Below, piece after piece: positions 1 through 64,000 of a DNA stretch of 64,000 nucleotides. Made by a program: the position numbers and the translations under genes. The stretch comes from Amoebophrya sp. A120. Its lineage: Eukaryota; Protista; Dinoflagellata. The stretch spans positions 5,731,754-5,795,753 of the forward strand of contig CAJINV010000005.1 in assembly GCA_905178155.1 (NCBI GenBank). The letters are read 5' to 3'. Positions within the stretch are counted from its first letter, which is position 1. The number at the start of each line of letters is the position of its first letter. Below the pieces are notes generated by a model that did no database searches, was not told where the DNA came from, and worked only from the letters and a program-made list of their open reading frames with translations.

Positions 1-2369
1 TAATGACCCCGGTGAGCCTCGCCCCTTTAGGAACATACGAAGTCGGTCAAAAGTAGAACAAAAGCAATGACGTCGTCCCCCTCACTGACAGCGCCGCCGC
101 AGCACGGGCCAACGCATAGCCCCGTCGTGGAGTTAGATAGAAGGCTCCGGATAGAGTAGTAAATAGAAAGCAACAGTAAGACTAGCGGCTGGAGACACAA
201 GCTCGGCGATACGTTCGCAGGATTTCCACCCTAACGTAAAAAATTTCGGAAAATCCACATAGGGCAAAAATAAAATCCAAAAAAAAGCCAAAAAAAATTT
301 TTTGGATTTTTTTGCTTCCCCGACGGCCTGGCCTATGTGGGGCAGTTCCCGCGTCTGTTCTCGCCCCTGTTTGTCAGAGGAGGGCCGGGCGTAGGTGTCG
401 TATACTTGCCCGCTTGGGTGGTCCGCATCTCTTGGCCTCCGCTCCTGGTGATGAGAACCCAGAGTGGTGAATCCGTGTGGGGTTGCGCCTTCTTCTGTCG
501 GGGAGCAGAGGCGTCCTTGTGGCGCATTGCCGCCGCAGAGGATTCCTTCTTGGGTTTGGCCAGGAAAAATTGCAAAAAAAATTTGAAAAAAATCCGGGAA
601 AAATCACAAGGCGCGCAGAAAAAATTTGAAAAAAATTCTAGAAAGTGACCAATTTGCAAAAACCAATGGGATTTTGCTAATGTGGCGGATTTTCCGAAAT
701 TTTTTTTGGCCATTTTTCGCACCTCTTGAAATTTTATCCGGCCAAATTCAAATTTTTTTTGGGCAAATCGAAATTTTTTTGAAATTTTTCTTGGCCACAT
801 GCAAAGGAAGTTCTTCACTTCAATTCGAACGTATCCGAGCGCCCGCGTTGTCGAGCAGCCACGCCCATCATGCCTGCGCGCCGCCTCCCGAGCGCTCCTG
901 AGGCATACCGAGCCCGTGTGGCGTGGCGCCTTTGTGTTTTGGCTCATCCCATTGCGAAGCACCGAAGGCAGCGATCCAAATCCCGCCAGCCTTCTGGTGC
1001 AGCCTGCAGGACGGGCCCCAACTCGCCCCCGGCCCAAGAGCCACCCCGCTACCCTTCTCGGGAATTTTAAAAAATTTCAGAAAAAAAGTGGATTTTTCGT
1101 TCCAAAAGTGTTAGGGGCAAAATCCAGCGAAGATACGCGAGGCGTGCCCGCCAACTCCGGACCCGCAGGGATACGCCCCTCCCCGCGGGATATCGTGGAA
1201 AAGAGGCATAGATCCCAAACAGCAGACTAGCCGCGGTGTGCCATGAGGGCCGGCGCGGATGGGGACCGGAAGGGGGGAGTCGTGCACCAGGCACCGAAAA
1301 GGCATGCTTGCCCGCCGCAACAGGAGTCGGCATGATGTCACGTGTGAGCGGAGGTGCCAACTGCGCTAGGCAGTGGAAGGGCGGATAGATACAAATACTC
1401 ACTTAGATTGCACAGGTAGAACTTTGAAAAAGAGACCTCTCAGGCTTGAGAAATTGCATAGTGCATTGATCCCCTCCGATGGCCCCGGCACACTGCAGGC
1501 ACGGGCACGGAAACTGCCGCCCGCGATCACAGCGCAGGCGCGTGTCGAAGGCATTTACTTTACTTTACGCGTTTTCCTTTTACCAAAACCAAAGCAGAAG
1601 ACTAGTAACCGGGCCTACAACATAACGACTAGTAGTAAATAACACACTCCACCTCCGCGCCCGCCGTGGTCGTGACCTTCGTGCCGTGATCGAGCGACGC
1701 GACAAGGGCCTGCGTTTTTCTTAGGGACGAGGGCGCAGCACATGTCAGTGAGAGGAACCCGCGGGCTTGTCCTTATCGATCTTTTGTCGTTTCCCTGGTT
1801 ATTTCTTTGATTTCGCCCAGGCTATCTCTCTTTGTGTCACCCCGGGCCGCCCCTTGCGTAAAAATTGTTTTGGAGGCGTTATTAAAAAAAAAAATTTTTT
1901 TTTTGGCGCCCGCGCCATGTCCCGGGCGCGCCCGGGCCTGCTGCTAGCAATGCCGGCGACCCCGGTGTCACAGCCGGCGTGGCCCCTTCGACATCGGCGG
2001 GGTGGCCTCCTTCCCCGGGCCCCCGTTCAGCCGGCGCTGGGGTGTTAGGCGCCGGCAGCCTCAAGCGCCCGGTCCCCGCGCTGGCAGTTTCACCATGGAC
2101 CGCCGTTGCAAGTGTTCGCCGCGGCAAGGGCCGGGCGCTTGGCGTTCAGGGGGTGTAGGGGCCTTGGCTTCAAGGGTTCTCGGGCGATTGCGCAGGGCTG
2201 CAGCTGCCGTGGAGCCGAGCGCGCGCCTTTGTCAATCTTCCGCACCGGGCCGGGAGATTGCGGCAAGCTTTTGCCGTCGAGAGAAGTGGCCGCCCGCTGG
2301 GTCCGCCAACAAAGCCTCCCGGATGTCCGGGAGGTTGTGTTGCCAGGCCCATTGGACGGCCACCCATTT

Positions 2370-2692
2370 TGTTATCGAGGTTGTTATAGGACGCGTTATA
2401 GGCCAAAACTCGAAATTCCTACGGGGATTTCAGGGGGTTGGCCCATAACGCCTCCCATAACACCTCCCATAACACTTCCCGGGCCCGTGTCAATAGGGGC
2501 GGGACAACATTTCTAAAACGCGCCCCATAACACCCCCCCACAACGCCCCCCATAACACCCCCCATAACACCCCCTATGACACCCCCTATAACACCCCCTA
2601 TAACACCCTCCTATAACGCGTTTTATAACGCGTTCTATAACACCCCCCATAACACCCTGTATAGCGCGCTCTATAACACTTCCCATAACAGC
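2370..2692. repeat. degenerate ~12-nt minisatellite (ATAACACCCCCY-like)
   Basis: Many imperfect copies of (C/T)ATAACRCSYY at 2452-2692, with reverse-complement copies (GTTATA) at 2370-2400. Confidence 0.7.
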
Positions 2693-3900
2693 GCAGGGGG
2701 GGTGCAAAAATTTGCGCGAAAATTTTGAAAATTTTTCGCAATTGCGCGCGCGAGCGATGGGGCGTCCTTTGGGCAGGGAATGGGCCCGGTGCCGCAAGGC
2801 GGGAGCGCGCAAAGCCTGGCGCCCCGTGCGCGGTGCTTTTCGTTTGGGGGCGAAAAACGGGGGGCGATAAAATTGCGCCGCGAAGCCGGCCGAAGGTGGC
2901 GGCGCCGAGCCCCGGTGGCGCCTTTTTTTTTGGGGGGACAAAATTCAAAAATTTTGAAAACTATAACGCGCGGACAACAAAAGCCCCGCAAGGAGCGGCC
3001 CAGGGTGATTTGTGCATCAGCGCAGCCAGCTTGCTCGAGAGCAACGCCCTTCTTAACGAAGTCGGACGTGGACGCGCCTACACGCGCGACAGAAGGACCT
3101 CCGCCGACGACGGGGGAGGGGTAACCGAGGATCGACGACGGGGGAGCATTCTGTACAGCGTCGGATCGGGCGGCGTTTTCATAATATCATCATTCTGGAG
3201 TACTTCATGTCGACGGTGGAGGGATAGGGAGTCCTCCACTGCGGGCTTCAGCCGACAGGTAACTCTGTTGCTTCGCCCTCACAACCATTCGACAGTAGTG
3301 GCTCACTTCTTCTCGTCGAGCAGGCGTGGCGTTGGGCACTCTGGTTACGGGCTTCGGTCTCGACCCTGTTGTCGCTCCAGCGCCACAATTCCAAACTTTG
3401 CGCCCCGAGCTCTCTCGCTGTGGTTTGACACGCATCACGGTGTAGTAGCTAGTATGTTGCGTCGTCTCTCCACCGGGAAATTACGACATCAAGTGAAGAC
3501 GTACAGCAGGCAGATACAACTACCGCGGATCCAGCGAGCCACTACATTCAAGCGGCCAGCGACACCATGGGGGCGTTTGCAGTACAGACTCGGGGACGGG
3601 CCTTGAGCGGAGAAAAGGAGATCTTCATGGGTCGTGGCACTGAAGTCCTAGGTTTTGTACACCTGGCAGGGCTATTTGTCCACGATATAAAAACCTATCC
3701 CCAGCTCGGCTAGTCGTCTCCAGAGCTATGTCCTATAGTTAAGCTTAAGACAGAAGTAGCTTAGTAGTTAGAAGCTGACTATAGAGGTTTCCTCCTCCTC
3801 CTCCTTCCAATCAACAACAGCAAATGATGGAATACCGATCCAGGCACTAATGAGACTACAAGGTCGCAAAAGGACACTCTAAGGCGACAGCGCCGAACAG

Positions 3901-4035
3901 AATAAATTCATCAATTGCATTACAAATTACCTCAGCATGACAAAACGATTTTGTCATGCTGTTTTAACTCGGTATGGAGATTTGTAATGCGTGGCCGCGA
4001 TAATTACTACGAGTGCGATACTTTTGCAGAGGATA
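3901..4035. mobile_element. partial family-2 introner (right end only)
   Basis: Ends ...TACTACGAGTGCGATACTTTTGCAGAGGATA, the reverse complement of the family-2 TIR TATCCTGTGCAAAAGTATCG. Internal GCATTACA/GCATGACA/TGTCATGC present. Left TIR not found. Confidence 0.65.
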
Positions 4036-4718
4036 CGGAACCGACAACGAAAACAATATCTCTTCTACCTTCCTCCTGGGCGGGTTGACCTTGACATCTT
4101 CCAGTGGCTTCGGCAATTATGGTGCTGGGAATGGGAATGGCGAAGATTATCGTGACCTGCAATTATCGTCTTCGACAAGCCTTGCGCCGAAGATCCCGAG
4201 CGACAGCTTCGATCTGGAATTCAACGACGACTGCAGTTTTATGGGACGCAAATTGGGTGGAATGATGCACAATGGAGGGAATTATCCTGTGCAAAAGTAT
4301 CGTACTCGTATAAATGCAAGTCTTGCGTTACAAATCTTTTTACTAAGGCAAATCCGCATGACAAATTCCATTTCTCATGCTAAGGAAATTTGTATTGCAA
4401 TTTATACTAGTACGATACTTTTGCAATGCATAGGAATGATCCAAGCACGATTTCCATGAACACGTCTTTCAATCATTCCGCAGGAACAAACGCGTCTGCC
4501 GCGCAAATGGACCAAAACCAGTATCTTCGCAATGGTGGATTCTTTCATCCGGACATGAGTCACATTTCGTTCGGGGCGAGCGGAGAGGTGAGTTGTTATT
4601 CCATGGGTGGAGCTACAGGAGGAGCTCCTGGAACGGCAGGAACGATTGGTGGCGGCCAAGGTGAAGAACAAATCACGAACTACATCGAGGATGGCGAGCA
4701 CGCAGTACAGAAGCCCAG
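4036..4718 (+). CDS. internal exons of a low-complexity (G/S/N-rich) hypothetical protein, partial
   Basis: ORFs 4013..4459 and 4426..4758 join in frame (MHNGGN-DPSTISM) after removing 4283-4437. Possible GT donor near 4719. Start and end unresolved. Confidence 0.6.
4283..4432. mobile_element. introner, family 2 (150 nt), DR GGAAT
   Basis: TATCCTGTGCAAAAGTATCGTACT...AGTACGATACTTTTGCAATGCATA, with GGAAT on both sides. Confidence 0.92.
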
Positions 4719-4740
4719 GTACGAAACAAAATCAGATTTG

Positions 4741-5515
4741 GGGAAAAGTGGTCAGTAGGCTCGTGCTCGCAGCTCTACCAGCACGACAGAGTATGCATGT
4801 TAACTAGCTATTATCCGTGTGACCGCAGTATTTGTAATCGAGCGCAGCCGTGTTGCTTTCTGTAGCCAGGACCACAGACTCTAGAGCAGGGGACGGGCGT
4901 GAGTGGGAAAGGAGGAAAAGGGGGAGGGAGCGACCGGGAGAGGTGGGGGGCCGCAGCGCAGAAAGGGGGAGCCGGAGGGGGGGGGGAAGGGGAGGCAGCA
5001 AGTGGGAAGGGGAGGAGGGTGGAACCCGAAAAGGAGGTGCCAAAGAGAAGGAGAAAAAGCACCCAAGGGCGAAGAGGAAAGGGCGAAGAGGGGCAAAGAG
5101 GTGTAAACAGGGAAAAACGCTGGGAGAGAGGGCGGAACAGCAGGGGGAAACCGGGGGAAATGCGAAAAAGGACGGCCGTGCCGGGGCAGAGAGAAAGGCG
5201 GAAACAGGGATCAGGCGCCATTGATGGGGGTTCGTGGGGTTTGGGCCGGGCGGGGACGCGAGAGTCCCGGTGACAGGGAGTCTCCGGTCATGGGGTTCCC
5301 AGGTGATTTCCGGTCAAAAGGCTATGGCGTACTGCTTCACAGGACGAGGGCTCCGATGGAAATAAATCCGTGCTCCACAGGGGGAGGAAGCTTCTTGGAC
5401 TCCCGACCCGGGCCCGGCTTCTCTCGACCACGGGGGCTCGTACTTGGACCCAGGGGAAAGTGGTCAGTAGGCTCGTGCTCGCAGCTCTACCAGCACGACA
5501 GATTATGCATGTTAA
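4741..5515. repeat. ~62-nt direct repeat (4741-4803 / 5454-5515) flanking a purine-rich ~650-nt insert
   Basis: AAAGTGGTCAGTAGGCTCGTGCTCGCAGCTCTACCAGCACGACAGAnTATGCATGTTAA occurs twice. Confidence 0.8.
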
Positions 5516-6757
5516 TTTCGTGTGCTAGTAGTGCGAGGCACAATATGTATGAACCTCTAGTATGTATGATCGCCTCGTCTGAAGAGTGCTGTAGAGCTTA
5601 AATTCTTGCACCACAACATGAAGATCCCTGATGCATGCAAGCGAGTTGAGAAGACTGGGTACTTCTACCAGCAGAGGCGAGATTGATATAACAGAAAGAA
5701 ACCGCTCTGCAACTACTTCGGTCCTAGACACTATAACTTCATCGCAGAAGACGGCTGTTGCTGTTGCTGGAAGATGGATCCTAAATTTTTGCATCTCGTC
5801 TTTGCCCTTGCCGCTAAAATCTAGAAAAATCGATCAGCCCCGGCGGCTTCAACGCCAAACTCTATTCACAAGGTCTGTCGGTTGAGAGAGAAAGATTTTT
5901 AGATTTCTTGTCGGTCTACGACCCGAGAAAATCTATCTATACTTACTTCGGTATGCCGGATTGGGGAAAAGTGTGAAGATAACAGGAAATAAAGATCCTT
6001 CCAGCAAGTGCAAGCGTGACAGATCATCTTGTATGTTCTATCCGATAGAGTTGCAGACGAAGCGAAAACGTTGCGAGTCTCGCTATTCACCAATCTTGTC
6101 AACAACGCAGCAACTCGCATCCCTCTAATAAAAAACTTCTCTCATTTTTGCGCTTTTCTGGTTTTCGTGGTAACCCCTCGCAAACCCGCGTTTGTCTACT
6201 TGTAGCAAACGCCGCGTCTATATCAAACAACATTTAAAAAACTACTTCCCGGTTGTACAACTAGGCACTACAGCTTTATATAATCAGCTGACATTTTTGC
6301 ATTTGCTTCGATTTTACACCCAAAACCTGCGTGTATTTCTTCATCAATTTTGTCGTGGTAACCCCTCACCATTTTAATTGTTTTCGTCTCGGTCGTGCGT
6401 CAAAGTACTAGTACCGGCACGGAACGTAAAAATATTCGTAGTTGGACAAAGGAGCTGCTGCGTCAAGAACGTATTTCGAACATATTAATTGCACGACAAG
6501 AAATAACTTTTTTACAAACCGCACAAGCTCTACCTGAATTAGAGTCGTACTCATTTCCTCGCCACGTCTTATTTCTAGAAATTTCACGAGCTGTAGCTGT
6601 GAAAAATCATATTTCTTGTCATACCCCAACTGAACTGTAAAATCGAAATCCGAGTTTGTTCTCGGTCTAGAAATAAACGCCGAACTTCGGTCACCTGAGA
6701 GTCGCAGCGTAAAATCAAAACAATCTTTTTTTCTCCAATTACTAAAAGTAAAAAAAG

Positions 6758-9700
6758 ATGTACCCGTATAACTACGATCAACCACAGCCTGCACCACAAG
6801 GTGCAGCAAATAAAGCTAAAGCTCCTCAAATCAGCACAAGCTCTGGCAACATCACTTTTCCCCTTCGTCTTCCTTTGCATACGGGTAGTCCGATGGTTCC
6901 TTCGAACAACTTGACCGGCACGTCCGTGTCGATCTCAACGAGTGCCCAGCCGACCGCCGCCTCGACGCCGTTGAGCTGCACCTCGAGTGCAAGCGCGAAC
7001 AACACCAGGATCACGTTTACCAAGTGTAAAAATGTCTGGGTCTGGAAGAGTCATGCTGTTTTTGCATGACACAGAAGGTCTGGCATGGAAGCTCTAGCAT
7101 CACAGGTTTCGAGAACCTTCCGCAATGCCGAATCCGCATGACAAGTCCCCTATTTTGCTGACAAAAAGTGGGAGCTTTTGCTATGTATGCATGAGAGACT
7201 TTTCTGTGTTCTGAAACACGCATTACAAGTTACAATCTTCCAGACCCAGACATTTTTGCATTTGATAACGTTGGACCAGCAAACGACGGCCGCGCTGTTG
7301 CAGCATTTGAACCAGGCCATTGTCGCGCAAGAGCAGCTATCCTGTGCAAAAGTATCGTACTCGTAGTAATTGCAGTTATGCATTACAAATCTTTTTCCTA
7401 AGGTCAATCAGCATTACAAATTCCATTTCTCATGCTGCGGAAATTTGTAATGCAATTGCAATTCATACTAGTACGATACTTTTGCAATGCATAGCAGCAG
7501 CAGCAGCAACTGGGAACAAATCAGATGCAGCAAGGCCAGCCAATCCGTTTCGGAGGCCAGCAGCAGGGTCACCAGCAGCAGGTGCACCAGACCGGAGGTG
7601 CTGTCTCGGCTAACATCATGGGCGGTGCCAACAACAACATCAACCAGAACACCAGTGATCTCCTTTTGAATTTCAGCGCGTTGAGCTCTCTGCTTCAGGT
7701 TCCAGCTGGTACTACTTCCAATTTGGGTAGTTGTTCCATGAATACGCCCAACAATTCGTCGTCGCCTCTGCTGGGCTGCAACATGAACAACATCGGAAGT
7801 TTGGGAAGCACCACTCCTCAAGCCTCCCCTTTGCGGCGAACGGAAAACAGCGAGGCTGCTGTGCCTGCGAACCAGACCAAGAGAATCTTGCAGACCATTT
7901 CCATCCGGAAACTGCCCGCGCCGTTGTTCCAGGTGGAGAAGGCGAAGATCGTTCACGAGTTGAGACAGATTGGCCAGCACGCGTTGTCGCAGTTCGGCAG
8001 TACCAATTCCTTCGAATTGAAGGTCGCGGAGGAGTTGAGTTTCAACCTCTGCCCGCGAACGGGCGAGCGCCTCCCCGCAGCGGGGTGGAAACTGGAGGTG
8101 GACTTACCTGCGGCGATGGGAACTTTGCAGCCCACGAAGATCACCGTTGCAAAGATTTACTACGTCTCGCGCCAGGCGGCCGTGAACAGTAAAAACGAAG
8201 AAACGAGCAAGGCTGGGGCACAAGGCAGAGACACAACGACTCAATTCAGCACTCGTGTTGACCCGCGGGAGTATCCAAGAGAAAAACTGTGTTAGTGTAA
8301 CTTTCCTTGGCTGACAGCATCACAAATTTGCTCTACATGACAGCGAAAACCTGTCACGCGTGGCTTGTAGGGGAAAGCACACATGAAAAGAGAACTTCAC
8401 GTTTGTCTGGCATCACAGGTGTAACTCTGTTGCATGTTCTGCATTACAAAGTTACACTTACACAGTTTTTTTCTTGCATAGGGAGACCGTCGCATCTACT
8501 GCTGATGATAAGGGCAACTACGGTGCGGGTGGAAGCCCGACAAGGGGTATGGAAGCGTCAGAATTGAAATCGTCAAAGTTGAAATAGTTTGTCATGCATA
8601 AAACACATACCAGCTAGACCTACAGTTTGTAGTCGGTGCATGACAAATTTCCCCGGTCCTGGAAGCGAGTCTGTCATGCGGTTTAGGGCAAAAGAGCTGC
8701 CCTCTGTCATGCTAGTTAGCAGTCCAACTTTTGAACCTTACCAGGACTATAATCTGCCTCCCGTGGGTCCTCTGCAATAGAGTCACTTTCTGTGTCGCAT
8801 TTTATGCATTACAAATTATTTCAACTTTGACGATTTCAAACCTGACGCTTCCATAAGGGGGCAAAAGGAATTATTGGATCTTCTCCCGCCCGCACACCAC
8901 ATATCAAATGCAAAAATGTCTGGGTCTGGAAAAATGCAAGGTTTGTCATGCTAGGCTAGCAGGACTCTCAAGTCTGTCATGCGCGTTACCCAAAAACCTT
9001 TTTTTTCTGTGATGCAGAGTCGTAGTTTGTCATGCAGAATAGGCAACACTTAGAAGTTCAGAAACTTGTCATGCTAGGCCATTATTTGTGGGTTCCTCAT
9101 GCTACGTCACTCAGCATTACAAGTTTCCAGACCCAGACACTTTTGCATTTGATACCACAAACAGAGCGCCGATTTTCTGATTCCCTTGCAAGGCAACAAC
9201 GTGACTACGACCCCGCGCAACACGGCCGACACGTTTCAGTCCGCTTGCTCCGGTCATGCGGAATCGTCCCCGTGTTCGTCTGTCTATGGTGGAACGAGGA
9301 AGAACACGATTGCCACCTCCGCTTTCACGAGTTGCCGGAATTCCCCGATGGCTAGCATGATGAACAACAATTCAAGTTCTCCAGCCGGCGCTCGGGATTC
9401 TATCGCTTGCTCGGCTATTTTCACCGGTCGGAATTCGGAGGAAAACAAGAACAACCAAAGCGGTGCAGCTGCTTGCACGGCCTCGTCGAATGCAAATGCA
9501 AACAACCGGAAGGAGGCTTCTATGGAGGTGGAATTCTTGGAGAACAACAATTTTCTCGAACACGATGGGCAAATGATGGAAATGATTTCAACCGTCCAGA
9601 AGGTGGTCAAAGAGGCAATCGTGGCGAAGGTTTTCGAAAACGAAAATTTTAATGCGAATGGGACCACTTCTACTTCTTCCGATGCTGCTCTGTCCACGAA

Positions 9701-11381
9701 AAAAATGCAGCCGGTTCTGTCAGTCGACATCACAAATTTCTTCCACCAGTCGCAAAAAGTGACGGAGAATTTCAAGGCGATCTTCGGCACGACGAAAACC
9801 AATACCTGCTTCCACCCGGGACCCGTGAATGCGCAGCTGAGCTCCAAGATCAACTGGAACAATCATGATAGTACTCAGGGCGGAGGTGGTGCTGGTGGTG
9901 ATCACCAGCAGTCTGGAACAAATCTGTACTGCGACACGGCACAACCAGCTGATCCCTCTTTCCACTATGGTGAGCTCACCTTCCGCGTTTGCCGGAAGTG
10001 CAGCCAGCAGTGCCAGAAGGACAGCGTCAAGATTCAGCAGGAATTCGGACATCTGTTGAACAATACCCAGCAGAACGACAGCAGTACTAGTGGTGAAAAC
10101 AACACTACTTCTGTCCTCTGCGCCAACCGGCTGCGCATGCAATTGTTGATGGCGACGGTGCAACAGGGACTGGATGAGAATGAGCAGCAAATCCAGCAGC
10201 TGCAACTCGGATTGATGCCCCAGAGCGTGCTCCGCACCTCCACCGGGATCACGAGCAACAGCACCAAGATGAACTTCTTCGGGCCGCCCCCAAGCACCAC
10301 CGGGCCGCCGTTGACGTTTTCGAGGTATGTCCCGAAAATGACCTGGACGGTGAAGCTGAAGGTGCCCAAGCAGTCAGGACAACTAGGTGGACACCAGATG
10401 ATGTACAACCAAGAGCACCAGCAGCAAAATGTTTACGATGCGTTTTCCGGGACCATGAAGGGAGGGAGCAACATCATGGGTGTGAACAATATGAACCAAC
10501 AGGTTGCCCCGCAATCTACTCCGGAACAAGATTTCGTTCAGTTCCTGATGGAGAACAGCAACGTCGCAAACATGATCGAGTTATGCATTGCAAATATGTC
10601 TGGGTCTGGCAGAGTGCTCTAACTTGTCATGCTACATCTGGATCGTGGAAAATAAATTTGTGTTGCATGATTACCAAAGGAGGGTCACTTTTGAACAAGT
10701 TGAGAGGCAGTTTCTCATGCAAGAAAGGCATGATAGAGATCTTCTCACAGAACCTGTCATGCTAGGCCGTGCATGCCAGACCGCGTGGGTCATGGAAAAC
10801 CTGCATGACAAACCTAGCACTCTTCCAGACCCAGACACTTTTGCATTTGATACGAGTCTATCAGCTACACGCTGCCGCCCTTCTCCGCCGAGCTGGTGCC
10901 TTCTACTAGTAAGAACCCAGCAGCTCCTGCTTCTGCTTCTTCTCGCAACAGTGCGGCCAGTGGCAGTCCTGTTTTATCTACTTTCCCAGCCGCCCGGGCT
11001 TCCGCTTGCCAAAACACTCAGCAGGCGATGTTGTTTAACAGAGCTAATGGTTGGACTAGTGACCACTTCAGCAACAACTTTTCCGGTCTGTCTACTGCTG
11101 CAGCAACGACCTCGGGAAGTAATACCAGCAACAGTTGTCTTTTGACCGATTTCCTGTTTCCAATGCCGATGGGCGGTTCTTGCGGCGCCGGTGGATCCTT
11201 AGTATCAAACACATTCAACGGTACTGCGGTGAGTTCTTCGAGTTCATCCCCCGTGGGAGGCCGCCCAAGTAGCTCCTTTTCCGTCGCGATGGGAGAGGTG
11301 CAGGCACGCCCGTCGGTGGCGGAGTCAAGCGTTCTTGGGCTCAACATGTCGTCGCGCCGAAGTTCCTACATGCAAATGTAA
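6758..11381 (+). CDS. hypothetical N/Q/S-rich protein, ~1048 aa, 7 exons, 6 introners
   Basis: Removing the six elements (7018, 7338, 8272, 8548, 8902, 10582), each plus one 5-nt DR (1477 nt total), leaves 3147 nt in a single open frame from MYPYNY to SSYMQM*. Confidence 0.85.
7018..7267. mobile_element. introner, family 1 (250 nt), DR ACGTT
   Basis: TACCAAGTGTAAAAATGTCTGGGTCTGGAAG...CTTCCAGACCCAGACATTTTTGCATTTGATA; the frame is restored as RIT-LDQQ. Confidence 0.93.
7338..7493. mobile_element. introner, family 2 (156 nt), DR GCAGC
   Basis: Family-2 TIRs; the frame is restored. Confidence 0.93.
8272..8480. mobile_element. introner, family 4 (209 nt), DR GGGAG
   Basis: TATCCAAGAGAAAAACTGTGTTAGTGTAACTTT...AAAGTTACACTTACACAGTTTTTTTCTTGCATA. 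Confidence 0.9.
8548..8855. mobile_element. introner, family 3 (308 nt, ~55-nt TIR), DR AGGGG
   Basis: TATGGAAGCGTCAGAATTGAAATCGTCAAAGTTGAAATA...TATTTCAACTTTGACGATTTCAAACCTGACGCTTCCATA. Confidence 0.93.
8902..9154. mobile_element. introner, family 1 (253 nt), DR CCACA
   Basis: Family-1 TIRs; the frame is restored into ORF 9186. Confidence 0.93.
10582..10852. mobile_element. introner, family 1 (271 nt), DR CGAGT
   Basis: TATGCATTGCAAATATGTCTGGGTCTGG...CCAGACCCAGACACTTTTGCATTTGATA; the frame is restored into ORF 10896. Confidence 0.93.
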
Positions 11382-12468
11382 AAGCTATAAGACCAAGACG
11401 GCGAAGAAGACTCTTCAAGTAGAAACAACTTCTGCGATAAAAATTGTGATCTTGTTCACAGTGGCGAGGGAAGTAGACGAGGGTGGGACTATATGTTGCG
11501 GGGCCGCAGTTGCGCTAATATCGTATGCATATGCAAGTTAGTAAGTACTATCTGCGCGAGCGAGACTCATTTATCATTATCGCACAAGTGCTGACTGCTT
11601 GGTCTCGTAGCTGCTCCCGAAGATCTCGAACAAGCTATGACCACAAGTTGTACCTGATAGCTTCTGAGATGTTGAATTTATTGAGACACCGTGAAAATGA
11701 GGAACTTAGGTCTACTTTTATTCAATCTGTACCTGGTACTCTGCACTCGATCATGACTTCTTCCAGCATATGTTGTTCAGAAGTTGTCAACTCAAGTGAT
11801 AAAGCCTGCTATCAAAAGTCAAAAGTTGCCGGGCCGTTCCGCTACGAAATGATACTGTAATACTTTTATTTATGCACTATACAAATCAAAAAACCGGAGA
11901 AGATTAAAGATATCGCGAGCTGCTTTCTAATTTTTGCCTTTTTCGAAATGTTTGCATCCTTAGACAAGAACTCGTCCCATATCTATGGTGAGGAGCTGCG
12001 CGAAGGATGTCGAAACAAAAATCATCATGTTGTTTTGCTGTACTATAACAATAACTGTTCCCTAGAAATGTAGTGAATTTTGTGAATTTCGAATGTTATA
12101 AAAAGAAGCTATCGATTATGAATCGGAAAAGAACCTAAATCGAAGCTTTGACTTTCTGGTCCAATTGAGGTGATTAGTGAAAACTCCACGTCGCCACAAT
12201 TCATCCTTCTAGAGTCGAATTCATAGTGGAGAAGAAAGAGAATTTGTTGAGAAGGATTTGTATAGCAAACAGACCACACCTAAAGAACGCTACTAAGGAT
12301 CGAGAATGATGATGAAAAGTATGACCACATCTGCAAAAAATCAGTACTTTATATTTTCTGTAAACCCGCCACCGCCTGGATGTATTTTTAACGTCAACTT
12401 ACTACTTATGATCTGCATTATTTTTAAAGCAAGAACTAGGCACTGACTCTTTCTATGCACAAGCATGG

Positions 12469-12626
12469 AGTACATGGCCAATTCCAACTTTTTTCCAAGA
12501 AATAAAGGGACCACAACATAGCTATGAAGGCACAGCAGGTGGCATGAAGTACATGGCCAATTCCTACTTTTTTCCAAGAAATAAAGGGACCACATAGCTA
12601 TGAAGGCACAGCAGGTGGAATGAAGA
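12469..12626. repeat. ~78-nt tandem duplication
   Basis: GTACATGGCCAATTCC...AAGAAATAAAGGGACCAC...ATAGCTATGAAGGCACAGCAGGTGG occurs twice. Confidence 0.8.
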
Positions 12627-12887
12627 ACGTGGAGGAGTTTTTTGCCAATCTCTACTTTCTATATTGGCCAGAGCCAGTCTGCTGGTGTACATGAGAAACA
12701 TCAAATGAGTGGCACTATTAAATTGGTACAGAAAATTTGCTCCCGAGCTGTGGCGGTAGAGGTATTTTTGTCAAACTTATCGTCTATTTTTTCTTCGCGC
12801 CCTTTACTACAGCACCCTAGTAAAACAAGTTGCCGCTCATGTAGATGTACGATAAATTGCTGTAGTACCAAAGAACCCCCCTACCAT

Positions 12888-12958
12888 TCGACCTTTGCTG
12901 GTCGGGTGAGACCGAAAGAATTATCGACCTTTACTGATCGGGTGAGACCGAAAGAATT
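12888..12958. repeat. 36-nt tandem duplication
   Basis: TCGACCTTTRCTGRTCGGGTGAGACCGAAAGAATT occurs twice. Confidence 0.8.
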
Positions 12959-15900
12959 TGCTGCAAATGAAGTTTATTTTATCCCCCCGCCGGTCGTTAC
13001 AGCTTGCTGGCCATTTCTATTTGTGGCCCTGCTTATTTACAACCAGGAAGGTCAAGGTGAATTTCCATGCGCAGCAGAGTTTTTCTCATCTTTATCAATC
13101 TCTTTGGGTACGACACGCAAGAATTACGAGCCTAGCTACTGAACACCTTGCTGGTTCGCTGCTGCACTATGGACTAGAAAACGAAACAAATAATAAGAAA
13201 GAAGGAGAATAAACGAAGATGGTAGATCATTTGAGAGAAAAATACATCCTCCACCGACTCAGCAAGGAGTATGATTTCGGTACTTTTTATACTTTTTCCT
13301 AGCTGGAAACCTGAAGATGATGTGAACGAAGTGCAAGTGGGTGAATTCAAAAAAGATTTCTCTCAACTTCGCTTCGCTACATGATTTTTCATTTTCTTTA
13401 CTAGTACTACATAAAAGCGAACGACATATATCTTCTAATTTGGCACTGCAAGCGTCCTGTAGTTCTCCTGACAAGGAATCTGAAAAATAGTTAGCCGACA
13501 AAAAACTACACGCATATTGCTCATGCTCCACCCGTACCGTACGCGGTGAGTGTTTGTGGTAGAGCGAGTTGATTTTTTTGTTGGTGAGTGTGAAGAAAGA
13601 ACATGATCAAGACCACTTGTTCCATGGGAGAAAGAATAAAGCAGGAGCTTCACACTTAACGGGAGGGGACAATTATACACAAAAAAAAGTACAACAAATG
13701 ATAAAAGGCGCTTTGATATTTGAAAGGAGTGCAAGTGCTGAAGATCCTACAAATAAGTAGCCGCATTGCGATGGACGTTTGTAACGTTTGGAGGCTCAAT
13801 TGTTCCTAAGCGAAGTGAAAACTTAGGTGCAATTTCAGCTTTTGACGTTTTCATCGGATGTCCTGCACATGGTATCGATACAACACGAAATTGTCCCCAC
13901 TGAACTGCTAGTACATCAAAAACTGTACACCAAGCAACTAACTACTCCGCTTGCTTTTCATCTTATCTGCGCTTTATTTTTCAGTACGGCAAGGGTAAGC
14001 TAATGTTAAGCAGAACGGAGGTAGAGAACAAATTGGGAGGAAGATATGGTCGCACGCTCGTAGTACTCTGTCGTGCGGAAAACACTAACTTCTGCATTTT
14101 GAACCACAACCCGTTGCTCGTTGATTTTACAATTTACTACCCCGAAAAAATGAAAAATGAAAAAATATATACGTTTCGACGTGTGAGGAGGCACTAGTGT
14201 TGAGCCGAACTTACGACTTGACGCAGCTGGGCTCAGCTGGTGGCCAGTGTTGTTCTACTACTTTGCTATGTCTCCATTACTTTATCTTCCTCAGTTTTCT
14301 TCTTGAGTGCGGAGGATGTGGAGCGTTGAGAGAGTTGAGGACGAAGACGAGGGTTACAGTTTTACATAAGCACAGTTTTCTTCGTGTGGTGAGAATGGAG
14401 GCGCTGGCTTTTTCTAGCAGTGGAGAGATCAGGTCGCGCGCTGGCCGCCCTTGTTGGTGCTTCGGGGTAAAAAGCATGGAAATCGGTGGAGTGGCCCCCG
14501 CGCGGGTGGGTTCTCCTGCGAACTTTGCCGGGCGTGTTCCCGTGGGACGGTTCCGGGTCTGTTATGGAGCCCCTGTAGTGGCCGGCGCTTCAGCCCGGCG
14601 CCGTGTTGGTGGCGCGCGCCCGCGTGGAGCGTTGCGCGACATCCTTCCGGCAAATAGAAGCACAAGAGCCGTCCGGGCGGTGTCGTATACACTGAAGACG
14701 CACGACAGCGCAATACTCTCGGAAGTGATTTTCGCAGCTGCCGCCGCAATTATCCCGAGCGAGCCACGGCCCTCCGAGAATGCCGGAGAACAACAAAGAA
14801 CTGGCCCGGCGCTTTGCCATTTCGTGCCTGCCAGTGTTTCCCCCGTCCTGTGGCCGTGAGGCCGCGGCCCCCATCGAGGCCCCCGCCTTCTGGCAGCCGA
14901 AACAAAGGGCCCGCTGGGGAGGCTGGCGGCCAGCGCGTGGGGCGCCCTCCTTGTGTTGCGCGGGTGCCAACGTGTGGAGCAGCGTGCGAGCCAGGCGCGG
15001 GGCACTGTCCTGCTCAGTGGCGCGAGCGCATGTGGAAGAGTGGCAGGGGCGCTCGGCGACCTGTGTTGGGCGCCCCGGTTGCCTCGTGTGAGGATGCGCC
15101 GGCCCCCGCCTCGCCCTGCCTCCGTGCCCCCCCCCGGATCGATGTGTGGTTGGCCATGCGCCTGCGTTGCCAAGGATTAAGTGACGCGCGCCGGGGCGCG
15201 CGGTCGGCGAAGCCCGTCGTAGGCCCTAGGAAGGTGGCGCCGGTGTCCGGCCGCGGGCGTCGTTTCGTACCACCTAGCTTCCTTTCGATCGGCTACCACC
15301 CGCCGCCGCAGCAGCCACTAGTCAGGCGACCCGTTTATTTTATCTGCCTTGTCGGCGCCTCGTAGTGCCAGGCGGTTTATTTCCAGGTGCCGTTGAGCGA
15401 AGAGCAACAGAAGATTCTTGGGCATGCCGACTAATGTCGCTGTTTGCTCAGGTGTTCGCTTGGGATTACGATTATTAGCGACCCTCGTCCCAAAGTGCCA
15501 GTGCGATGGGCAAGACATTGACTTGCAGCTGCAGAGGACGTTTTCTCTGTTTGTCGCCAGTAACAGCTTTGATCACAATTGATGGAAATGGGCATAGCGC
15601 CATGATCGATTCAACGATCAGACCGCGCGCGTCCACCAAATTTAGATGCTGGATGAAAAATGTACATGAATCAATGAAAGCAGTGCGATCCATCTGTTGG
15701 CGCTACAATGCGAATGCCTGAAACCAACGAAAAAGTAAGAGATCGGATCTTACTTACCGTCACTGCGAGGCAACTGGCTGAGCCAGTGCTTGCGCATTGT
15801 GAATCCTAGGAAATTGCATGCATCTTCAACATCATTTTTTAGTTCTAGACTTTATTGACATCAAAGGATCAGTGCGGGTTTTGATGATCTTGAAATTGAC

Positions 15901-16160
15901 ACACATTTCAGTGAATGTAGATGAACGAGCCAGGGTGGATTCAAAAAATCTTCTGATGTCTCCGCGATAGATCCGCCCACGGAAAAGATCATATAGATAT
16001 ACCCCAGTATGTGATACATCGATCAAGAGTAACGTAAAATCTTGATCCATTGGCTTTTTCTCCGCTCAATAGACAGTGCCTCAGATGATGACCGCAAGCA
16101 TCATCGAAAGTTGTTTCTCTCATCTGCGCCTATGTCTAGTACGACTGATACTGATCTAGC

Positions 16161-16163
<3 letters not shown>

Positions 16164-16192
<29 letters not shown>
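16164..16192. repeat. (CT)n microsatellite upstream of the RRP46-like gene
   Basis: Perfect CT run. Confidence 0.9.
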
Positions 16193-16196
<4 letters not shown>

Positions 16197-16238
16197 TGAA
16201 AGAAGTTCTTTTTCTTCGTATAATTTCCGAGCATCACC

Positions 16239-17285
16239 ATGACAGTACCTACCGCCCCTGCAGGAGCCTCTGGCAGCGCACCTTCAGTGGCCCCCAGTCA
16301 CAAGGCCACCGCCACCACAACCACCACGAATATCCACCTGACCCTGAGCGAGGTCCCCAACGCGGATGGCAGCGCGATGTTCGGCTCTTCCATCTGGAAT
16401 GGCCCACGGTTTCTGGCGGCCGTGTACGGCCCGTGTAAGATCCACAAGGGACACTTACTACCGGAAAAGTTGAAGATCGAACTGGTGTACAAGAGTTTTG
16501 GAGGTGGTTCGAATTCGACGACCGCATCGGCTGCATCAGAAAGCCTCAGTAGAAATCAAACCTCGTCTTTGTCCTCCACCGCCGCAGACCGTGTTGTGGA
16601 GGAGAAATTGAAGGTGTTCCTGGAAAATTTGCTCGCGACGGAAAAATACGCCGGGTGTGGGATCCGGGTGTTCGTCTACCCCATGATGTCTATGTCAACA
16701 GCGGCAGTACTAGCAGGGTCATCTACTTGTACTTCGCGACCACAGCACTCAGCGACATTTTGCGGCCCGGAGCTGTTCAACTCGTTGACCTGCGCTTGTC
16801 TGCACGCGGGCTTAGAATTTAGAAATGGCACGCCGTTTTGCGTGTTGTCGACGACAAGTTTTATCAACAGCGTTGAAGCAGATAGTACTACAGAAGATGT
16901 TGCTCGACATGTTGGGACGAAGACGAACAAGCTGGCACGAGTGTTGGGATTCGCGAAAGTGGCTACGTCGTGTAGCAGCAGAGATGTAGAGGACGAAGCC
17001 GCAGCGACCGAATCTGGTGCTGCGAAAAGGCGGAAACTGGAGCAGAAGGGCAATAAGCTAGGTTCGGAAGAAGAGGTGATAACCGAAATGGATTCGGTTG
17101 TCTTCGGGGGACAAGAATCGGATGAATCTGCATTAAGCGTCGACGAAACCGAACCACCAGCAGCTTCATCAACCGAAGCAGATGCGAAGAAACTTCTGAA
17201 AAGGGCAAGGAAACAAGCAGACAGCATTCGGGAGCAAGTTCGTGCAGTTTTTCAAAAACACTTCGAGAAAAACCTTCCGGCGTGA
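16239..17285 (+). CDS. RNase PH-fold exosome subunit (RRP46/EXOSC5-like), intronless
   Basis: Motifs ADGSAMF, FLAAVYGP, KIELVYK, GIRVFV and FNSLTCACLHAGL match the RNase PH/Rrp41-Rrp46 pattern. Exact subunit uncertain. Confidence 0.75.
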   Translation: MTVPTAPAGASGSAPSVAPSHKATATTTTTNIHLTLSEVPNADGSAMFGSSIWNGPRFLAAVYGPCKIHKGHLLPEKLKIELVYKSFGGGSNSTTASAASESLSRNQTSSLSSTAADRVVEEKLKVFLENLLATEKYAGCGIRVFVYPMMSMSTAAVLAGSSTCTSRPQHSATFCGPELFNSLTCACLHAGLEFRNGTPFCVLSTTSFINSVEADSTTEDVARHVGTKTNKLARVLGFAKVATSCSSRDVEDEAAATESGAAKRRKLEQKGNKLGSEEEVITEMDSVVFGGQESDESALSVDETEPPAASSTEADAKKLLKRARKQADSIREQVRAVFQKHFEKNLPA

Positions 17286-17399
17286 TCATAGGAAGTGGAT
17301 ACAAAGAACTGCTGTGATTATACCACGAGAGAATGATCTGCTAGTGCTTCGTGAAGATGTTGCTCATTTAGACTAGCTTCAGCTTTGCTTTTGCAATGC

Positions 17400-18380
17400 G
17401 AGAGCTGGAATCAATGATCGAAAAAGTTTTCACACAGCACAGCATGTGCTGATAAATAATTTCCTCGTATTCCCATGGCGCCCGATGCTGTTGCAAGTGC
17501 GCCCTGCTTGTTTGCTTTGTTGTTCTGAAAAGATTGTCTGGTGCACATGCATGGGCCAGGAGTGACGACGACCCTAAAGCTCCTGTTGCAGGTGTAGAAT
17601 TTGATTTTTCGTTGACATCTTGCTGTCGCTGGATCTCTATCGTAATCGTGTCGTAATCGTGTCGTGATCTTGTCGTGTAAGTCGTTGTCGTTGACATGAG
17701 TGTCTTGTCGTTGAGCAGTTTTTTTTTGAAGAGAGGGTGAGTCGATGAGCGATGTCGTGGTGAACTGCTGATGTGCGCACTTGAATTAAGATTTTAAAAT
17801 TAGCCCTGTTTTGTTCTGTAATTAAAGGCAAAGGACTATGCAGCAGCTGCAAGATGTCGTTTACAGGTGTGCAGAAATCCGTGTCCCTTCGCAAGGACTA
17901 CGGTGGCAATTGCAATGTCAAACTATGGACCCAATTCAAGTGTGAACTCGGGACCGGTGCGAGTGCCACCATTACGGTGGAGGAAATCACCGACTTCGCG
18001 GAGTTCCTGGTGTCCAAGCCCTACTTGTCCGCGGTAAATTACCTCGGGGCTGCGGTTGGCTATGAAGCGAGCCGCAACAAGCTGCAGGAGTCGGTGCATT
18101 TCGAGCGACGCTATAAGCAGCTCCGTGCCAGTGTGGTCAAGGAGCTTAGCAGGGTTCTGCCGACACAGGCCAAGGTCATTGCAACCCGGGACATGGTGAA
18201 GATGCCGCAGCAGCTCCGGACCCTTTTGGTCCTACCCGTCCTTCTGGGGTGGCGGGATGCTTCCTTGTGTGAAGCATCCAATGCGGATGTCGAGCTGGTA
18301 GGCGACCGCCTCTTGGTCCATTGCGGTAAGGACAAGGTGCAGAGAGAGAGAGAGAGCTGGAATCAATGATCGAAAAAGTT
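17400..18380 (+). mobile_element. tyrosine-recombinase element remnant between 29-nt direct repeats
   Basis: GAGAGCTGGAATCAATGATCGAAAAAGTT at 17400-17428 and 18352-18380. The insert contains a YR-like ORF and ends in an (AG)n tract. Confidence 0.65.
17854..18369 (+). pseudogene. C-terminally truncated tyrosine recombinase (Crypton/DIRS-type)
   Basis: Core-binding-like ITDFAEFLV...VNYLGAAV, then LLVLPVLLGWRDASL...ADV...LLVHCGKDK (box I Arg and catalytic Lys region). HxxR and Tyr are absent because the ORF runs into the AG tract. Confidence 0.6.
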
Positions 18381-19388
18381 AAGTAAAATTGCTAGCGAGC
18401 TTTCGCTGTAGTCCCACTAGTAGCTAGCGCAGCTTCATACTTACTCGCGCTGCACGTTGAACAACCTGCAATTATAGATACGTAGATGAAGTGCTGACCG
18501 TGACCGCCCGCATGCTGAGAAAGTAAAAAAGCAAGGGCAGCATGCAAGAAAACGCGCTGTCATCAAGATCAACTGCGGTACTGTTGATAATTGAATACTT
18601 AAAAGAAAAGAGCATTCCTGGGTCGATGGAGATCGATAATCCATTTCATGTTCTGTCTGTCTTTCTTTTCCGTTCATGTTCTACTCTCCTGTATGTAATC
18701 GCTCAAATAAGCGATCATGCGCAGCAAAGCGATCCGATCCTATACTTACATTTTTTAGTCGTTCGTGAAATTGAAAGCGAAACCAAAGGCAGCAAAAGCG
18801 ATCCTGATCCGGAAAGCATAAGATAAAGCAAGTAATACAGGCAAAGATCCACTTCATAACGAACTCCTTTCGATCATGATGAAGTTGCGCTTTTAATATT
18901 AAAAATTGGAGATTGAGTTGATCCTGATTTTTCATTCGCGCAATCGGTTTTTGGACGGCCCAACTACGTCGAGTTTGTTTCACCACTCTGTGCATTGTCA
19001 ATCAAACGCAGTCATTTTGTTTTGATTCTGACCCTGGTAGCTTTTACAGTACCGAAGAAGCTTGCGCCATATTGTTTTTATTCTGATTGTCATTTCATCA
19101 CTCTTATTTTGGCTGTGTGCTACATCAATTGCAAAAACGACACTCATAAATTGCTATTCCCATAAAGAACAAGAGTAACTCGAACTGCAAACTTTTTCGT
19201 GTAAGATTTCAAATCAAAAATAAAGATCGTTCTGCTCTTTGATCGATTTTGCATAGAACACCAGTGCCAGGCCGTTCTCATCTATTTACTTTATATTTTG
19301 TACATATAACAATATATTTTGCGCATCTTTTGACTCACCTTCAAGTTTGGTGCTTATTTTGTTGCAGAATATTTATTTGAAAATCAAA

Positions 19389-21617
19389 ATGCAAGAAAAC
19401 CAGCAAAATATCTTGGCGCACGCCGGTCCAGGCGAAGACCTCCATGGGGAAGCGACTAGTGTCGGCCATGTCGCGCAGCCTGAGCAGCATCAGGCTCCTG
19501 GAGTGCAGCAGCATCTGCAACCGCAACCTCCGCAATACTACTATGCCGAAGACGGAACAGTTCACCTTGTTGACGAGCCAGAGGTAGTCGAGCCACCTCG
19601 TGGGCGGAACGGGTGTGGATGTCCAGTGTGGGTGATCATTCTGATCGTCGTCGGGTCGGTTCTTGTGGTCGGCGGTATTATCGGCGTTGTCGTTGCTTGT
19701 GTCGCGAATTCCACTAACAATAACCCCAACCAGCCGGGGCCAGCAAATCCAACTCCCCAACCCGGACCAAATCCAAATCCCCAACCCGGAACAAATCCTC
19801 CAAGCCCGCCACCCGGCCCGACAAATCCGCCGTCGCCTCCGGGCCCGCCCGCTGGAAATCGCTCGGCTCCGAAACAGCTCAGCAGAATCGTGAGTAACGA
19901 CCCAGACGATGCGGTAGACCTGCCTGCGGTGACGACCCCGAAATTTGGTCCGAAACCGGCGGCGAAGCCAGCCAATTTGACCAATTCTGGTTCGCATGGG
20001 ACGACGACGCAGGCCAACCGGGGAAGCGCGGCGCGCGACACGTGGCTTCGCTGGATAGCGTATGACGCGCACGAAAAAGATCCGTTCAAGGCCGGTGGGA
20101 GTGCGGATACAATTCTAAACGCTACGGCGAACGAAACCCTGAAGCACCACTTCCGCGAGAACATCACACAGGACCGCGTTCACCTCGCGTACAAGCAAGT
20201 TCTTTCGATCGTGCCGTTTGCTGTCAGTATTTGGCGTACTACCTACTACGAGTCCACGAACGGTGTAACCTGGTATTTGGATACCATTTGGGACGAAAAG
20301 TGGACCATCTCCAAACTGCGCGACCAGTTGACAACGGGCACCGCCGAGGCACCGCCGCAATATACTCGGCCGAAGGACTTGAACACGGTGTGGAATAGCA
20401 GTGTCCAAAGCTGGTCGAGTAGCTGGAACGCACTGCAGGTCAACGCGCTCAAGTATCGCTTGAAGGCCCGGTTTGAGGACTTGCTGTCCGTCCGTGTTCA
20501 CCACCAAGACATGGATGATTTGTTCCAGCAATACGACCTGGACACCACTGGCATCACGGACGCCGACAGCGCAGCCTGGGTCTCCACGTACTACGTACTA
20601 TCCGAGCAGAAGATGCGCAAACTCGTGATGACAATGTTTTGGGCGCTTGTATTGGCTCGCATTCGCGTGGGACGCAGAATCATGCAAACGAGCAATGACA
20701 CGTGGAATAACCCCACCAGCGGCACGAAAACATTCAACAATCCGCACTCTGACGCCAACAAAATGGGCATGGGACACTGGGGATTTGACCGCACGATCTT
20801 CGGCACGCCTAAGATTCTGTATCATTACACCATCGTTACTTTTCATCTAGCGATCAGAACCTCCGGCACATTGAGGCCTTCGAATGACGCAGCAAATGCC
20901 ATTCTCGGACCCGGAGTTTACTTCACGAACCTACAGCAAGGGTTATTTAGCCTGACGGAGGTGCAAAAAGAAACGCGCGTTGGAGAGGAGTGCGTCGTGG
21001 CATTGGATGCGGATGCCCTGAGGGAAAAGCAGAACTTCTACCTTGACCGCTTTTGGGATGTCCGCAGGCGTCAGAATGCAGGCGCGCGACAAGCTCGGTT
21101 GGCCGCCGATTGGCGGAGCCCTGAGTTTGCAGACAATTTGCGAGCTTTCGATGATTATATGAAGAACACCGGTACCGCAATCATGCCCGAAGTGATGACG
21201 CGCGGCAGTCCCTCCGGGGCACAGAAGGAAACGAGCCTGAGTGACGTACTCGCTCGGCGACAGAAGGAGGTACGCTGGGAATTGAAGGAAAACCTAAACG
21301 ACGAAGGAACCTATCTTTTTGGGGCAACGAACCACTGGCGGGCGCGCAAAAAAGCCGCCTACAGAAACGCACGTGGCCGCCGCAATGGCTTTGACATGCC
21401 GCCCGGCCGCGAAAGCGAGAGGGACGTTGTCAACCCGGACCTCACCGAGAATGGCGGCCAGATCAATTTGCGCACGCTTGACGAGGGCTACGACTTTATC
21501 TCGGTCTGCGGACTCAATCTGCCCACTGCTGGGAACGGCGTCGTGTTTCTTAACGAGTGGGTCGCCGCGAAGGAAGGCCGTGCGACTTTGCGAACGCCGA
21601 GGCCAAACCCAATCTAA
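19389..21617 (+). CDS. membrane-anchored protein with Pro-rich stalk and Tox-ART-HYD1-like ADP-ribosyltransferase domain (742 aa, intronless)
   Basis: TM helix VWVIILIVVGSVLVVGGIIGVVVACV and PxPGP repeats. C-terminal ILYHYT...IRTSGTLRPS...AILGPGVYFTNL...ECVVALD. Confidence 0.75.
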   Translation: MQENQQNILAHAGPGEDLHGEATSVGHVAQPEQHQAPGVQQHLQPQPPQYYYAEDGTVHLVDEPEVVEPPRGRNGCGCPVWVIILIVVGSVLVVGGIIGVVVACVANSTNNNPNQPGPANPTPQPGPNPNPQPGTNPPSPPPGPTNPPSPPGPPAGNRSAPKQLSRIVSNDPDDAVDLPAVTTPKFGPKPAAKPANLTNSGSHGTTTQANRGSAARDTWLRWIAYDAHEKDPFKAGGSADTILNATANETLKHHFRENITQDRVHLAYKQVLSIVPFAVSIWRTTYYESTNGVTWYLDTIWDEKWTISKLRDQLTTGTAEAPPQYTRPKDLNTVWNSSVQSWSSSWNALQVNALKYRLKARFEDLLSVRVHHQDMDDLFQQYDLDTTGITDADSAAWVSTYYVLSEQKMRKLVMTMFWALVLARIRVGRRIMQTSNDTWNNPTSGTKTFNNPHSDANKMGMGHWGFDRTIFGTPKILYHYTIVTFHLAIRTSGTLRPSNDAANAILGPGVYFTNLQQGLFSLTEVQKETRVGEECVVALDADALREKQNFYLDRFWDVRRRQNAGARQARLAADWRSPEFADNLRAFDDYMKNTGTAIMPEVMTRGSPSGAQKETSLSDVLARRQKEVRWELKENLNDEGTYLFGATNHWRARKKAAYRNARGRRNGFDMPPGRESERDVVNPDLTENGGQINLRTLDEGYDFISVCGLNLPTAGNGVVFLNEWVAAKEGRATLRTPRPNPI

Positions 21618-23153
21618 GGAATGGCAGTCGCATCCGCACGCTCCTTTTTTATACTTTTTTGCTTCGAGGAATGCTGGCTCTCAAGTTCATTGGACGGTAA
21701 CCTGAAAGAGGTAGTGGTGCTAGAAATGATAATAAATTACGGAAGACTTAAGACCCATCTGAAAGGAATATATGCATATGGTTCACACTCTTTATTACGA
21801 CGCGGACAAGGTGGACCTCTGGACTTTCTTGCAAGAGGTGCGTGCAGTGCCGCTGCAAAAACTTTTGGTTGACGTGGAGCTGCCGCCTTGGCTGATTTTT
21901 GATTATCTGGTGGTGCCACAGCTTGCTGCACACTGTCAAGGCCCACGAAACGAGAAGTGAGCAAGTTGCAGGTCTCGTTAGGGTTACGACTGCTCCTGCC
22001 GTGACCACCTCTCTCTTTTGATCGACGTGTGCGATTTATTTCTGCAGACAGTTGTAGTTATACGATCTCCGTGACCGCGTCTCTCTTTTTTCTTTTTTTA
22101 TCGAAAAAAAGGAAGTTGCGACGCAGGAGCACCATCAGCAGCCATTCGTTACTTACAGCCAGTATTGCGACGTCAGAAAATAGAACATCAACATCAAGAC
22201 TAAAAATAAACTCATGAAAGTACTGTACAACTGATATAACTCATGAAAGTACTGTAAAGTAGTGTTGTACTCCAACACAAAAAGCTACATAAGTATGATT
22301 ATCTTCACATGTATGATTTTATTTCATTGACACGCTTTTTCTCTCAATCTACCCGAGAGAGAGACGGGTCTACTATGAGTATGACACAGACACTAAGACT
22401 GCTCGCTAATGCTTTGTCTCGATCTCGTCACTGACATGCGTGTTTCTTGGACAGAGTAAGCAACACGAATCGTAGAGGCCACGTTCGTTCCGTTCGTGGT
22501 GCAAGTGAAAAAATAATAGATAAGTCCAGGAACAAACCATTTTTCTCTGATCTGGAAGGTCCAAACAACACCCAGCGCGGTAGCTTGCACTACAACTTAT
22601 TGCGCCACTTTTTGACCTTTTCGCGGGTAATATCTATGCACCCGGGCCGATCCACTTGTTATGCATTCAGTGGGGTTTCTGTTTCGCACAAGTAGCTCTG
22701 GCGCGGCGGGTGTTTGACCTTTTGCTTTTGGGTGGATCTTCCCTATCAAGGGCATGACGTGACGAAAGAGATAGAGTATCAGCAATATTCAAGGATGAGA
22801 CATCGATGGATAAAAGCCATATACAAAGAAGGTCTTTGGATGGCGTGGGGCATCAAATACAAACATCGACAGCCGACGCCTTGCTGCGTTTCTACTGGGA
22901 AGGTTACATGTCCTCGTAGATTTTCTGAATTTGGCAATCAATCGTGTTCCACCGACGAGGAGGAGGAGGAACTCCTCGACGAAATACTTATTTTAAACTA
23001 CTAGATTGCTCCGCTTCTAAATCGAATTCAACAGAGAATCACGAGCGCATCATAGCTACGAAGGTCCTTGGTTCTTCCCTGCTCCGGGCATGATCCCGTT
23101 ATGGATGCAGTCGCTGGCCCCCCTGCGCAAGTAGAAAAAATCAAAACAAAACT

Positions 23154-26100
23154 ATGTCTGCTATAATCTTCCGGTCGTCGCTCCGTGCATCAGCAGGACA
23201 GCCAGCATCTTCATTTCGCTCCTCAACTTCTTGGTTCGCGCCTTCATTTGCGCAGCTTCTCGTCCTCGTGTCTTTGTTGTGCAGTGTTGAGCAAGCAAAC
23301 GTGGTCAGAAATCCGTTCGTGGTTGTAGCTGCTTTAGCGGCTCGTGCGTCATCAACTTCCAGAGGAGTATCGCAAGAGGAACCTCGACCCTCAACTGCAG
23401 GACGCGTTACAAGAGACGCTGCTGGTGCTGGTGGAGATGCAGACCTGCAAGACCTAGACCGCTTGGAGCAGCAACTACAACTCCTGGAAAGAACTACACC
23501 CACCGATGTTGAAGAGCAAGCTTTGCCCCACGCTTCAACGAAAGCGACGAATTTCAGTGAGGAAACGGAGAGGGAGAATGCATTGCAAATATGTCTGGGT
23601 CTAGAAGAGTGTAACTTGTCATGCTACATCTGGATCGTGGAAAAATTTGCGTTGCATAATTACCAAAAGAGGTCCACTTTTGAACAAGTTTAGAGGCAGT
23701 TTCTCATGCAGGAAAGGCATGATAAAGATCTCACAGAGCCTGTCATGCTAGACCGTGCGTGCCAGACCGCGTGGGTCATGGAAAACCTGCATGACAAAAC
23801 TACCAATCTTCCTGACCCAGACGTTTTTGCATTTCATAGCGAGAATGTGTGTGCGATTTGCCTGGACTTACTCGACAAACTGGAATCGCCAGAGATCAGC
23901 AGCAGCAGCTTGTGCCAAGAGAGTACAACTTCTAACCAACCGCAAGCGCAGTCCAGCGGAGAATCAATAGGTGGTGGAACAACAGCAGCAGCCCCACTAA
24001 CACCTCCGTCTACACCACAGAACAATTCGAATGGTGCTAGTACCGGCGGCACTGGCACAAGCCCACAAGCAGAAAATCTTCGCTTACGACTCCCGATCTC
24101 CAGCCGACGTGGACCGGTTCGGAATAGAAGCCGGGGAAGAACAACTGGCGAAGACCGTGCAAGAACGCCAACGTCTTCGGGAAGCAACATTTTTCGCCGG
24201 TTAGCCGGCGGTGCGCGGTTCCACGCGAATCTGTGGCGGGCCGAAAGGGCACGGAATAGGGGCCGGTATGCACCAGAGCAAGCTGCAGCTTCGGGTGGAA
24301 ATGTTGGCATCGGCGATCAACAGACCCCTCCGAGCGTCCGCCGGTACAGTGGGACTGCGAGTAATCGCATATGAGAGTGCACAACTCCCCCTCCCCCTCG
24401 TTTGTCATGCAAAATACCAAATCCACCCTTTGCCTCTTGGCACTGTTTGCATGACAAGTTCTGGTGGCCCAAATAGCACTACAATCCAGTGGAAATTTGT
24501 CATGCAAAACCGGCGGCATTCTTGCTGATGCTTGTTGTATTGCCGTTCATGCTATACAAATTATGAGGGGGAGGGGGAGTTGTGCACTGTTATATCGCAA
24601 CCAACCAGAACCACCACAGAACTCCTACGACCGCCGCGCTCGCGGTGGGTACTACTGCGGCCCCACGCACGACCACCTGCCGGCGGTGGTGTTGTGCTGC
24701 CGCAAGTGGCGCGAAATCGATCCCACGGAGAACGGAAACCCGATGCGAGTTCGATCCCAGAGTCCGCACTGTCGGAGAGAGACGATCCAGGACCGGAGTG
24801 TGATGCAAGTTGAAACTTTGGCGGAACATGTATGGATTGCAAATATGTGGTATTGCACTTTACAAGCTTTTCGTGAGTGGAAATTTTTGCATCACAAGTT
24901 GTACTAGTTCAGGGGAGAACGTGAAAATTCCCAACATGCTGCGGTAGCTGAAAACCAACGATGTGGTCACATCTGTCTTGCATGATTCCAATCAATACTT
25001 TACTACGAGTGCGATCCTACAACTTTTGCCCAGAATACTCCGAGCTGCGCTGCAACTTTTGCGAACAGCGGAACCTGAAAAAGATTTGGGAACAGGAAAA
25101 ATTAAAGAAAAAGCAGCAGCAAGAGGCTATGCAGCGCATCACAGACGGCGAAGTAGCAACCAACGAGGAAATAAGCCAAGACTTCCCTGATTCTGGCCTG
25201 GTCCGCCACCGTTGCTCCTCTGGCAGCTGTATCAAATGCAAAAATGTCTGGGTCTGGAAGGTTGGAAGACTTCTCATGCAGGTTTTCCATGACGCGTGAG
25301 GTCTGTCATACATGACCCAGCATGACAGATTTTGTCCGACCTCTATCATGCCTCGTCTGCATCCATGAGAAACTCCCTCTCAGCTTGGTCAAAAGTGGAC
25401 AGCTTTTGGTAATCTTGCAACACAGATTTTTGCACTATCCAGAATCAGCATAAGAAGTTGCAACCTTCCAGACCACCCAGACATATTTGCAATCCATAAG
25501 CTGCGCCTCAGCCTCCTCGCGCACGACCGCAGCGCCGTCTACGGTCGCAGGAGCCACCGGGAACAATGGCTACAACAGCAACACCGCTGGTGGGAGCGCG
25601 ACTGCCCGATCTTCTATCCGACTTTCCACCGACGGAACGGAGGACCGGTTGATGCTGTTTGGCTCTACCGCATCGGCATCGTCTGCAGCTTCATCTGGTG
25701 CGCAAGCGCCAGCTGCCCCTCCCGCAGGTGGAACCAGCACGAGGACCACGGCGGGGGAGGCGCAACCTCCAGTTGCAAGGAGCGGCGGCGGTGGCTATCC
25801 GTCGAGCAGCACCTTGTCCAGGCAGCTCCTTCCCGGCGGTGGAATGCGTGGGTGTTTTGGTGGAACCTCCTCGTTCGTGTGTGGGGCAGGCTGCGGCGCG
25901 GGGCTTTCGTTGACGACCGGGACTGGTGGCGCGCGCCCGGCTACCGGCGTTTCGTCTCCAACCGTTGTGGAGCGCGGCGGTGCGGGAGACAGACAAGAAT
26001 GCAGCTGTCAACAACAGCTTGACGCGGCAAATAAGGAGCAGGATAAAGTGCAAGCGGCTTGTCTTTCCTGCGCAGGAGCAGGGGCTACTGCAGCTACTGG

Positions 26101-28942
26101 AGCTGCTGCAGACGGCGCCGTAACAACCACACCTGTCGAAGACGATTTGGAATTCCGCCCTCCGAAATCCAAAATCATCGTCCTTCCCTGCGGCCACAAA
26201 TTTCACGAAAAGTGCCTGCACAAGCACGCGGCGGCGCAACTGTGGAAAATGCGCGGGACCAGCCCGACGCGATATGGAAGCGTCAGGATTGAAATCGACA
26301 AAGTTGAAATAACTTGCAATGCATAAAATCGATACTAGTTACAAGCCGACTTTCTAAGCGGCGCATGACAAATTTGAGTAGATCCGAAATGCAGTTCGTA
26401 ATGCTGTTTGGGTAAGGAAGACGCCTTTTGTCATGCTACTTCAGCAGCTCTACTTCTACTCCCAAGCAGGCTTATAATCTGCCTCCCTTGCCTACTCTGC
26501 AAGACAGGCACTCTCTGTGTTGCATTTTATGCATGGCAAACTATTTCAAATTTGACGACTTCAATCCTGACACTTCCATACGCGAACACCGGCGATCATT
26601 CCCTACCGCTGTGCGCTCTGCCGCGACGAGGGGAATCAGTGGATCGGGTGGAAGCAAAGGTACCATATCAAATGCAAAAGTGTCTGGGTCTGGAAGAATG
26701 CGCGACTTGTCATGCAGCTTTTCCATGACCAGTGAGGTCTGGAATGCAGGACCTAGCATGGCAGATTCTGTGCGATCTCTCTCATTCCTATCCTGCATGA
26801 GAAACTCCCTCCCGACTTGGTCAAAACTGGACGACTTTTGGTAATCATGCAACACAGATTTTTGCATGCTTCAGATTTAGCATGACGAGTTGCGTTCTTC
26901 CAGACCCAGACACTTTTACATTTGATATACCACCAACAGAAACAACAGTACGCCACTGGTGCTCGTCCTGGTTGTGCGACTGCGACTCCAAATGTTGACA
27001 TGAGGTTTTTGCTACCAGAAAATCAGTTCCGGAGGCCGTCTCGGCGCGCGGGGGTGGCGCGAGATCCAAACAGGTACTCCTTTGGGCTGGGAACAATTTC
27101 TGGATCGGATACTGCTGGTGGACGACGAGGCTCATCTGGCGAGAATCGAGAAACTACTCAAGAACTTGAACTACATCAAACTGACCCCGATCTTGATCCT
27201 GTCTCTGACCTAGTAGATCAAGTCCCGGTAATTCGGCGAGCGACGCGGGCGCCGGGTCTGGTCAGGTATCGGTCCGCGACTTTGCCGCTGGTTGCGTCGC
27301 CTCGTGTGGACGAGAACGGAGCGGCTGTGAGTGAGGCAGGATCAGGAATTGCTCCTGGTGGAACTACTTCTGCATCTTCATCTTCAAATAGCGCGGCTAC
27401 TTCAAGTGGAACCACAGCTGTCGCTCAACAACAACCCACTGCCTCCACTACGGCTATAATTTCGCATGCAATTTCCGGCTCAGCGCCTGCTCAAGTAGAC
27501 AATCTCCGACCTAGAACCCCTTTCCGTTGGGACGCGGAGGACGAAGAGTTGGATGCTCTTGCGAGGATGATCCCAGACGACCACAGGAGCATCGTTGTCC
27601 GCCGCAACTACAGTACAGATCCAGCCGGCACCGCACCGGAGACAACTGTTTTGGGCCTTGCGCTAAATGCGCTCGCACAGCCACCGAACTTTCTCAATGC
27701 GTCGTTTGAGAGCAGTGGTCACGGTGGAAGTGTCGTGACTCCCGCCAATAGAAATAATATTGCGACCAGCGGTTTTTTGGCCAACCTCCACCGGTCTTTC
27801 GGTGCGGGTAGCAGCACAAACTCGCTCGGCACATCCACAAACGCCGGCACGCCGCACGACCGGGCGCCGGCGCATAGGCGGAACGTGCGGAGGAGCGGAT
27901 TGTTTTTGTCGAGAAGTATGAACAGTGTAGAGACCACCCCAGGTGTTGGCGGGGAAGCGGAAGGACAAGGTAGAAATAATACAACGAGTGGTAACCTCCA
28001 GCAGCTTCAAATTGCCGCCGGAGTCACCAGTAGTAGTACCAGCACCATTTTAGGGGTGCCGCGAACAAGAGCGCTCCACCTCCTGCAAGAGGACGATGCT
28101 GCGCCAAACGATGATACAGCGGGACGAATCGACGAGGTAGAGAGCAGAAATCTCCCGCTTGACCAAGTTCACGCGTTTCAGCACATGTCGTTCTTGCCGC
28201 GCAGCGATGAAATGGACCCGGAGGACGAATTATACATTGCAAAAGTATCTATCGTGCTCGACGTACTAGTAGAAATAGCATCACAAATTAGCTCACAGAG
28301 AAAAAATTGAATTTGAAACGAAGTTTGTGTATGCGGATTCACTCATAGAGATAGCAGATCTGTCATGCAAAACTGCAACTAGTACGAACGCCCAGATCTT
28401 CCTTTTGCACATGATACGAACATCAGGGAATAATCGACTTTGACTTCGTCCGAGGCAGATCTCCTCCTGCTGCTGCTTCAGGCACAGCCACGGGCGGAGG
28501 TGCCGACGCAGTACATCAAGAGCCTCTGAACACACGACGGAGCAGCGCGTCCTCTGAGGTGGCTCGTCCCGCTACAGCTATTCGGCAACCGCAACTGACA
28601 CAAAGCCACTCGAACAACTCCTCTTCCTGGTCCGGCGGGTTCTCGGCCCTCCGCCGCCGGGTTTCGGGAGAGTTGATTCACGCCGCGTTGGCCATGATAG
28701 GACTGAATCCACCAGGGAGCGTGCCGGCGGTAACGAGTCCAGTGAACAACGGAAGCAGGAGGAGAGAACAAGCGCTTCAGGAGGAGGCGCAGGTGGAGAG
28801 AGGAGGAAGAAGCATGCCCGAGGGGACAGCGACAGGAGCAGGAGCTGCTCCTGCTGCATCAACAGCCACATCAAGGACAGCAACCACTGGAAGAAATAGC
28901 CGAAACGCGTCGAGAAGTGGTTCAAATTTTGCGTATGAATGA
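23154..28942 (+). CDS. RING-H2-type protein (~1344 aa), 8 exons, 7 introners, N-terminal hydrophobic segment
   Basis: Removing 7 elements plus 5 nt each (1754 nt) gives a 4035-nt frame. Motifs CAICLD (23850), LPCGHKFHEKCL (26189) and YRCALCR (26610). Confidence 0.8.
23577..23838. mobile_element. introner, family 1 (262 nt), DR GGGAG/GCGAG
   Basis: Close relative of 10582-10852; the frame is restored as ERE-NVCAICLD. Confidence 0.9.
24370..24594. mobile_element. introner, family 5 (225 nt), DR TCGCA
   Basis: TATGAGAGTGCACAACTCCCCCTCCCCCTC...GAGGGGGAGGGGGAGTTGTGCACTGTTATA. Confidence 0.92.
24831..25037. mobile_element. degenerate introner (~207 nt), DR eroded
   Basis: TATGGATTGCAAATA...CTTTTGCCCAGAATA. 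Flanks ACATG/CTCCG do not match, but element+5 removal keeps the frame. Confidence 0.55.
25230..25498. mobile_element. introner, family 1 (269 nt), DR AGCTG
   Basis: Reverse-complement orientation relative to 23577 in the same gene; the frame is restored. Confidence 0.92.
26273..26580. mobile_element. introner, family 3 (308 nt), DR CGCGA
   Basis: Family-3 TIRs; it interrupts the RING motif and the frame is restored. Confidence 0.93.
26666..26927. mobile_element. introner, family 1 (262 nt), DR TACCA
   Basis: Family-1 TIRs; the frame is restored into ORF 26922. Confidence 0.93.
28231..28416. mobile_element. introner, family-2-like (186 nt), DR CGAAT/CGAAC
   Basis: TATACATTGCAAAAGTATC...CTTTTGCACATGATA; the frame is restored into ORF 28559. 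Confidence 0.85.
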
Positions 28943-29610
28943 CTCAGAGCAAGCTTTCATCTAGCTTTCATGCCTTCTACAAAATAAAGAGATTCGCAGC
29001 ACGACTTTCTTGTATGATTTTTCATCTCATTCGGAGCTCTTGATTTCTGCCCCAGAAGCTGTTGCGCGCGCAGCTTCAAAATGATACTTTGATGTCTGAC
29101 AAATGCAAAGGAGAACAACAGCAGCGTCGAGATTCTGCGACAATTTTCTGCGTCTGTGAAACGCAAAGCAACAGAAAAGTGCACTGGTGGCAATCTCAAT
29201 GTCAATTTCCGGAAGGAACGTCAGAAGCGTGGTGGCCACAACAAGCCTCCCCTTCGAAGTAGAATCAGGAAAGGACTCTTCTAAAATCCACGATCACTGC
29301 GAAGACAGTCTCACTCAGCGACAGAAGTGATGAATCGGAACTCACTTGTTTTATGCTCGAGAAAAATTACACTTGTGATAACTATACCACTTTCTGGGAA
29401 CAACACGAAACTGAGCCTTTTTAACTGAAACATAAAGAAGCGATTGCGAAGAAGAAGATTCGATCTTGTTTCTATTTTTCTCTCGGACTAGTTGCAATAA
29501 ACCCTAAACACGTTTATTGCTCAACTGCGACTATCGAGATTAACCACCTAAATCTACGTATAGAAGCGATCCTAAGTGTAAGTTCCAAGAAGCAGCGAAA
29601 CCTCGACAAA

Positions 29611-32116
29611 ATGGCTTCCTCCGCTGCAGTGCCCGCTAGTAGTGGAGGTCCTCCCTCTGCCAAGGTCCGGATTCGAAACTTCGCCGGTCATGAAGAAGTT
29701 TTAAGCGTGAATCCAGATTCCTGTACAACCATCGGCGACCTGGTGGAGGCTTTCTACGCACAGGACCTGGCTGCGAAGTTCTTGAAGGTTGGGCAATTGT
29801 ACCCGCCCAAGCACCGCCTGAAATGGCTGAAGTGGGAGGAAGAGGCATCTGAAGAGGAGAAGTCAGCCGAGGAAGGAGCTGAGAAAGACGACGCAGCAGG
29901 AGCAGGCGATGGGTTTTTGCCCACCAGCGCCAAGTTGGATTTCCGTGCGGGGACTGCGTATCAGTTCGTCATCGTGGCTGCGCGCGATTGGCAGGCGAAC
30001 CTGGAAAAGCTGAAAAGGCCACCGCGACAAGAACCGAAAGCCGATTATCAAGTGCAAACATGGTTGGGTCTGGAAAAGTGAAACCTGTAATGCTCGGCTT
30101 GCACGACTGGAAAACAAACGAAAGGAAAATCTGCAGCGCATGATTGACAAATAAAGCATGACCGCTTTCGTCGTGCAAATGCATCGCAGTTCGTGATGCA
30201 CGCTACGCATGAGAAGGCGTCTGAACAATTTATTGTCATGCTAGACTGCTAACATGACAGAGGATGCCCAGTCATGCCAACCCAGCATCACAAGTATCCA
30301 GACCTACACATGGTTGCTATGGATACGGATACCGCTTCCGCCGTCGCAACAGGCGACGAGGATGAAGATGACCCGAGTATCCTGAGTAGAAACGTTCGCA
30401 CCCCAGGTTGATTGTCATGCAAATCTGCATGCCTATGATCAGATATTTCTGATGCGCAGCCTCGACATGTACATGAGTAGCATTTTCTAGTGGTGTTGTG
30501 GACCTTGGTATGCTTGATAAATCAGGATCATCAGAAGCAACGGCAACCTCGATCAGTGTTGCTGCCCAACTACTAACTCGCTACACATGGCTACACTGCG
30601 TCGGGTCCAAACTACTCATGCGCAACAACCAAAACCTGTTGAGTTGTCTAGCAGATGACTTGCTCCCATGATCGTGACTCTGCTGATGTGGTGGGAACAA
30701 CGACGTTTTTACACATGATATTGAGTTGGATGACGGATTTCTATAACGGCTACTGGAAGCGGATCGATGACTTTTTCGGTTCCATGTCCCTCTCCGATGG
30801 AGAGGACTTCATTTACGATCGCGCCTATTTAATTCCGCCGTCCCCGGCCGATATGTGGACGAACCGGGCGGACTGGAAGCCCTGGCGTCGCGTAGTGGAG
30901 ACCCTCGCGGCAAACTTGCCGCATCGGCAGTATGTGCGTAATGACAAGTCCGGAGAAGGAGAACCAGGGAGAAACCCGGACTACTTGTCGCCGTACAGAA
31001 GGAGCTTATTTTGGCCGCTGGTCCGGGCCGTGCTCATGCTCCCCGTGCGAGAATGGAAAAAGCACGGAGAAAAGACGCAGTTTTTCGCTTTGCCCGAACG
31101 GGAACAGTACGCGCAGGCCGCCGTGGCCGCATTCCTATTCGACAGCAAGTTCTGCGGCAGTGCGCGTTGGGGCGACGCGGAAGATGCCGCTTTCGCAATC
31201 GCTCTGGATACAGCGGAAATGTCGGCTGGCGCTGCTGCGAAGGTTGTCGCGAAGCAGTTTGCATCCGGGCAAGAGATTTACACCTACGATCCGGATCGCT
31301 CGCTCCGGCAAAGATACGGCTGGGATAAGAAGCCGCCACTGGTGATGACGGACTTCCTGAAACAGATAAACCGCGGCAGGGCTACCAAACGTTGCTCGTC
31401 CTACAGACACCCGATGAGGTTGCTACTTCGCAATCTTTATCATCTGCAAAATTATCGCGCTTGTTCGTACTAATTCCAGTCATGCGTGACACAAATCCAA
31501 CTTTCCCCCTGAACTTTCTTGAGATGATTTGTTTTTATTGTGATGCGGTTCATATTAGTAGTGCGAGGATCAGGATACTTTTGCAATGCATAATCTTCAT
31601 ACCAGAGGGAAACTGGAACAGTTCCAGGCATCGTTGTGCAGATTGTGTGACCTTGCTGGCCTCAAGCTGGAGTGGATGTCGGAAACGGTGCCATACTTCA
31701 TGAAACACAACGACAAGTCCGCTTGGGAGACGTACAAGCAAGAAGAGAAGGAGCGCCACACGATGCACGGCATTGAGCATGACGCACACTTCATCGCCAC
31801 GAGCGTCGGGGGTATGGCGGTGGCAGCACTCGAGATGTGGTCGCTTCTGGTTTCCGAGATCAGGGAATGTTTCCCAACAGCGGAGCTCTCGTTCGACTTC
31901 ACTACCACGATGAAGGATCTGGAAGACCATGTCGCAGCAGCGAACGCCGACATTGTCAGCGTCATGGAGAATCTTGGAATCGCCAAGCAGATCGACGACG
32001 CTTTGGCGGCGGTGGATTTGTCATATACATGGGAGCGCAATTTCGCTCCAGGCCTGCGAAATACGTTCGTCGACAACAAGTTTTCCGATTCCGATTTACC
32101 TGCGGAAGTCAGATAA
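29611..32116 (+). CDS. hypothetical protein (~570 aa) with possible N-terminal ubiquitin-like domain; paralog 1, 3 introners
   Basis: After removing 30046, 30378 and 31438 (each +5 nt) the product is collinear with the intronless ORF 32810-34501. Confidence 0.88.
30046..30325. mobile_element. introner, diverged family 1 (280 nt), DR CCGAT/CGGAT
   Basis: TATCAAGTGCAAACATGGTTGGGTCTGG...CCAGACCTACACATGGTTGCTATGGATA; absent from the paralog. Confidence 0.88.
30378..30720. mobile_element. introner, family 6 (343 nt), DR CCGAG/TTGAG
   Basis: TATCCTGAGTAGAAACGT...ACGTTTTTACACATGATA; related to 44652 and absent from the paralog. Confidence 0.85.
31438..31592. mobile_element. introner, family-2-like (155 nt), DR ATCTT
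   Basis: The spliced RNLHTRGKL matches RDLHSRGKL in the paralog. Confidence 0.92.
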
Positions 32117-32567
32117 AGTGATGAAATGCGTGGCTGGCTATATGGAATATTGGAAATTGACCGTGCTTGTTGTTATTTCAGAAAGTGCACAAGAGCCTCG
32201 AAGAAGCTGCAGACTGTAGCTCGATGAACGGAGATGAAATTATTGCGTCGACGAGCATGAGTCTCATGATCCATTGTTTCACGGCACTGCTACAACCATA
32301 TGGATTTTCCTGTGGTTACGCCTTCTGTTGTCCGTTACCTGTGCCTGAAGATGAAGCCCAACCGTGTCCTGTTTTGTTCCACGACATTTACAAATGTTGA
32401 AGCACTAAGAAAGAATAACATGAACGCCACTCATCTTGATCTTGCCCCGCTTTATTCTCGATGATTATTGCGAAGATCATGGTGCTCAGCGACATCAGCA
32501 TGTATGTGTCTCTACTAAATCTACTTTATTTAAATTCTTTGTCTTTCCTGAACTCATGAAATGAAAA

Positions 32568-32627
32568 CTAACAAAGGAAAAGCACCAAGTAGTTGCACTA
32601 ACAAAGGAAAAGCACCAATTAGTTGCA
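32568..32627. repeat. 30-nt tandem duplication
   Basis: CTAACAAAGGAAAAGCACCAAKTAGTTGCA occurs twice. Confidence 0.8.
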
Positions 32628-32809
32628 GTTCGGCCGATCCAATGAAAGACAGATAAACCGACTCGAGCTGATGGTCGTATTCTGTCGGCACATTAAGGCT
32701 GTCTAGACTCAGATTGTAGCTGATTGAAGATCTTGCTCTCGATCCACATATAGATACTTACGTAACAAACGACACGAATTGCGGAGAAGAAGTGAAAGAA
32801 CGACACAAA

Positions 32810-34501
32810 ATGGCGTCCACCGCAACCATTTCTAGTTCCTGTGCCAAGGTCCGGATCCGAAATTTCGCGGGTCACGAAGAAATCCTCAATGTTAATTCGG
32901 AGGTCTGTACAACCATCGGCGACCTGGTGGAGAGTTTCTACGCCCAGGACCAGGTTCTTGCGAAATTCCTGAAAGTTGGGCAATTGTACCCGCCCAAACA
33001 CCGCCTGAAATGGCTGAAGTGGGAGGAAGAACAATCTGAAGACCACGAAACATCGTCCAAGTTATCTGAAGAAAACAGCAACAAAGACAATGCAGCAGCA
33101 GATGCAGCCGCGGGGTTTTTGCCCACCGACGCAGCGTTGGATTTCAGTGCGGGGACTGCGTATCAGTTCGTGATCGTGGCTGCGCGCGATTGGCACGCAG
33201 AATTGGAAAAGCTGAAGCTGAAAAAACCGGATTGGGCTCTCGACGCAACAGGTGACGACGATCATGACGATGAACTCCATGACCATTTTGAAACGAAACT
33301 TGAGGAAGCCGTTGAAAATTTTTTCGGTTCTATGTCCTTCTCTGACGCACAAGACTTTATCTACGATCGTGCCTATCTGATTCCGCCGGCGCCTCCGACG
33401 GGTGATGCCGGGGAGTGGCGGTGGACAGAGACGGAGCCGTGGCGCCTTGTCGTCGAGGAACTCGCACGACACTTACCACATCGGCAGTACATACCCGACG
33501 GGGGCACGCCCGCACGGTATTATAGAGCGACGGGTAGTGGAAAAGATCGCTTTCGCTTCTGGCGGCTGATCCAGACCGTGCTCATGCTCCCGGTAAGAGA
33601 ATGGAAAAAGCACAGCAAGGACACGCAGTTTTTCGCCTTGCCTGAACGGGAAGAATACGCACACGACGTGGCATGCGCACTCCTACTCCACAACACGTTT
33701 TCCGGGGCCGCTTGGGGAGCTGCAGAAGAATCCGCTTTCGCAATCGCTCTGGCAGCAGCGGAACTCTCGGCTGGCACTGCTGCAAAGCTGGTGGCCAAGG
33801 CATTTGCTCCTACGCAGCAAGAGCTGTACATGTACAGCCCCTCGCTCCAGCAGGGATGTCGATACGGAACGCGCATGCCGATTTTCCACAGGGAAATAAA
33901 TAATACGGACTCACCGCTTCGTTCCTGCTTGTTCAGAGCTCCGATGAGGTTGCTGCTCCGCGATCTACATTCCAGAGGTAAACTGGATCAGCTTCTGGCG
34001 TCCTTGAGCCGGTTGTGCGGTCTTGCTGGTCTCAAGCTGGAGTGGGTGTCGAACATTGTGCCTGAGAGTATGGGCCACTATAGCTACGAGCCCGGGAGAT
34101 ACAGCCACGACGAACTAGAGGTTGTGAGAACAGCTGTGATCAAGGAGATCAAGCGCGAAGTAGAATACATCGCCACATGTGTCGGGGGTCAGGGAGCAGC
34201 GGCGCTCGAGATGTGGTCGTTTCTGTTTTCGGAGATCCAGGAATGTTTTCCGACATCAGATTTAATCGACATCGAACTAACTACCATGATGAAGGAGTTG
34301 GAGGAGCATGTCGCGGCAGCGAACGCCGACATTGTGGATGTTTTGGAAGATCTCGGCATCGCGAAACACATCGAGGAAACAGTGGCACGGTCCGGCTCGG
34401 CGCTGACCTGGGAGCACGATTTCGTTCCACACCTCCGGGAAAAGTTTTCCAAAAAAATCAACTCAAAGGAAGAACAACTTCATGACAATTTTGAAGAATA
34501 A
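32810..34501 (+). CDS. hypothetical protein (563 aa), intronless paralog 2
   Basis: Long ORF sharing KVRIRNFAGHEE, LYPPKHRLKWLKWEEE, FFGSMS, VLMLPVREWKKH and ALEMWS blocks with paralog 1. Confidence 0.9.
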   Translation: MASTATISSSCAKVRIRNFAGHEEILNVNSEVCTTIGDLVESFYAQDQVLAKFLKVGQLYPPKHRLKWLKWEEEQSEDHETSSKLSEENSNKDNAAADAAAGFLPTDAALDFSAGTAYQFVIVAARDWHAELEKLKLKKPDWALDATGDDDHDDELHDHFETKLEEAVENFFGSMSFSDAQDFIYDRAYLIPPAPPTGDAGEWRWTETEPWRLVVEELARHLPHRQYIPDGGTPARYYRATGSGKDRFRFWRLIQTVLMLPVREWKKHSKDTQFFALPEREEYAHDVACALLLHNTFSGAAWGAAEESAFAIALAAAELSAGTAAKLVAKAFAPTQQELYMYSPSLQQGCRYGTRMPIFHREINNTDSPLRSCLFRAPMRLLLRDLHSRGKLDQLLASLSRLCGLAGLKLEWVSNIVPESMGHYSYEPGRYSHDELEVVRTAVIKEIKREVEYIATCVGGQGAAALEMWSFLFSEIQECFPTSDLIDIELTTMMKELEEHVAAANADIVDVLEDLGIAKHIEETVARSGSALTWEHDFVPHLREKFSKKINSKEEQLHDNFEE

Positions 34502-34559
34502 AGATCAGACACCACGAATACATTATTTGCTGTTGACTACATCCATTGACTTCGATGCC

Positions 34560-35640
34560 TTTGCAACGCCCTTAACCTCGGTATTTACCTGCTGCATTCC
34601 ATCCTAATTTCTAAAACACCTTCATCGGGTTTCCACGACATCAATCCCGGAATGATATTTTCTTCGAGGACAATACTTTTCTCTTTTTTCTGAGTTATCT
34701 CATCTTACTTCGATTCATGATCTGAAACGAAATCGAATAGGAAATGATAATCAATTCCAATGTCTGGATGGAAAAAACAATATTGAATCTGAATCAAATC
34801 CAATCAAAATCTTTTCGAATGAAGATAGATAATCTCGGATCTGATGTGATTTATGAGATGATCGACAATTTGTGAAAAAAAGAAAATCAGAAAAAAAATA
34901 TAAATCTCCGAGGATATTTTTAGAAAAAAATCATAAATTTCCGAGGAAATATATCTATCCATCAGATTCAAAAAATGTTCTTTTCGAATAGATTTTCCTT
35001 TCTCGATAATATTTTTTGTTTAAAAAAAAGAAGTATGATCGATGGATCTATTTTTTCTTCAAAAATTGTTGTTATTGTATTTGATATATCGAATTGAAGA
35101 AAGATGATTGGTTGACCACGAACAGATAAATAATTAGATTTTGATCTTCTCATTGTTATTTCTCATAAATAGATGTTTATTAAGCTTTTCAATTTGAGTT
35201 GGTTCTGACAGGGAAGATCATGAGAGCGAAAAAAATGAGATAAACGATCGATCGGATTTATGATGAAGAAGATGATGATCGGAATTCATTCATATCTATC
35301 ATATTCTTCTCAGATCCATGGAGAGATTATGTGGGTATGATCCCATGATACAATCATTAATAAATTATCAAATTTCTTCAATGAACAACATCTACAGAAA
35401 AAAATTGTCACTCCAAATATTTCGAAGATTGGAAAGAAATATCACCATTTAGAATTTTCATTCATGGATCGGATGTGGCAAGAAAAAAATTTTTTAGGAC
35501 ATTGAGACTTTCATACGAAAAAAAAAAATCGATTCCAAGGATAATTTTTCTAGGATATCATTAGACATCGTAACTCGATATCCGAAGAGGTAGAATGAAA
35601 GAGATACAGATGAAATTGAATATTTGACATCACACCCAGG
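34560..35640. other. AT-rich, GATC/TCGA-rich island at a convergent strand-switch
   Basis: Clearly lower GC than the flanks, no credible ORF, and located between the + and - gene blocks. Confidence 0.6.
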
Positions 35641-36084
35641 CACACACACATGAAGAAAGAAATCGAATGTGGCTCAATTGTTTGATTTGAAAAAACCTCC
35701 GTCATCTGGTGGTGGTTCTTGCCGTCGGTGGAACAGAGGATGGATCAAGATCGCACTCGTCATCATCACAACCATACATAGACAAATCCATCGTGGTGTC
35801 CTCGACCAACAAGGAGAAGGACAAGATCGTGGCTGTTTGTTTTCACTTGGAATTAGTATCCATATTGACGCCAAAAGTTCAAAAATCTCAATCACAAATC
35901 AACGATTTCTATTTCTCTCGAGGGAGATGTCACGGGGTTGAATGGATCCAATTCAAACAAGTTGATCTTATCGATGATGTCACTATTGACCAAAAAAGGT
36001 TATCTTCATCAGCATTCAATGTTCCTCCGCATCTTCCCGTTCCCCCGGTCGTCCGACTTGCAAAACAGCAACCAGTGCATGCCC

Positions 36085-36215
36085 TATCCAGGAGAAAACA
36101 CCCATCCATTTTTTGCATGTTGACAAACAGTGCTTTTGATGCGTGAGCATGTGATGATTGTCACGCATCATGCGTGACAATTTAGATGGAGATGGGTGTT
36201 TTATTTTCCTGGATA
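36085..36215. mobile_element. introner, family 7 (131 nt), DR TGCCC/CGTCC
   Basis: TATCCAGGAGAAAACACCCATC...GATGGGTGTTTTATTTTCCTGGATA; related to 53630. It lies in a poorly resolved minus-strand coding region. Confidence 0.8.
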
Positions 36216-37024
36216 CGTCCGCTGCGTTGGCGACAAAGTGGTCTTTCAGAATCAGTTCCACCGAGCACTGCAGCGGGAGATCCCCGCCCAACAGGTGGAT
36301 GCCTTGTTCGTGCAAGGATTTACAATATTCCTGCTTTCCCGCGACCGTTTCTAAAGCGGCGACCGAGGTTTGCTTGCACCAGTCCATGCTGCCGCTGGTG
36401 GCGAAGTCGGCGAACCTGGTTGATGTGGTTATTCTCTACTTATGTCCTGGGAATTTGTGTAGTTCGATGATGGACAGGCAAGAAGTTCTTCATTTGTGTC
36501 GCATAATCAAAAAAGAACATCATCGTGATCAAAAAGACGAAGAAATACTTGTCCATCCGGTTGTAGTGGGACCCGGGCTCCGTGAAAAAGCAATTTTTTA
36601 TGGAATGAAAAAAATCTGGTAGTTGTCCTGTTGCCCGAAGTGTTTTGATCATCAACATTTTTCCCATTCTTTACAACTACAAGTGAAGATTCTCGATCAT
36701 GTCTCGTCCATCTACAACTATTGCATGACAGATTACCAGCCATGCCCCGGCTGACGCCGGGGCGAGCGGCTGTTGTGGTGAGGCAGGACGATTTGCGGAT
36801 CGGGCCACAGCGCCAGAGCTTTGCGCACGGCGCGGTAGGTCGAAGGAAATACTGGCGCCGGTTTGCGCCATCTCAACCCGCTGGGCCTCCTGCGCGCTTC
36901 CCGCGCCTTCAGGCGCTATGCGCAGGGAGCAGCTGCAGCGACGCTTGGGGGCGAAGCGAAGCCGCCTCGGCGTAGGTGCCTGCCGAGGCAGAACGGGGGC
37001 CGCGATGCCCTTTTGTGATCACGC

Positions 37025-37580
37025 GCGAGAGGGTGGCCTGGGAGGGTGGCGCGAGAGGGTGGCGCGAGAGGGTGGCGCGAGGGGGTGCGCGAGAGGGTGC
37101 GCGGGACGGTAGCGCGAGGGGGTGGCGCGTTAGGGTGCGAACCTACGCGACAAAAAAGGCCCAAAAAATCGACCCCTTGCCGGGCGGATTCGAGTTTTTT
37201 TAACCCTCTCGCAGACCCTCTTTTTCACCTCTGCCGAGAGGTGTTGCTAATAGTCCGGCTATACTCGCCGGTAGAGGTCTACAAAGGTGGCCGAGAGGTG
37301 GCCCAGAGGGTGCGCGAGAGGTTCGCCCTTATTCGCGCAACCTCTCGACACCCCTGTCCCCCTCTCGCTTACCCTCTCGGGGCCCTCTCGGCCACCTCCG
37401 GGCCCCATAGGCGCGGCTTTAGGGCGACCGGTTCGGCTGGCTATACTCGCGCCACCTCTCGGCCACCCTCCCGAATGACCTCCCGCGCCACCTCTCCACC
37501 TCTGTGGACCTCTTTTTGACCTCTCTTCACCTCTTTTTGACCTCTCGGCCACCTCTCTTCTATCCTCTGTAGACCTCTTT
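37025..37580. repeat. GC-rich degenerate repeat (GAGAGGGTGGCGC / ACCTCTC arrays in both orientations)
   Basis: Tandem copies at 37025-37135 and mixed or complementary copies at 37200-37580. Confidence 0.65.
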
Positions 37581-37630
37581 TTTCGCATGAATATAATAGA
37601 TAGTAATAGGATTTTGCAATTTATGAACTT

Positions 37631-40600
37631 CTATCCCGCGGCCACGACAAGTGGCGGGTGGCTGCATGATGCATGTTCAACATGTAGAGGGATGGTCAGT
37701 AGATGAAGTAGCAGCAGGACGACGGTGGCGAAGCCTGAAGATGAATCTCCTTTGATACGTATTACAGTGAAAAATACCCCCACCCCCGAACTTAGGAGCA
37801 TTTGTATTGCAAACCTTTCCAAATGAAACATTCGCCCTCTTGCATCTATCAGCATCACAGGTTTCCAATCGTGAATACAAAAAATTTGTATTGCAAAAGA
37901 CCCCAGCAAGAGCGCCGCTTGTCATGCAAGCGATACGATACACGCCTAGACTCTGCATCAGAAAGATTCATACTCCTTTCATGCATGACAAAAAGTTTTC
38001 ATTTGGAAACTTCGCATCACAAACTCTTGCAATTTCAGGGGTGGGGGGCACTTTTCACTGTGATAATACGCTCCGAAAACTCCTGATCCGGAAACGCCAA
38101 CTCGATTTGCTTCCGCACGTGCGTTATGCATTGCATATATGTCTGGGTCTGCTCTGCAAGAGTGCAAGTTTCTCATGCTTGTTCGGCAGGAGTCTTAAAC
38201 CTGTGTTGCGTGAGCAGGAAAAGCAGGGCCCCCTGCCTGTAAGGCAAAAACGCAGTTTGCCATGCGCAAAACGAAACACATAGCCCGTCATATTAAGCTT
38301 GTCATGCTTGGCTGCGCATTACAGGAGTGTGCCTGCCATTCACAGATTTGCATCACAAGTTTGTTTCCAGACGACCCAGACATATTTGGATTGGATATGC
38401 GTCATCTGCAAGTCGTGCGGTGTTCCCGACACGTGCGTCTGCAACCGGTGCGAAAAGGGCATCATAGTGCCTCTTTCGGTCGCTTGTTGGTACTGGTCCT
38501 TCGTGGTGGATGCCGGTAGAAGTTGTGGCGGCGCAGACGGTAGTTTAGAAGTAGATTTTTTTCCAGTCTGGTATCAAATGCAAAAGTATCTGGGTCTGGA
38601 AGAGTGTAAACTTGTCATGCAGGTTTTCCATGTCCCATGAGATCTGGAATGCGGGGCCCAGCGTGACAGACTCTGCGAGGTCTCTGCCATGCCTATCCTG
38701 CATGAGAAACTCGATCCCAACTTGGTCGAAAGTGGGCAGCTTTTGGCACTCATGCAACACAAATTTTTGCATGGTTCGGATTTAGCATGAGAAGTTGCAA
38801 TCTTCCAGACCCGGACATATTTGCAATGCATATCTGGTCCATGATGTTGCCGTCGTTTCCTGTCCGTGTCGCGATTTTTTTCGGCAGGAACCCATGGTAG
38901 GAACTCAATTGGTACTTTCCAGTTTCTGGACTCTTTGTCGCGACATCGCACCAGATCAAGGCGTAGTGTTGCACGGCTTCGACGACGGGCCCATATTTCG
39001 CCTCCAACCGGGCCTGCGCGGGGTCGGGAATGATATCAACGGAGGAGTTCTTCTTGTTGTTCGCCGTGCTGGTGGTGCCGCTTGGTCCAGTGTTGTGTTG
39101 CACGGGCGTGGCGGCCGTCATAGTTTGTGCTTCTGCTTGCGGGGTGGCAGAAGAAGCAGAATTGGTATTTTGGTTTGGCACTTGTGCAGCTCCCTGAAGA
39201 TGCTCTAGTTGTTTTTCATGCGGAGGTCGAGGTGTACTGGTAGACATCCCAGGAGCTGCTCCTGCACCTCCACCCACGGGCGGGTTCCTATCGACGATGA
39301 GGGTGACTTTTTTGTCGTCAAACAGTTGGGGTGGCACAGAATTCCCAGCATTCGTGTAGTTCCCTGCAGCACCTCCTGCACCAGGTGCAGCATGGTCAAC
39401 ACGACCCCCACCTCCAGTCGTCCCAGCACTCATAATTTTTCCCGCAGCTGTCGTCCCGGGAACATCACGACCATCTGGAGTCGCAGTTCTGCTGTCGCTG
39501 TAGTTGATGAACGGACCAGAATTACTACTATCTTCTTGACAACAAGATGAAACCACGACTTTCGTAAACCCGTCAGTCTGTTCGGCCAAGTCGAGTAAGT
39601 CGTACTGCAGCGCGTGATATCAAATGTAAAAGTGTCTGGTGTTTTGTCTGGAAACAAGACCTTGGTACAGCACGGGGAAGAGAACGACTTGAACTTTTTG
39701 AAGAAAGAAAATAAAAGAGAACTACGTGAATGCACTAGCTCGTCGTTCCCGTCCACTCTAGAACAATATATATTTTCATAGTTGTAATTCATCTTATATC
39801 AAAAGGAGGGAGATACGACCCGTAGCCATCATGGGTGATGTATCAATTACATAAAATAAAGAAGAAAAACACTGGTCTTGTAGGAGGGGCTAGGGGCTTC
39901 GCAAGTGCGCAGAAGGCCCGCTGTCCACCATTTTGAAACCCAACGCGAAAAGCTCGCGTCCCCCTCGCACTTTACCAGGACGACCCCGAAGGGTAAAAAG
40001 AGGAGAGAAAGAAGACCCCCGAAAGGAAGAACTTTTGAAAATTTCGGTACTGCGTTATCTATCGTGGTATGCCAGCCATCCCTAGCCGGAGAAACTCGAC
40101 TAGACTAGGGCGGTACTGGTTGTCTGGTGTTTTGTCTGGAAACAAGACCTTGGCACAGCACGGGGAAGAGAACGACTTGAACTTTTTGAAGAAAGAAAAT
40201 AAAAGAGAACTACGTGAATGCACTAGCTCGTCGTTCCCGTCCACTCTAGAACAATATATATTTTCATAGTTGTAATTCATCTTATATCAAAAGGAGGGAG
40301 ATACGACCCGTAGCCATCATGGGTGATGTATCAATTACATAAAATAAAGAAGAAAAACACTGGTCTTGTAGGAGGGGCTAGGGGCTTCGCAAGTGCGCAG
40401 AAGGCCCGCTGTCCACCATTTTGAAACCCAACGCGAAAAGCTCGCGTCCCCCTCGCACTTTACCAGGACGACCCCGAAGGGTAAAAAGAGGAGAGAAAGA
40501 AGACCCCCGAAAGGAAGAACTTTTGAAAATTTCGGTACTGCGTTATCTATCGTGGTATGCCAGCCATCCCTAGCCGGAGAAACTCGACTAGACTAGGGCG

Positions 40601-43600
40601 GTACTGGTTGTCTGGTGTTTTGTCTGGAAACAAGACCTTGGTAGCTTTTGCTACCTATGCATCAGAGATTTTTCTGTGTGCTGAAATGCGCATCACGAGT
40701 TTGTATTCTTCCAGACCCAGACATTTTTGCATTTGATACGTGAAAGCGGTTCCGAAAATGCTGTAGCTGGTTGTGGTAAATCAAAATGTCCTTCGTGTAA
40801 ATGGTGTTCTTCCCACAGATACGCGGGTAAATTTCGCCGTCCTGAAACAGAATCGTCTGGTTCATCGCGCTGGGAAACTGCTGAGGACAAGGAAAAGCAG
40901 GTGGCGGGGTAGGGGTTGGAGGTTGAAGGGCATGATTATTTGCAGCTTCCGCTGTAACGGGTCCTGCTAGGAAGTATCAAATGCAAAAGTGTCTGGGTCT
41001 GGAAGCACGCATGTTTGTCATGCTTGTCTGGCATGAGTGTTAAATCTGTCATGCACGCTAGCCAAGAGCAGCCCCGCTTTTCTGTCATGCAGAAACGCAG
41101 TCTGTCGCGCAGAATAGGCAACACCTAGAAGCTCAGAAACTTGTCATGCTGCGCCAGCACTTGTGGCTCCCTCATGATACGCCACCCAGCGTCACAAGTT
41201 TGTTCCAGACCCAGACATATTTGCACTGCATAGGAACGAGGGCAAGCCCAATTCCGCGTTCGTCAGATTTTGCTGCATCCGTGCCCCGATGGCCTGCGGG
41301 GCGTTGCTGAGAGGAAATAACTGGTCTGAAGATGGTGGAGAACAAGGGCCAGCAGCACTTGGATAGGCATTTACATTTCCAGGCACGACGGGCATGACAG
41401 CACTGGCAGCAGCTGACTGGTAGAAGCCTGGGCAAGTGGTCGTACTAGTTGCAGCAGAAGTTGTTGCCGGCGCCGGTGTAGAAGTAGTACTTGATGTGCC
41501 GGCGCACGCGAAGTCGGCGACCTGTGTAGTCCCATTCACAGCGCGCTCGTGTTGGTTCACCATTTCGGCGACCTGTATCGTAGTGCCCGGCATGGATGCC
41601 CCGATTCCTTTCAGCCGCAGTTCGTTCCGGACGAATTTTTCACTCGCCTGGTAGGCGTTCTCTAGAATTTGGTGGAGAAATATATGGCGCTGTCAAATTA
41701 TGGTGCTCCATCAAATTCTGTGGCCCAACATTTTAGTTGTGGAAAGCAAGACTCGACGAGGAAGCAAGGACTATTTCGCTTCTTGCCATGAACATTCGAC
41801 ACGGACCACAGTGCTAGGCAGCGCGTCGCAGTCGCACGCTTGTTAGCCTGCGGCCTCATTATGCGGAAGTTGAAATTCAGAGAGGGCGGTTTGCATGACC
41901 AACAACCGACAAGACAGCAACATAATTCCATGTAATCACAGAAGTTCTTGACAGCGCCATAAACGAATCCCACCGAAGACAGAGGCGGCGGCTGCCGCTG
42001 TTCTTGTTGCGCGCCGGAGATGCTGGAGATTTGAGTGTTGTAAAACTATTTCTCGTACTAAGTAGCTATCTGGCATAGGATAGACACTTTTTTTTGTCCG
42101 ATTTGAAAACATTGGCAACATGGGTATGATTTACCGTGAAACGGAGATGAAAACGAGATATTAAAGCACACTCATTCATAAAACATTTGTTTTTGTACCT
42201 TTTGCAGTCGTACAGCATGAACGCCGGGCTGTAATCGCTCCCGTCGGTATCCCGTAGAAAAAACTGCTCACCAACTTCTTCAACCTCAACTTGCAATGCG
42301 AAAAAGCGGAAATTTGGCATGCAAATCAGCAAAGAATTAGAATGTCAATTTAGTGGCATCTTGTTTACGCATGACAAGTTGAGGCTGGAAGTGGTGATTT
42401 TTCCGATAGATTATCAAGTTTCACATGGGATACTCAACCAGGAAAAACAAGTCATACAGCATTTTCAGGTAGTGCGAGCTCTTCGGATACCACTGCGGGA
42501 GTTCTGCGGTTCCCAAACAAGACTCTCCCCGTTGGAACAGCCATTCGTTGTTGCCACTCTCGCGCGGCCCGCCGCCCGCGTGGCTACTGCCCTTCTATCA
42601 AATGCAAAAGTGTCTGGGTCTGGAAGAGGCAAACTTGTGATGCTGCATTTGGATGGTGAAAAAATCTGTGTTGCATGAGCAGCAAGAGGGGCCAAGCTTG
42701 GCCACGCGTAGAGGGCATTTGTCATGCAGGATGTGCATCGATAGGCGCTCAAAAGATCTGTGATGCTATGGCATACATCACAGACATCATGGATCATGGA
42801 AAATGTGCATGGCAAACCTCTCCTCTTCCAGACCCAGACATTTTTACATTTGATACCTTTAGCAGTTTCGCGAATTGCAGCATTACTTCGATGCGCTCCT
42901 CATCCGATTTCAGTTCTTCCAGGAACATCCTGCGCCTCTGCAAGCGGTGGTAGTGGAGTATGGCGCTCTCAAGCGTTACATTCTCAGCTGATTTGTCATG
43001 CAAAATGAGCATCAACATGCACACAATGAAGCTGCTTCGCATGACGAATGTTGGAAAGGCTAAACAGTGCCTCAAGAATCTGTGCGGAATTTGTAATGCT
43101 ACAGGTGCAAGTAGAACCTCTCATCTCTTCTTTGACTTTTGGTTTTGCCATTATTGCATTACAAATTCATGTAACAGTTGAGAATGTAACACTTGAGAAC
43201 TTCATATGGAGTTGGTGCTGCACCATCTGTCGGCGTTGCTCCATGGAGGCCTGGTGGTTAGGGTGTCCGAAATTTCCGTACGCCGTCATTAACACCGTTT
43301 CGAAGGAGATCAACATCGGGCGGAGGACGTGCTCTATCGCAAGAAAAAACTGCTTCAGTGTGAACTTGTGATGTATAGAATGGAACACAGAACTATTTGT
43401 CTTGCTACATCTGCAAGACCTTGAATCTTTAGGGGTGTTTTCCCTTTGGAATCGCGCATGGCAAATTTTCTGTCTCATGTGTAACAAACTTGTGAAGCAG
43501 ATCTTGCAAAATCACCACAGTGAAACAGTTTTTTCGTGGGATATGCTCCTTAAAAAACGTGGCCACCCGCCGAATCACCACCCTCTCGGGCCGCACCCGC

Positions 43601-44965
43601 AGTGCCAGTGGAGGTGGCCGACTGGCCGGAAACCTTTTCAGCAATTGTTCGCGGTGCTGATCTTCCAGCCTAAACAAAACGCTCAACAGACTGCTGTTCT
43701 GCTTCAGAAAGTCTTCCGCTGCTAAGAATTCGCACTGCAAGAAGACGTCGAGCGGCGTTTGCTCGAACACCCCGCGCTGCGACCAGAGGAACCGCGTGCG
43801 GGCCTCCCCCTGCATGTTGTCGATGATGTGCTTTAGCAGATCCCGCTGGCTCTTGCCCGGGCTTTGCAGCTGTTTCGCCCGTTTCTGGAGAATGGTTTCC
43901 AGTAGGCGAACTTCAGCAGTTGCTGATGAAATAAATTCTGCGGTAGCGGGAGCGGCACCGGCGCCCCCGGGGTACAAGTCTTCCTTGTTCGAAGCAAATG
44001 TTGGGTAGAGGGTCGAAGAGTGGTCAGCAGGAGTAGAAAGCAAAGGTTTTATTTTTCCCACGACGACCTCCTGGTCCGACAACAAGAGCTGCGCATCACC
44101 ATTTGTTGACCTCTCTTCCTCCCCTTGCTTCACCCGCAACACGAGGTGCAAAATCGCCTGCAGCGCCTCTTTGGACGGGTGGATCTTGGTGGGCAGGGGG
44201 CAGATATCAAATGCAAAAAGTCGTGCTAACGTTAACGGTTTTCACAGATGGCAGTTATGCATTACAACTTTTCCCTTCCATGCATGCTACGCAATACAAA
44301 TTTGGGCACCCGACCCTACCCTTTCTGATGCGTTACTGCATCACAAATTCCGTTAACGTTTTTAACGCTTTTTCTTGTGATAGCAGAGATCGTCGACCAG
44401 GAAGGTTTGCCAGTCCAGAATTACCTGGCGGATCTCGGTATCCTGTCCAAAAGTCTCGCGCTCGAGCTCGTATTGCAATCATGCATTACAAATTTCTTTC
44501 TCAAGTTAAATCTTCTGCATGACAAATTTACTTCTCATGCTGAGGAAATTTGTAATGCATTTATACGACGAGTACGATACTTTAACTTTTGCATTTCATA
44601 CTCGGTCAGGGCCGCTTTGTCGGACGCGGGCAGGGAGCCGCGGAGGCTGATTATCCTGAGTAAAAACGTACCCACACCAGAGTTGTAATGCAAATCTGCA
44701 TGCCAAAAGAGTTTCTCATGCTGAGCCCCATGAAAGGCGTTTTCTAATCGTGTTTTGGGATTTGTGATGCTATAATCAGCATGATATGCTAGGCCTGTGA
44801 TGCTGCTGAACTACCTAAACAGGATTACACTACAAGGACAAACTTGTCATGCGAAACAGCCAAAGCTGGTTGATTTGTCTAGCAGATTTACCATCTTGAC
44901 TCTGGTGTGGGTACGTTTTTACTCAGGATACTGATCCACTCACGCTCGTTGTCGGTGGTTTTCAT
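37631..44965 (-). CDS. large hypothetical protein interrupted by 14 introner-type elements
   Basis: Manual splicing links MKTTDNERE, LHLVLRVK, KEHVLRPM, QLHYHRLQ, YLKMLYDLF, LVREIVLQ, LHQILENAY, FRNRFHALQY, IMDQTGKK and MTHVRKQ in one frame. The junction at 41683 and both termini are uncertain. Confidence 0.72.
37760..38065. mobile_element. introner, family 8 (306 nt), DR ATACG
   Basis: TATTACAGTGAAAAATACCCCCACCCC...GGGGTGGGGGGCACTTTTCACTGTGATA. Confidence 0.9.
38125..38397. mobile_element. introner, family 1 (273 nt), DR TGCGT
   Basis: Family-1 TIRs; the frame is restored. Confidence 0.9.
38572..38832. mobile_element. introner, family 1 (261 nt), DR TCTGG
   Basis: Family-1 TIRs; the frame is restored. 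Confidence 0.93.
39618..40738. mobile_element. family-1 introner expanded to 1121 nt by a nested tandem insert, DR CGTGA
   Basis: Both TIR ends and the DR are intact; the frame is restored as RFH-ALQY. Confidence 0.9.
39633..40641. repeat. 488-nt unit x2 plus 33 nt (A-B-A-B-A), near-identical
   Basis: TGTCTGGTGTTTTGTCTGGAAACAAGACCTTGG at 39633, 40121 and 40609. The identical ORFs 39905 and 40393 confirm the 488-nt period. Confidence 0.95.
40975..41232. mobile_element. introner, family 1 (258 nt), DR GGAAG/GGAAC
   Basis: Family-1 TIRs, related to 8902; the frame is restored. Confidence 0.9.
41683..41961. mobile_element. TIR element, family-9-like (279 nt), no clear DR
   Basis: Perfect 14-nt TIR TATGGCGCTGTCAA...TTGACAGCGCCATA; flanks AAATA/AACGA. 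Confidence 0.75.
42067..42212. mobile_element. degenerate introner (~146 nt)
   Basis: TATCTGGCATAGG...CCTTTTGCAGTCGTA; element+5 removal restores AFML-LVREIV. Confidence 0.5.
42290..42432. mobile_element. degenerate introner (143 nt), DR CTCAA
   Basis: CTTGCAATGCGAAAA...TTTCACATGGGATA; the frame is restored as FFLVE-VEEV. Confidence 0.7.
42596..42855. mobile_element. introner, family 1 (260 nt), DR CCTTC/CCTTT
   Basis: Family-1 TIRs; the frame is restored. Confidence 0.9.
42959..43206. mobile_element. introner, family 9 (248 nt), DR TGGAG
   Basis: TATGGCGCTCTCAAGCGTTACATTCTCAGCTG...CAGTTGAGAATGTAACACTTGAGAACTTCATA. Confidence 0.92.
43335..43543. mobile_element. introner, family 4 (209 nt), DR TGCTC
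   Basis: TATCGCAAGAAAAAACTG...CAGTTTTTTCGTGGGATA; the frame is restored. Confidence 0.88.
44205..44382. mobile_element. introner, family 10 (178 nt), DR GCAGA
   Basis: TATCAAATGCAAAAAG...AACGTTAACGG ... CCGTTAACGTT...CTTTTTCTTGTGATA. Confidence 0.88.
44439..44600. mobile_element. introner, family 2 (162 nt), DR CTCGG
   Basis: Family-2 TIRs; the frame is restored. Confidence 0.9.
44652..44930. mobile_element. introner, family 6 (279 nt, perfect 32-nt TIR), DR CTGAT
   Basis: TATCCTGAGTAAAAACGTACCCACACCAGAGT...ACTCTGGTGTGGGTACGTTTTTACTCAGGATA. Confidence 0.95.
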
Positions 44966-46074
44966 GTTGAGGGCGGCAATAATATGCTGTCGGGCGGACG
45001 GTTGGATTGGCAGGTCGTGGGATCGTCCTTTACAACTACAACATGTTGATCTGTATTTCACTCTCACTCGAAAATGCGACGATTGTTTACGATACGGTTA
45101 CGGAGGCGCCAGATTTATTGAAAATGACGCCCTAGTAAATGAGGGTTTAAACTAACATCAATCAAAACCGGGGACTAGAGAACTACAGATCAGTTGAAAT
45201 ATATCAAAAACAGACCATTGGTGCTACTGCCAACCCTTGTTTGCCAAAAAAAAATGTGAAAACTAGTAATGATCTTTCTCTAGGCACTAGGCGTGTCGCC
45301 GCAGATCTTTGGCGTATCAGTCATGATCACTACAACAACCGCAACTGCATGTCGGATTTGGACAAAAGAAGAAACGAGTCAGAAGATCTGAACCTTGAGT
45401 TTGATCCAGTCGGCGCACTTTTGCTTACGAGGGCGCCACGACCACCTACCACACGGGCATGAACAGGAACCAAAAAACTTGATAAACCGCTGCAGATCGT
45501 GACGCAAAGAGCCGGGACCATGATGATCCGCAAACGATTGGAGGAAGAGTTTGGTTGTGAGCTGCTGGCGCGTTACAGCTGTTAGAAAATAAGAACAAAG
45601 TTGTGAAGTTCCTACTCTCGTCACCCCGGAAGACCTCCCGGCGTGAAAAGAAAGAGAAACACAGTGCCTGTGTTGAGCGGAATGACTACGACGAGGTCAT
45701 TAGTCGCGTCATGCATTTTTGCTATGTCAGTAGTTCTTGTAGTTGAATAAATTCCATTCCTCGTGGTCACAAGAAGTGTCGTTCACTTTACTCTACTTTT
45801 TCCTGTTGGAAAAAAAAAAATGCCGTCACTACATCAATTCGGGTCGCAGTCGCTACTAGCAACACTAGAAAATCAAGATCGCGCGTTGCTCTTCGGTTGA
45901 AAAATAACCTGAGGAATAGTACACTGTGGGGATTGAGTTTGAGTTGTATCACAAATCAGCGCTGCACTTGCAGCTCGTCGCTTTGTTCAACGTAGACCAC
46001 CACGACGACCTCGCGGCAGCGACAGGAGAGTCAACATCTTCTTGATTTTCGTTTCAATCTCCAAATCGCCATCT

Positions 46075-48846
46075 TCACATCAGCTTCTCATCCTGCACAC
46101 GTCCCCAAAAAATCAGACTAATCCGGCTCCCATACACGTTTTTCTCGATTGGGATGCTGTGCTGAAAAACGCTGTTCACCGGTGTCGTAAAGGCGAACAG
46201 ATCGCCGTCGTGCTGCGGGAAGGAGAATTCGCGACTGGTTTTCAAGTGTTTAAACGCCAGGGTTCTCGTCGCGCCGAAAGAAACACCGATGGTGACGTTG
46301 TGATCCTCTGCTACTGATTGTTGATGCTTTCGTGTGGCTTGCTGGGCTGCTTGTTGGGGTCGTTGCTCTATCGCAGTAGTTCCTCTTGAAGATAGACCTT
46401 CTCCCGGTTCTTGAGGCGAGGGTAGTTTCTTCGCTGTGTCAGCTCCTCCGTCGACACGAAGATCGCCTTCATCGAGCAGGAGCGTTTCTATAAGATAAAG
46501 ATGGTCTACTTGTTGTTCAATATCGGTTTCGTTTTGCGGCGCAGCGAACAATATCCGAGATGATTGAGCATCAGTCTGTTCATCAATTCGATCTCCAGCA
46601 GGTGAGGTTGACGGATTATCTGGGCGGGCATCTTCAGGACGTCGTTCATCTTCTCCTGCCTCAGTGGACGAGGGGGTGGCAGGAGCAGAGGAAACGATCG
46701 CAGCAGCTGGAGCTGCTCCAGTTTTTCTTCCAGTTCTCTTCGCAGGCACAGGAACGGCATCGGAGAGGTGTGTCGCTTCCCCTCCTGCAAGAAGAACACT
46801 TCCTGTTGTACTAGTTGTTCTTGTTGCAGCTGCGGCCCCGCCGGCATCTTCTACCTCTGACCGCAAAAGAAGTGGCTCAGCAGAGGACGCACGAACAGGA
46901 ACAGCTTCATTGTTCCTTATCGTGTTTCCCACTTCCTGCTCCTCGTCCACCCTCTTCCGCGCTCCCACAAAATCTTGCTCCTCCACCGCAACTCCCACAG
47001 CTTTTTCCGTTCTCCCACTGGCCTGAAACTTATCGCGGTGCATGTCCGTCCAGTCAGTTCCGTTCCGGTACAAATTCGCGATGGAATATCCCAGTCTGAA
47101 GCTCGGAAACCGGTGTTGCACAGCAGAAAGTACCTCGCGGTAGCACTCGCTTTCCTTCAACAGGTATCAAGTGCAAATATGTCTGGGTCTGGAAGATTCC
47201 GGGACTTGTGATGCATATTTTGTATGAGTCATGATGAATGTAATGCATGATCTAGCATCACAGAATTTTACAGGGCTTCCTGATGCCTATTCCGCATGAG
47301 AAATGCCCTCTCGTCCGCGTAACACAAACTGGACTCCGTGTTGTTGGTCACGCAATACAGTTTTTTTTTGGAATCCAAAGACAGCATGACAAGTTGCAAT
47401 CTTCCAGACCACCCAGACATTTTTGCATTTCATAACAGGACCGGGTCGACGATGGCCGGGTGCTTGGAGCGGCGGTAGACCGATTTTTCAAATTTCGGCC
47501 CCAGCTCTATGGCGCTCTCAAACGTTACATTCTCAACTGTTCCATGAATTTGTAATGCAAGAATGGCAATAAACGACAAAGAATGGAGGTCGCACCTGTA
47601 GCATTACAAATTCCGCACAGATTTAGGCACTGTTTCGCCTTTTCAACATTTGTCATGCGAAGTAGCTTTATTGTGTGGATCTGGATGTCGATGCTCATTT
47701 TGCATGACATATCATGTAACAGTTGAGAGTGTAACGCTTGAGAACGCCATAAGCTCCGTGGTCAGACGGTCGTAGAAAGTCGTGCTTGTTGCTGGGGGTG
47801 ACGACGGTGCGTTTCTCGCCTGCGGAAGCAGAAGTTCATGCTTGTTCTTCAGGACGTCTTGTGGCCGTGAGGAGGAGGACCTAGTCGCTGCTGGTGTGCC
47901 ATTTGAATTATTCGACGTCGGACAACCAGCAACCTCCTCGCCCAGCCCGCTAGCACGCTTCTTGCTAGTGCTCGTCCCGATAAACTTGGGTATGTAGATT
48001 ATGGATGTGTCAGAGTTGAAATCGACAAAGTTGAAATGATTTGTCATGCATAAAATGCGACACAAAGACTGACTCTATTGCTGAAGGCGCAAGGGAGGCA
48101 GATTCTAGTGCTGGTGAGGGTCAAGAATTGGGCTACTGACTAGCATGACAGGGAGCAGCCATCTTGCCCTAAACAGCATGACAGACTTGCTTCAGGGGCC
48201 AGGAAAATTTGTCATGCGCCGATTGGAAACTGTCGGCCCAACTGGTATAGATTTTATGCATCACAAATTATTTCAACTTTGTTAATTTCAATCCTGACGC
48301 TTCCATATAGATGCAGCAGTGTTTCAACTGCGCCACGTCCCTCTCGAACTTCGCCCGCTCGTATTCCGCAACCTTCGCCGCCTTCAGCCGCTTCGTCTCC
48401 GTTTTCGAAAACATCTCCGCGATGCTTTGCTTGTTTTTGCTCGTGATCAGATTAATCTCGGACTCGGGCGGCCGAAACAACTGGTCTGCGTAGATGGCGG
48501 CGGAGTAGGTTCTTTGGTTCTTGATAATTCCCAGTGAAGCTGAGGCTGAAGCTGAACTCGGATCTCGGCGAAGATTGTTTATTCCACCTCCCCCGCCTCC
48601 AGTGCTGGACGAGGCACCACCGGCAGCAGGTGCAATGGCAGCTTGCGCTGCTCCTACACGACTAGCATATGGAGCTGCTTGGGACGAAGATGAGGAAGCA
48701 GCCGGGCCGCTGGCCTTGTTCGTTCCGGACGACCTGGAAGAAGCCCAGCGGGACCGAGGCCTGCTGCTGCCGGTAGTTGGCGCTGGGCCATGATCTGGTG
48801 CGCCGCTGGGGGAAGGGAAAGTGGTGCTCGAGGACGACATGGTCAT
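46075..48846 (-). CDS. AlkB-like 2OG-Fe(II) dioxygenase (~644 aa), 4 exons, 3 introners
   Basis: The spliced product has CIYIPKF, ANLYRNGTDWTDMHRD (HxD), VTIGVSFGATRTLAF, QHDGDLFAF, FQHSIP (distal His) and RISLIFW (2OG-binding Arg). Confidence 0.85.
47165..47434. mobile_element. introner, family 1 (270 nt), DR ACAGG
   Basis: Family-1 TIRs; the frame is restored. Confidence 0.92.
47508..47751. mobile_element. introner, family 9 (244 nt), DR AGCTC
   Basis: Its interior is the reverse complement of 42959-43206; the frame is restored. Confidence 0.92.
48000..48307. mobile_element. introner, family 3 (308 nt), DR TAGAT
   Basis: Family-3 TIRs; the frame is restored as CCIY-IPKF. Confidence 0.93.
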
Positions 48847-50848
48847 TGGGATTGGTAGTTCATCTTCTTAGTTGTCCTGCTACAACTACAAAACCTAAGC
48901 CTACTTACATACTCATGATCATTGCTGTTTCGGAACCACTAGGTTTATTCCTGCTTCAACATATTTTCAAAACGAATACTCATTGACGTCTCCTGTCTGT
49001 CATTTGTGGCAGAAACATGAGAAAAGAACTAGAAGTTCACATATGGCGATAGAGTAGAGGTAGATCTCGGTCGTCCTCGATCAAGCGACTTCTTGAGTTC
49101 AAGCGTGGATGCGAGAAACAATAGCAACCCACTTTACAACTGGAGCAAACTATGATCTGTCAACACCAGGTGGATCAATGGATTCGGTATGGAAGAAAAT
49201 AGAACTAGATTTAAAATTATGATCAAATGATCGCGAGCGTTTTCTTTCTTTTCTTAGGCCCGAATTAAAGATCTCGATGGGCTTCTCGGCGGATCATATT
49301 TCTTGGTCGTTGATGTTGTATGCCATCGAAGCAACGGGACCGATTTCAGATTTATTTCTGATCGAGGAAAAAGAAAAAGTGCATATGAAAACTAATTATC
49401 GAATCCTACTTAATGCACCGGATTAAGATATAACTTCAACTGCGACCAGCTACACTTACCCCAGCACTACAGCAAATTGCGGCAGATGCTTGACCTCGGC
49501 TTTCATGCCGGCTGCTGCTCATGACTTAGATTTTTCTGTTCACGGCTCTCGGCCTCATCTGTACAAGAAGGTGCATTTTATTTATTTCATCATGATTTTT
49601 TTTCGTCGAGATATCATCATGGCGTCTGCATTTAATATTTTCTATTCACCGTCGTGCTTCGAGATCGGAAGGTGCTACTCACCAACCTGTGAATATCTTT
49701 TATTCACCGTGCTTCGAGGAGATCGGAAGGTGCTACTTATCAACCTCTGTTGACTTGTTTATTTGTCATTCCTCAATTTTTACCGTTTACCATGTGACGT
49801 CATGACGATTTACATCAATCACAACTGCAGAACGTATATTCTAGGAATGCCTTGATTTGCAATTGTTTCCGTATGGACGAAGAGAAGCCCCTGCTGACGT
49901 CATTTATTTCATAGTGAAAAATCACCAGCGAAACGACTCCCAACGCCGATTACTGAATTTGGTGTGATGAAGTAGGTGGAAGCCCACCGTTACAATTGTC
50001 GAGCAGAAATGATAGATTTTGGATAGAAGTACGGCGCTTGTAGATTCTTCTACAGAAACTTAGAAGCTTGTAGAATATTGTTCTTAGTCTGGACCCCTCG
50101 TACTTCTACTTCTATTGTTACTTCTAATAGTACAAGAGTGCATTTTCGTCTGACAAACATCGAAAATATTTCAGTGGAGGTTGCCACGTCTGCGATTTGC
50201 TTTCATCGCTAAAAAAAAATATATATACAGATTGGGAGAAACGTAGGATTCTGTTAAGCTGTAAAATAAACGAAAACGTACTATATTTGATAATTTTCTA
50301 AAAAATTATCTTAATCTCATAAATATTGAAGAATTGATTCACCACCAATAATTTTTGGGCGACCTACCTGCTCGTGAAACCGAGAGTATCTGTTCGTCTT
50401 TGTGTAGCCACTTCTGCTGGTAAAGGTAATGCTGATAGATGGAGACATCGAAAGAATCGAAGTCATCCTGTACCTGTAGGTGGATTATCTTTTATCCCTG
50501 GAGTTCTGCACTTCTACTTTCCATCCTCAGAGTACAAGCGCACTAGCTCCTGCACGAAAAATGGACGTGGCTCAGTTTCGGATCAGTCCTGAACAAGAGG
50601 ACGCACGAAAAAAAATCATGCTTCTATAAGTTATTTACTTATCACTCTGACCTTACCATCTTCGAAAAAGATTCACTCTCGCGATGCTCAGTAAAGATCA
50701 GCAGAATAGTACTACTGAAACAGTTTGAAACTTTGAAAAGACAAAGTGGCCCTGCTTCATCGACTTCATAGGATAGCTGTTGCCTTTTTCTACGGTATTG
50801 TTCTGTCGACTGGACAATGCCAGTGGCGGACTTGCTGGACAATGCGAA

Positions 50849-50930
50849 AGCTTCAGAAGAATCCCCAAAGACTTCAGAAGACTCTTCAGAAGACTCTTCA
50901 GAAGACTCTTCAGAAGCTCTTCAGAAGCTT
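50849..50930. repeat. 12-nt tandem repeat (CTTCAGAAGACT)
   Basis: About 5-6 copies. Confidence 0.85.
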
Positions 50931-52154
50931 TTTCAAGTTTATTGCTTTTCGTTGCGCCGACGCCTATTTCTTCGAACGCAAACGCCAAAAAAGAGTATTG
51001 CTATTGCTCGACCAAACGAGTCCGCTGCTCTTTTTGCGTTCATATCGTGCCGACTCGTTCTTTTTTTTTAATATCGCTCTATCAAAAAGAATATCGCTGC
51101 GCCTGACAAGTGTCAAGGATTCGCATTTTGTTGTTGCGGATTTGTTTCAGGCGGTGAACGGCGGAACGAAACGAAGGCGGTGCTCTTGTTTGCTTTGAAA
51201 TTATGACAAGCGCAAAACTATCCTCTCGCAGCTTCGAGTATAATATACTCGAAGCTGCCACCAGAGGAGGCGAGCAAGCGCGAACTGGGGAAGCGGAACA
51301 TACGGAACAAGCCGGCACCTTGACCTTATCCAATCCTCAACAACAAATACAAAAATACTTGACGCACAAACTCTCTTTTCTTTCATAACCCACGGGAAGA
51401 ACAAATACAATGCTTGCCCCGCGACGCAGTCGCGGGGAGTGGTTCTTAAGGACTATTTTCTTGTTTGGGCTAGAGGGGCTAAGTCGCTTCCTTCTACTTT
51501 TTCTTGGCCATGAAAGTGCTCACAAACTTTCATTTTTTGCTCAAGCCAACCTTTACCACCTTTTGCCGGTGCGAGCACCACAAAGAAATACTGAGAAGCA
51601 AGCGTTGGAGGATTTTTTACGGAAACACAACAATGAACATCATTCACCTTGATGGCGACGGTGCAGCAGAAGACAGCTGCAGAAATCAAACACAGACTCA
51701 TCGATCTGATTTTCTTAAATGCGCGGCCCTTTTGATGGAGATGGTGCCACTACACGAGGACGGGCAGGAACATGATTCATGGCTTTAGTGCTTCAATATC
51801 GATTTTGCCTTGTCGTGCATACACATGGTAGTCTTGTACTGCAGCAACGCTTTATGTATATAGTTTCTTCTGGTCTTTCAAAAATCAACGCAAATCTTCG
51901 GGCGCGCGAGAAAGCCGCTGGAATTCATTTTCTCTCGCAATAGGTAACTCAGCTGCAAAGTCGCATTCGGTGCGCACCGAATAAAACTCCAACTCGGCCC
52001 TTGTTCATCCAGACGGAAGTAAATGTATTAATTGCATCTCGAGCTCCTCGACATAAGATGAAATCATCTTTCACATATAATATTTTCCACATCAACGAGT
52101 GCAGTGTATCAACAAGCGGAGGTGCAGCGCGAACTCCTTTAAACAGTTGAGAAC

Positions 52155-55100
52155 TTACAACACCATTTGATTTTCTAAGCATTTTCCACGAATGAAAACT
52201 AAGTGGACTAGGATTCCGATCAACATAAACGACCTAGGGCCGCCCTCGACGATGAACCCCGGTGGACCCCGATCCGGTTTGCTGCCGCGAGCCTCCTTCT
52301 GCGCCGGCGACTTGGGCTCCTTCCGTACTGCCCATGATATCGTCCTGGCTACTATTTTCCTCCCGACGCCGGCGCTGCCGGCGCTCGTTATGAATTCGTC
52401 GCCCGGTGGGAAATCGCCCTTGCGAGGGACAGAACATGACTTGCAGCGCATGAAGAATCCGTCTCAGTCTGTCTCTGCGCTGCGGAGAAGGAAATTAAGG
52501 AACTTTGTAAAAAGTGCGTACTTATTTATAGGTCCTCTGTGTCTGTTTAGTGTTTACGCCCAGAGGTGACTGGAGAGAACGACAGGAGTGCTTGTCACAG
52601 TCTTCGTGCTATTCATCAGCACAACTGTTGCGCTAATGATCAGCACAACTGTTGTGCTAAGAATACTGTTGTTGTCAACAACATATTGAGATTGACGCTA
52701 ATGATCCATCGGCAAAATTGGATGTCGTGCGCCGCTTACAAAAAAAAATGATGCATCTGAGTGCTGCTCCCGGTTGTAGAAGCCAGCACCTTCTTAATAC
52801 ATGGCAGAGCATTTCCCCTGGGAGAATTTCCCACCAGGCATCAAGATCATACCGCTCGTACTCGCTCGGCGACATCCCCATCGGAATGTCATCCCGCTAT
52901 GCACCGCAAGAATGCCATTATATCCAATAGAACATACAAAAATTTTCTTCCGGGAACAGCACCGACGCCACTGGTGATTGCTTGACAAAAACAAAATTGT
53001 TTCATGCATGACAAACTCCGGGTGTTTCATCGTTCGTTATTCTTTTTCATGATGCTGATCGAAGCTTGTTAGCAAACTGACCAAAAACCTCGCTCCTGTA
53101 TGGTGTTCGCTGAGAGCAGCTGCGCGCACTCGGTCTACGACATGCTTGCACAGGATACTCGTTGCTGGTCCACCATTGCGAGGTACGATTCCGTCGGTGG
53201 CGGTAAGGCGGATCTGATGTTGTTAAATCAATATGTTGGGCAGCACGGAAATAGGAAAAAATCAAGATGAGGACCATTCCATTGTGTTGCTGCATTAGTT
53301 TTCGATCCTTACCGCTCTTGTAGCGCAAGTACTGAAAAATACCCATTGGCCCGCATCCACTTGATCACTTCGTCCGTGTATGCAGCGGCGGAAAATCTTT
53401 CTCATGATCACCAAATTTATCAATCTGTAGCGTTCTTCATGCGTCATCAATGCGCCGCCTGAAAAAAAAGATGGTTGTGCAGGATTGCATTGGTTCATAC
53501 GTTATCGCAAATTGAAATTGATTGATGTTGATGAGAAACTACTTTTCCCCGCTCATACCGTGTACACCGGCGGTCCCTCGGGGCCCCAGGAGTCAGTCGG
53601 GGTACTAGCGCTAGCAGTCCCCCGTCCTCTATCCAAAAAAAAAAGACCCATGATCCTCATCCAGATTTTGCATGACAAACACAGGATTTGCTGCATGTTT
53701 TGCATGACAAGTTGGATACTAGGGAAGATGGGTGTTTTTTCCTGGATATCCTCGTGATTTGTCCGGAGGTGGAACATTCTCGGCGAGCAGTCTGACCTCC
53801 ATCGGAAGCTGGAACAAAGTCCTCCCGGTATCCTTGCTTTTTCCGACGGTCCTCGCCGGGGGAAGCGCTAATCCGGGAACAATGCCCACGGCAGGAGGTC
53901 GCGGCTCCCGCTGGTGCGCACCACCCGCGTAGTACTGCTCAATTTGTTCCACCAGGTGTCTCCCGGAGGAATCGCTTTGCAGCTGGTCTTTCAGAGTTAT
54001 GAACGGGAAGAATGGTTCGCAAGGGTAGTACCACCAACTCCAACATCAGCTGTTCTTGCTCTTGCAGCATGTCGCTGTCTGATGAGCATGAGAAAGAGCA
54101 AAATGTCAGATCTCGCTCCAGCGTCGCAAATTTACTTTTGTTGGCGGTGGTCAGGGCTGCAGCAACTAGGTAAGCGTACAAGAGTTACTAGTATTAGGCA
54201 TCATGGGAATAAGTACCCTCACCGCCTCCACCTCCTCACGTAAAAATATGCGTAATTCAAATTTTCTCTTCGTCAATGCAAAAACGGCATGACAAATTGC
54301 AACTAAACGTGGTACTACGGGTTTCCATACTAGTACGTCGCTTTCATAAATGTGCGGCGCAGTTGAGGCGGAGTCGTGCCGGAACTGAAGGTCTGGGGCG
54401 TGGTCTTAAACACCGTTTTCTGTCCGGAATCACCAGCGGCGACGAGCAGATGCAACCCGCCAGTGGATGCCAGTATCACAGGAAAAAGTAGTGTTAACGT
54501 CAACGAATGTCATGCAGGAACGCATGAAGATGTAGAAAGATGTAGATGGTGATAGACATCACTGGAATTTGTATTGCATACGTGCTAAGCAAAATACATT
54601 CTTCATGCATAGCTGCAATCTGTGAAGCTGACGACCGTCAGCAATCTGTGACGATAACACGACTTTTTATTTGGTTGATAGCCGGCTTTCCGGGACCATA
54701 CTTCTTTCCCACCTCGGCTTCCACGAAGGTGTGCAGAAAGTGGTATGCACCGCAAAGAAGTACCGCATTACGTAGCAACCCGATTTGTCCCTCTTGGCAC
54801 TCAGTATGAGTCATTTATTACTTACGTGGAATGCTAAATCGGGAGGCACGGTAGTACTTAGACTCATTTTGTCTTGTTTGACATGACTTTGTCATGCGTA
54901 ATTGCATGACACAGTGGTCCACCAGGTACGATTCTCTATCTCTACATCAGGATAACTGGAGTTCCGTCGTGTCGTAGTCCACTTGTAGTTCTGCCTCGAT
55001 CGCCGATATCCTGTGCAAAAGTATCGCGCTCGTAGTAATTGCATTTATGCATTACAAATCTCTTTCTGAAGGCAAATCAGCATTACAAATTCAATTTGTA

Positions 55101-55410
55101 ATGCAGGGCTAAGATGTGTATGCAATTTATACTAGTACGACTACGATGCTTTTGCATTGCATAGCCCCGCGAAACTGCAGTTGAACCGGTGTAGCCCACA
55201 CTCCCTCGCCGGTCAACAACGACGTGGCGAGGAAAAGGGGCAGGAGGAATCGGCACACGAAAGTTTTCAGCGAAAAGTGAAGGGCGTGATCCCTGGAGAA
55301 AGTCGAAGGATTGTTCCACATCTTCTTGGTCAACATGCTGGTCGTGTTCATCCGCGACCGCAGGGAAAAAATGCCGGCGGACGGGTCAGAAAATTTGATG
55401 TTTGTCATGC
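52155..55410 (-). CDS. multi-exon hypothetical protein with mixed introner and GT-AG introns (partial model)
   Basis: Spliced runs RGAIEAELQVDYDTTELQFLHTFVE...PASTGG and DKSRGRGT...VYTDEVIKWMRANGSALPPPTESYLAMVDQQRDDIPMGMSPSEY. Junctions near 54050-54350 and 52450-52750 are unresolved. Confidence 0.55.
52898..53157. mobile_element. introner (260 nt), DR CCCGC/CTCGT
   Basis: TATGCACCGCAAG...CTTGCACAGGATA; the frame is restored as QQR-DDIP. Confidence 0.75.
53214..53342 (-). other. canonical GT-AG intron (129 nt)
   Basis: Minus strand reads GTATTT...CTAAT...pyrimidine tract...CAG; removal gives RANG-SALP in frame. Confidence 0.7.
53379..53557. mobile_element. introner (179 nt), DR CCGTG
   Basis: TATGCAGCGGCGGAAAA...TTTTCCCCGCTCATA; the frame is restored. 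Confidence 0.85.
53630..53748. mobile_element. introner, family 7 (119 nt), DR TCCTC
   Basis: TATCCAAAAAAAAAAGACCCAT...ATGGGTGTTTTTTCCTGGATA. Confidence 0.88.
54474..54680. mobile_element. introner, family-10-like (207 nt), DR GCCAG/GCCGG
   Basis: TATCACAGGAAAAAGT...ACTTTTTATTTGGTTGATA; the frame is restored. Confidence 0.78.
54744..54954. mobile_element. introner (211 nt), DR AGTGG/ACTGG
   Basis: TATGCACCGCAAAG...CAGGATA; the frame is restored as ELQ-FLHT. Confidence 0.75.
55007..55163. mobile_element. introner, family 2 (157 nt), DR GCCGA/GCCCC
   Basis: Family-2 TIRs, close to 7338. Confidence 0.88.
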
Positions 55411-55485
55411 TGGGCGACAGGAGCACGACCAGCAGGTGGAGGTCGTATCTTCCTTGTTCGATGTGATGTCCTGTCAGCACTCCTG

Positions 55486-55678
55486 TATTCCACGAAAAAA
55501 GTGTTACAGTTACACATTTGTTGTCAATTCAGCAAGAACACAAATTTCTCTGCATGAAATTATGCAGAAATCCTACGGGAAAACACTTAGGTCTCGAGGC
55601 TCCTATGTATATCCGGCATGACAGAACTTGCTTGTCCTGCAACACAATGTGTAACTGTAACACTTTTCTTTTGCGATA
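55486..55678. mobile_element. introner, family-4-like (193 nt), DR TCCTG
   Basis: TAT...AAAAGTGTTACAGTTACACATT ... AATGTGTAACTGTAACACTTTT...GATA; the host frame is unresolved. Confidence 0.85.
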
Positions 55679-58510
55679 TCCTGCCTCGTAGTGCTACTAA
55701 CTTCGTGTAGTTCCAGTTGCTGCTCCAGCGCCAGAAATCAATTGTTATTGTTCGTTCTTGTTCCGCTTCTAGAGTAGTAGAGCCCTGCTAGGGGACGAAT
55801 CTTTAATGTTTCCTTCGTTTCCTTCGACGAGAGCTTCCAACGCGGAAAACGTCGTGTCGAGAATGGAACGTAAACTGCCGTGTTCCCAGAAAGAGTCGTG
55901 ACGAAGCGGTGTAATATCTTTTTGCGAGCACCACTGCTTCTCTAGCTTGTGTGAAGCTCCTCTTCTTGTTCTATGCAGCTCTTCTACCACCGCTGCTGGC
56001 CGACGTAGCCGTAGGGCTGGTGCCGATAAGGGTTGTACAACGCGTACTACTTATGGCAACACGTCTAGGAGATTTTCCGTTGAGTCTCCGGTGAAGCTGG
56101 AGCGGGAGCTCGAACTCTGGTTTTCGCGGCTGTGATAAGAGTAGAGTTGGGCGAGGATGCTGACGTCGTCGTCGTGCTGTTCCTGCTAGGAACTTTTAGT
56201 TTACCTCGTCTGGGTGTATAATTTTTCAGAAAAAATAAATCAAAATCTACAAAAAATGGCAGTCAGAAGGTGCGTCCAGTCTACCAAGAGCAACAACGCG
56301 AAGCTCTAGAAAACAAAAAAAGGACGACACAATCGTGGGCAGAACGGTAGTGAACCGGTCGTGGTTTTGGGGATGCTTTTTTATAACTTTGTGATGTAGT
56401 ATACTAGCTCGGATGAAGTAGTTTTCTTGATGAACCACGACTGCGATGAAACAACTAGTTTCTCGTTCTGCCTGTTGGCGTTCGTAGTCTAGCCACCATT
56501 TGTGCTCCTTTCTTCTTGCAAATCAAACAACGGAAACCTGATAGTCGGAACCGCTGAAGAACCATGTCGAACTGGGAGCGCTTCTGATCAAGTGGTAATG
56601 ATCTACAATTCAAGAAGACCTACTCGAGGTGGATCCAGTCAAGAGGAACATACGTTGCTTGCGCGCTACTACAGAGCAAGTTGCACCCGAAGGGGTGGAA
56701 TAACAGGCGGCGGAGAAGAAGAAGAAATCGAAGAAGACGGGTGCTGGTGTATTTGGTGATGTTGGTTTACTCGTTTTTGGTGATTGCAGGACGCAACGGA
56801 TGTTGTTAGGAAGATGTCATTGTCACACTAGTAGTGGCAAATCGCAATAGGATCTTTGGGAAAATCTTTGTTTTTTCACACACAGGATCTCCTGAGGAGG
56901 TACAATCACAGATACAGATCGGATCCAGACCCTCACTACGACCACCTCCTCGTCCAAGCAACTGCAACAGATATAATAATTGCAGTGGAGGGTGATGTGA
57001 TCTTCATGATCAAAATCAAAGAGGCCGCAGACACGAGCGTACCAGATCCTCATGTGTGTGGATCCAAGGGCAAGGGCAGAGACCTCCAATACTGCCCCGC
57101 GTACTTACTGGAGAAAAATGGGACGAGATCGACCTGCTCGAATGGGAACAGAGAACGAACACCTCAGCCGCCTCAATAGTCGGCTGCGAAAAGAAATAAA
57201 CCTCGCAGACGTCGAGGGGTTCAATACAATATCCATGCGAGTGTCCCGGAGAAGTAAGTATCTGATCGGATTCATCTTAGCAACCGGAAACGAGAATTGC
57301 ACGTCTGCGATTGTTAGATAAGATCAGCAAAATAAACCTTTTTCCATCTCGCAATGTCTCCGAGGTGTGCTGCATACAAAAACAGGAGAGCGACACGGCG
57401 TCAAATTAGAATTTCGACACAACTGAAGCCCGCAAACATAAACATTGAAAACAAAGAATCTACCAGAGGAGACACTTATTTACTTCGTTTTACTACTAGA
57501 AATTCGGTTGTATCTACTTCTGTTCTTAATCTTATCCTATTCCTAGTTGTATACCCTTATCGTTTTTCTTTTTTTTTTTTTGAGCTTCTCTTTCACTGAA
57601 TGTGTAGGTGACGCGTTCTAGTCATCGATACTTGTGCGTTTACAAGATAGAAATAGTTGCAAATAATGGAAACATCATACATCACGAGGAAACAGAGACG
57701 GTCAAAAGCCGAACATATGTGGTTCTTATGGACCACGCCATACACTTGGCTTTTATCCTTTCTTATTCTTCAGTAAATGTAAATCACATATAATAATTCG
57801 TGAATCACTTGCAAAAACTGCGAACTGCAGAAACACCGGAAACTTCAGCCGTGACAACCTCCTAATGCCGGAATCGGCTGGCAAAACTTTGGCAATGATT
57901 TATCTTCGAGTTTTTTCATCGCCGCGACTCCTGGTAAAGTATTTTTTGGGGTTTGCGGTTACGGTTTATCATTGTCTTCCCCCTAATTATCAATCCACAT
58001 GCAAATGCATCTTCCATCGCCATCATGATCATGCCTGAGCAGGTATGGAGGAGTGAGAAGCTTCAAAAGAGACACAAGCAAGAAAACACGGAACACGCCC
58101 TCGAGACAAACGATACTGTTACTGAGTGCCTTCGTCTGGTTACTTGCGCAACTCGTTGTGCGTGACCGGGACGAACGCAAAAAAATAAAAAAAAATAAGT
58201 AAAAAATCCTGCTCGAAGATTGGAGCTGAAGGAAGTTTTTTTGTACCTGATGATCTCGTGGTACGGCTCACAAGTTTTGCACAGAAGCTTCACCTTCTGC
58301 TTCTTTGGCTGGTCCCGCCGAACTGCTCGTCTTAGCTGCAGGGTCATGGGAAGAAAGAACTGTCTTCGTCTCAGGTTTTTGTGCACTGGACTGAAGTTCC
58401 CTCTTGCGATGATTTTTCGTGATGCTAGCTCGACATGCAAGAAAAAAACAAATCAGATGGCTTTTGATCGTGTGCTCTTCTCATGATCTTTGATATTGAC
58501 GCGTCGCGTA

Positions 58511-59011
58511 TCATCTTCCATGTCCGTCTGAGCTGCTGAATGAATGTCCAAAAGATCTTGCACGAAGACAGCTTTCCTGGCGATAGTTGTACCCTGGGTC
58601 GTTCGCACAATCCACGGTCGGCGTGTACCCGTGCTTCATGTCCGCCGAGGCGTTGTCCGGACCCGCAGCGCCGTCGTGCGATTGGCATGTGATCATGTCA
58701 TTTTTATGCTTCTCGTTGTATTCCCTGACCAAACCCTTGCACAGAAACTTGCACCTCTCGCCGCCATCGCATCCTCCGAAGTCTTTTTTGATCGGGGTGG
58801 GAGGGTTTTCTCCCTGGTAGCATTCGTGTGACGCGTCGTTACCGGGCGTAATCGTGCCCAGTTTCTGCATTTCGACTTCCAGCTTCTGCTGCTGGATTTG
58901 CGTCCGCGTCTCCACTTTGCGGCCCATCACCACAACGTCAACACCACCCGGGCTGGTCGCACAGGCCACACCCAGAAGAAAGGCAATACGTGGCCTGGCG
59001 ACGCGCATCAT
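58511..59011 (-). CDS. small Cys-rich, possibly secreted protein (166 aa)
   Basis: ATG-initiated ORF in an AT-richer context, with a hydrophobic N-terminus (IAFLLGVACA) and several Cys. Confidence 0.55.
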   Translation of the reverse strand: MMRVARPRIAFLLGVACATSPGGVDVVVMGRKVETRTQIQQQKLEVEMQKLGTITPGNDASHECYQGENPPTPIKKDFGGCDGGERCKFLCKGLVREYNEKHKNDMITCQSHDGAAGPDNASADMKHGYTPTVDCANDPGYNYRQESCLRARSFGHSFSSSDGHGR

Positions 59012-60476
59012 GCCGTACAGAATGTTTGTCTTACTTATTTATTTCAAGAAATTATTAATAAAATCAAGTGTTGAATAGGTACATACACAGGGGACACTTA
59101 AGAACAGAGATGCAATATGTATCATGCACTCTGTCCGCGATGGGGTAATTCGCGTCCTGTGATCATGAGCGAGTATTCATAGACGGAAATCAAAGTTACC
59201 TTTATAGATAATTCAAAATGCTGATCTTTGTCTTTCTTCAAGTCCTCAGGAGGTGTCAAACCAGACCGACCACGACCAGATGAGAAATCGCGAATCAATA
59301 TACGACGTTGACCGACAAGAAGTAGGCTGTGGCTCATCTCCACTCTTGATGCTCACCAAATCGACCGAATCTAATTTTTGCCACACGAGAAAAAATAACC
59401 ACGCAAGCGGTGATTACGAGCATGACAGAAATCATCCAGCAAGAGATCAATGAACCGAACCTAACCAACACGGGGACCACCGATGTTGAGAAAAGTAAAA
59501 ATCAACTCGCTTTGTTGATGTTCCACGACCGACCATGCACGACTTTTAACTTTGCAGCTTCAAGGAGCAACCGAAATAATGGTCATGAAGCACTACCGAC
59601 ACACAGTTCATCTTCAATCAACATTCTGCCACCACAGTCACAGACACAGTCACAGGTTCCGTGCGCGACGGGACTAAAAGTTGATGTGTCTATCCACGCC
59701 CATTACTGTGTCCAACAGAGACAGCTTGTACAGGTTGCGACTTTATTCGGTGTTTAGAATTTGAATTTCATCTCTGACGGGCAAGGAAAACGAAACTTCA
59801 AGACGATACATACTATGTGTCACACAGGCCGACGGGTGCGAGTCTACTGAGCCAAACGTCTTCCTCCTCGAAACATTTCCTCTGGCCCTGGACAAAGTCG
59901 TGCAGCTTGTTGCAGCAAGCGTATGACCACCTCCACAACGTTCTCGTAGTTCCAGTTTGGGTAATATTGCAAGAAGACGCTGCTTGCTTCGTCGTCGTCC
60001 CAATTGAACGAAGAAGGAGCTGCTCGAGGTCGCTTCTAATGGTAATGGTAACTGTTTCCGCCAGTCTGGCACTGGCAAATAAAGTTTATCGCTTTGCTAG
60101 CTCGCATTGATTAGCTTTTCTCAAATTGAAATTGAAATTTGTCAACATTATTATACATTGACGAGGACGAAGATGTGTGAGTGTGATAGCGATGCCTACA
60201 TTAATAGCCTGACTTTTCTCATAAAGTTGAAACTTCAACAACATCAATGCTGGCTGAGTACTATCATGAAATTGAAACATAAGCTGTGCGTAAAATGAAA
60301 AAGAGAAAAACGCGGATAATCACAAAAAGCTAAAACTAACTAAATCGATAAATTGTCAGAGTGAAACCACGAACATGGGATGCGACCAAACTCAACTACT
60401 GTAATTATAGCAAAGTCCCGAAATGAAAAGCTTCAACTTCTCCGAATTAAACATGAGGTTTTTCTGCCCTGTAGGA

Positions 60477-62809
60477 CTAGACATTGTGGTGGAGTGTGGA
60501 TTTGTTGTATTTGGAAAGCACCGGATTGCTTCCATTTTCTCGTTCATTTTTGACATGTATGACGGGGCACAACTCCCGCCCTTCGTCCCCTTGATTTGTC
60601 ATGCAAAACCCCATAGTCCAGTCACTCCCCCCTTGCTGCACTGTTTGCACGACAGATTCCGGAAGCCGGAACGGCACTGCATCGGGCACATTAGTTTGTC
60701 ATGCATAGGCTCCACGTGCGCAGCTGGTGTTCGTATTGCTGTTCATGCCAAATACAAATGAGAGCGAGGGAGGACAGTTGTGCACTCTCATAACATGCAG
60801 ACGCCGCGCGTGGTGTCTGTTTAACACGTAGTACAGCATGAGGAACTGCTATGCTATGCAAAATCGCGGCCATCTTCAACACCTACCTGGTCATGCACAT
60901 GACGCATAAAAAATTCTAGCTGTCGTGTCATTCTGATTGATTCTGGCATGACAAACTTTCGTAGATGGGCACGATTTCGACAATTTTTCAGAGGATAAAA
61001 ACAACAGCACCGCAGCGGTCGCAGTATGGGTGGCCGTATGAAGTGCAAGTATCGTTCTGGGTCTGGTAAGAACCACCTTGTTATGCTGGAGTGTGGATAA
61101 GTACTTTCTTAAATTGTTGTTGTTTCAAGTGAAGTCGTGCGTCCACCCGCACACCAGATTACAGCCAGCGTTGTCTTGCATGACGAAGAATTCAGCGCTG
61201 CCTCCCGGTCCACCGCACGCAATGCAGAGTAGATTTTTTTCTGGGACAAGCACAAGTGCAACAAGAGGACACGCAATAGAAACAACACTTTTCCAGACCC
61301 AGATTACAATTAGTTGCAACGCATAGACGAGCTGCTCCCCGAGGAATTTTCGTTGCTGCCCGTATAATTGCCGATCATTTCCGAACAGTACTTCCGGCAT
61401 TGTGGCCGCAAAATAGCTGAACCCGACGAAAACCAAAATTCCGACTGCGACCGCGGTTTTGTTGCACAGAGAGAACACCAGGATAGTTGTCGTACAAGTT
61501 GTGGAAAAACTACTTTCATCGTCGTGGTTCTTCATCAACGCCGAACCCGAAGAGTGTTTGTAGTCCAGCACCTTGCAGCTGTTGCAAAAGAAGTTCTTCT
61601 GTCGTGCGATAAGCTGCGTCTCTTCCTCCTCCTCCTCCCTCGTCCCGTGCGGCTCGCGACAGCTGCGACTGTTCGAGGCGAACAACGACGTTCTTGATCT
61701 ACTGGAAGTACTACAACTGGAGCTGCACCCCTTCACGGCCGCAACCAGACCACAGAAAAAGATGATGATCAACAGCAAGCACCCGATATCGTAAAGAAAA
61801 AGGCGTTTCACTGTGATGATGTATCTATTATTTGCACGTTTGTTCGCATCACAAGTTTTTCATTCTGCATGTGTAGAAGCAAGACAAACACTTCCTCCGC
61901 GTTGCCTCCTGTGCCTCGTGAAACAGTTTTTTTCTTGCGATACGCGATGGCGTCGCTGTACAACATCCCCGCCGGGAGCATCGCGTATGATACGGAACAA
62001 CTCGCCTGTCGATCTCCAGCTCGTCCTGGTTGTTCTTGTTTGGTATTCTACCACGCAATATCCAGGGCCCCTTGTACTACTTGGAAGACTTGCATGACAA
62101 GCTGCAACGGTACTCGAAGAAATAAGCGCACTACCGTAGTTGGGTCGGGGTATAAATTCGTCATGCAGTATAGGCTGCTTTGTTTGTTTGTTCTAATGCT
62201 GCTCCACCTGCCATGCAAACGCTCTAAATCTACAGGATTAGAACTAGTTGTCCACTATCATACCACGCGCGGGCCAAACGGAGAGGAGGCCTGCTGTTCG
62301 TCGTCGGAGCTTGAGGAGGAGCCAGTCGCTACCAAAAACCGTGAAAAGACCGCGAGGAATTTGGAAGCGAAGCCGAGCATCAACGTCTGCTGTGCCACCT
62401 GATCTTCGGCTGATGAGGAACTCGTGCTGGCGGGTAACACCACAGAGGGACGACGACCTCCAGGGTGATGATCACCAACCTGTTGATGGGACGACGAAAG
62501 CGGCGTGATAGTGATAGACCTAGTAGAATTTTCCCTCGTCCACGTCCCACTCTGTTCGCCCGACGACGCCACTTTAATCGCAGGAGACGTCGATAGCCGC
62601 CCAGCATGGGGATCAACACCCGCCATGATTTCCAGGTCGTTAAACCAGCTTGTCATGGTGGAGGGAGCAGTCCTTTCGCTGGTGTCCAAATCCGTTTCGC
62701 TGGTGAGCAGATGATCGTCCCGTGGAGGTACTATCCCGCGTGAAATGGCAGCTACGATCACCCATGCATAATTACAACTCATCACACAAATAACTACTAC
62801 ATAGTACAT
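60477..62809 (-). CDS. multi-exon membrane protein, partial model
   Basis: Spliced MLYSDAIA-CLLLIIIFFCGLVAAV plus further hydrophobic segments. Several junctions are unresolved. Confidence 0.4.
60558..60792. mobile_element. introner, family 5 (235 nt), DR ACATG
   Basis: TATGACGGGGCACAACT...AGTTGTGCACTCTCATA; related to 24370. Confidence 0.88.
61037..61325. mobile_element. degenerate family-1 introner (289 nt)
   Basis: TATGAAGTGCAAG...TCTGGGTCTGG ... CCAGACCCAGA...TTGCAACGCATA; the DR is eroded. Confidence 0.7.
61787..61942. mobile_element. introner, family 4 (156 nt), DR CCCGA/CGCGA
   Basis: TATCGTAAAGAAAA...CAGTTTTTTTCTTGCGATA; the frame is restored. Confidence 0.82.
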
Positions 62810-63139
62810 ACAGAATAAAAAGTGCAGGTAGTACTAGTACTAGTACTAGGCACTGTACAACGTAACTAGGATGTTTCGCAACATCGTCACAAATTGATGT
62901 TCTTGATACAGGGTGATGGTGCTGCTTTGAAATAGCATATCAGCTGCGTCGATCATCGGAGAGGTATTTTCTGATGGCTGCGCAAGCGCTAGCGCGTGAT
63001 CCTTCTCATCGTCCTTGTAGCCCTCGGTGTAGTCCGTGTGTCGTCCTGCGAAGAGATCATTTGAGATGCAATTACTTTTCATCACAACAATGAAACATAA
63101 TCGACTTCCTTAACGAAGAAGACAGACGCTGCGTGGTGG

Positions 63140-63955
63140 CTAGGGAGAAAAAAAGTGCGAGCATGCCGATGCCCCCATCTTGTGGTGTGCGAGTTGCTGT
63201 AGCCAAGAGTGACTTGCGTTGTTAAGATTTGAATGCATTTGCCGAAGCAATAAAATACCTGGGGAAATGATCGCCGGGGGCTGAGGCATGACGGTCCTGT
63301 CGTGACGCTCAGCATCATCTAATTCATTCTCCTGTTTGACTGGAATCCCATCCTCCTGCTTAATACGGAGTTTGGTGCTCTCCCGCAGCTTTCTGGGCCT
63401 CGTGGAGATGTGTGTTATTTGTTCCCTCTGCCGGCGTCCTGGCGAAGTAGGAATTGTGCCAGCTACCTTCTTCACCTGGTGTTGTTCCATTGACTCGTAC
63501 TTGCGACTCAAGCGGTGATCGTCGTCCCCGCGGCTGTTCTCGTTTTTCTCATTTTTAGTTGCAGGAGGACTATTCTCTGCCGCGGTAGAGCGCTGTTCTG
63601 CCGGCGAACCTCCCTCGTGGACGTGTTGGTTGGCTGGGGCCAGGGACGTCCCCAAAGATGTTGTAGAAGTTGCTGACGAATCAAGCAGCTCCCCGGCACT
63701 GGAGATCTTCTCCTTCTGCTGGATCTCGGCAGTGGTGGATGTACTGTTGCTGCTCTTATTTTCCTCCAGAAGTGACGATGACGCTTGCACTACTTGATGA
63801 AGATCATGCTCCAGCAGGTCGACGTCGTTTTCGTCCGAAAGTGCGGTGAGCTGTCCTTGCCCGCCTGCGGTTACTTGTTGGTCTGGAGCCCGATCGTCAA
63901 AGGCGAAGAAAGAAGTGCTGGCCCTGTCACGATCACCTCCAAGCGCATGGGGGCG
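63140..63955 (-). CDS. low-complexity hypothetical protein, likely 3-prime exon
   Basis: Open frame of about 270 codons rich in S/E/Q; the 5-prime part is unresolved at the window edge. Confidence 0.4.
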   Translation of the reverse strand, partial: RPHALGGDRDRASTSFFAFDDRAPDQQVTAGGQGQLTALSDENDVDLLEHDLHQVVQASSSLLEENKSSNSTSTTAEIQQKEKISSAGELLDSSATSTTSLGTSLAPANQHVHEGGSPAEQRSTAAENSPPATKNEKNENSRGDDDHRLSRKYESMEQHQVKKVAGTIPTSPGRRQREQITHISTRPRKLRESTKLRIKQEDGIPVKQENELDDAERHDRTVMPQPPAIISPGILLLRQMHSNLNNASHSWLQQLAHHKMGASACSHFFSP

Positions 63956-64000
63956 TCAGGCTTCGAATCTTCGGCAAAGTTGAACTGCTCTGCGATGCAT

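Follow-up and report, generated by a model that had tools for sequence, protein, structure and literature searches.

Evidence that the TAT...ATA introners of Amoebophrya sp. A120 are cut at a single register

Introduction

The removal of non-canonical introners is an already known phenomenon in Amoebophrya. Those of strain A120 were described with ends reading TAT, seven variable nucleotides and AAA, with inverted repeats of 8–20 nt, direct repeats of 3–5 nt and a length of about 240 nt, and they are RNA-supported and intermixed with GT-AG introns (Farhat et al., 2021; PMC7789003). Their border was called "variable" and "unknown" in the same work, and the legends of its Fig. 3 and S23 give variable sites, 1–5 nt from the repeats. 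Among the non-canonical ends of A120, the nine commonest all carry T in second position and differ in the first, where four bases occur (PMC7789003, Table S4), and the same repeat layout is present in 15% of the canonical A120 introns (PMC7789003). As regards the splicing machinery, U1 was not detected in strains A25 and A120, and Kv, a strain with canonical introns, does have it (PMC12005148); minor snRNAs are reported absent. An integrase-like TIR family has been reported in A120, according to the available part of PMC12130899.

Three other systems resemble the elements studied here. The nonconventional introns of euglenids are also MITE-like, have paired ends and free terminal dinucleotides, and occur alongside GT-AG introns (PMC11282704); their signature, as given in the available part of PMC12501133, is N3-CDG ... 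CH'G-N5-6|R. The introns of Fritillaria borealis are likewise MITE-derived, carry TIR and TSD and are removed despite their non-GT-AG ends (review PMC11282704). In that species removal is attributed to a changed spliceosome (same review), and the preferred ends are AG-AC and AG-AT, whereas the first and last bases are free in A120. Finally, the TIR/TSD introners of Symbiodinium, Aureococcus, Florenciella and further taxa are, as here, introns made by DNA transposons, with splice sites lying partly in the target duplication and mRNA length unchanged (PMC9860276). However, GY and AG are present in, or co-opted by, those introners, so that only some insertion sites are tolerated, while the A120 elements need neither.

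Results and Discussion

The window, that is, the whole 64-kb stretch analysed, belongs to Amoebophrya sp. A120, since the annotated proteins P0002, P0004 and P0005 of this organism map to it letter for letter (100%). A scan for pairs of the form TA[TC]...[AG]TA bordered by 5-nt direct repeats, requiring an exact repeat and a TIR score of at least 8, yielded 27 core elements, versus none in nine of ten block-shuffled windows and one in the tenth, which bears out the TIRs and 5-nt repeats seen in the preliminary description. By adding an end-profile scan and junction data, the catalogue reached 51 elements with TAT...ATA inverted repeats (median 250 nt, range 119–1470 nt) with 5-nt target duplications; 46 were callable from the sequence alone, in line with the figure of about 45 proposed earlier. 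The direct repeats were identical at 5/5 positions in 28 elements, 4/5 in nine, 3/5 in seven, 2/5 in four and 1/5 in three, and a pairing of the two ends was predicted for 40 of 49 elements (median folding z, −5). Removed lengths fell into the three remainder classes modulo 3 as 18/16/17, so that 33 of the 51 would shift the frame, many such lengths having been noted before. No GT-AG or GC-AG was available at 7018, 7338 and 8272, as already observed by hand; over the whole catalogue a GT-AG reading existed only at 42596, which does not fit U2-type ends (GT/GC...AG). Neither do the elements fit the U12 type, an AT-AC reading being present in three of 51 and minor snRNAs being reported absent. 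Group I, group II or other Rfam RNAs gave no match at gathering score in the window.

These elements are the published introners of A120 (Farhat et al., 2021). They have inverted repeats and border direct repeats, form repeated families, have non-GT-AG borders (with the single possible exception above) and are absent from transcript-type contigs at 14 junctions. Among the 54 ends of the 27 core elements, TAT was present in 53, and A at positions 11, 12 and 13 in 37, 42 and 49, respectively. Relative to the published description two things differ: the border is a single register in the direction of transcription, and the repeat is 5 nt long and dispensable for removal.

From their sequence features the elements, which lie within exons of A120 genes and are bordered by 5-nt duplications, are likely short inverted-repeat non-autonomous DNA transposons. 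As in MITEs, they are short and non-coding, have TIRs and a TSD of fixed length, and lie in either orientation. One 28-nt end had 81 exact matches in one assembly, the families numbering 81, 15, 9 and 8 copies. The 5-nt repeat was found in 53 of 73 family copies elsewhere, with no other length above background, and copies occurred in both orientations (42:39). Both predicted orientations were also found within transcripts, as expected because both ends read TAT inward. In the ten elements longer than 550 nt in the loci, the longest frames were of 85–224 aa.

Deleting each element plus one repeat gave single open frames in the four genes for which this had been claimed (repeat identity is 5/5 below unless stated). 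On the plus strand, the gene at 6758..11381 encodes 1048 aa once six elements are removed (longest unspliced frame, 489 aa). Four of them, 7018..7267 (TAC start), 7338..7493, 8272..8480 and 8548..8855, are placed by frame; 8902..9154, which reads AT-AC under the rule given below, by frame and one side of a piece from contig set X6; and 10582..10852 by a skip of 276 nt in X6 and in the estuary metatranscriptome X9. The gene at 23154..28942, with a RING-like motif and an X6 contig of 4375 nt, gives 1344 aa after removal of seven elements (474 aa unspliced), among them 24370..24594 (X6, one side plus record arithmetic) and three with joints in X6, X3 and X5: 25230..25498, 26273..26580, which splits the RING-like motif, and 26666..26927, of the commonest family. 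The third gene, 29611..32116, is that of P0002 (570 aa once three elements are removed, 273 aa unspliced), whose junctions include 30046..30325 (4/5) and 31438..31592. Its tandem paralog at 32810..34501 (plus strand; 563 aa, 55% identical) has no elements and serves as an empty-site control, carrying a single copy of the 5-nt target versus the duplication at 31438..31592. Also on this strand, 3833..4035 (TAC start, 4/5) and 4283..4432 were called from sequence and frame.

On the minus strand, the gene at 46075..48846, with a 2OG-Fe(II)/AlkB-type domain, gives 644 aa (363 aa unspliced) after removal of 47165..47434, 47508..47751 and 48000..48307, all placed by frame. The conserved motifs proposed to be restored across junctions were indeed present after removal, although the RING-like and 2OG-Fe(II)/AlkB-type matches scored just below the Pfam cut-offs. 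The P0006 gene (36009..44965, 1087 aa; X6 and P0006) contains 14 rule-type introns and two GT-AG introns, 36416..36548 (donor GTATTT) and 42023..42198 (donor GTACAA), both seen in X6 and P0006. Its elements 38125..38397, 38572..38832 and 39618..40738 (1121 nt with a 488-nt tandem repeat, joint of 1126 nt) have X6 joints and P0006 junctions, and P0006 places 42596..42855 (4/5; GT-AG exactly at the register of the rule), 42959..43206, 43335..43543, 44205..44382, 44439..44600 and 44652..44930. A further element, 37760..38065, was called from sequence; it is nested at the donor of a 1475-nt intron (36595–38069), and its removal alone was not seen. Protein P0004 places 52898..53157 (3/5), 53379..53557, 53630..53748 and 53998..54348 (3/5; found from its junction), with a GT-AG intron at 53214..53342 (donor GTATTT), and P0005 a GT-AG intron at 63046..63258 (donor GTATTT). 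The minus-strand elements 55486..55678, 60558..60792 and the degenerate 60850..60997 (2/5) were called by sequence only, as was the degenerate 61037..61325 (2/5), into which P0005 reads. In all, 15 of the 51 elements are based on sequence or frame, the others having an RNA or protein junction.

The elements are very likely removed at the RNA level, and the preliminary description's view of them as acting like non-canonical introns is supported. Fourteen distinct junctions were skipped to the base in X6 contigs, five of them also in X3, four in X5 and one in X9, and every skipped length equalled the element plus 5 nt. An X6 contig with such skips also bridged two GT-AG introns. X3, X5 and X6 are contigs and not reads, their RNA nature is a guess, and they are perhaps the data behind the annotation, so that contigs and annotated proteins may not be independent sets; X9 is RNA on record, and its one junction (10582..10852) has a perfect repeat, uninformative for register. 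The raw-read run X13 matched element ends only, and X10 yielded no match. Four public proteins gave 32 junctions in the window, of which 28 obey the rule and four are GT-AG. Retention in transcripts, or use of nearby GT-AG sites, had been named as a test: the 14 junctions all removed the element plus 5 nt, and the annotated protein P0005 enters element 61037 and does not skip it.

The search for empty sites in genomic data, suggested earlier, bears on whether the expressing stage loses the elements from its DNA, in an IES-like manner or through a transposase, the supposed RNA contigs then being empty DNA. Such excision would agree with the TIR and target duplication, which are the footprint of a DNA transposon, with the guessed RNA nature of X3, X5 and X6, and with rare empty sites that may exist beyond the X1 joints listed. 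However, in the DNA run X1 all eight contigs listed matched with 0 differences at a depth of 39–46, and those bordering an element extended about 25–30 nt into it, unbroken from the exon at full depth. A somatic empty site as for a ciliate-type IES was thus not found in this one run. In addition, GT-AG introns are likewise missing from the contigs without elements, which also leave some stretches uncovered, X9 is RNA, and the asymmetric register follows transcription in three plus-strand and ten minus-strand cases. We consider DNA excision very improbable. Hairpins with direct repeats are a known setting for template-switch artefacts, and all the RNA data are cDNA; the junctions could then be switches of reverse transcriptase across hairpins with short repeats. 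Against this, the lengths of 33 of 51 elements are frame-shifting, entire genes can be read through only once the elements are taken out, the element-free paralog confirms the reading frame, and junctions with 1/5 identity or unable to slide keep the same register. An artefact of this kind is hardly credible.

Regarding the border, the junctions show that each element is cut at one register, the intron being N-TAT ... ATA-NNNN in the direction of transcription, a rule that we hold with high confidence. Register 4 designates a cut 1 nt before the opening TAT and 4 nt after the closing ATA. Where the repeat has decayed, the junction restricts the register, and 16 junctions, a small number from one 64-kb window out of about 40,000 such introns, are informative. 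On the plus strand these are 23577..23838 (AAT start; 4/5; register 2–9; X6 skip of 267 nt), 24831..25037 (1/5; register 4–5; joint 24829>25042 in X6 and X3), 28231..28416 (4/5; register at most 4; joint 28224>28416 in X6, X3 and X5) and 30378..30720 (3/5; register 2–6; P0002 and an X6 loose end). On the minus strand, within the P0006 gene, they are 36085..36215 (3/5; register 3–4; joint 36080>36217 in X6; P0006), 36599..38068 (1/5; P0006), which is the outer element of the 1475-nt intron, 40975..41232 (4/5; register 1–7) and 41683..41961 (3/5; register 3–5), both with an X6 joint and P0006, and 42248..42432 (2/5; register 1–4; P0006). P0004 supplies 52389..52851 (3/5; register 4–5; found from the junction), 54474..54680 (4/5; register 2–6), 54744..54954 (4/5; register 4–6) and 55007..55163 (3/5; register 2–8), and P0005 supplies 61787..61942 (4/5; register 4–6), 61986..62262 (3/5; register 3–4) and 62732..62939 (1/5; ends AT-AC), the last two found from the junction. 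Two cannot slide and give exactly register 4: 36595–38069 (joint 36594>38070, X6) and, at the protein level, 62728–62940.

Register 4 fits 16 of 16, registers 3 or 5 fit 10 of 16, and the mirror register 1 fits three, the mirror being excluded in three plus-strand and ten minus-strand cases. Eight of the 16 come from annotated proteins alone. Real splicing with a cut floating within the duplication, the single register being an effect of small sample or annotation, would agree with that half and with the variable sites, 1–5 nt from the repeats, of the legends in PMC7789003. However, register 4 is the one shared by the eight RNA-based junctions when these are taken by themselves, 16/16 would arise with a rough chance of 1e-5 if every register from 0–5 were equally probable, and the published spread is explained by slidable repeats. 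We regard a floating cut as improbable. The fixed register is further reflected in the nearly invariant TAT at +2..+4 and ATA at −7..−5, the first intron base and the last two being free; the five introns recognised solely by their junctions all have TAT at +2 and ATA at −7. Removal persists after decay of the duplication and, with 1/5 identity in three cases, the repeat is not needed for it. The earlier description was right that the element plus 5 nt is removed; it missed the fixed register. A fixed cut rule for A120 introners was not found described in the literature searched, and this register, placed by means of decayed duplications, is the new part.

Which machinery reads this border is a separate question. 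The introner donor equals the canonical GTAT without its G, the canonical donors in the window being GTATTT in three of four and GTACAA in one, and for this reason an altered spliceosome is our best guess, held with moderate confidence. The hairpin would take over from the U1 step in joining up the intron ends, U1 not having been detected in this strain, N-UAU would be recognised as a canonical GUAU donor is, except that G would no longer be needed, and the 3' cut would be measured four bases from AUA and not located by AG; an A of AUA might be the branch point. No branch-point consensus besides ATA itself was found in the introns examined. A free first base and two free last bases are unusual given spliceosome structures. 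Moreover, the ends of the transposons are themselves TAT and ATA, so that the match to GTAT may reflect selection among transposon families and not shared recognition.

A structure-guided endonuclease and ligase whose cuts would lie at constant distances from the terminal stem, with release of the intron as a full-length circle or a linear piece, as proposed for euglenids, is a possible but less likely alternative. It would suit the unconstrained +1, −1 and −2 positions, the predicted end pairing (40/49, median z −5) and the action in both orientations and at 119–1470 nt; the 1- and 4-nt single-stranded flanks also resemble the 3 nt before and 5–6 nt after the stem in Euglena, as given in the available part of PMC12501133. 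The euglenid likeness extends to fixed, unequal cut distances from a conserved paired triplet and to slidable repeats that hide the border. Nevertheless, the euglenid triplet is CAG/CTG instead of TAT/ATA, the offsets are 3 and 5–6 instead of 1 and 4, the lineages are unrelated, and full-length circles are shown for Euglena whereas the A120 introns are known from contigs and proteins. With TAT at +2 and ATA at −7..−5 the euglenid signature itself does not apply, the likeness being one of geometry only. Furthermore, a new machine would be required, the donor positions +2..+4 equal those of canonical donors, the loss of U1 goes with the non-canonical strains, and one intron is GT-AG at the exact register, with the same layout in 15% of canonical A120 introns (PMC7789003). 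Weakly paired introns (24831, 54744 and 36599, with 8–9 of the first 16 positions able to pair) are cut at the same place just as exactly. The earlier proposal that paired ends and not dinucleotides are recognised stands as to the missing GT-AG rule and the predicted pairing, and is incomplete as to these introns; a spliceosome is still plausible, given the resemblance to the organism's own GTAT donors.

Since 1 + 4 = 5, what leaves with the element equals a single duplication exactly, and an insertion at any site leaves the mRNA unchanged. It is conceivable, though doubtful, that A120 uses N-UAU ... AUA-NNNN as a second splicing code, whose reader would be a cut-and-join machine other than the spliceosome, measuring from the ends of the transposon itself. 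If true, this code would be tuned to the 5-nt target duplication, so that any insertion, at any site and in either orientation, would be silent; euglenid-like splicing would then have arisen a second time, independently, and in strain A25, where all common ends start with TT, the code would be present in a shifted form.

Element Catalogue and Identity

Pairs of the form TA[TC]...[AG]TA flanked by a 5-nt direct repeat were searched for in the window, with ten block-shuffled windows as control. With an exact repeat and a TIR score of at least 8, 27 elements were recovered; nine shuffled windows gave none and the tenth gave one. An end profile built from these core elements raised the number to 46 by sequence alone, and five further elements were found from junctions, giving a catalogue of 51 (median 250 nt, range 119–1470). 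This end-specific scan superseded a generic repeat scan in which the ends were mis-anchored at an internal TGCA palindrome (56 hits vs. 10–14 in shuffled windows). An Rfam search of the window gave no matches.

The preliminary description held that deletion of each element with one repeat copy restores reading frames, that the removed lengths are often not multiples of three and that the borders are non-canonical. This observation stands. Removal of element plus 5 nt opened its four genes as single frames of 1048, 1344, 570 and 644 aa, the removed lengths were distributed evenly over the three frames (18/16/17, n = 51) and a GT-AG reading was possible in only one of the 51 elements. A short TTGTCATGC-like motif derived from these elements, found on both strands, was repeated in 44 of the 51 and absent from the four canonical introns of the window, with 125 of its 131 hits lying within elements; it may act as a splicing enhancer or mark a site for a transposase.

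When exons of the window were used as protein queries, the hits included three public proteins named Amoebophrya sp. A120 (P0002, P0004 and P0005), identical letter for letter to the window, and an unnamed one, P0006, whose junctions were mapped in the window; for a further public protein, P0007, no mapping was obtained. The element ends fit the motif TAT + 7 nt + AAA published for A120 introners, which are described as RNA-supported and as having inverted repeats and 3–5 nt direct repeats (Farhat et al., 2021; PMC7789003). The window elements are the published class in the published strain, a known system here confirmed, and the preliminary description had rightly called the phenomenon not new. 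The addition is that splicing follows one register and that the terminal bases vary freely.

Removal from RNA

Contigs of the DNA run X1 ran across the exon-element borders with no differences at a depth of 39–46. By contrast, run X6, which is RNA by guess, has uncovered stretches and lacks GT-AG introns as well, skipped 10577–10852 and 23574–23840, and the first of these skips was shared by X9, an estuary metatranscriptome and the only run on record as RNA, which does not inform the register. Among the 15 joints listed of 18, 12 were of the element type, two were GT-AG and one was an artefact; five of the 12 recurred in X3 and four in X5, both RNA by guess. At least 14 distinct element junctions were present in contigs, and in all 14 the removed length was the element plus 5 nt. 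In four public proteins, 32 junctions within the window comprised 28 of the element type and four GT-AG, and both types occur together in the transcript of gene 36009–44965. The proteins may have been annotated from these same RNA-type runs, which are contigs, in which case the two evidence sets are not independent. A full junction was thus available for 35 of the 51 elements and one more was obtained by record arithmetic, the other 15 being placed on sequence and frame alone. Removal very probably takes place at the RNA level; excision of the elements from DNA and an origin of the junctions by template switching are both disfavoured.

Joint 25256>26704 of X5 was rejected as a junction, as it linked two members of the same family and contained 10 additional letters. 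In another set, the 15 joints listed of 1255 all came from repeat copies of the DNA run, the 96 raw reads of X13 were all partial and confined to element ends, and the single contig of X10 contained no junction.

One Cut Register

A junction is free to slide where the repeat is perfect, whereas diverged copies allow the RNA to reveal which letters remain. The register k was defined as the letters kept from the upstream repeat copy in the transcript direction. Sixteen junctions were informative, each excluding part of the range 0–5; those whose allowed range spans registers 0–5 were left out (perfect repeats; 30046, 42596, 52898, 53998). RNA contigs gave, by element start, 23577 (k 2–9), 24831 (4–5), 28231 (up to 4), 30378 (2–6), 36085 (3–4), 40975 (1–7), 41683 (3–5) and 36599 (4), and proteins gave 42248 (1–4), 52389 (4–5), 54474 (2–6), 54744 (4–6), 55007 (2–8), 61787 (4–6), 61986 (3–4) and 62732 (4). 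A register of 4 fits all 16, half of which derive from annotation, while 3 or 5 fits 10 and the mirror register of 1 fits three. The chance of such a fit for a cut evenly drawn from 0–5 is roughly 1e-5, assuming independence. One of the two fixed junctions has AT-AC ends, a pair for which an aligner might have a preference.

Four informative junctions lie in plus-strand genes and 12 in minus-strand genes, so that the register tracks transcription and not the DNA strand. Since k = 4 fits every informative junction, the intron is N-TAT ... ATA-NNNN. Under this rule the first intron base is G in 18, T in 14, A in 13 and C in six of the 51 introns, and 15 different dinucleotides occur at the 3' end, with AG in five. 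ATA is preserved in all 51 and TAT in 48, partly by selection of the elements, but the five introns known solely from junctions retain both as well.

In the figure legends of PMC7789003 the intron border is given as "variable" or "unknown". The nine commonest A120 non-canonical ends in its Table S4 all have T second, with four different first bases, and the nine commonest of A25 all begin TT. The A25 ends fit an intron start at the first T of the TTA repeat, which likewise puts T at +2 and A at +3. No later paper stating the register was found in the openly accessible literature, and the logos of PMC7789003 (Figures 3, S19–S23) may already hint at it.

Recognition and Mechanism

Three introns with a repeat identity of only 1/5 were removed correctly, and the direct repeat is not needed for removal. 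Length was also immaterial, introns of 1126 and 1475 nt being removed. Pairing of the ends was predicted in 40 of 49 elements with a median folding z of −5 (the value of 62732 was computed on coordinates one base off). Positions 1–3 were pairable in 96–100%, 4–7 in 47–65% and 11–13 in about 90%. The preliminary description proposed recognition of paired ends instead of dinucleotides; the predicted pairing agrees with this, but the weakly paired 24831, 54744 and 36599 were cut equally exactly. A fold and short sequence marks both seem to be used.

The four canonical introns of the window begin GTATTT (three) or GTACAA, and therefore N-TAT corresponds to the canonical donor minus its G. In both strains that have such introns U1 is reported as undetected (PMC7789003), and it is reported as present in strain Kv, where introns are canonical (PMC12005148); a review likewise interprets such introns as a spliceosome adaptation (PMC11282704). 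Removal by an altered spliceosome is the reading that we slightly favour. The hairpin would take over the role of U1 in joining the intron ends and the 3' cut would be measured from ATA. Against this, no terminal base is constrained. In nonconventional introns of Euglena, as described in PMC12501133, the cuts likewise lie at set but unequal offsets from a paired triplet, a geometry comparable to that of the A120 elements, and these introns leave as circles; removal by a separate, Euglena-like enzyme is held to be less probable.

Transposon-Like Character and Outside Loci

One 28-nt element end, the commonest, had 81 exact matches (L001–L081) in a metagenome collection, all those listed coming from one assembly, and none in viral contigs. 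The best copies were 90–95% identical to window elements, and no unique sequence common to the 81 loci and the window was found. In 73 copies compared, with the partner end picked without assuming a repeat length, 53 had a longest exact repeat of 5 nt, and flank identity averaged 0.85 at 5 nt vs. 0.22–0.32 at other lengths. The largest family was oriented 42:39 relative to the transcript direction predicted from codon use. In addition, the tandem paralog at 32810–34501 has no elements and a single target copy at the site of element 31438. From these sequence features the elements look like transposon insertions. No autonomous partner was found among long elements of the outside loci; an integrase-like TIR family described in A120 (PMC12130899) is a lead for their mobiliser.

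The paralogs of 29611–34501 (570 and 563 aa, 55% identical; 39% to a third A120 paralog, P0003), one with three elements and the other with none, have no Pfam match or assigned function.

With orientation predicted from codon use and 174–184 of 250 elements retained, the outside loci had a predicted phase-0 excess (88/43/40) and a strong-base and purine excess at the cut. Neither was replicated in the window (phases 12/12/9, one gene start being hand-corrected by one base), and both were set aside as support, being also partly explained by codon position. In these loci, the repeat copy inside the intron had not drifted towards A/T (23 vs. 23), and conservation of 5' and 3' ends did not clearly differ (177 vs. 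179 of 184).

Unusual Loci

In intron 36595–38069 (1475 nt) a younger element, 37760–38065, has inserted at the very start of a non-canonical intron that predates it, and has duplicated the donor of that intron. Removal in one or in two steps gives an identical mRNA, and the frame continues for about 100 residues. This intron also contains an unrelated 13-nt tandem repeat region (37023–37139). At 39633–40641 a 488-nt unit repeated 2.1 times (99% identity) within one element breaks a terminal repeat, and the whole 1126 nt are still removed exactly. P0005 runs into element 61037–61325 and ends inside it, either by intron retention or by an annotation gap. Within 60300–61325, removal of 61037 and of the next two elements would lengthen its frame, and the public model may be mis-ended.

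Additionally, an X6 contig at 9154–14137 extends about 2.7 kb beyond the stop codon of gene 6758–11381 (a long 3' region or read-through). At 4740–5520, near-identical stretches of about 70–80 nt at 4742 and 5452 flank a purine-rich block, an arrangement suggesting another kind of repeat element, with direct terminal repeats. A CT microsatellite lies at 16154–16201, where reads are cut, and 18700–22700, where X1 and X6 show many variants and a DNA depth raised 2–3 fold, is repeated, transcribed sequence.

Significance

How such introns are removed concerns about 65% of the introns of A120, whose borders could not be placed in PMC7789003. A fixed rule makes removal directly testable, as it indicates where a branch point or circle junction should be sought, the bases to mutate and the snRNA changes to be expected. 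It is also a usable gene-finder signal for the A120 genome, for instance at the end of P0005. The cut offsets of 1 and 4 add up to the 5-nt duplication, and therefore exons could be invaded anywhere and in either orientation without harm. Finally, the rule would mean splicing without any required first or last intron base.

Follow-up and report, generated by a model that had tools for sequence, protein, structure and literature searches.

Introner elements have been described in the A120 strain of the marine parasite Amoebophrya, with inverted repeats that start with TAT and continue with seven variable bases and then As, and with an average length of about 240 nt (PMC7789003, Farhat et al. 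2021). Their direct repeats were given as 3-5 nt at variable positions, and that description finds no distinct signature of splicing, so that the border is left undefined. In Polarella glacialis and Aureococcus anophagefferens, introners with terminal inverted repeats (TIR) and a target-site duplication (TSD) form introns either way, taking the required G[TCA] and AG from the element or the TSD (10.1101/2020.10.14.339549). Two further intron types are comparable in the account of PMC11282704. The non-canonical introns of Fritillaria are transposon-derived, lack GT-AG ends and are removed by an adapted spliceosome, whereas the nonconventional introns of euglenids have an end-joining TIR stem, TSD-like repeats and non-canonical junctions, and are reported to leave as circles.

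Here we analyse the window, a stretch of 64,000 nt from Amoebophrya sp. A120. Dozens of small, transposon-like inserts of 130-310 nt lie within its genes, with inverted repeats, TAT...ATA ends and a 5-bp TSD. They are the introner elements described for A120, an intron class already known, with which they share the TAT-type inverted repeat, short direct repeats, non-GT-AG ends and repeated families (PMC7789003). Beyond what is available of that description, we find a uniform 5-bp TSD, one transcript-polar register for 32/32 introns and counted orientations. In the literature searched, no report for Amoebophrya was found of the orientation of the elements or of the register N-TAT...ATA-NNNN. 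Like the Polarella and Aureococcus introners, the A120 elements are introns in either orientation with TSD bases at their borders, but they need neither G[TCA] nor AG (10.1101/2020.10.14.339549). Compared with the Fritillaria introns, which prefer AG-AC and AG-AT ends, their outer bases are free and come from the target site, and they differ from the euglenid introns in end motif and lineage (PMC11282704).

Element anatomy and host genes

Searching for TAT..ATA ends with a 5-nt direct repeat and a TIR score of at least 12 gave 31 candidates in the window and none in two block-shuffled windows, where the 7 and 4 candidates reached maximal TIR scores of 9 and 10. The end logos of 32 window introns and 241 second-assembly elements show TAT, seven variable bases and then a run of at least three As; the second-assembly scan demanded TAT/ATA, so those bases are pre-set in its logo. 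Some families have fewer As in the terminal repeat. In transcript sense, both element ends share the same logo in the window and in the second assembly. The TSD is a perfect 5-bp repeat in 22/32 window introns and 246/321 second-assembly elements, and a perfect 6-nt repeat occurs in 0/321 of the latter. IS3EU/GingerRoot DNA transposons have similar TA..TA termini, but their TSD is usually 6 bp, and we rejected membership on this ground (PMC10045372).

The elements have the features of MITEs: they are short and non-coding, with a TIR, a fixed-length TSD and an empty site, since the intronless paralog at 32810-34498 is collinear across the 31438 insertion site. Five repeated families of non-GT-AG introns are present in the window. 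The window ORFs scanned gave no hit to a transposase family, no Rfam family was found in the window, and the family-1 end is absent from the viral contigs searched. An internal motif, GCAT-N-AC, recurs 43 times in sense and 37 times in antisense; because its distance from the 3' end varies and it is missing in sense from 5/29 elements, no branch point was identified.

The host genes, elements and introns are collected in Table 1. The P0001 product matches the 2OG-Fe(II) oxygenase profile PF13532 with an E value of 1e-6, under the curated cut-off. In the gene at 29611..32116, removal of the elements gives an ORF of 570 codons, compared with 156 codons unspliced.

Table 1. Features of the window. 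The strand of an element is that of its host gene; orientations A and B are relative to the transcript; x denotes the cut registers allowed (see text).
Feature	Position	Strand	Remarks
Host gene P0003	4037..11381	+	1283 aa, first 102 aa not found in window; 8 introner introns inside window
Host gene P0002	23154..28942	+	1344 aa, 7 introner introns, family 1 both ways round; RING motif over several exons
Host gene P0004	36009..44965	-	1087 aa, AT5 homolog P0005; 14 introner and 2 GT-AG introns; family 1 both ways round
Host gene P0001	46075..48846	-	644 aa; 3 introner introns
Gene	29611..32116	+	elements 30046-30325, 30378-30720, 31438-31592; end computed from ORF length
Family 1, A	7018..7267	+
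Family 1 (subfamily 1B), B	8902..9154	+
Family 1, B	10582..10852	+
Family 1, B	23577..23838	+	begins AAT, not TAT; mismatched TSD; x at most 3
Family 1, A	25230..25498	+
Family 1, A	26666..26927	+
Family 1B, A	38125..38397	-
Family 1, B	38572..38832	-
Family 1, B	39618..40738	-	enlarged by internal repeated insert; whole removed, 1126 nt
Family 1B, A	40975..41232	-
Family 1, A	42596..42855	-	interrupts segment conserved in AT5
Family 1, B	47165..47434	-
Family 2, A, right part only	3880..4033	+	left end not identified
Family 2, B	4283..4432	+
Family 2, B	7338..7493	+
Family 2, A	44439..44600	-
Family 2, A if host minus	55007..55163	-	ORF evidence only
Family 9, A	42959..43206	-
Family 9, B	47508..47751	-
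308-nt family	8548..8855	+
308-nt family	26273..26580	+
308-nt family	48000..48307	-
Old enlarged element	4720..6881	+	decayed TSD; x = 1 or 2
Element, poorly matched ends	24831..25037	+	decayed TSD; x = 0-2
Element	28231..28416	+	TSD mismatch at position 5; x at least 1; non-GT start
Element	36085..36215	-	decayed TSD; x = 1 or 2; junction Asp conserved in AT5
Old composite intron	36599..38068	-	no TSD left; x = 1 only; junction His conserved in AT5; younger element 37760-38065 nested at 5' end
Element	41683..41961	-	decayed TSD; x = 0-2; non-GT start
Element	42248..42432	-	decayed TSD; x = 1-4
Canonical GT-AG intron	36416..36548	-	donor GTAT
Canonical GT-AG intron	42023..42198	-	donor GTAC

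Orientation of the elements relative to transcription

The initial annotation had reported that a family-1 motif and its reverse complement occur in genes of the same strand, and our analysis bears this out. The motif is exact at 10789 (element 10582-10852) and 23775 (element 23577-23838), and its reverse complement lies at 25273 and 26709 in the copies 25230 and 26666, with one mismatch each. A further reverse-complement site, also with one mismatch, is found at 38614. All four copies lie in plus-strand genes, 10582 in P0003 and the other three together in the RING gene P0002.

We called orientation from interior alignments with 35 nt trimmed off each end, and the calls are unambiguous. The interiors of 10582 and 26666 scored 33 in the same and 228 in the opposite orientation, against a shuffled maximum of 27. 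The family-9 copies 42959 and 47508 are likewise mutually inverted as had been claimed, with scores of 32 (same) and 223 (opposite) in transcript sense, and both of their genes (P0004 and P0001) are on the minus strand. Family 2 had been said to read the same way on the plus strand in genes of both strands. This stands for 4283 and 7338 (P0003, plus) and 44439 (P0004, minus); for 55007, the minus-strand host is suggested by a 128-codon ORF and the surrounding block, and a plus-strand ORF of 142 codons also spans the element.

Relative to transcription, family 1 divides 6:6 in the window. In the second assembly, 9/9 families tested occur both ways, 104:83 overall, a near-even ratio that differs from the orientation bias of the classes described in Polarella and Aureococcus (10.1101/2020.10.14.339549). 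Family 1 counts 45:26 there (p 0.03), and the bias is not upheld after nine tests (0.29). The three copies of the 308-nt family all have the same orientation relative to the transcript. Since the interior is used both ways and the two ends share one logo, the signal that marks an element must sit in the two-fold symmetric ends.

Loss from the gene models and the cut register

Four deposited proteins (P0001-P0004), 100% identical to the window exons, omit all 32 introner introns, in each case exactly the element plus 5 nt; their remaining two introns are GT-AG. The junctions were taken from the deposited gene models, which are themselves built on transcript alignments. The earlier claim that removal restores the frame needs one amendment: it is true when the element goes together with one TSD copy, and fails for the element alone. 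Long ORFs were not obtained by removing the element alone or with 1, 3 or 4 additional nt. Removal of the element plus 2 nt mostly gave long ORFs, but with the 2 nt both on the downstream side it ran into stops at 10582 and 28231, and a 1+1 cut that leaves one extra codon is excluded by the deposited proteins (32/32 at +5).

The junctions might instead be reverse-transcriptase template-switch artefacts, with the elements retained in real mRNA or the genes dead. Such artefacts classically arise at a hairpin that is accompanied by short direct repeats; the elements are hairpins flanked by short direct repeats, and the gene models derive from cDNA. We nevertheless consider this explanation very unlikely. 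Retention would cause a frameshift or a stop in 32/32 introns, as at 10582, where a stop follows at 10620; 25 of the lengths are not multiples of 3, and 6 introns contain stops in every frame. Joined across its introns, P0004 shares about 40% identity with its AT5 homolog P0005 and is gap-free at several junctions, and junctions are present where no direct repeat is left. In a conserved-domain scan of 41 flanking exon pieces of the second assembly, one element interrupts an SNF2 domain (L011), with profile positions 94-225 before it and 228-289 after it, in favour of removal.

Because the loss is the element plus 5 nt, the cut can be written as a register x, where x=1 places the cuts 1 nt upstream of TAT and 4 nt downstream of ATA in transcript sense (N-TAT...ATA-NNNN). 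This register fits 32/32 introns, compared with 31 for x=2, 27 each for x=0 and x=3, 26 for x=4 and 25 for x=5. The mirror register x=4 is excluded by 6 introns, three on each strand, and x=1 by none (two-sided coin-flip p 0.03); the preference of x=1 over x=2 depends on one intron. The AT5 homolog retains the His at 38068, which only x=1 allows, and the Asp at 36215, which needs x of at most 2. We dropped the AT5 alignment near 41961 as independent support, as BLASTP and MAFFT disagree there. In the second assembly, TSD mismatches in transcript sense fall at positions 1-2 in 33 cases and at positions 4-5 in 17 (p 0.03, post hoc), and one element gives a stop at x=4 or 5 and none at x=1. The cut therefore appears to be polar, with one register in transcript sense on both strands. 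The symmetry that the initial annotation had ascribed to the removal signal holds for the recognised ends and apparently not for the cut.

Precise excision at the DNA level in some nuclei or stages, as for the internal eliminated sequences of ciliates, with mRNA copied from excised DNA, would suit the DNA-transposon anatomy (TIR, fixed 5-bp TSD) and an exact, orientation-blind removal. The transcript-polar register disfavours it, as the choice of the TSD copy left behind goes with the direction of transcription on either strand (6/6). At 24831 and 38068 removal is exact although the repeats differ at 4/5 positions, so no microhomology is available. Moreover, two independent assemblies, that of the window and the second one, both keep the elements in DNA, and we know of no germline-soma split in the Amoebophrya lineage. 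We regard DNA excision as highly improbable.

A probable relaxed spliceosome or a possible second splicing chemistry

Whichever of the allowed registers is taken, only 2/32 introns can be read as G[TCA]-AG, and 1/32 as GT-AG. At x=1, 19/32 start with a base other than G and 28/32 end without AG, and such starts and ends are poorly handled by a conventional spliceosome. The elements have cut sites that appear polar, like those of U2 introns, and lack the GT (GC, GA) donor with AG acceptor. In the window, a G at +1 is found in 5/6 decayed introns and 8/26 others (Fisher p 0.029), but this drift was not replicated in the second assembly (15/41 vs 63/193, p 0.38). There, position-5 mismatches have G on the intron side in 3/8 and on the exon side in 3/8, and perfect TSDs have G5 in 63 cases and the mirror C1 in 57. 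AG is not enriched at the 3' end in the window or in the second assembly.

We propose that a relaxed spliceosome probably cuts the elements out of the pre-mRNA, and that its cuts probably fall 1 nt upstream of the terminal TAT and 4 nt downstream of the terminal ATA. They would be inserted by a DDE transposase encoded elsewhere. N-TAT may then be read as the donor with a free +1 base, a reading suggested by its copying positions +2 to +4 of the host donors GTAC and GTAT. The 3' site would be set by how far it lies from the right end, whether this is paired or recognised, and not by AG. As the same motif lies at both ends, an inverted element would still offer a donor upstream and an end signal downstream, so that a polar reaction could be blind to orientation. 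All nine predominant splice pairs of A120 in Table S4 begin with N-T, and the A120 spliceosome is described as almost complete, with U1 snRNA undetected (PMC7789003). The initial annotation had taken the indifference to orientation as pointing away from the spliceosome or to DNA excision. Our results do not support this, as the cut follows the transcript and introners with conventional splice sites work both ways in Polarella and Aureococcus (10.1101/2020.10.14.339549).

A polar cut does not single out the spliceosome, since any RNA enzyme would be polar. We consider it possible, though distinctly less likely, that a dedicated non-spliceosomal RNA nuclease and ligase removes the elements from pre-mRNA, recognising the hairpin or the ends and perhaps derived from a transposase or integrase. 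A120 might then possess a second mRNA splicing system that reads the transposon end motif and cuts at -1 and +4. Consistent with this, the elements need neither GT nor AG, the second assembly shows no selection for +1 G or 3' AG, and terminal hairpins are strong whichever way the element lies (z -6.7 and -10.1), with a median end duplex of -44 kcal/mol in 26 elements with an intact TSD. A precedent has been suggested for euglenid introns, whose stem-loop members leave as full-length circles (PMC11282704). Against it, both canonical donors (GTAC and GTAT) match the element start at +2 to +4, and the same register serves for the removal of the poorly paired, TSD-less introns 38068 and 24831. The end duplex of intron 38068, whose left end is interrupted by the nested element, has -14.2 kcal/mol against a shuffled median of -13.0, which indicates that some introns can do without a long hairpin. 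An enzyme of this kind was not found, and the ORFs scanned gave no transposase match. We set aside the bulge-helix-bulge geometry of tRNA endonuclease, as the two copies of the TSD, being direct repeats, are unable to pair.

Our analysis places two constraints on removal. The interior is irrelevant, since the elements work either way round, and in transcript sense the cut seems to be fixed at N-TAT...ATA-NNNN. The register gives exact sites for mapping, and as a rule it could make tens of thousands of ambiguous A120 intron borders uniform. If a nuclease and ligase is at work, it would precisely erase tens of thousands of insertions in any orientation or target sequence. With a relaxed spliceosome, the outcome would be a spliceosome needing neither +1 G nor AG; otherwise nuclear mRNA would be spliced by a second chemistry as well. 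The register rule would also explain the spread of the elements. Removal of 1 + 4 nt of duplicated target would restore the original coding sequence, each insertion at a 5-bp target would be exactly erasable from mRNA, and nearly any insertion would thus be harmless, leaving the elements able to spread.

Introner elements and their absence from the deposited proteins

The window is eukaryotic DNA whose genes are arranged in long blocks of one strand. It contains many inserts of 130–310 nt, which start with TAT, end with ATA, carry imperfect terminal inverted repeats (TIRs) and sit between the copies of a 5-nt direct repeat, the target-site duplication (TSD). Scanning the window yielded 39 candidates, 31 of them with a TIR score of at least 12; the same scan of two shuffled windows picked up 7 and 4, scoring at most 9 and 10. 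In the element end logo, TAT is followed by seven variable bases and then As, the same pattern as in the available description of A120 introner elements (PMC7789003). The window elements are these published introners, and the system is known. In 22 of the 58 A120 supplement rows of PMC12130899, the majority of families are classed as DNA elements of the TIR type, and their splice sites are mixed. In a second assembly carrying the same element type, the 5-bp repeat is perfect in 246 of 321 elements, and perfect 4-bp and 6-bp repeats occur in 3 and 0.

Excising every element together with 5 nt leaves open frames of 1050, 981, 651 and 436 codons. Three exon searches returned one protein apiece (P0001–P0003), each 100% identical and with Amoebophrya sp. 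A120 as source name, and the fourth returned P0004 (A120) and its homolog P0005 (Amoebophrya AT5). Mapping P0001–P0004 on the window revealed 34 introns, of which 32 consist of an element plus exactly 5 nt; the remaining 2 are of the GT-AG type. Removal is read here from deposited gene models, themselves based on transcript alignments; PMC7789003 gives 66,565 RNA-supported A120 introns. All 32 element introns would disrupt coding if retained: the length of 25 is not divisible by three, 6 contain stops in every frame, and retention of 10582 leads to a stop at 10620. P0005, about 40% identical to P0004, aligns gap-free at the junctions of 43335, 42959, 42596, 39618, 38125, 36599 and 36085, and the intronless paralog at 32810 is collinear through the site of element 31438. 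The observation made in the initial annotation is real.

At a locus of the second assembly (L011:3806) an element interrupts an SNF2 helicase domain, whose profile runs on unbroken across it. Occurrences of the motif GCAT-[GTC]-AC and its complement number 80 within 6861 nt of element sequence, against 27 in 49,593 nt elsewhere. It spans unrelated families, frequently 35–46 nt from one end, and is possibly a shared site for a transposase or splicing factor.

Host genes and neighbouring features of the elements
Feature	Position	Strand	Remarks
Probable part of a >4 kb intron	1–4033		Ends with a family-2 right end; 12-nt tandem array at 2430–2700; P0003 residues 1–102 have no match within the window, hence the stretch is probably intronic
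2167-nt intron	4720–6881		Element-type ends; a purine-rich stretch lies between the copies (4741, 5453) of a 63-nt direct repeat; probably inserted secondarily
Uninterrupted 786-codon frame	19257–21614	+	Proline-rich stretch; weak Pfam PF15633 (E 0.022, below cut-off)
P0002 RING motif	23844–26625	+	Appears split: C-x2-C near residue 144, remainder near 675–725, ~530 residues between
Tandem paralogs	29611–32116; 32810–34498		Three elements; intronless (P0006, 563 aa); no family above cut-offs in a Pfam scan
Older intron	36599–38068	-	Young element (37760–38065) within its first bases, the young TSD taking in the older TAT; GC-rich repeat (37048–37607) 91% identical to second-assembly L013:601–1165
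Family-1 element	39618–40738	-	All 1126 nt of the intron missing from P0004; at 39633–40643, a 488-nt unit in two copies and a 35-nt repeat beginning TG in three copies spaced 488 nt, resembling a miniature LTR element in tandem or an assembly duplication
Additional elements	52389, 53379, 53630, 54474, 55486, 60558, 61038, 61787	probable -	Incomplete gene models; no deposited protein retrieved

Orientation relative to transcription

The motif cited in the initial annotation has exact copies at 10789 and 23775, while the sites 25273, 26709 and 38614 each match its reverse complement with a single mismatch. Relative to transcription, the window counts are 6:6 for family 1, 3:2 for family 2, 1:1 for family 9, 1:1 for the pair 24370/60558 (strand of 60558 assumed) and 3:0 for a 308-nt family, with zero inconsistent pairs; the host strand of 55007 was taken from ORF evidence alone. 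Family 1 is present both ways round inside each of the genes of P0002, P0003 and P0004.

A pattern search gave 142 loci out of about 430 matching stretches, all from the second assembly, with long flanks in 80. The orientation scan, which differs slightly from the repeat scan, called the strand for 241 of 339 elements and assigned 187 of the 241 to a family; strand calls were unanimous at 58 of the 60 loci with multiple calls. All nine families occur in both orientations; the overall ratio is 104:83 (p 0.14), and that of family 1 is 45:26 (p 0.03; 0.29 corrected).

Either-orientation introners are likewise reported for Polarella and, via citation, Aureococcus (10.1101/2020.10.14.339549), and the method of PMC9860276 permits insertions in opposite orientation. 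For Amoebophrya, a literature search covering few subscription journals found no paper on orientation or register. 'Strand' is absent from the main text of PMC7789003, where the 'orientation' passages retrieved concern genes; its Fig. 3 and S19–S25 may show register.

A probable polar cut register

We define x as the count of upstream-TSD bases falling inside the intron; identical TSD copies leave x ambiguous, and mismatched copies constrain it. Only x=1 is compatible with every one of the 32 introns; 31 agree with x=2, 27 each with x=0 and with x=3, 26 with x=4 and 25 with x=5. Three plus-strand introns (4720, 23577 and 24831) and three minus-strand ones (41961, 38068 and 36215) rule out the mirror register x=4. 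A His at the 38068 junction, obtained only with x=1, and an Asp at the 36215 junction, requiring x<=2, are both conserved in AT5. In Table S4 of PMC7789003, 9 of 9 predominant A120 splice pairs start N-T; its authors saw no splice signature and termed the borders variable. TSD mismatches in the second assembly number 33 at positions 1–2 versus 17 at positions 4–5 (p 0.03, post hoc), and 10 versus 7 in the window. In one second-assembly element, x=4 or 5 introduces a stop. On the basis of these fits, residues, splice pairs, mismatch skew and stop, the cut is most likely polar and the intron N-TAT...ATA-NNNN, the preference for x=1 over x=2 coming from one intron and Table S4.

Element 23577 starts with AAT rather than TAT, so that at x=1 the intron opens with GA. 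Its initial four bases are identical to those of the following exon.

How the elements may be removed

The polar register places the reaction on RNA. The initial annotation had proposed a two-fold symmetric signal, with a hairpin-guided RNA reaction, a transposase-derived factor or DNA-level excision. Its symmetry stands in that the symmetric element ends account for orientation blindness, but DNA-level excision is not supported, as the register indicates RNA. Polarity, decayed repeats and protein conservation contradict both excision from DNA, which we consider very improbable, and template switching as the source of the junctions, to which we give slightly less credence still.

The two canonical host donors in the window genes are GTAC and GTAT, so that N-TAT looks like a donor whose first base is free. 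The A120 spliceosome is nearly full, with U1 snRNA undetected, according to PMC7789003. Donor likeness and such a spliceosome lead us to favour, as the probable reading, a relaxed spliceosome with the 3' site fixed by distance from the element end. Against it, the first base is not G in 19 of 32 introns, AG is absent in 28, G[TCA]-AG is possible in just 2, and a branch point sought in the window elements was not located. In the window, +1 is G in 5 of 6 old copies versus 8 of 26 others (p 0.029); this drift is not seen in the second assembly (15/41 versus 63/193), where the scan is biased to younger copies. A non-spliceosomal RNA enzyme is a tentative alternative, in line with strong hairpins both ways round (z -6.7 and -10.1), but some weakly end-paired introns leave in the same register.

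Together with the fixed polar register, the orientation counts add constraints that make the splicing mechanism of these elements directly testable.
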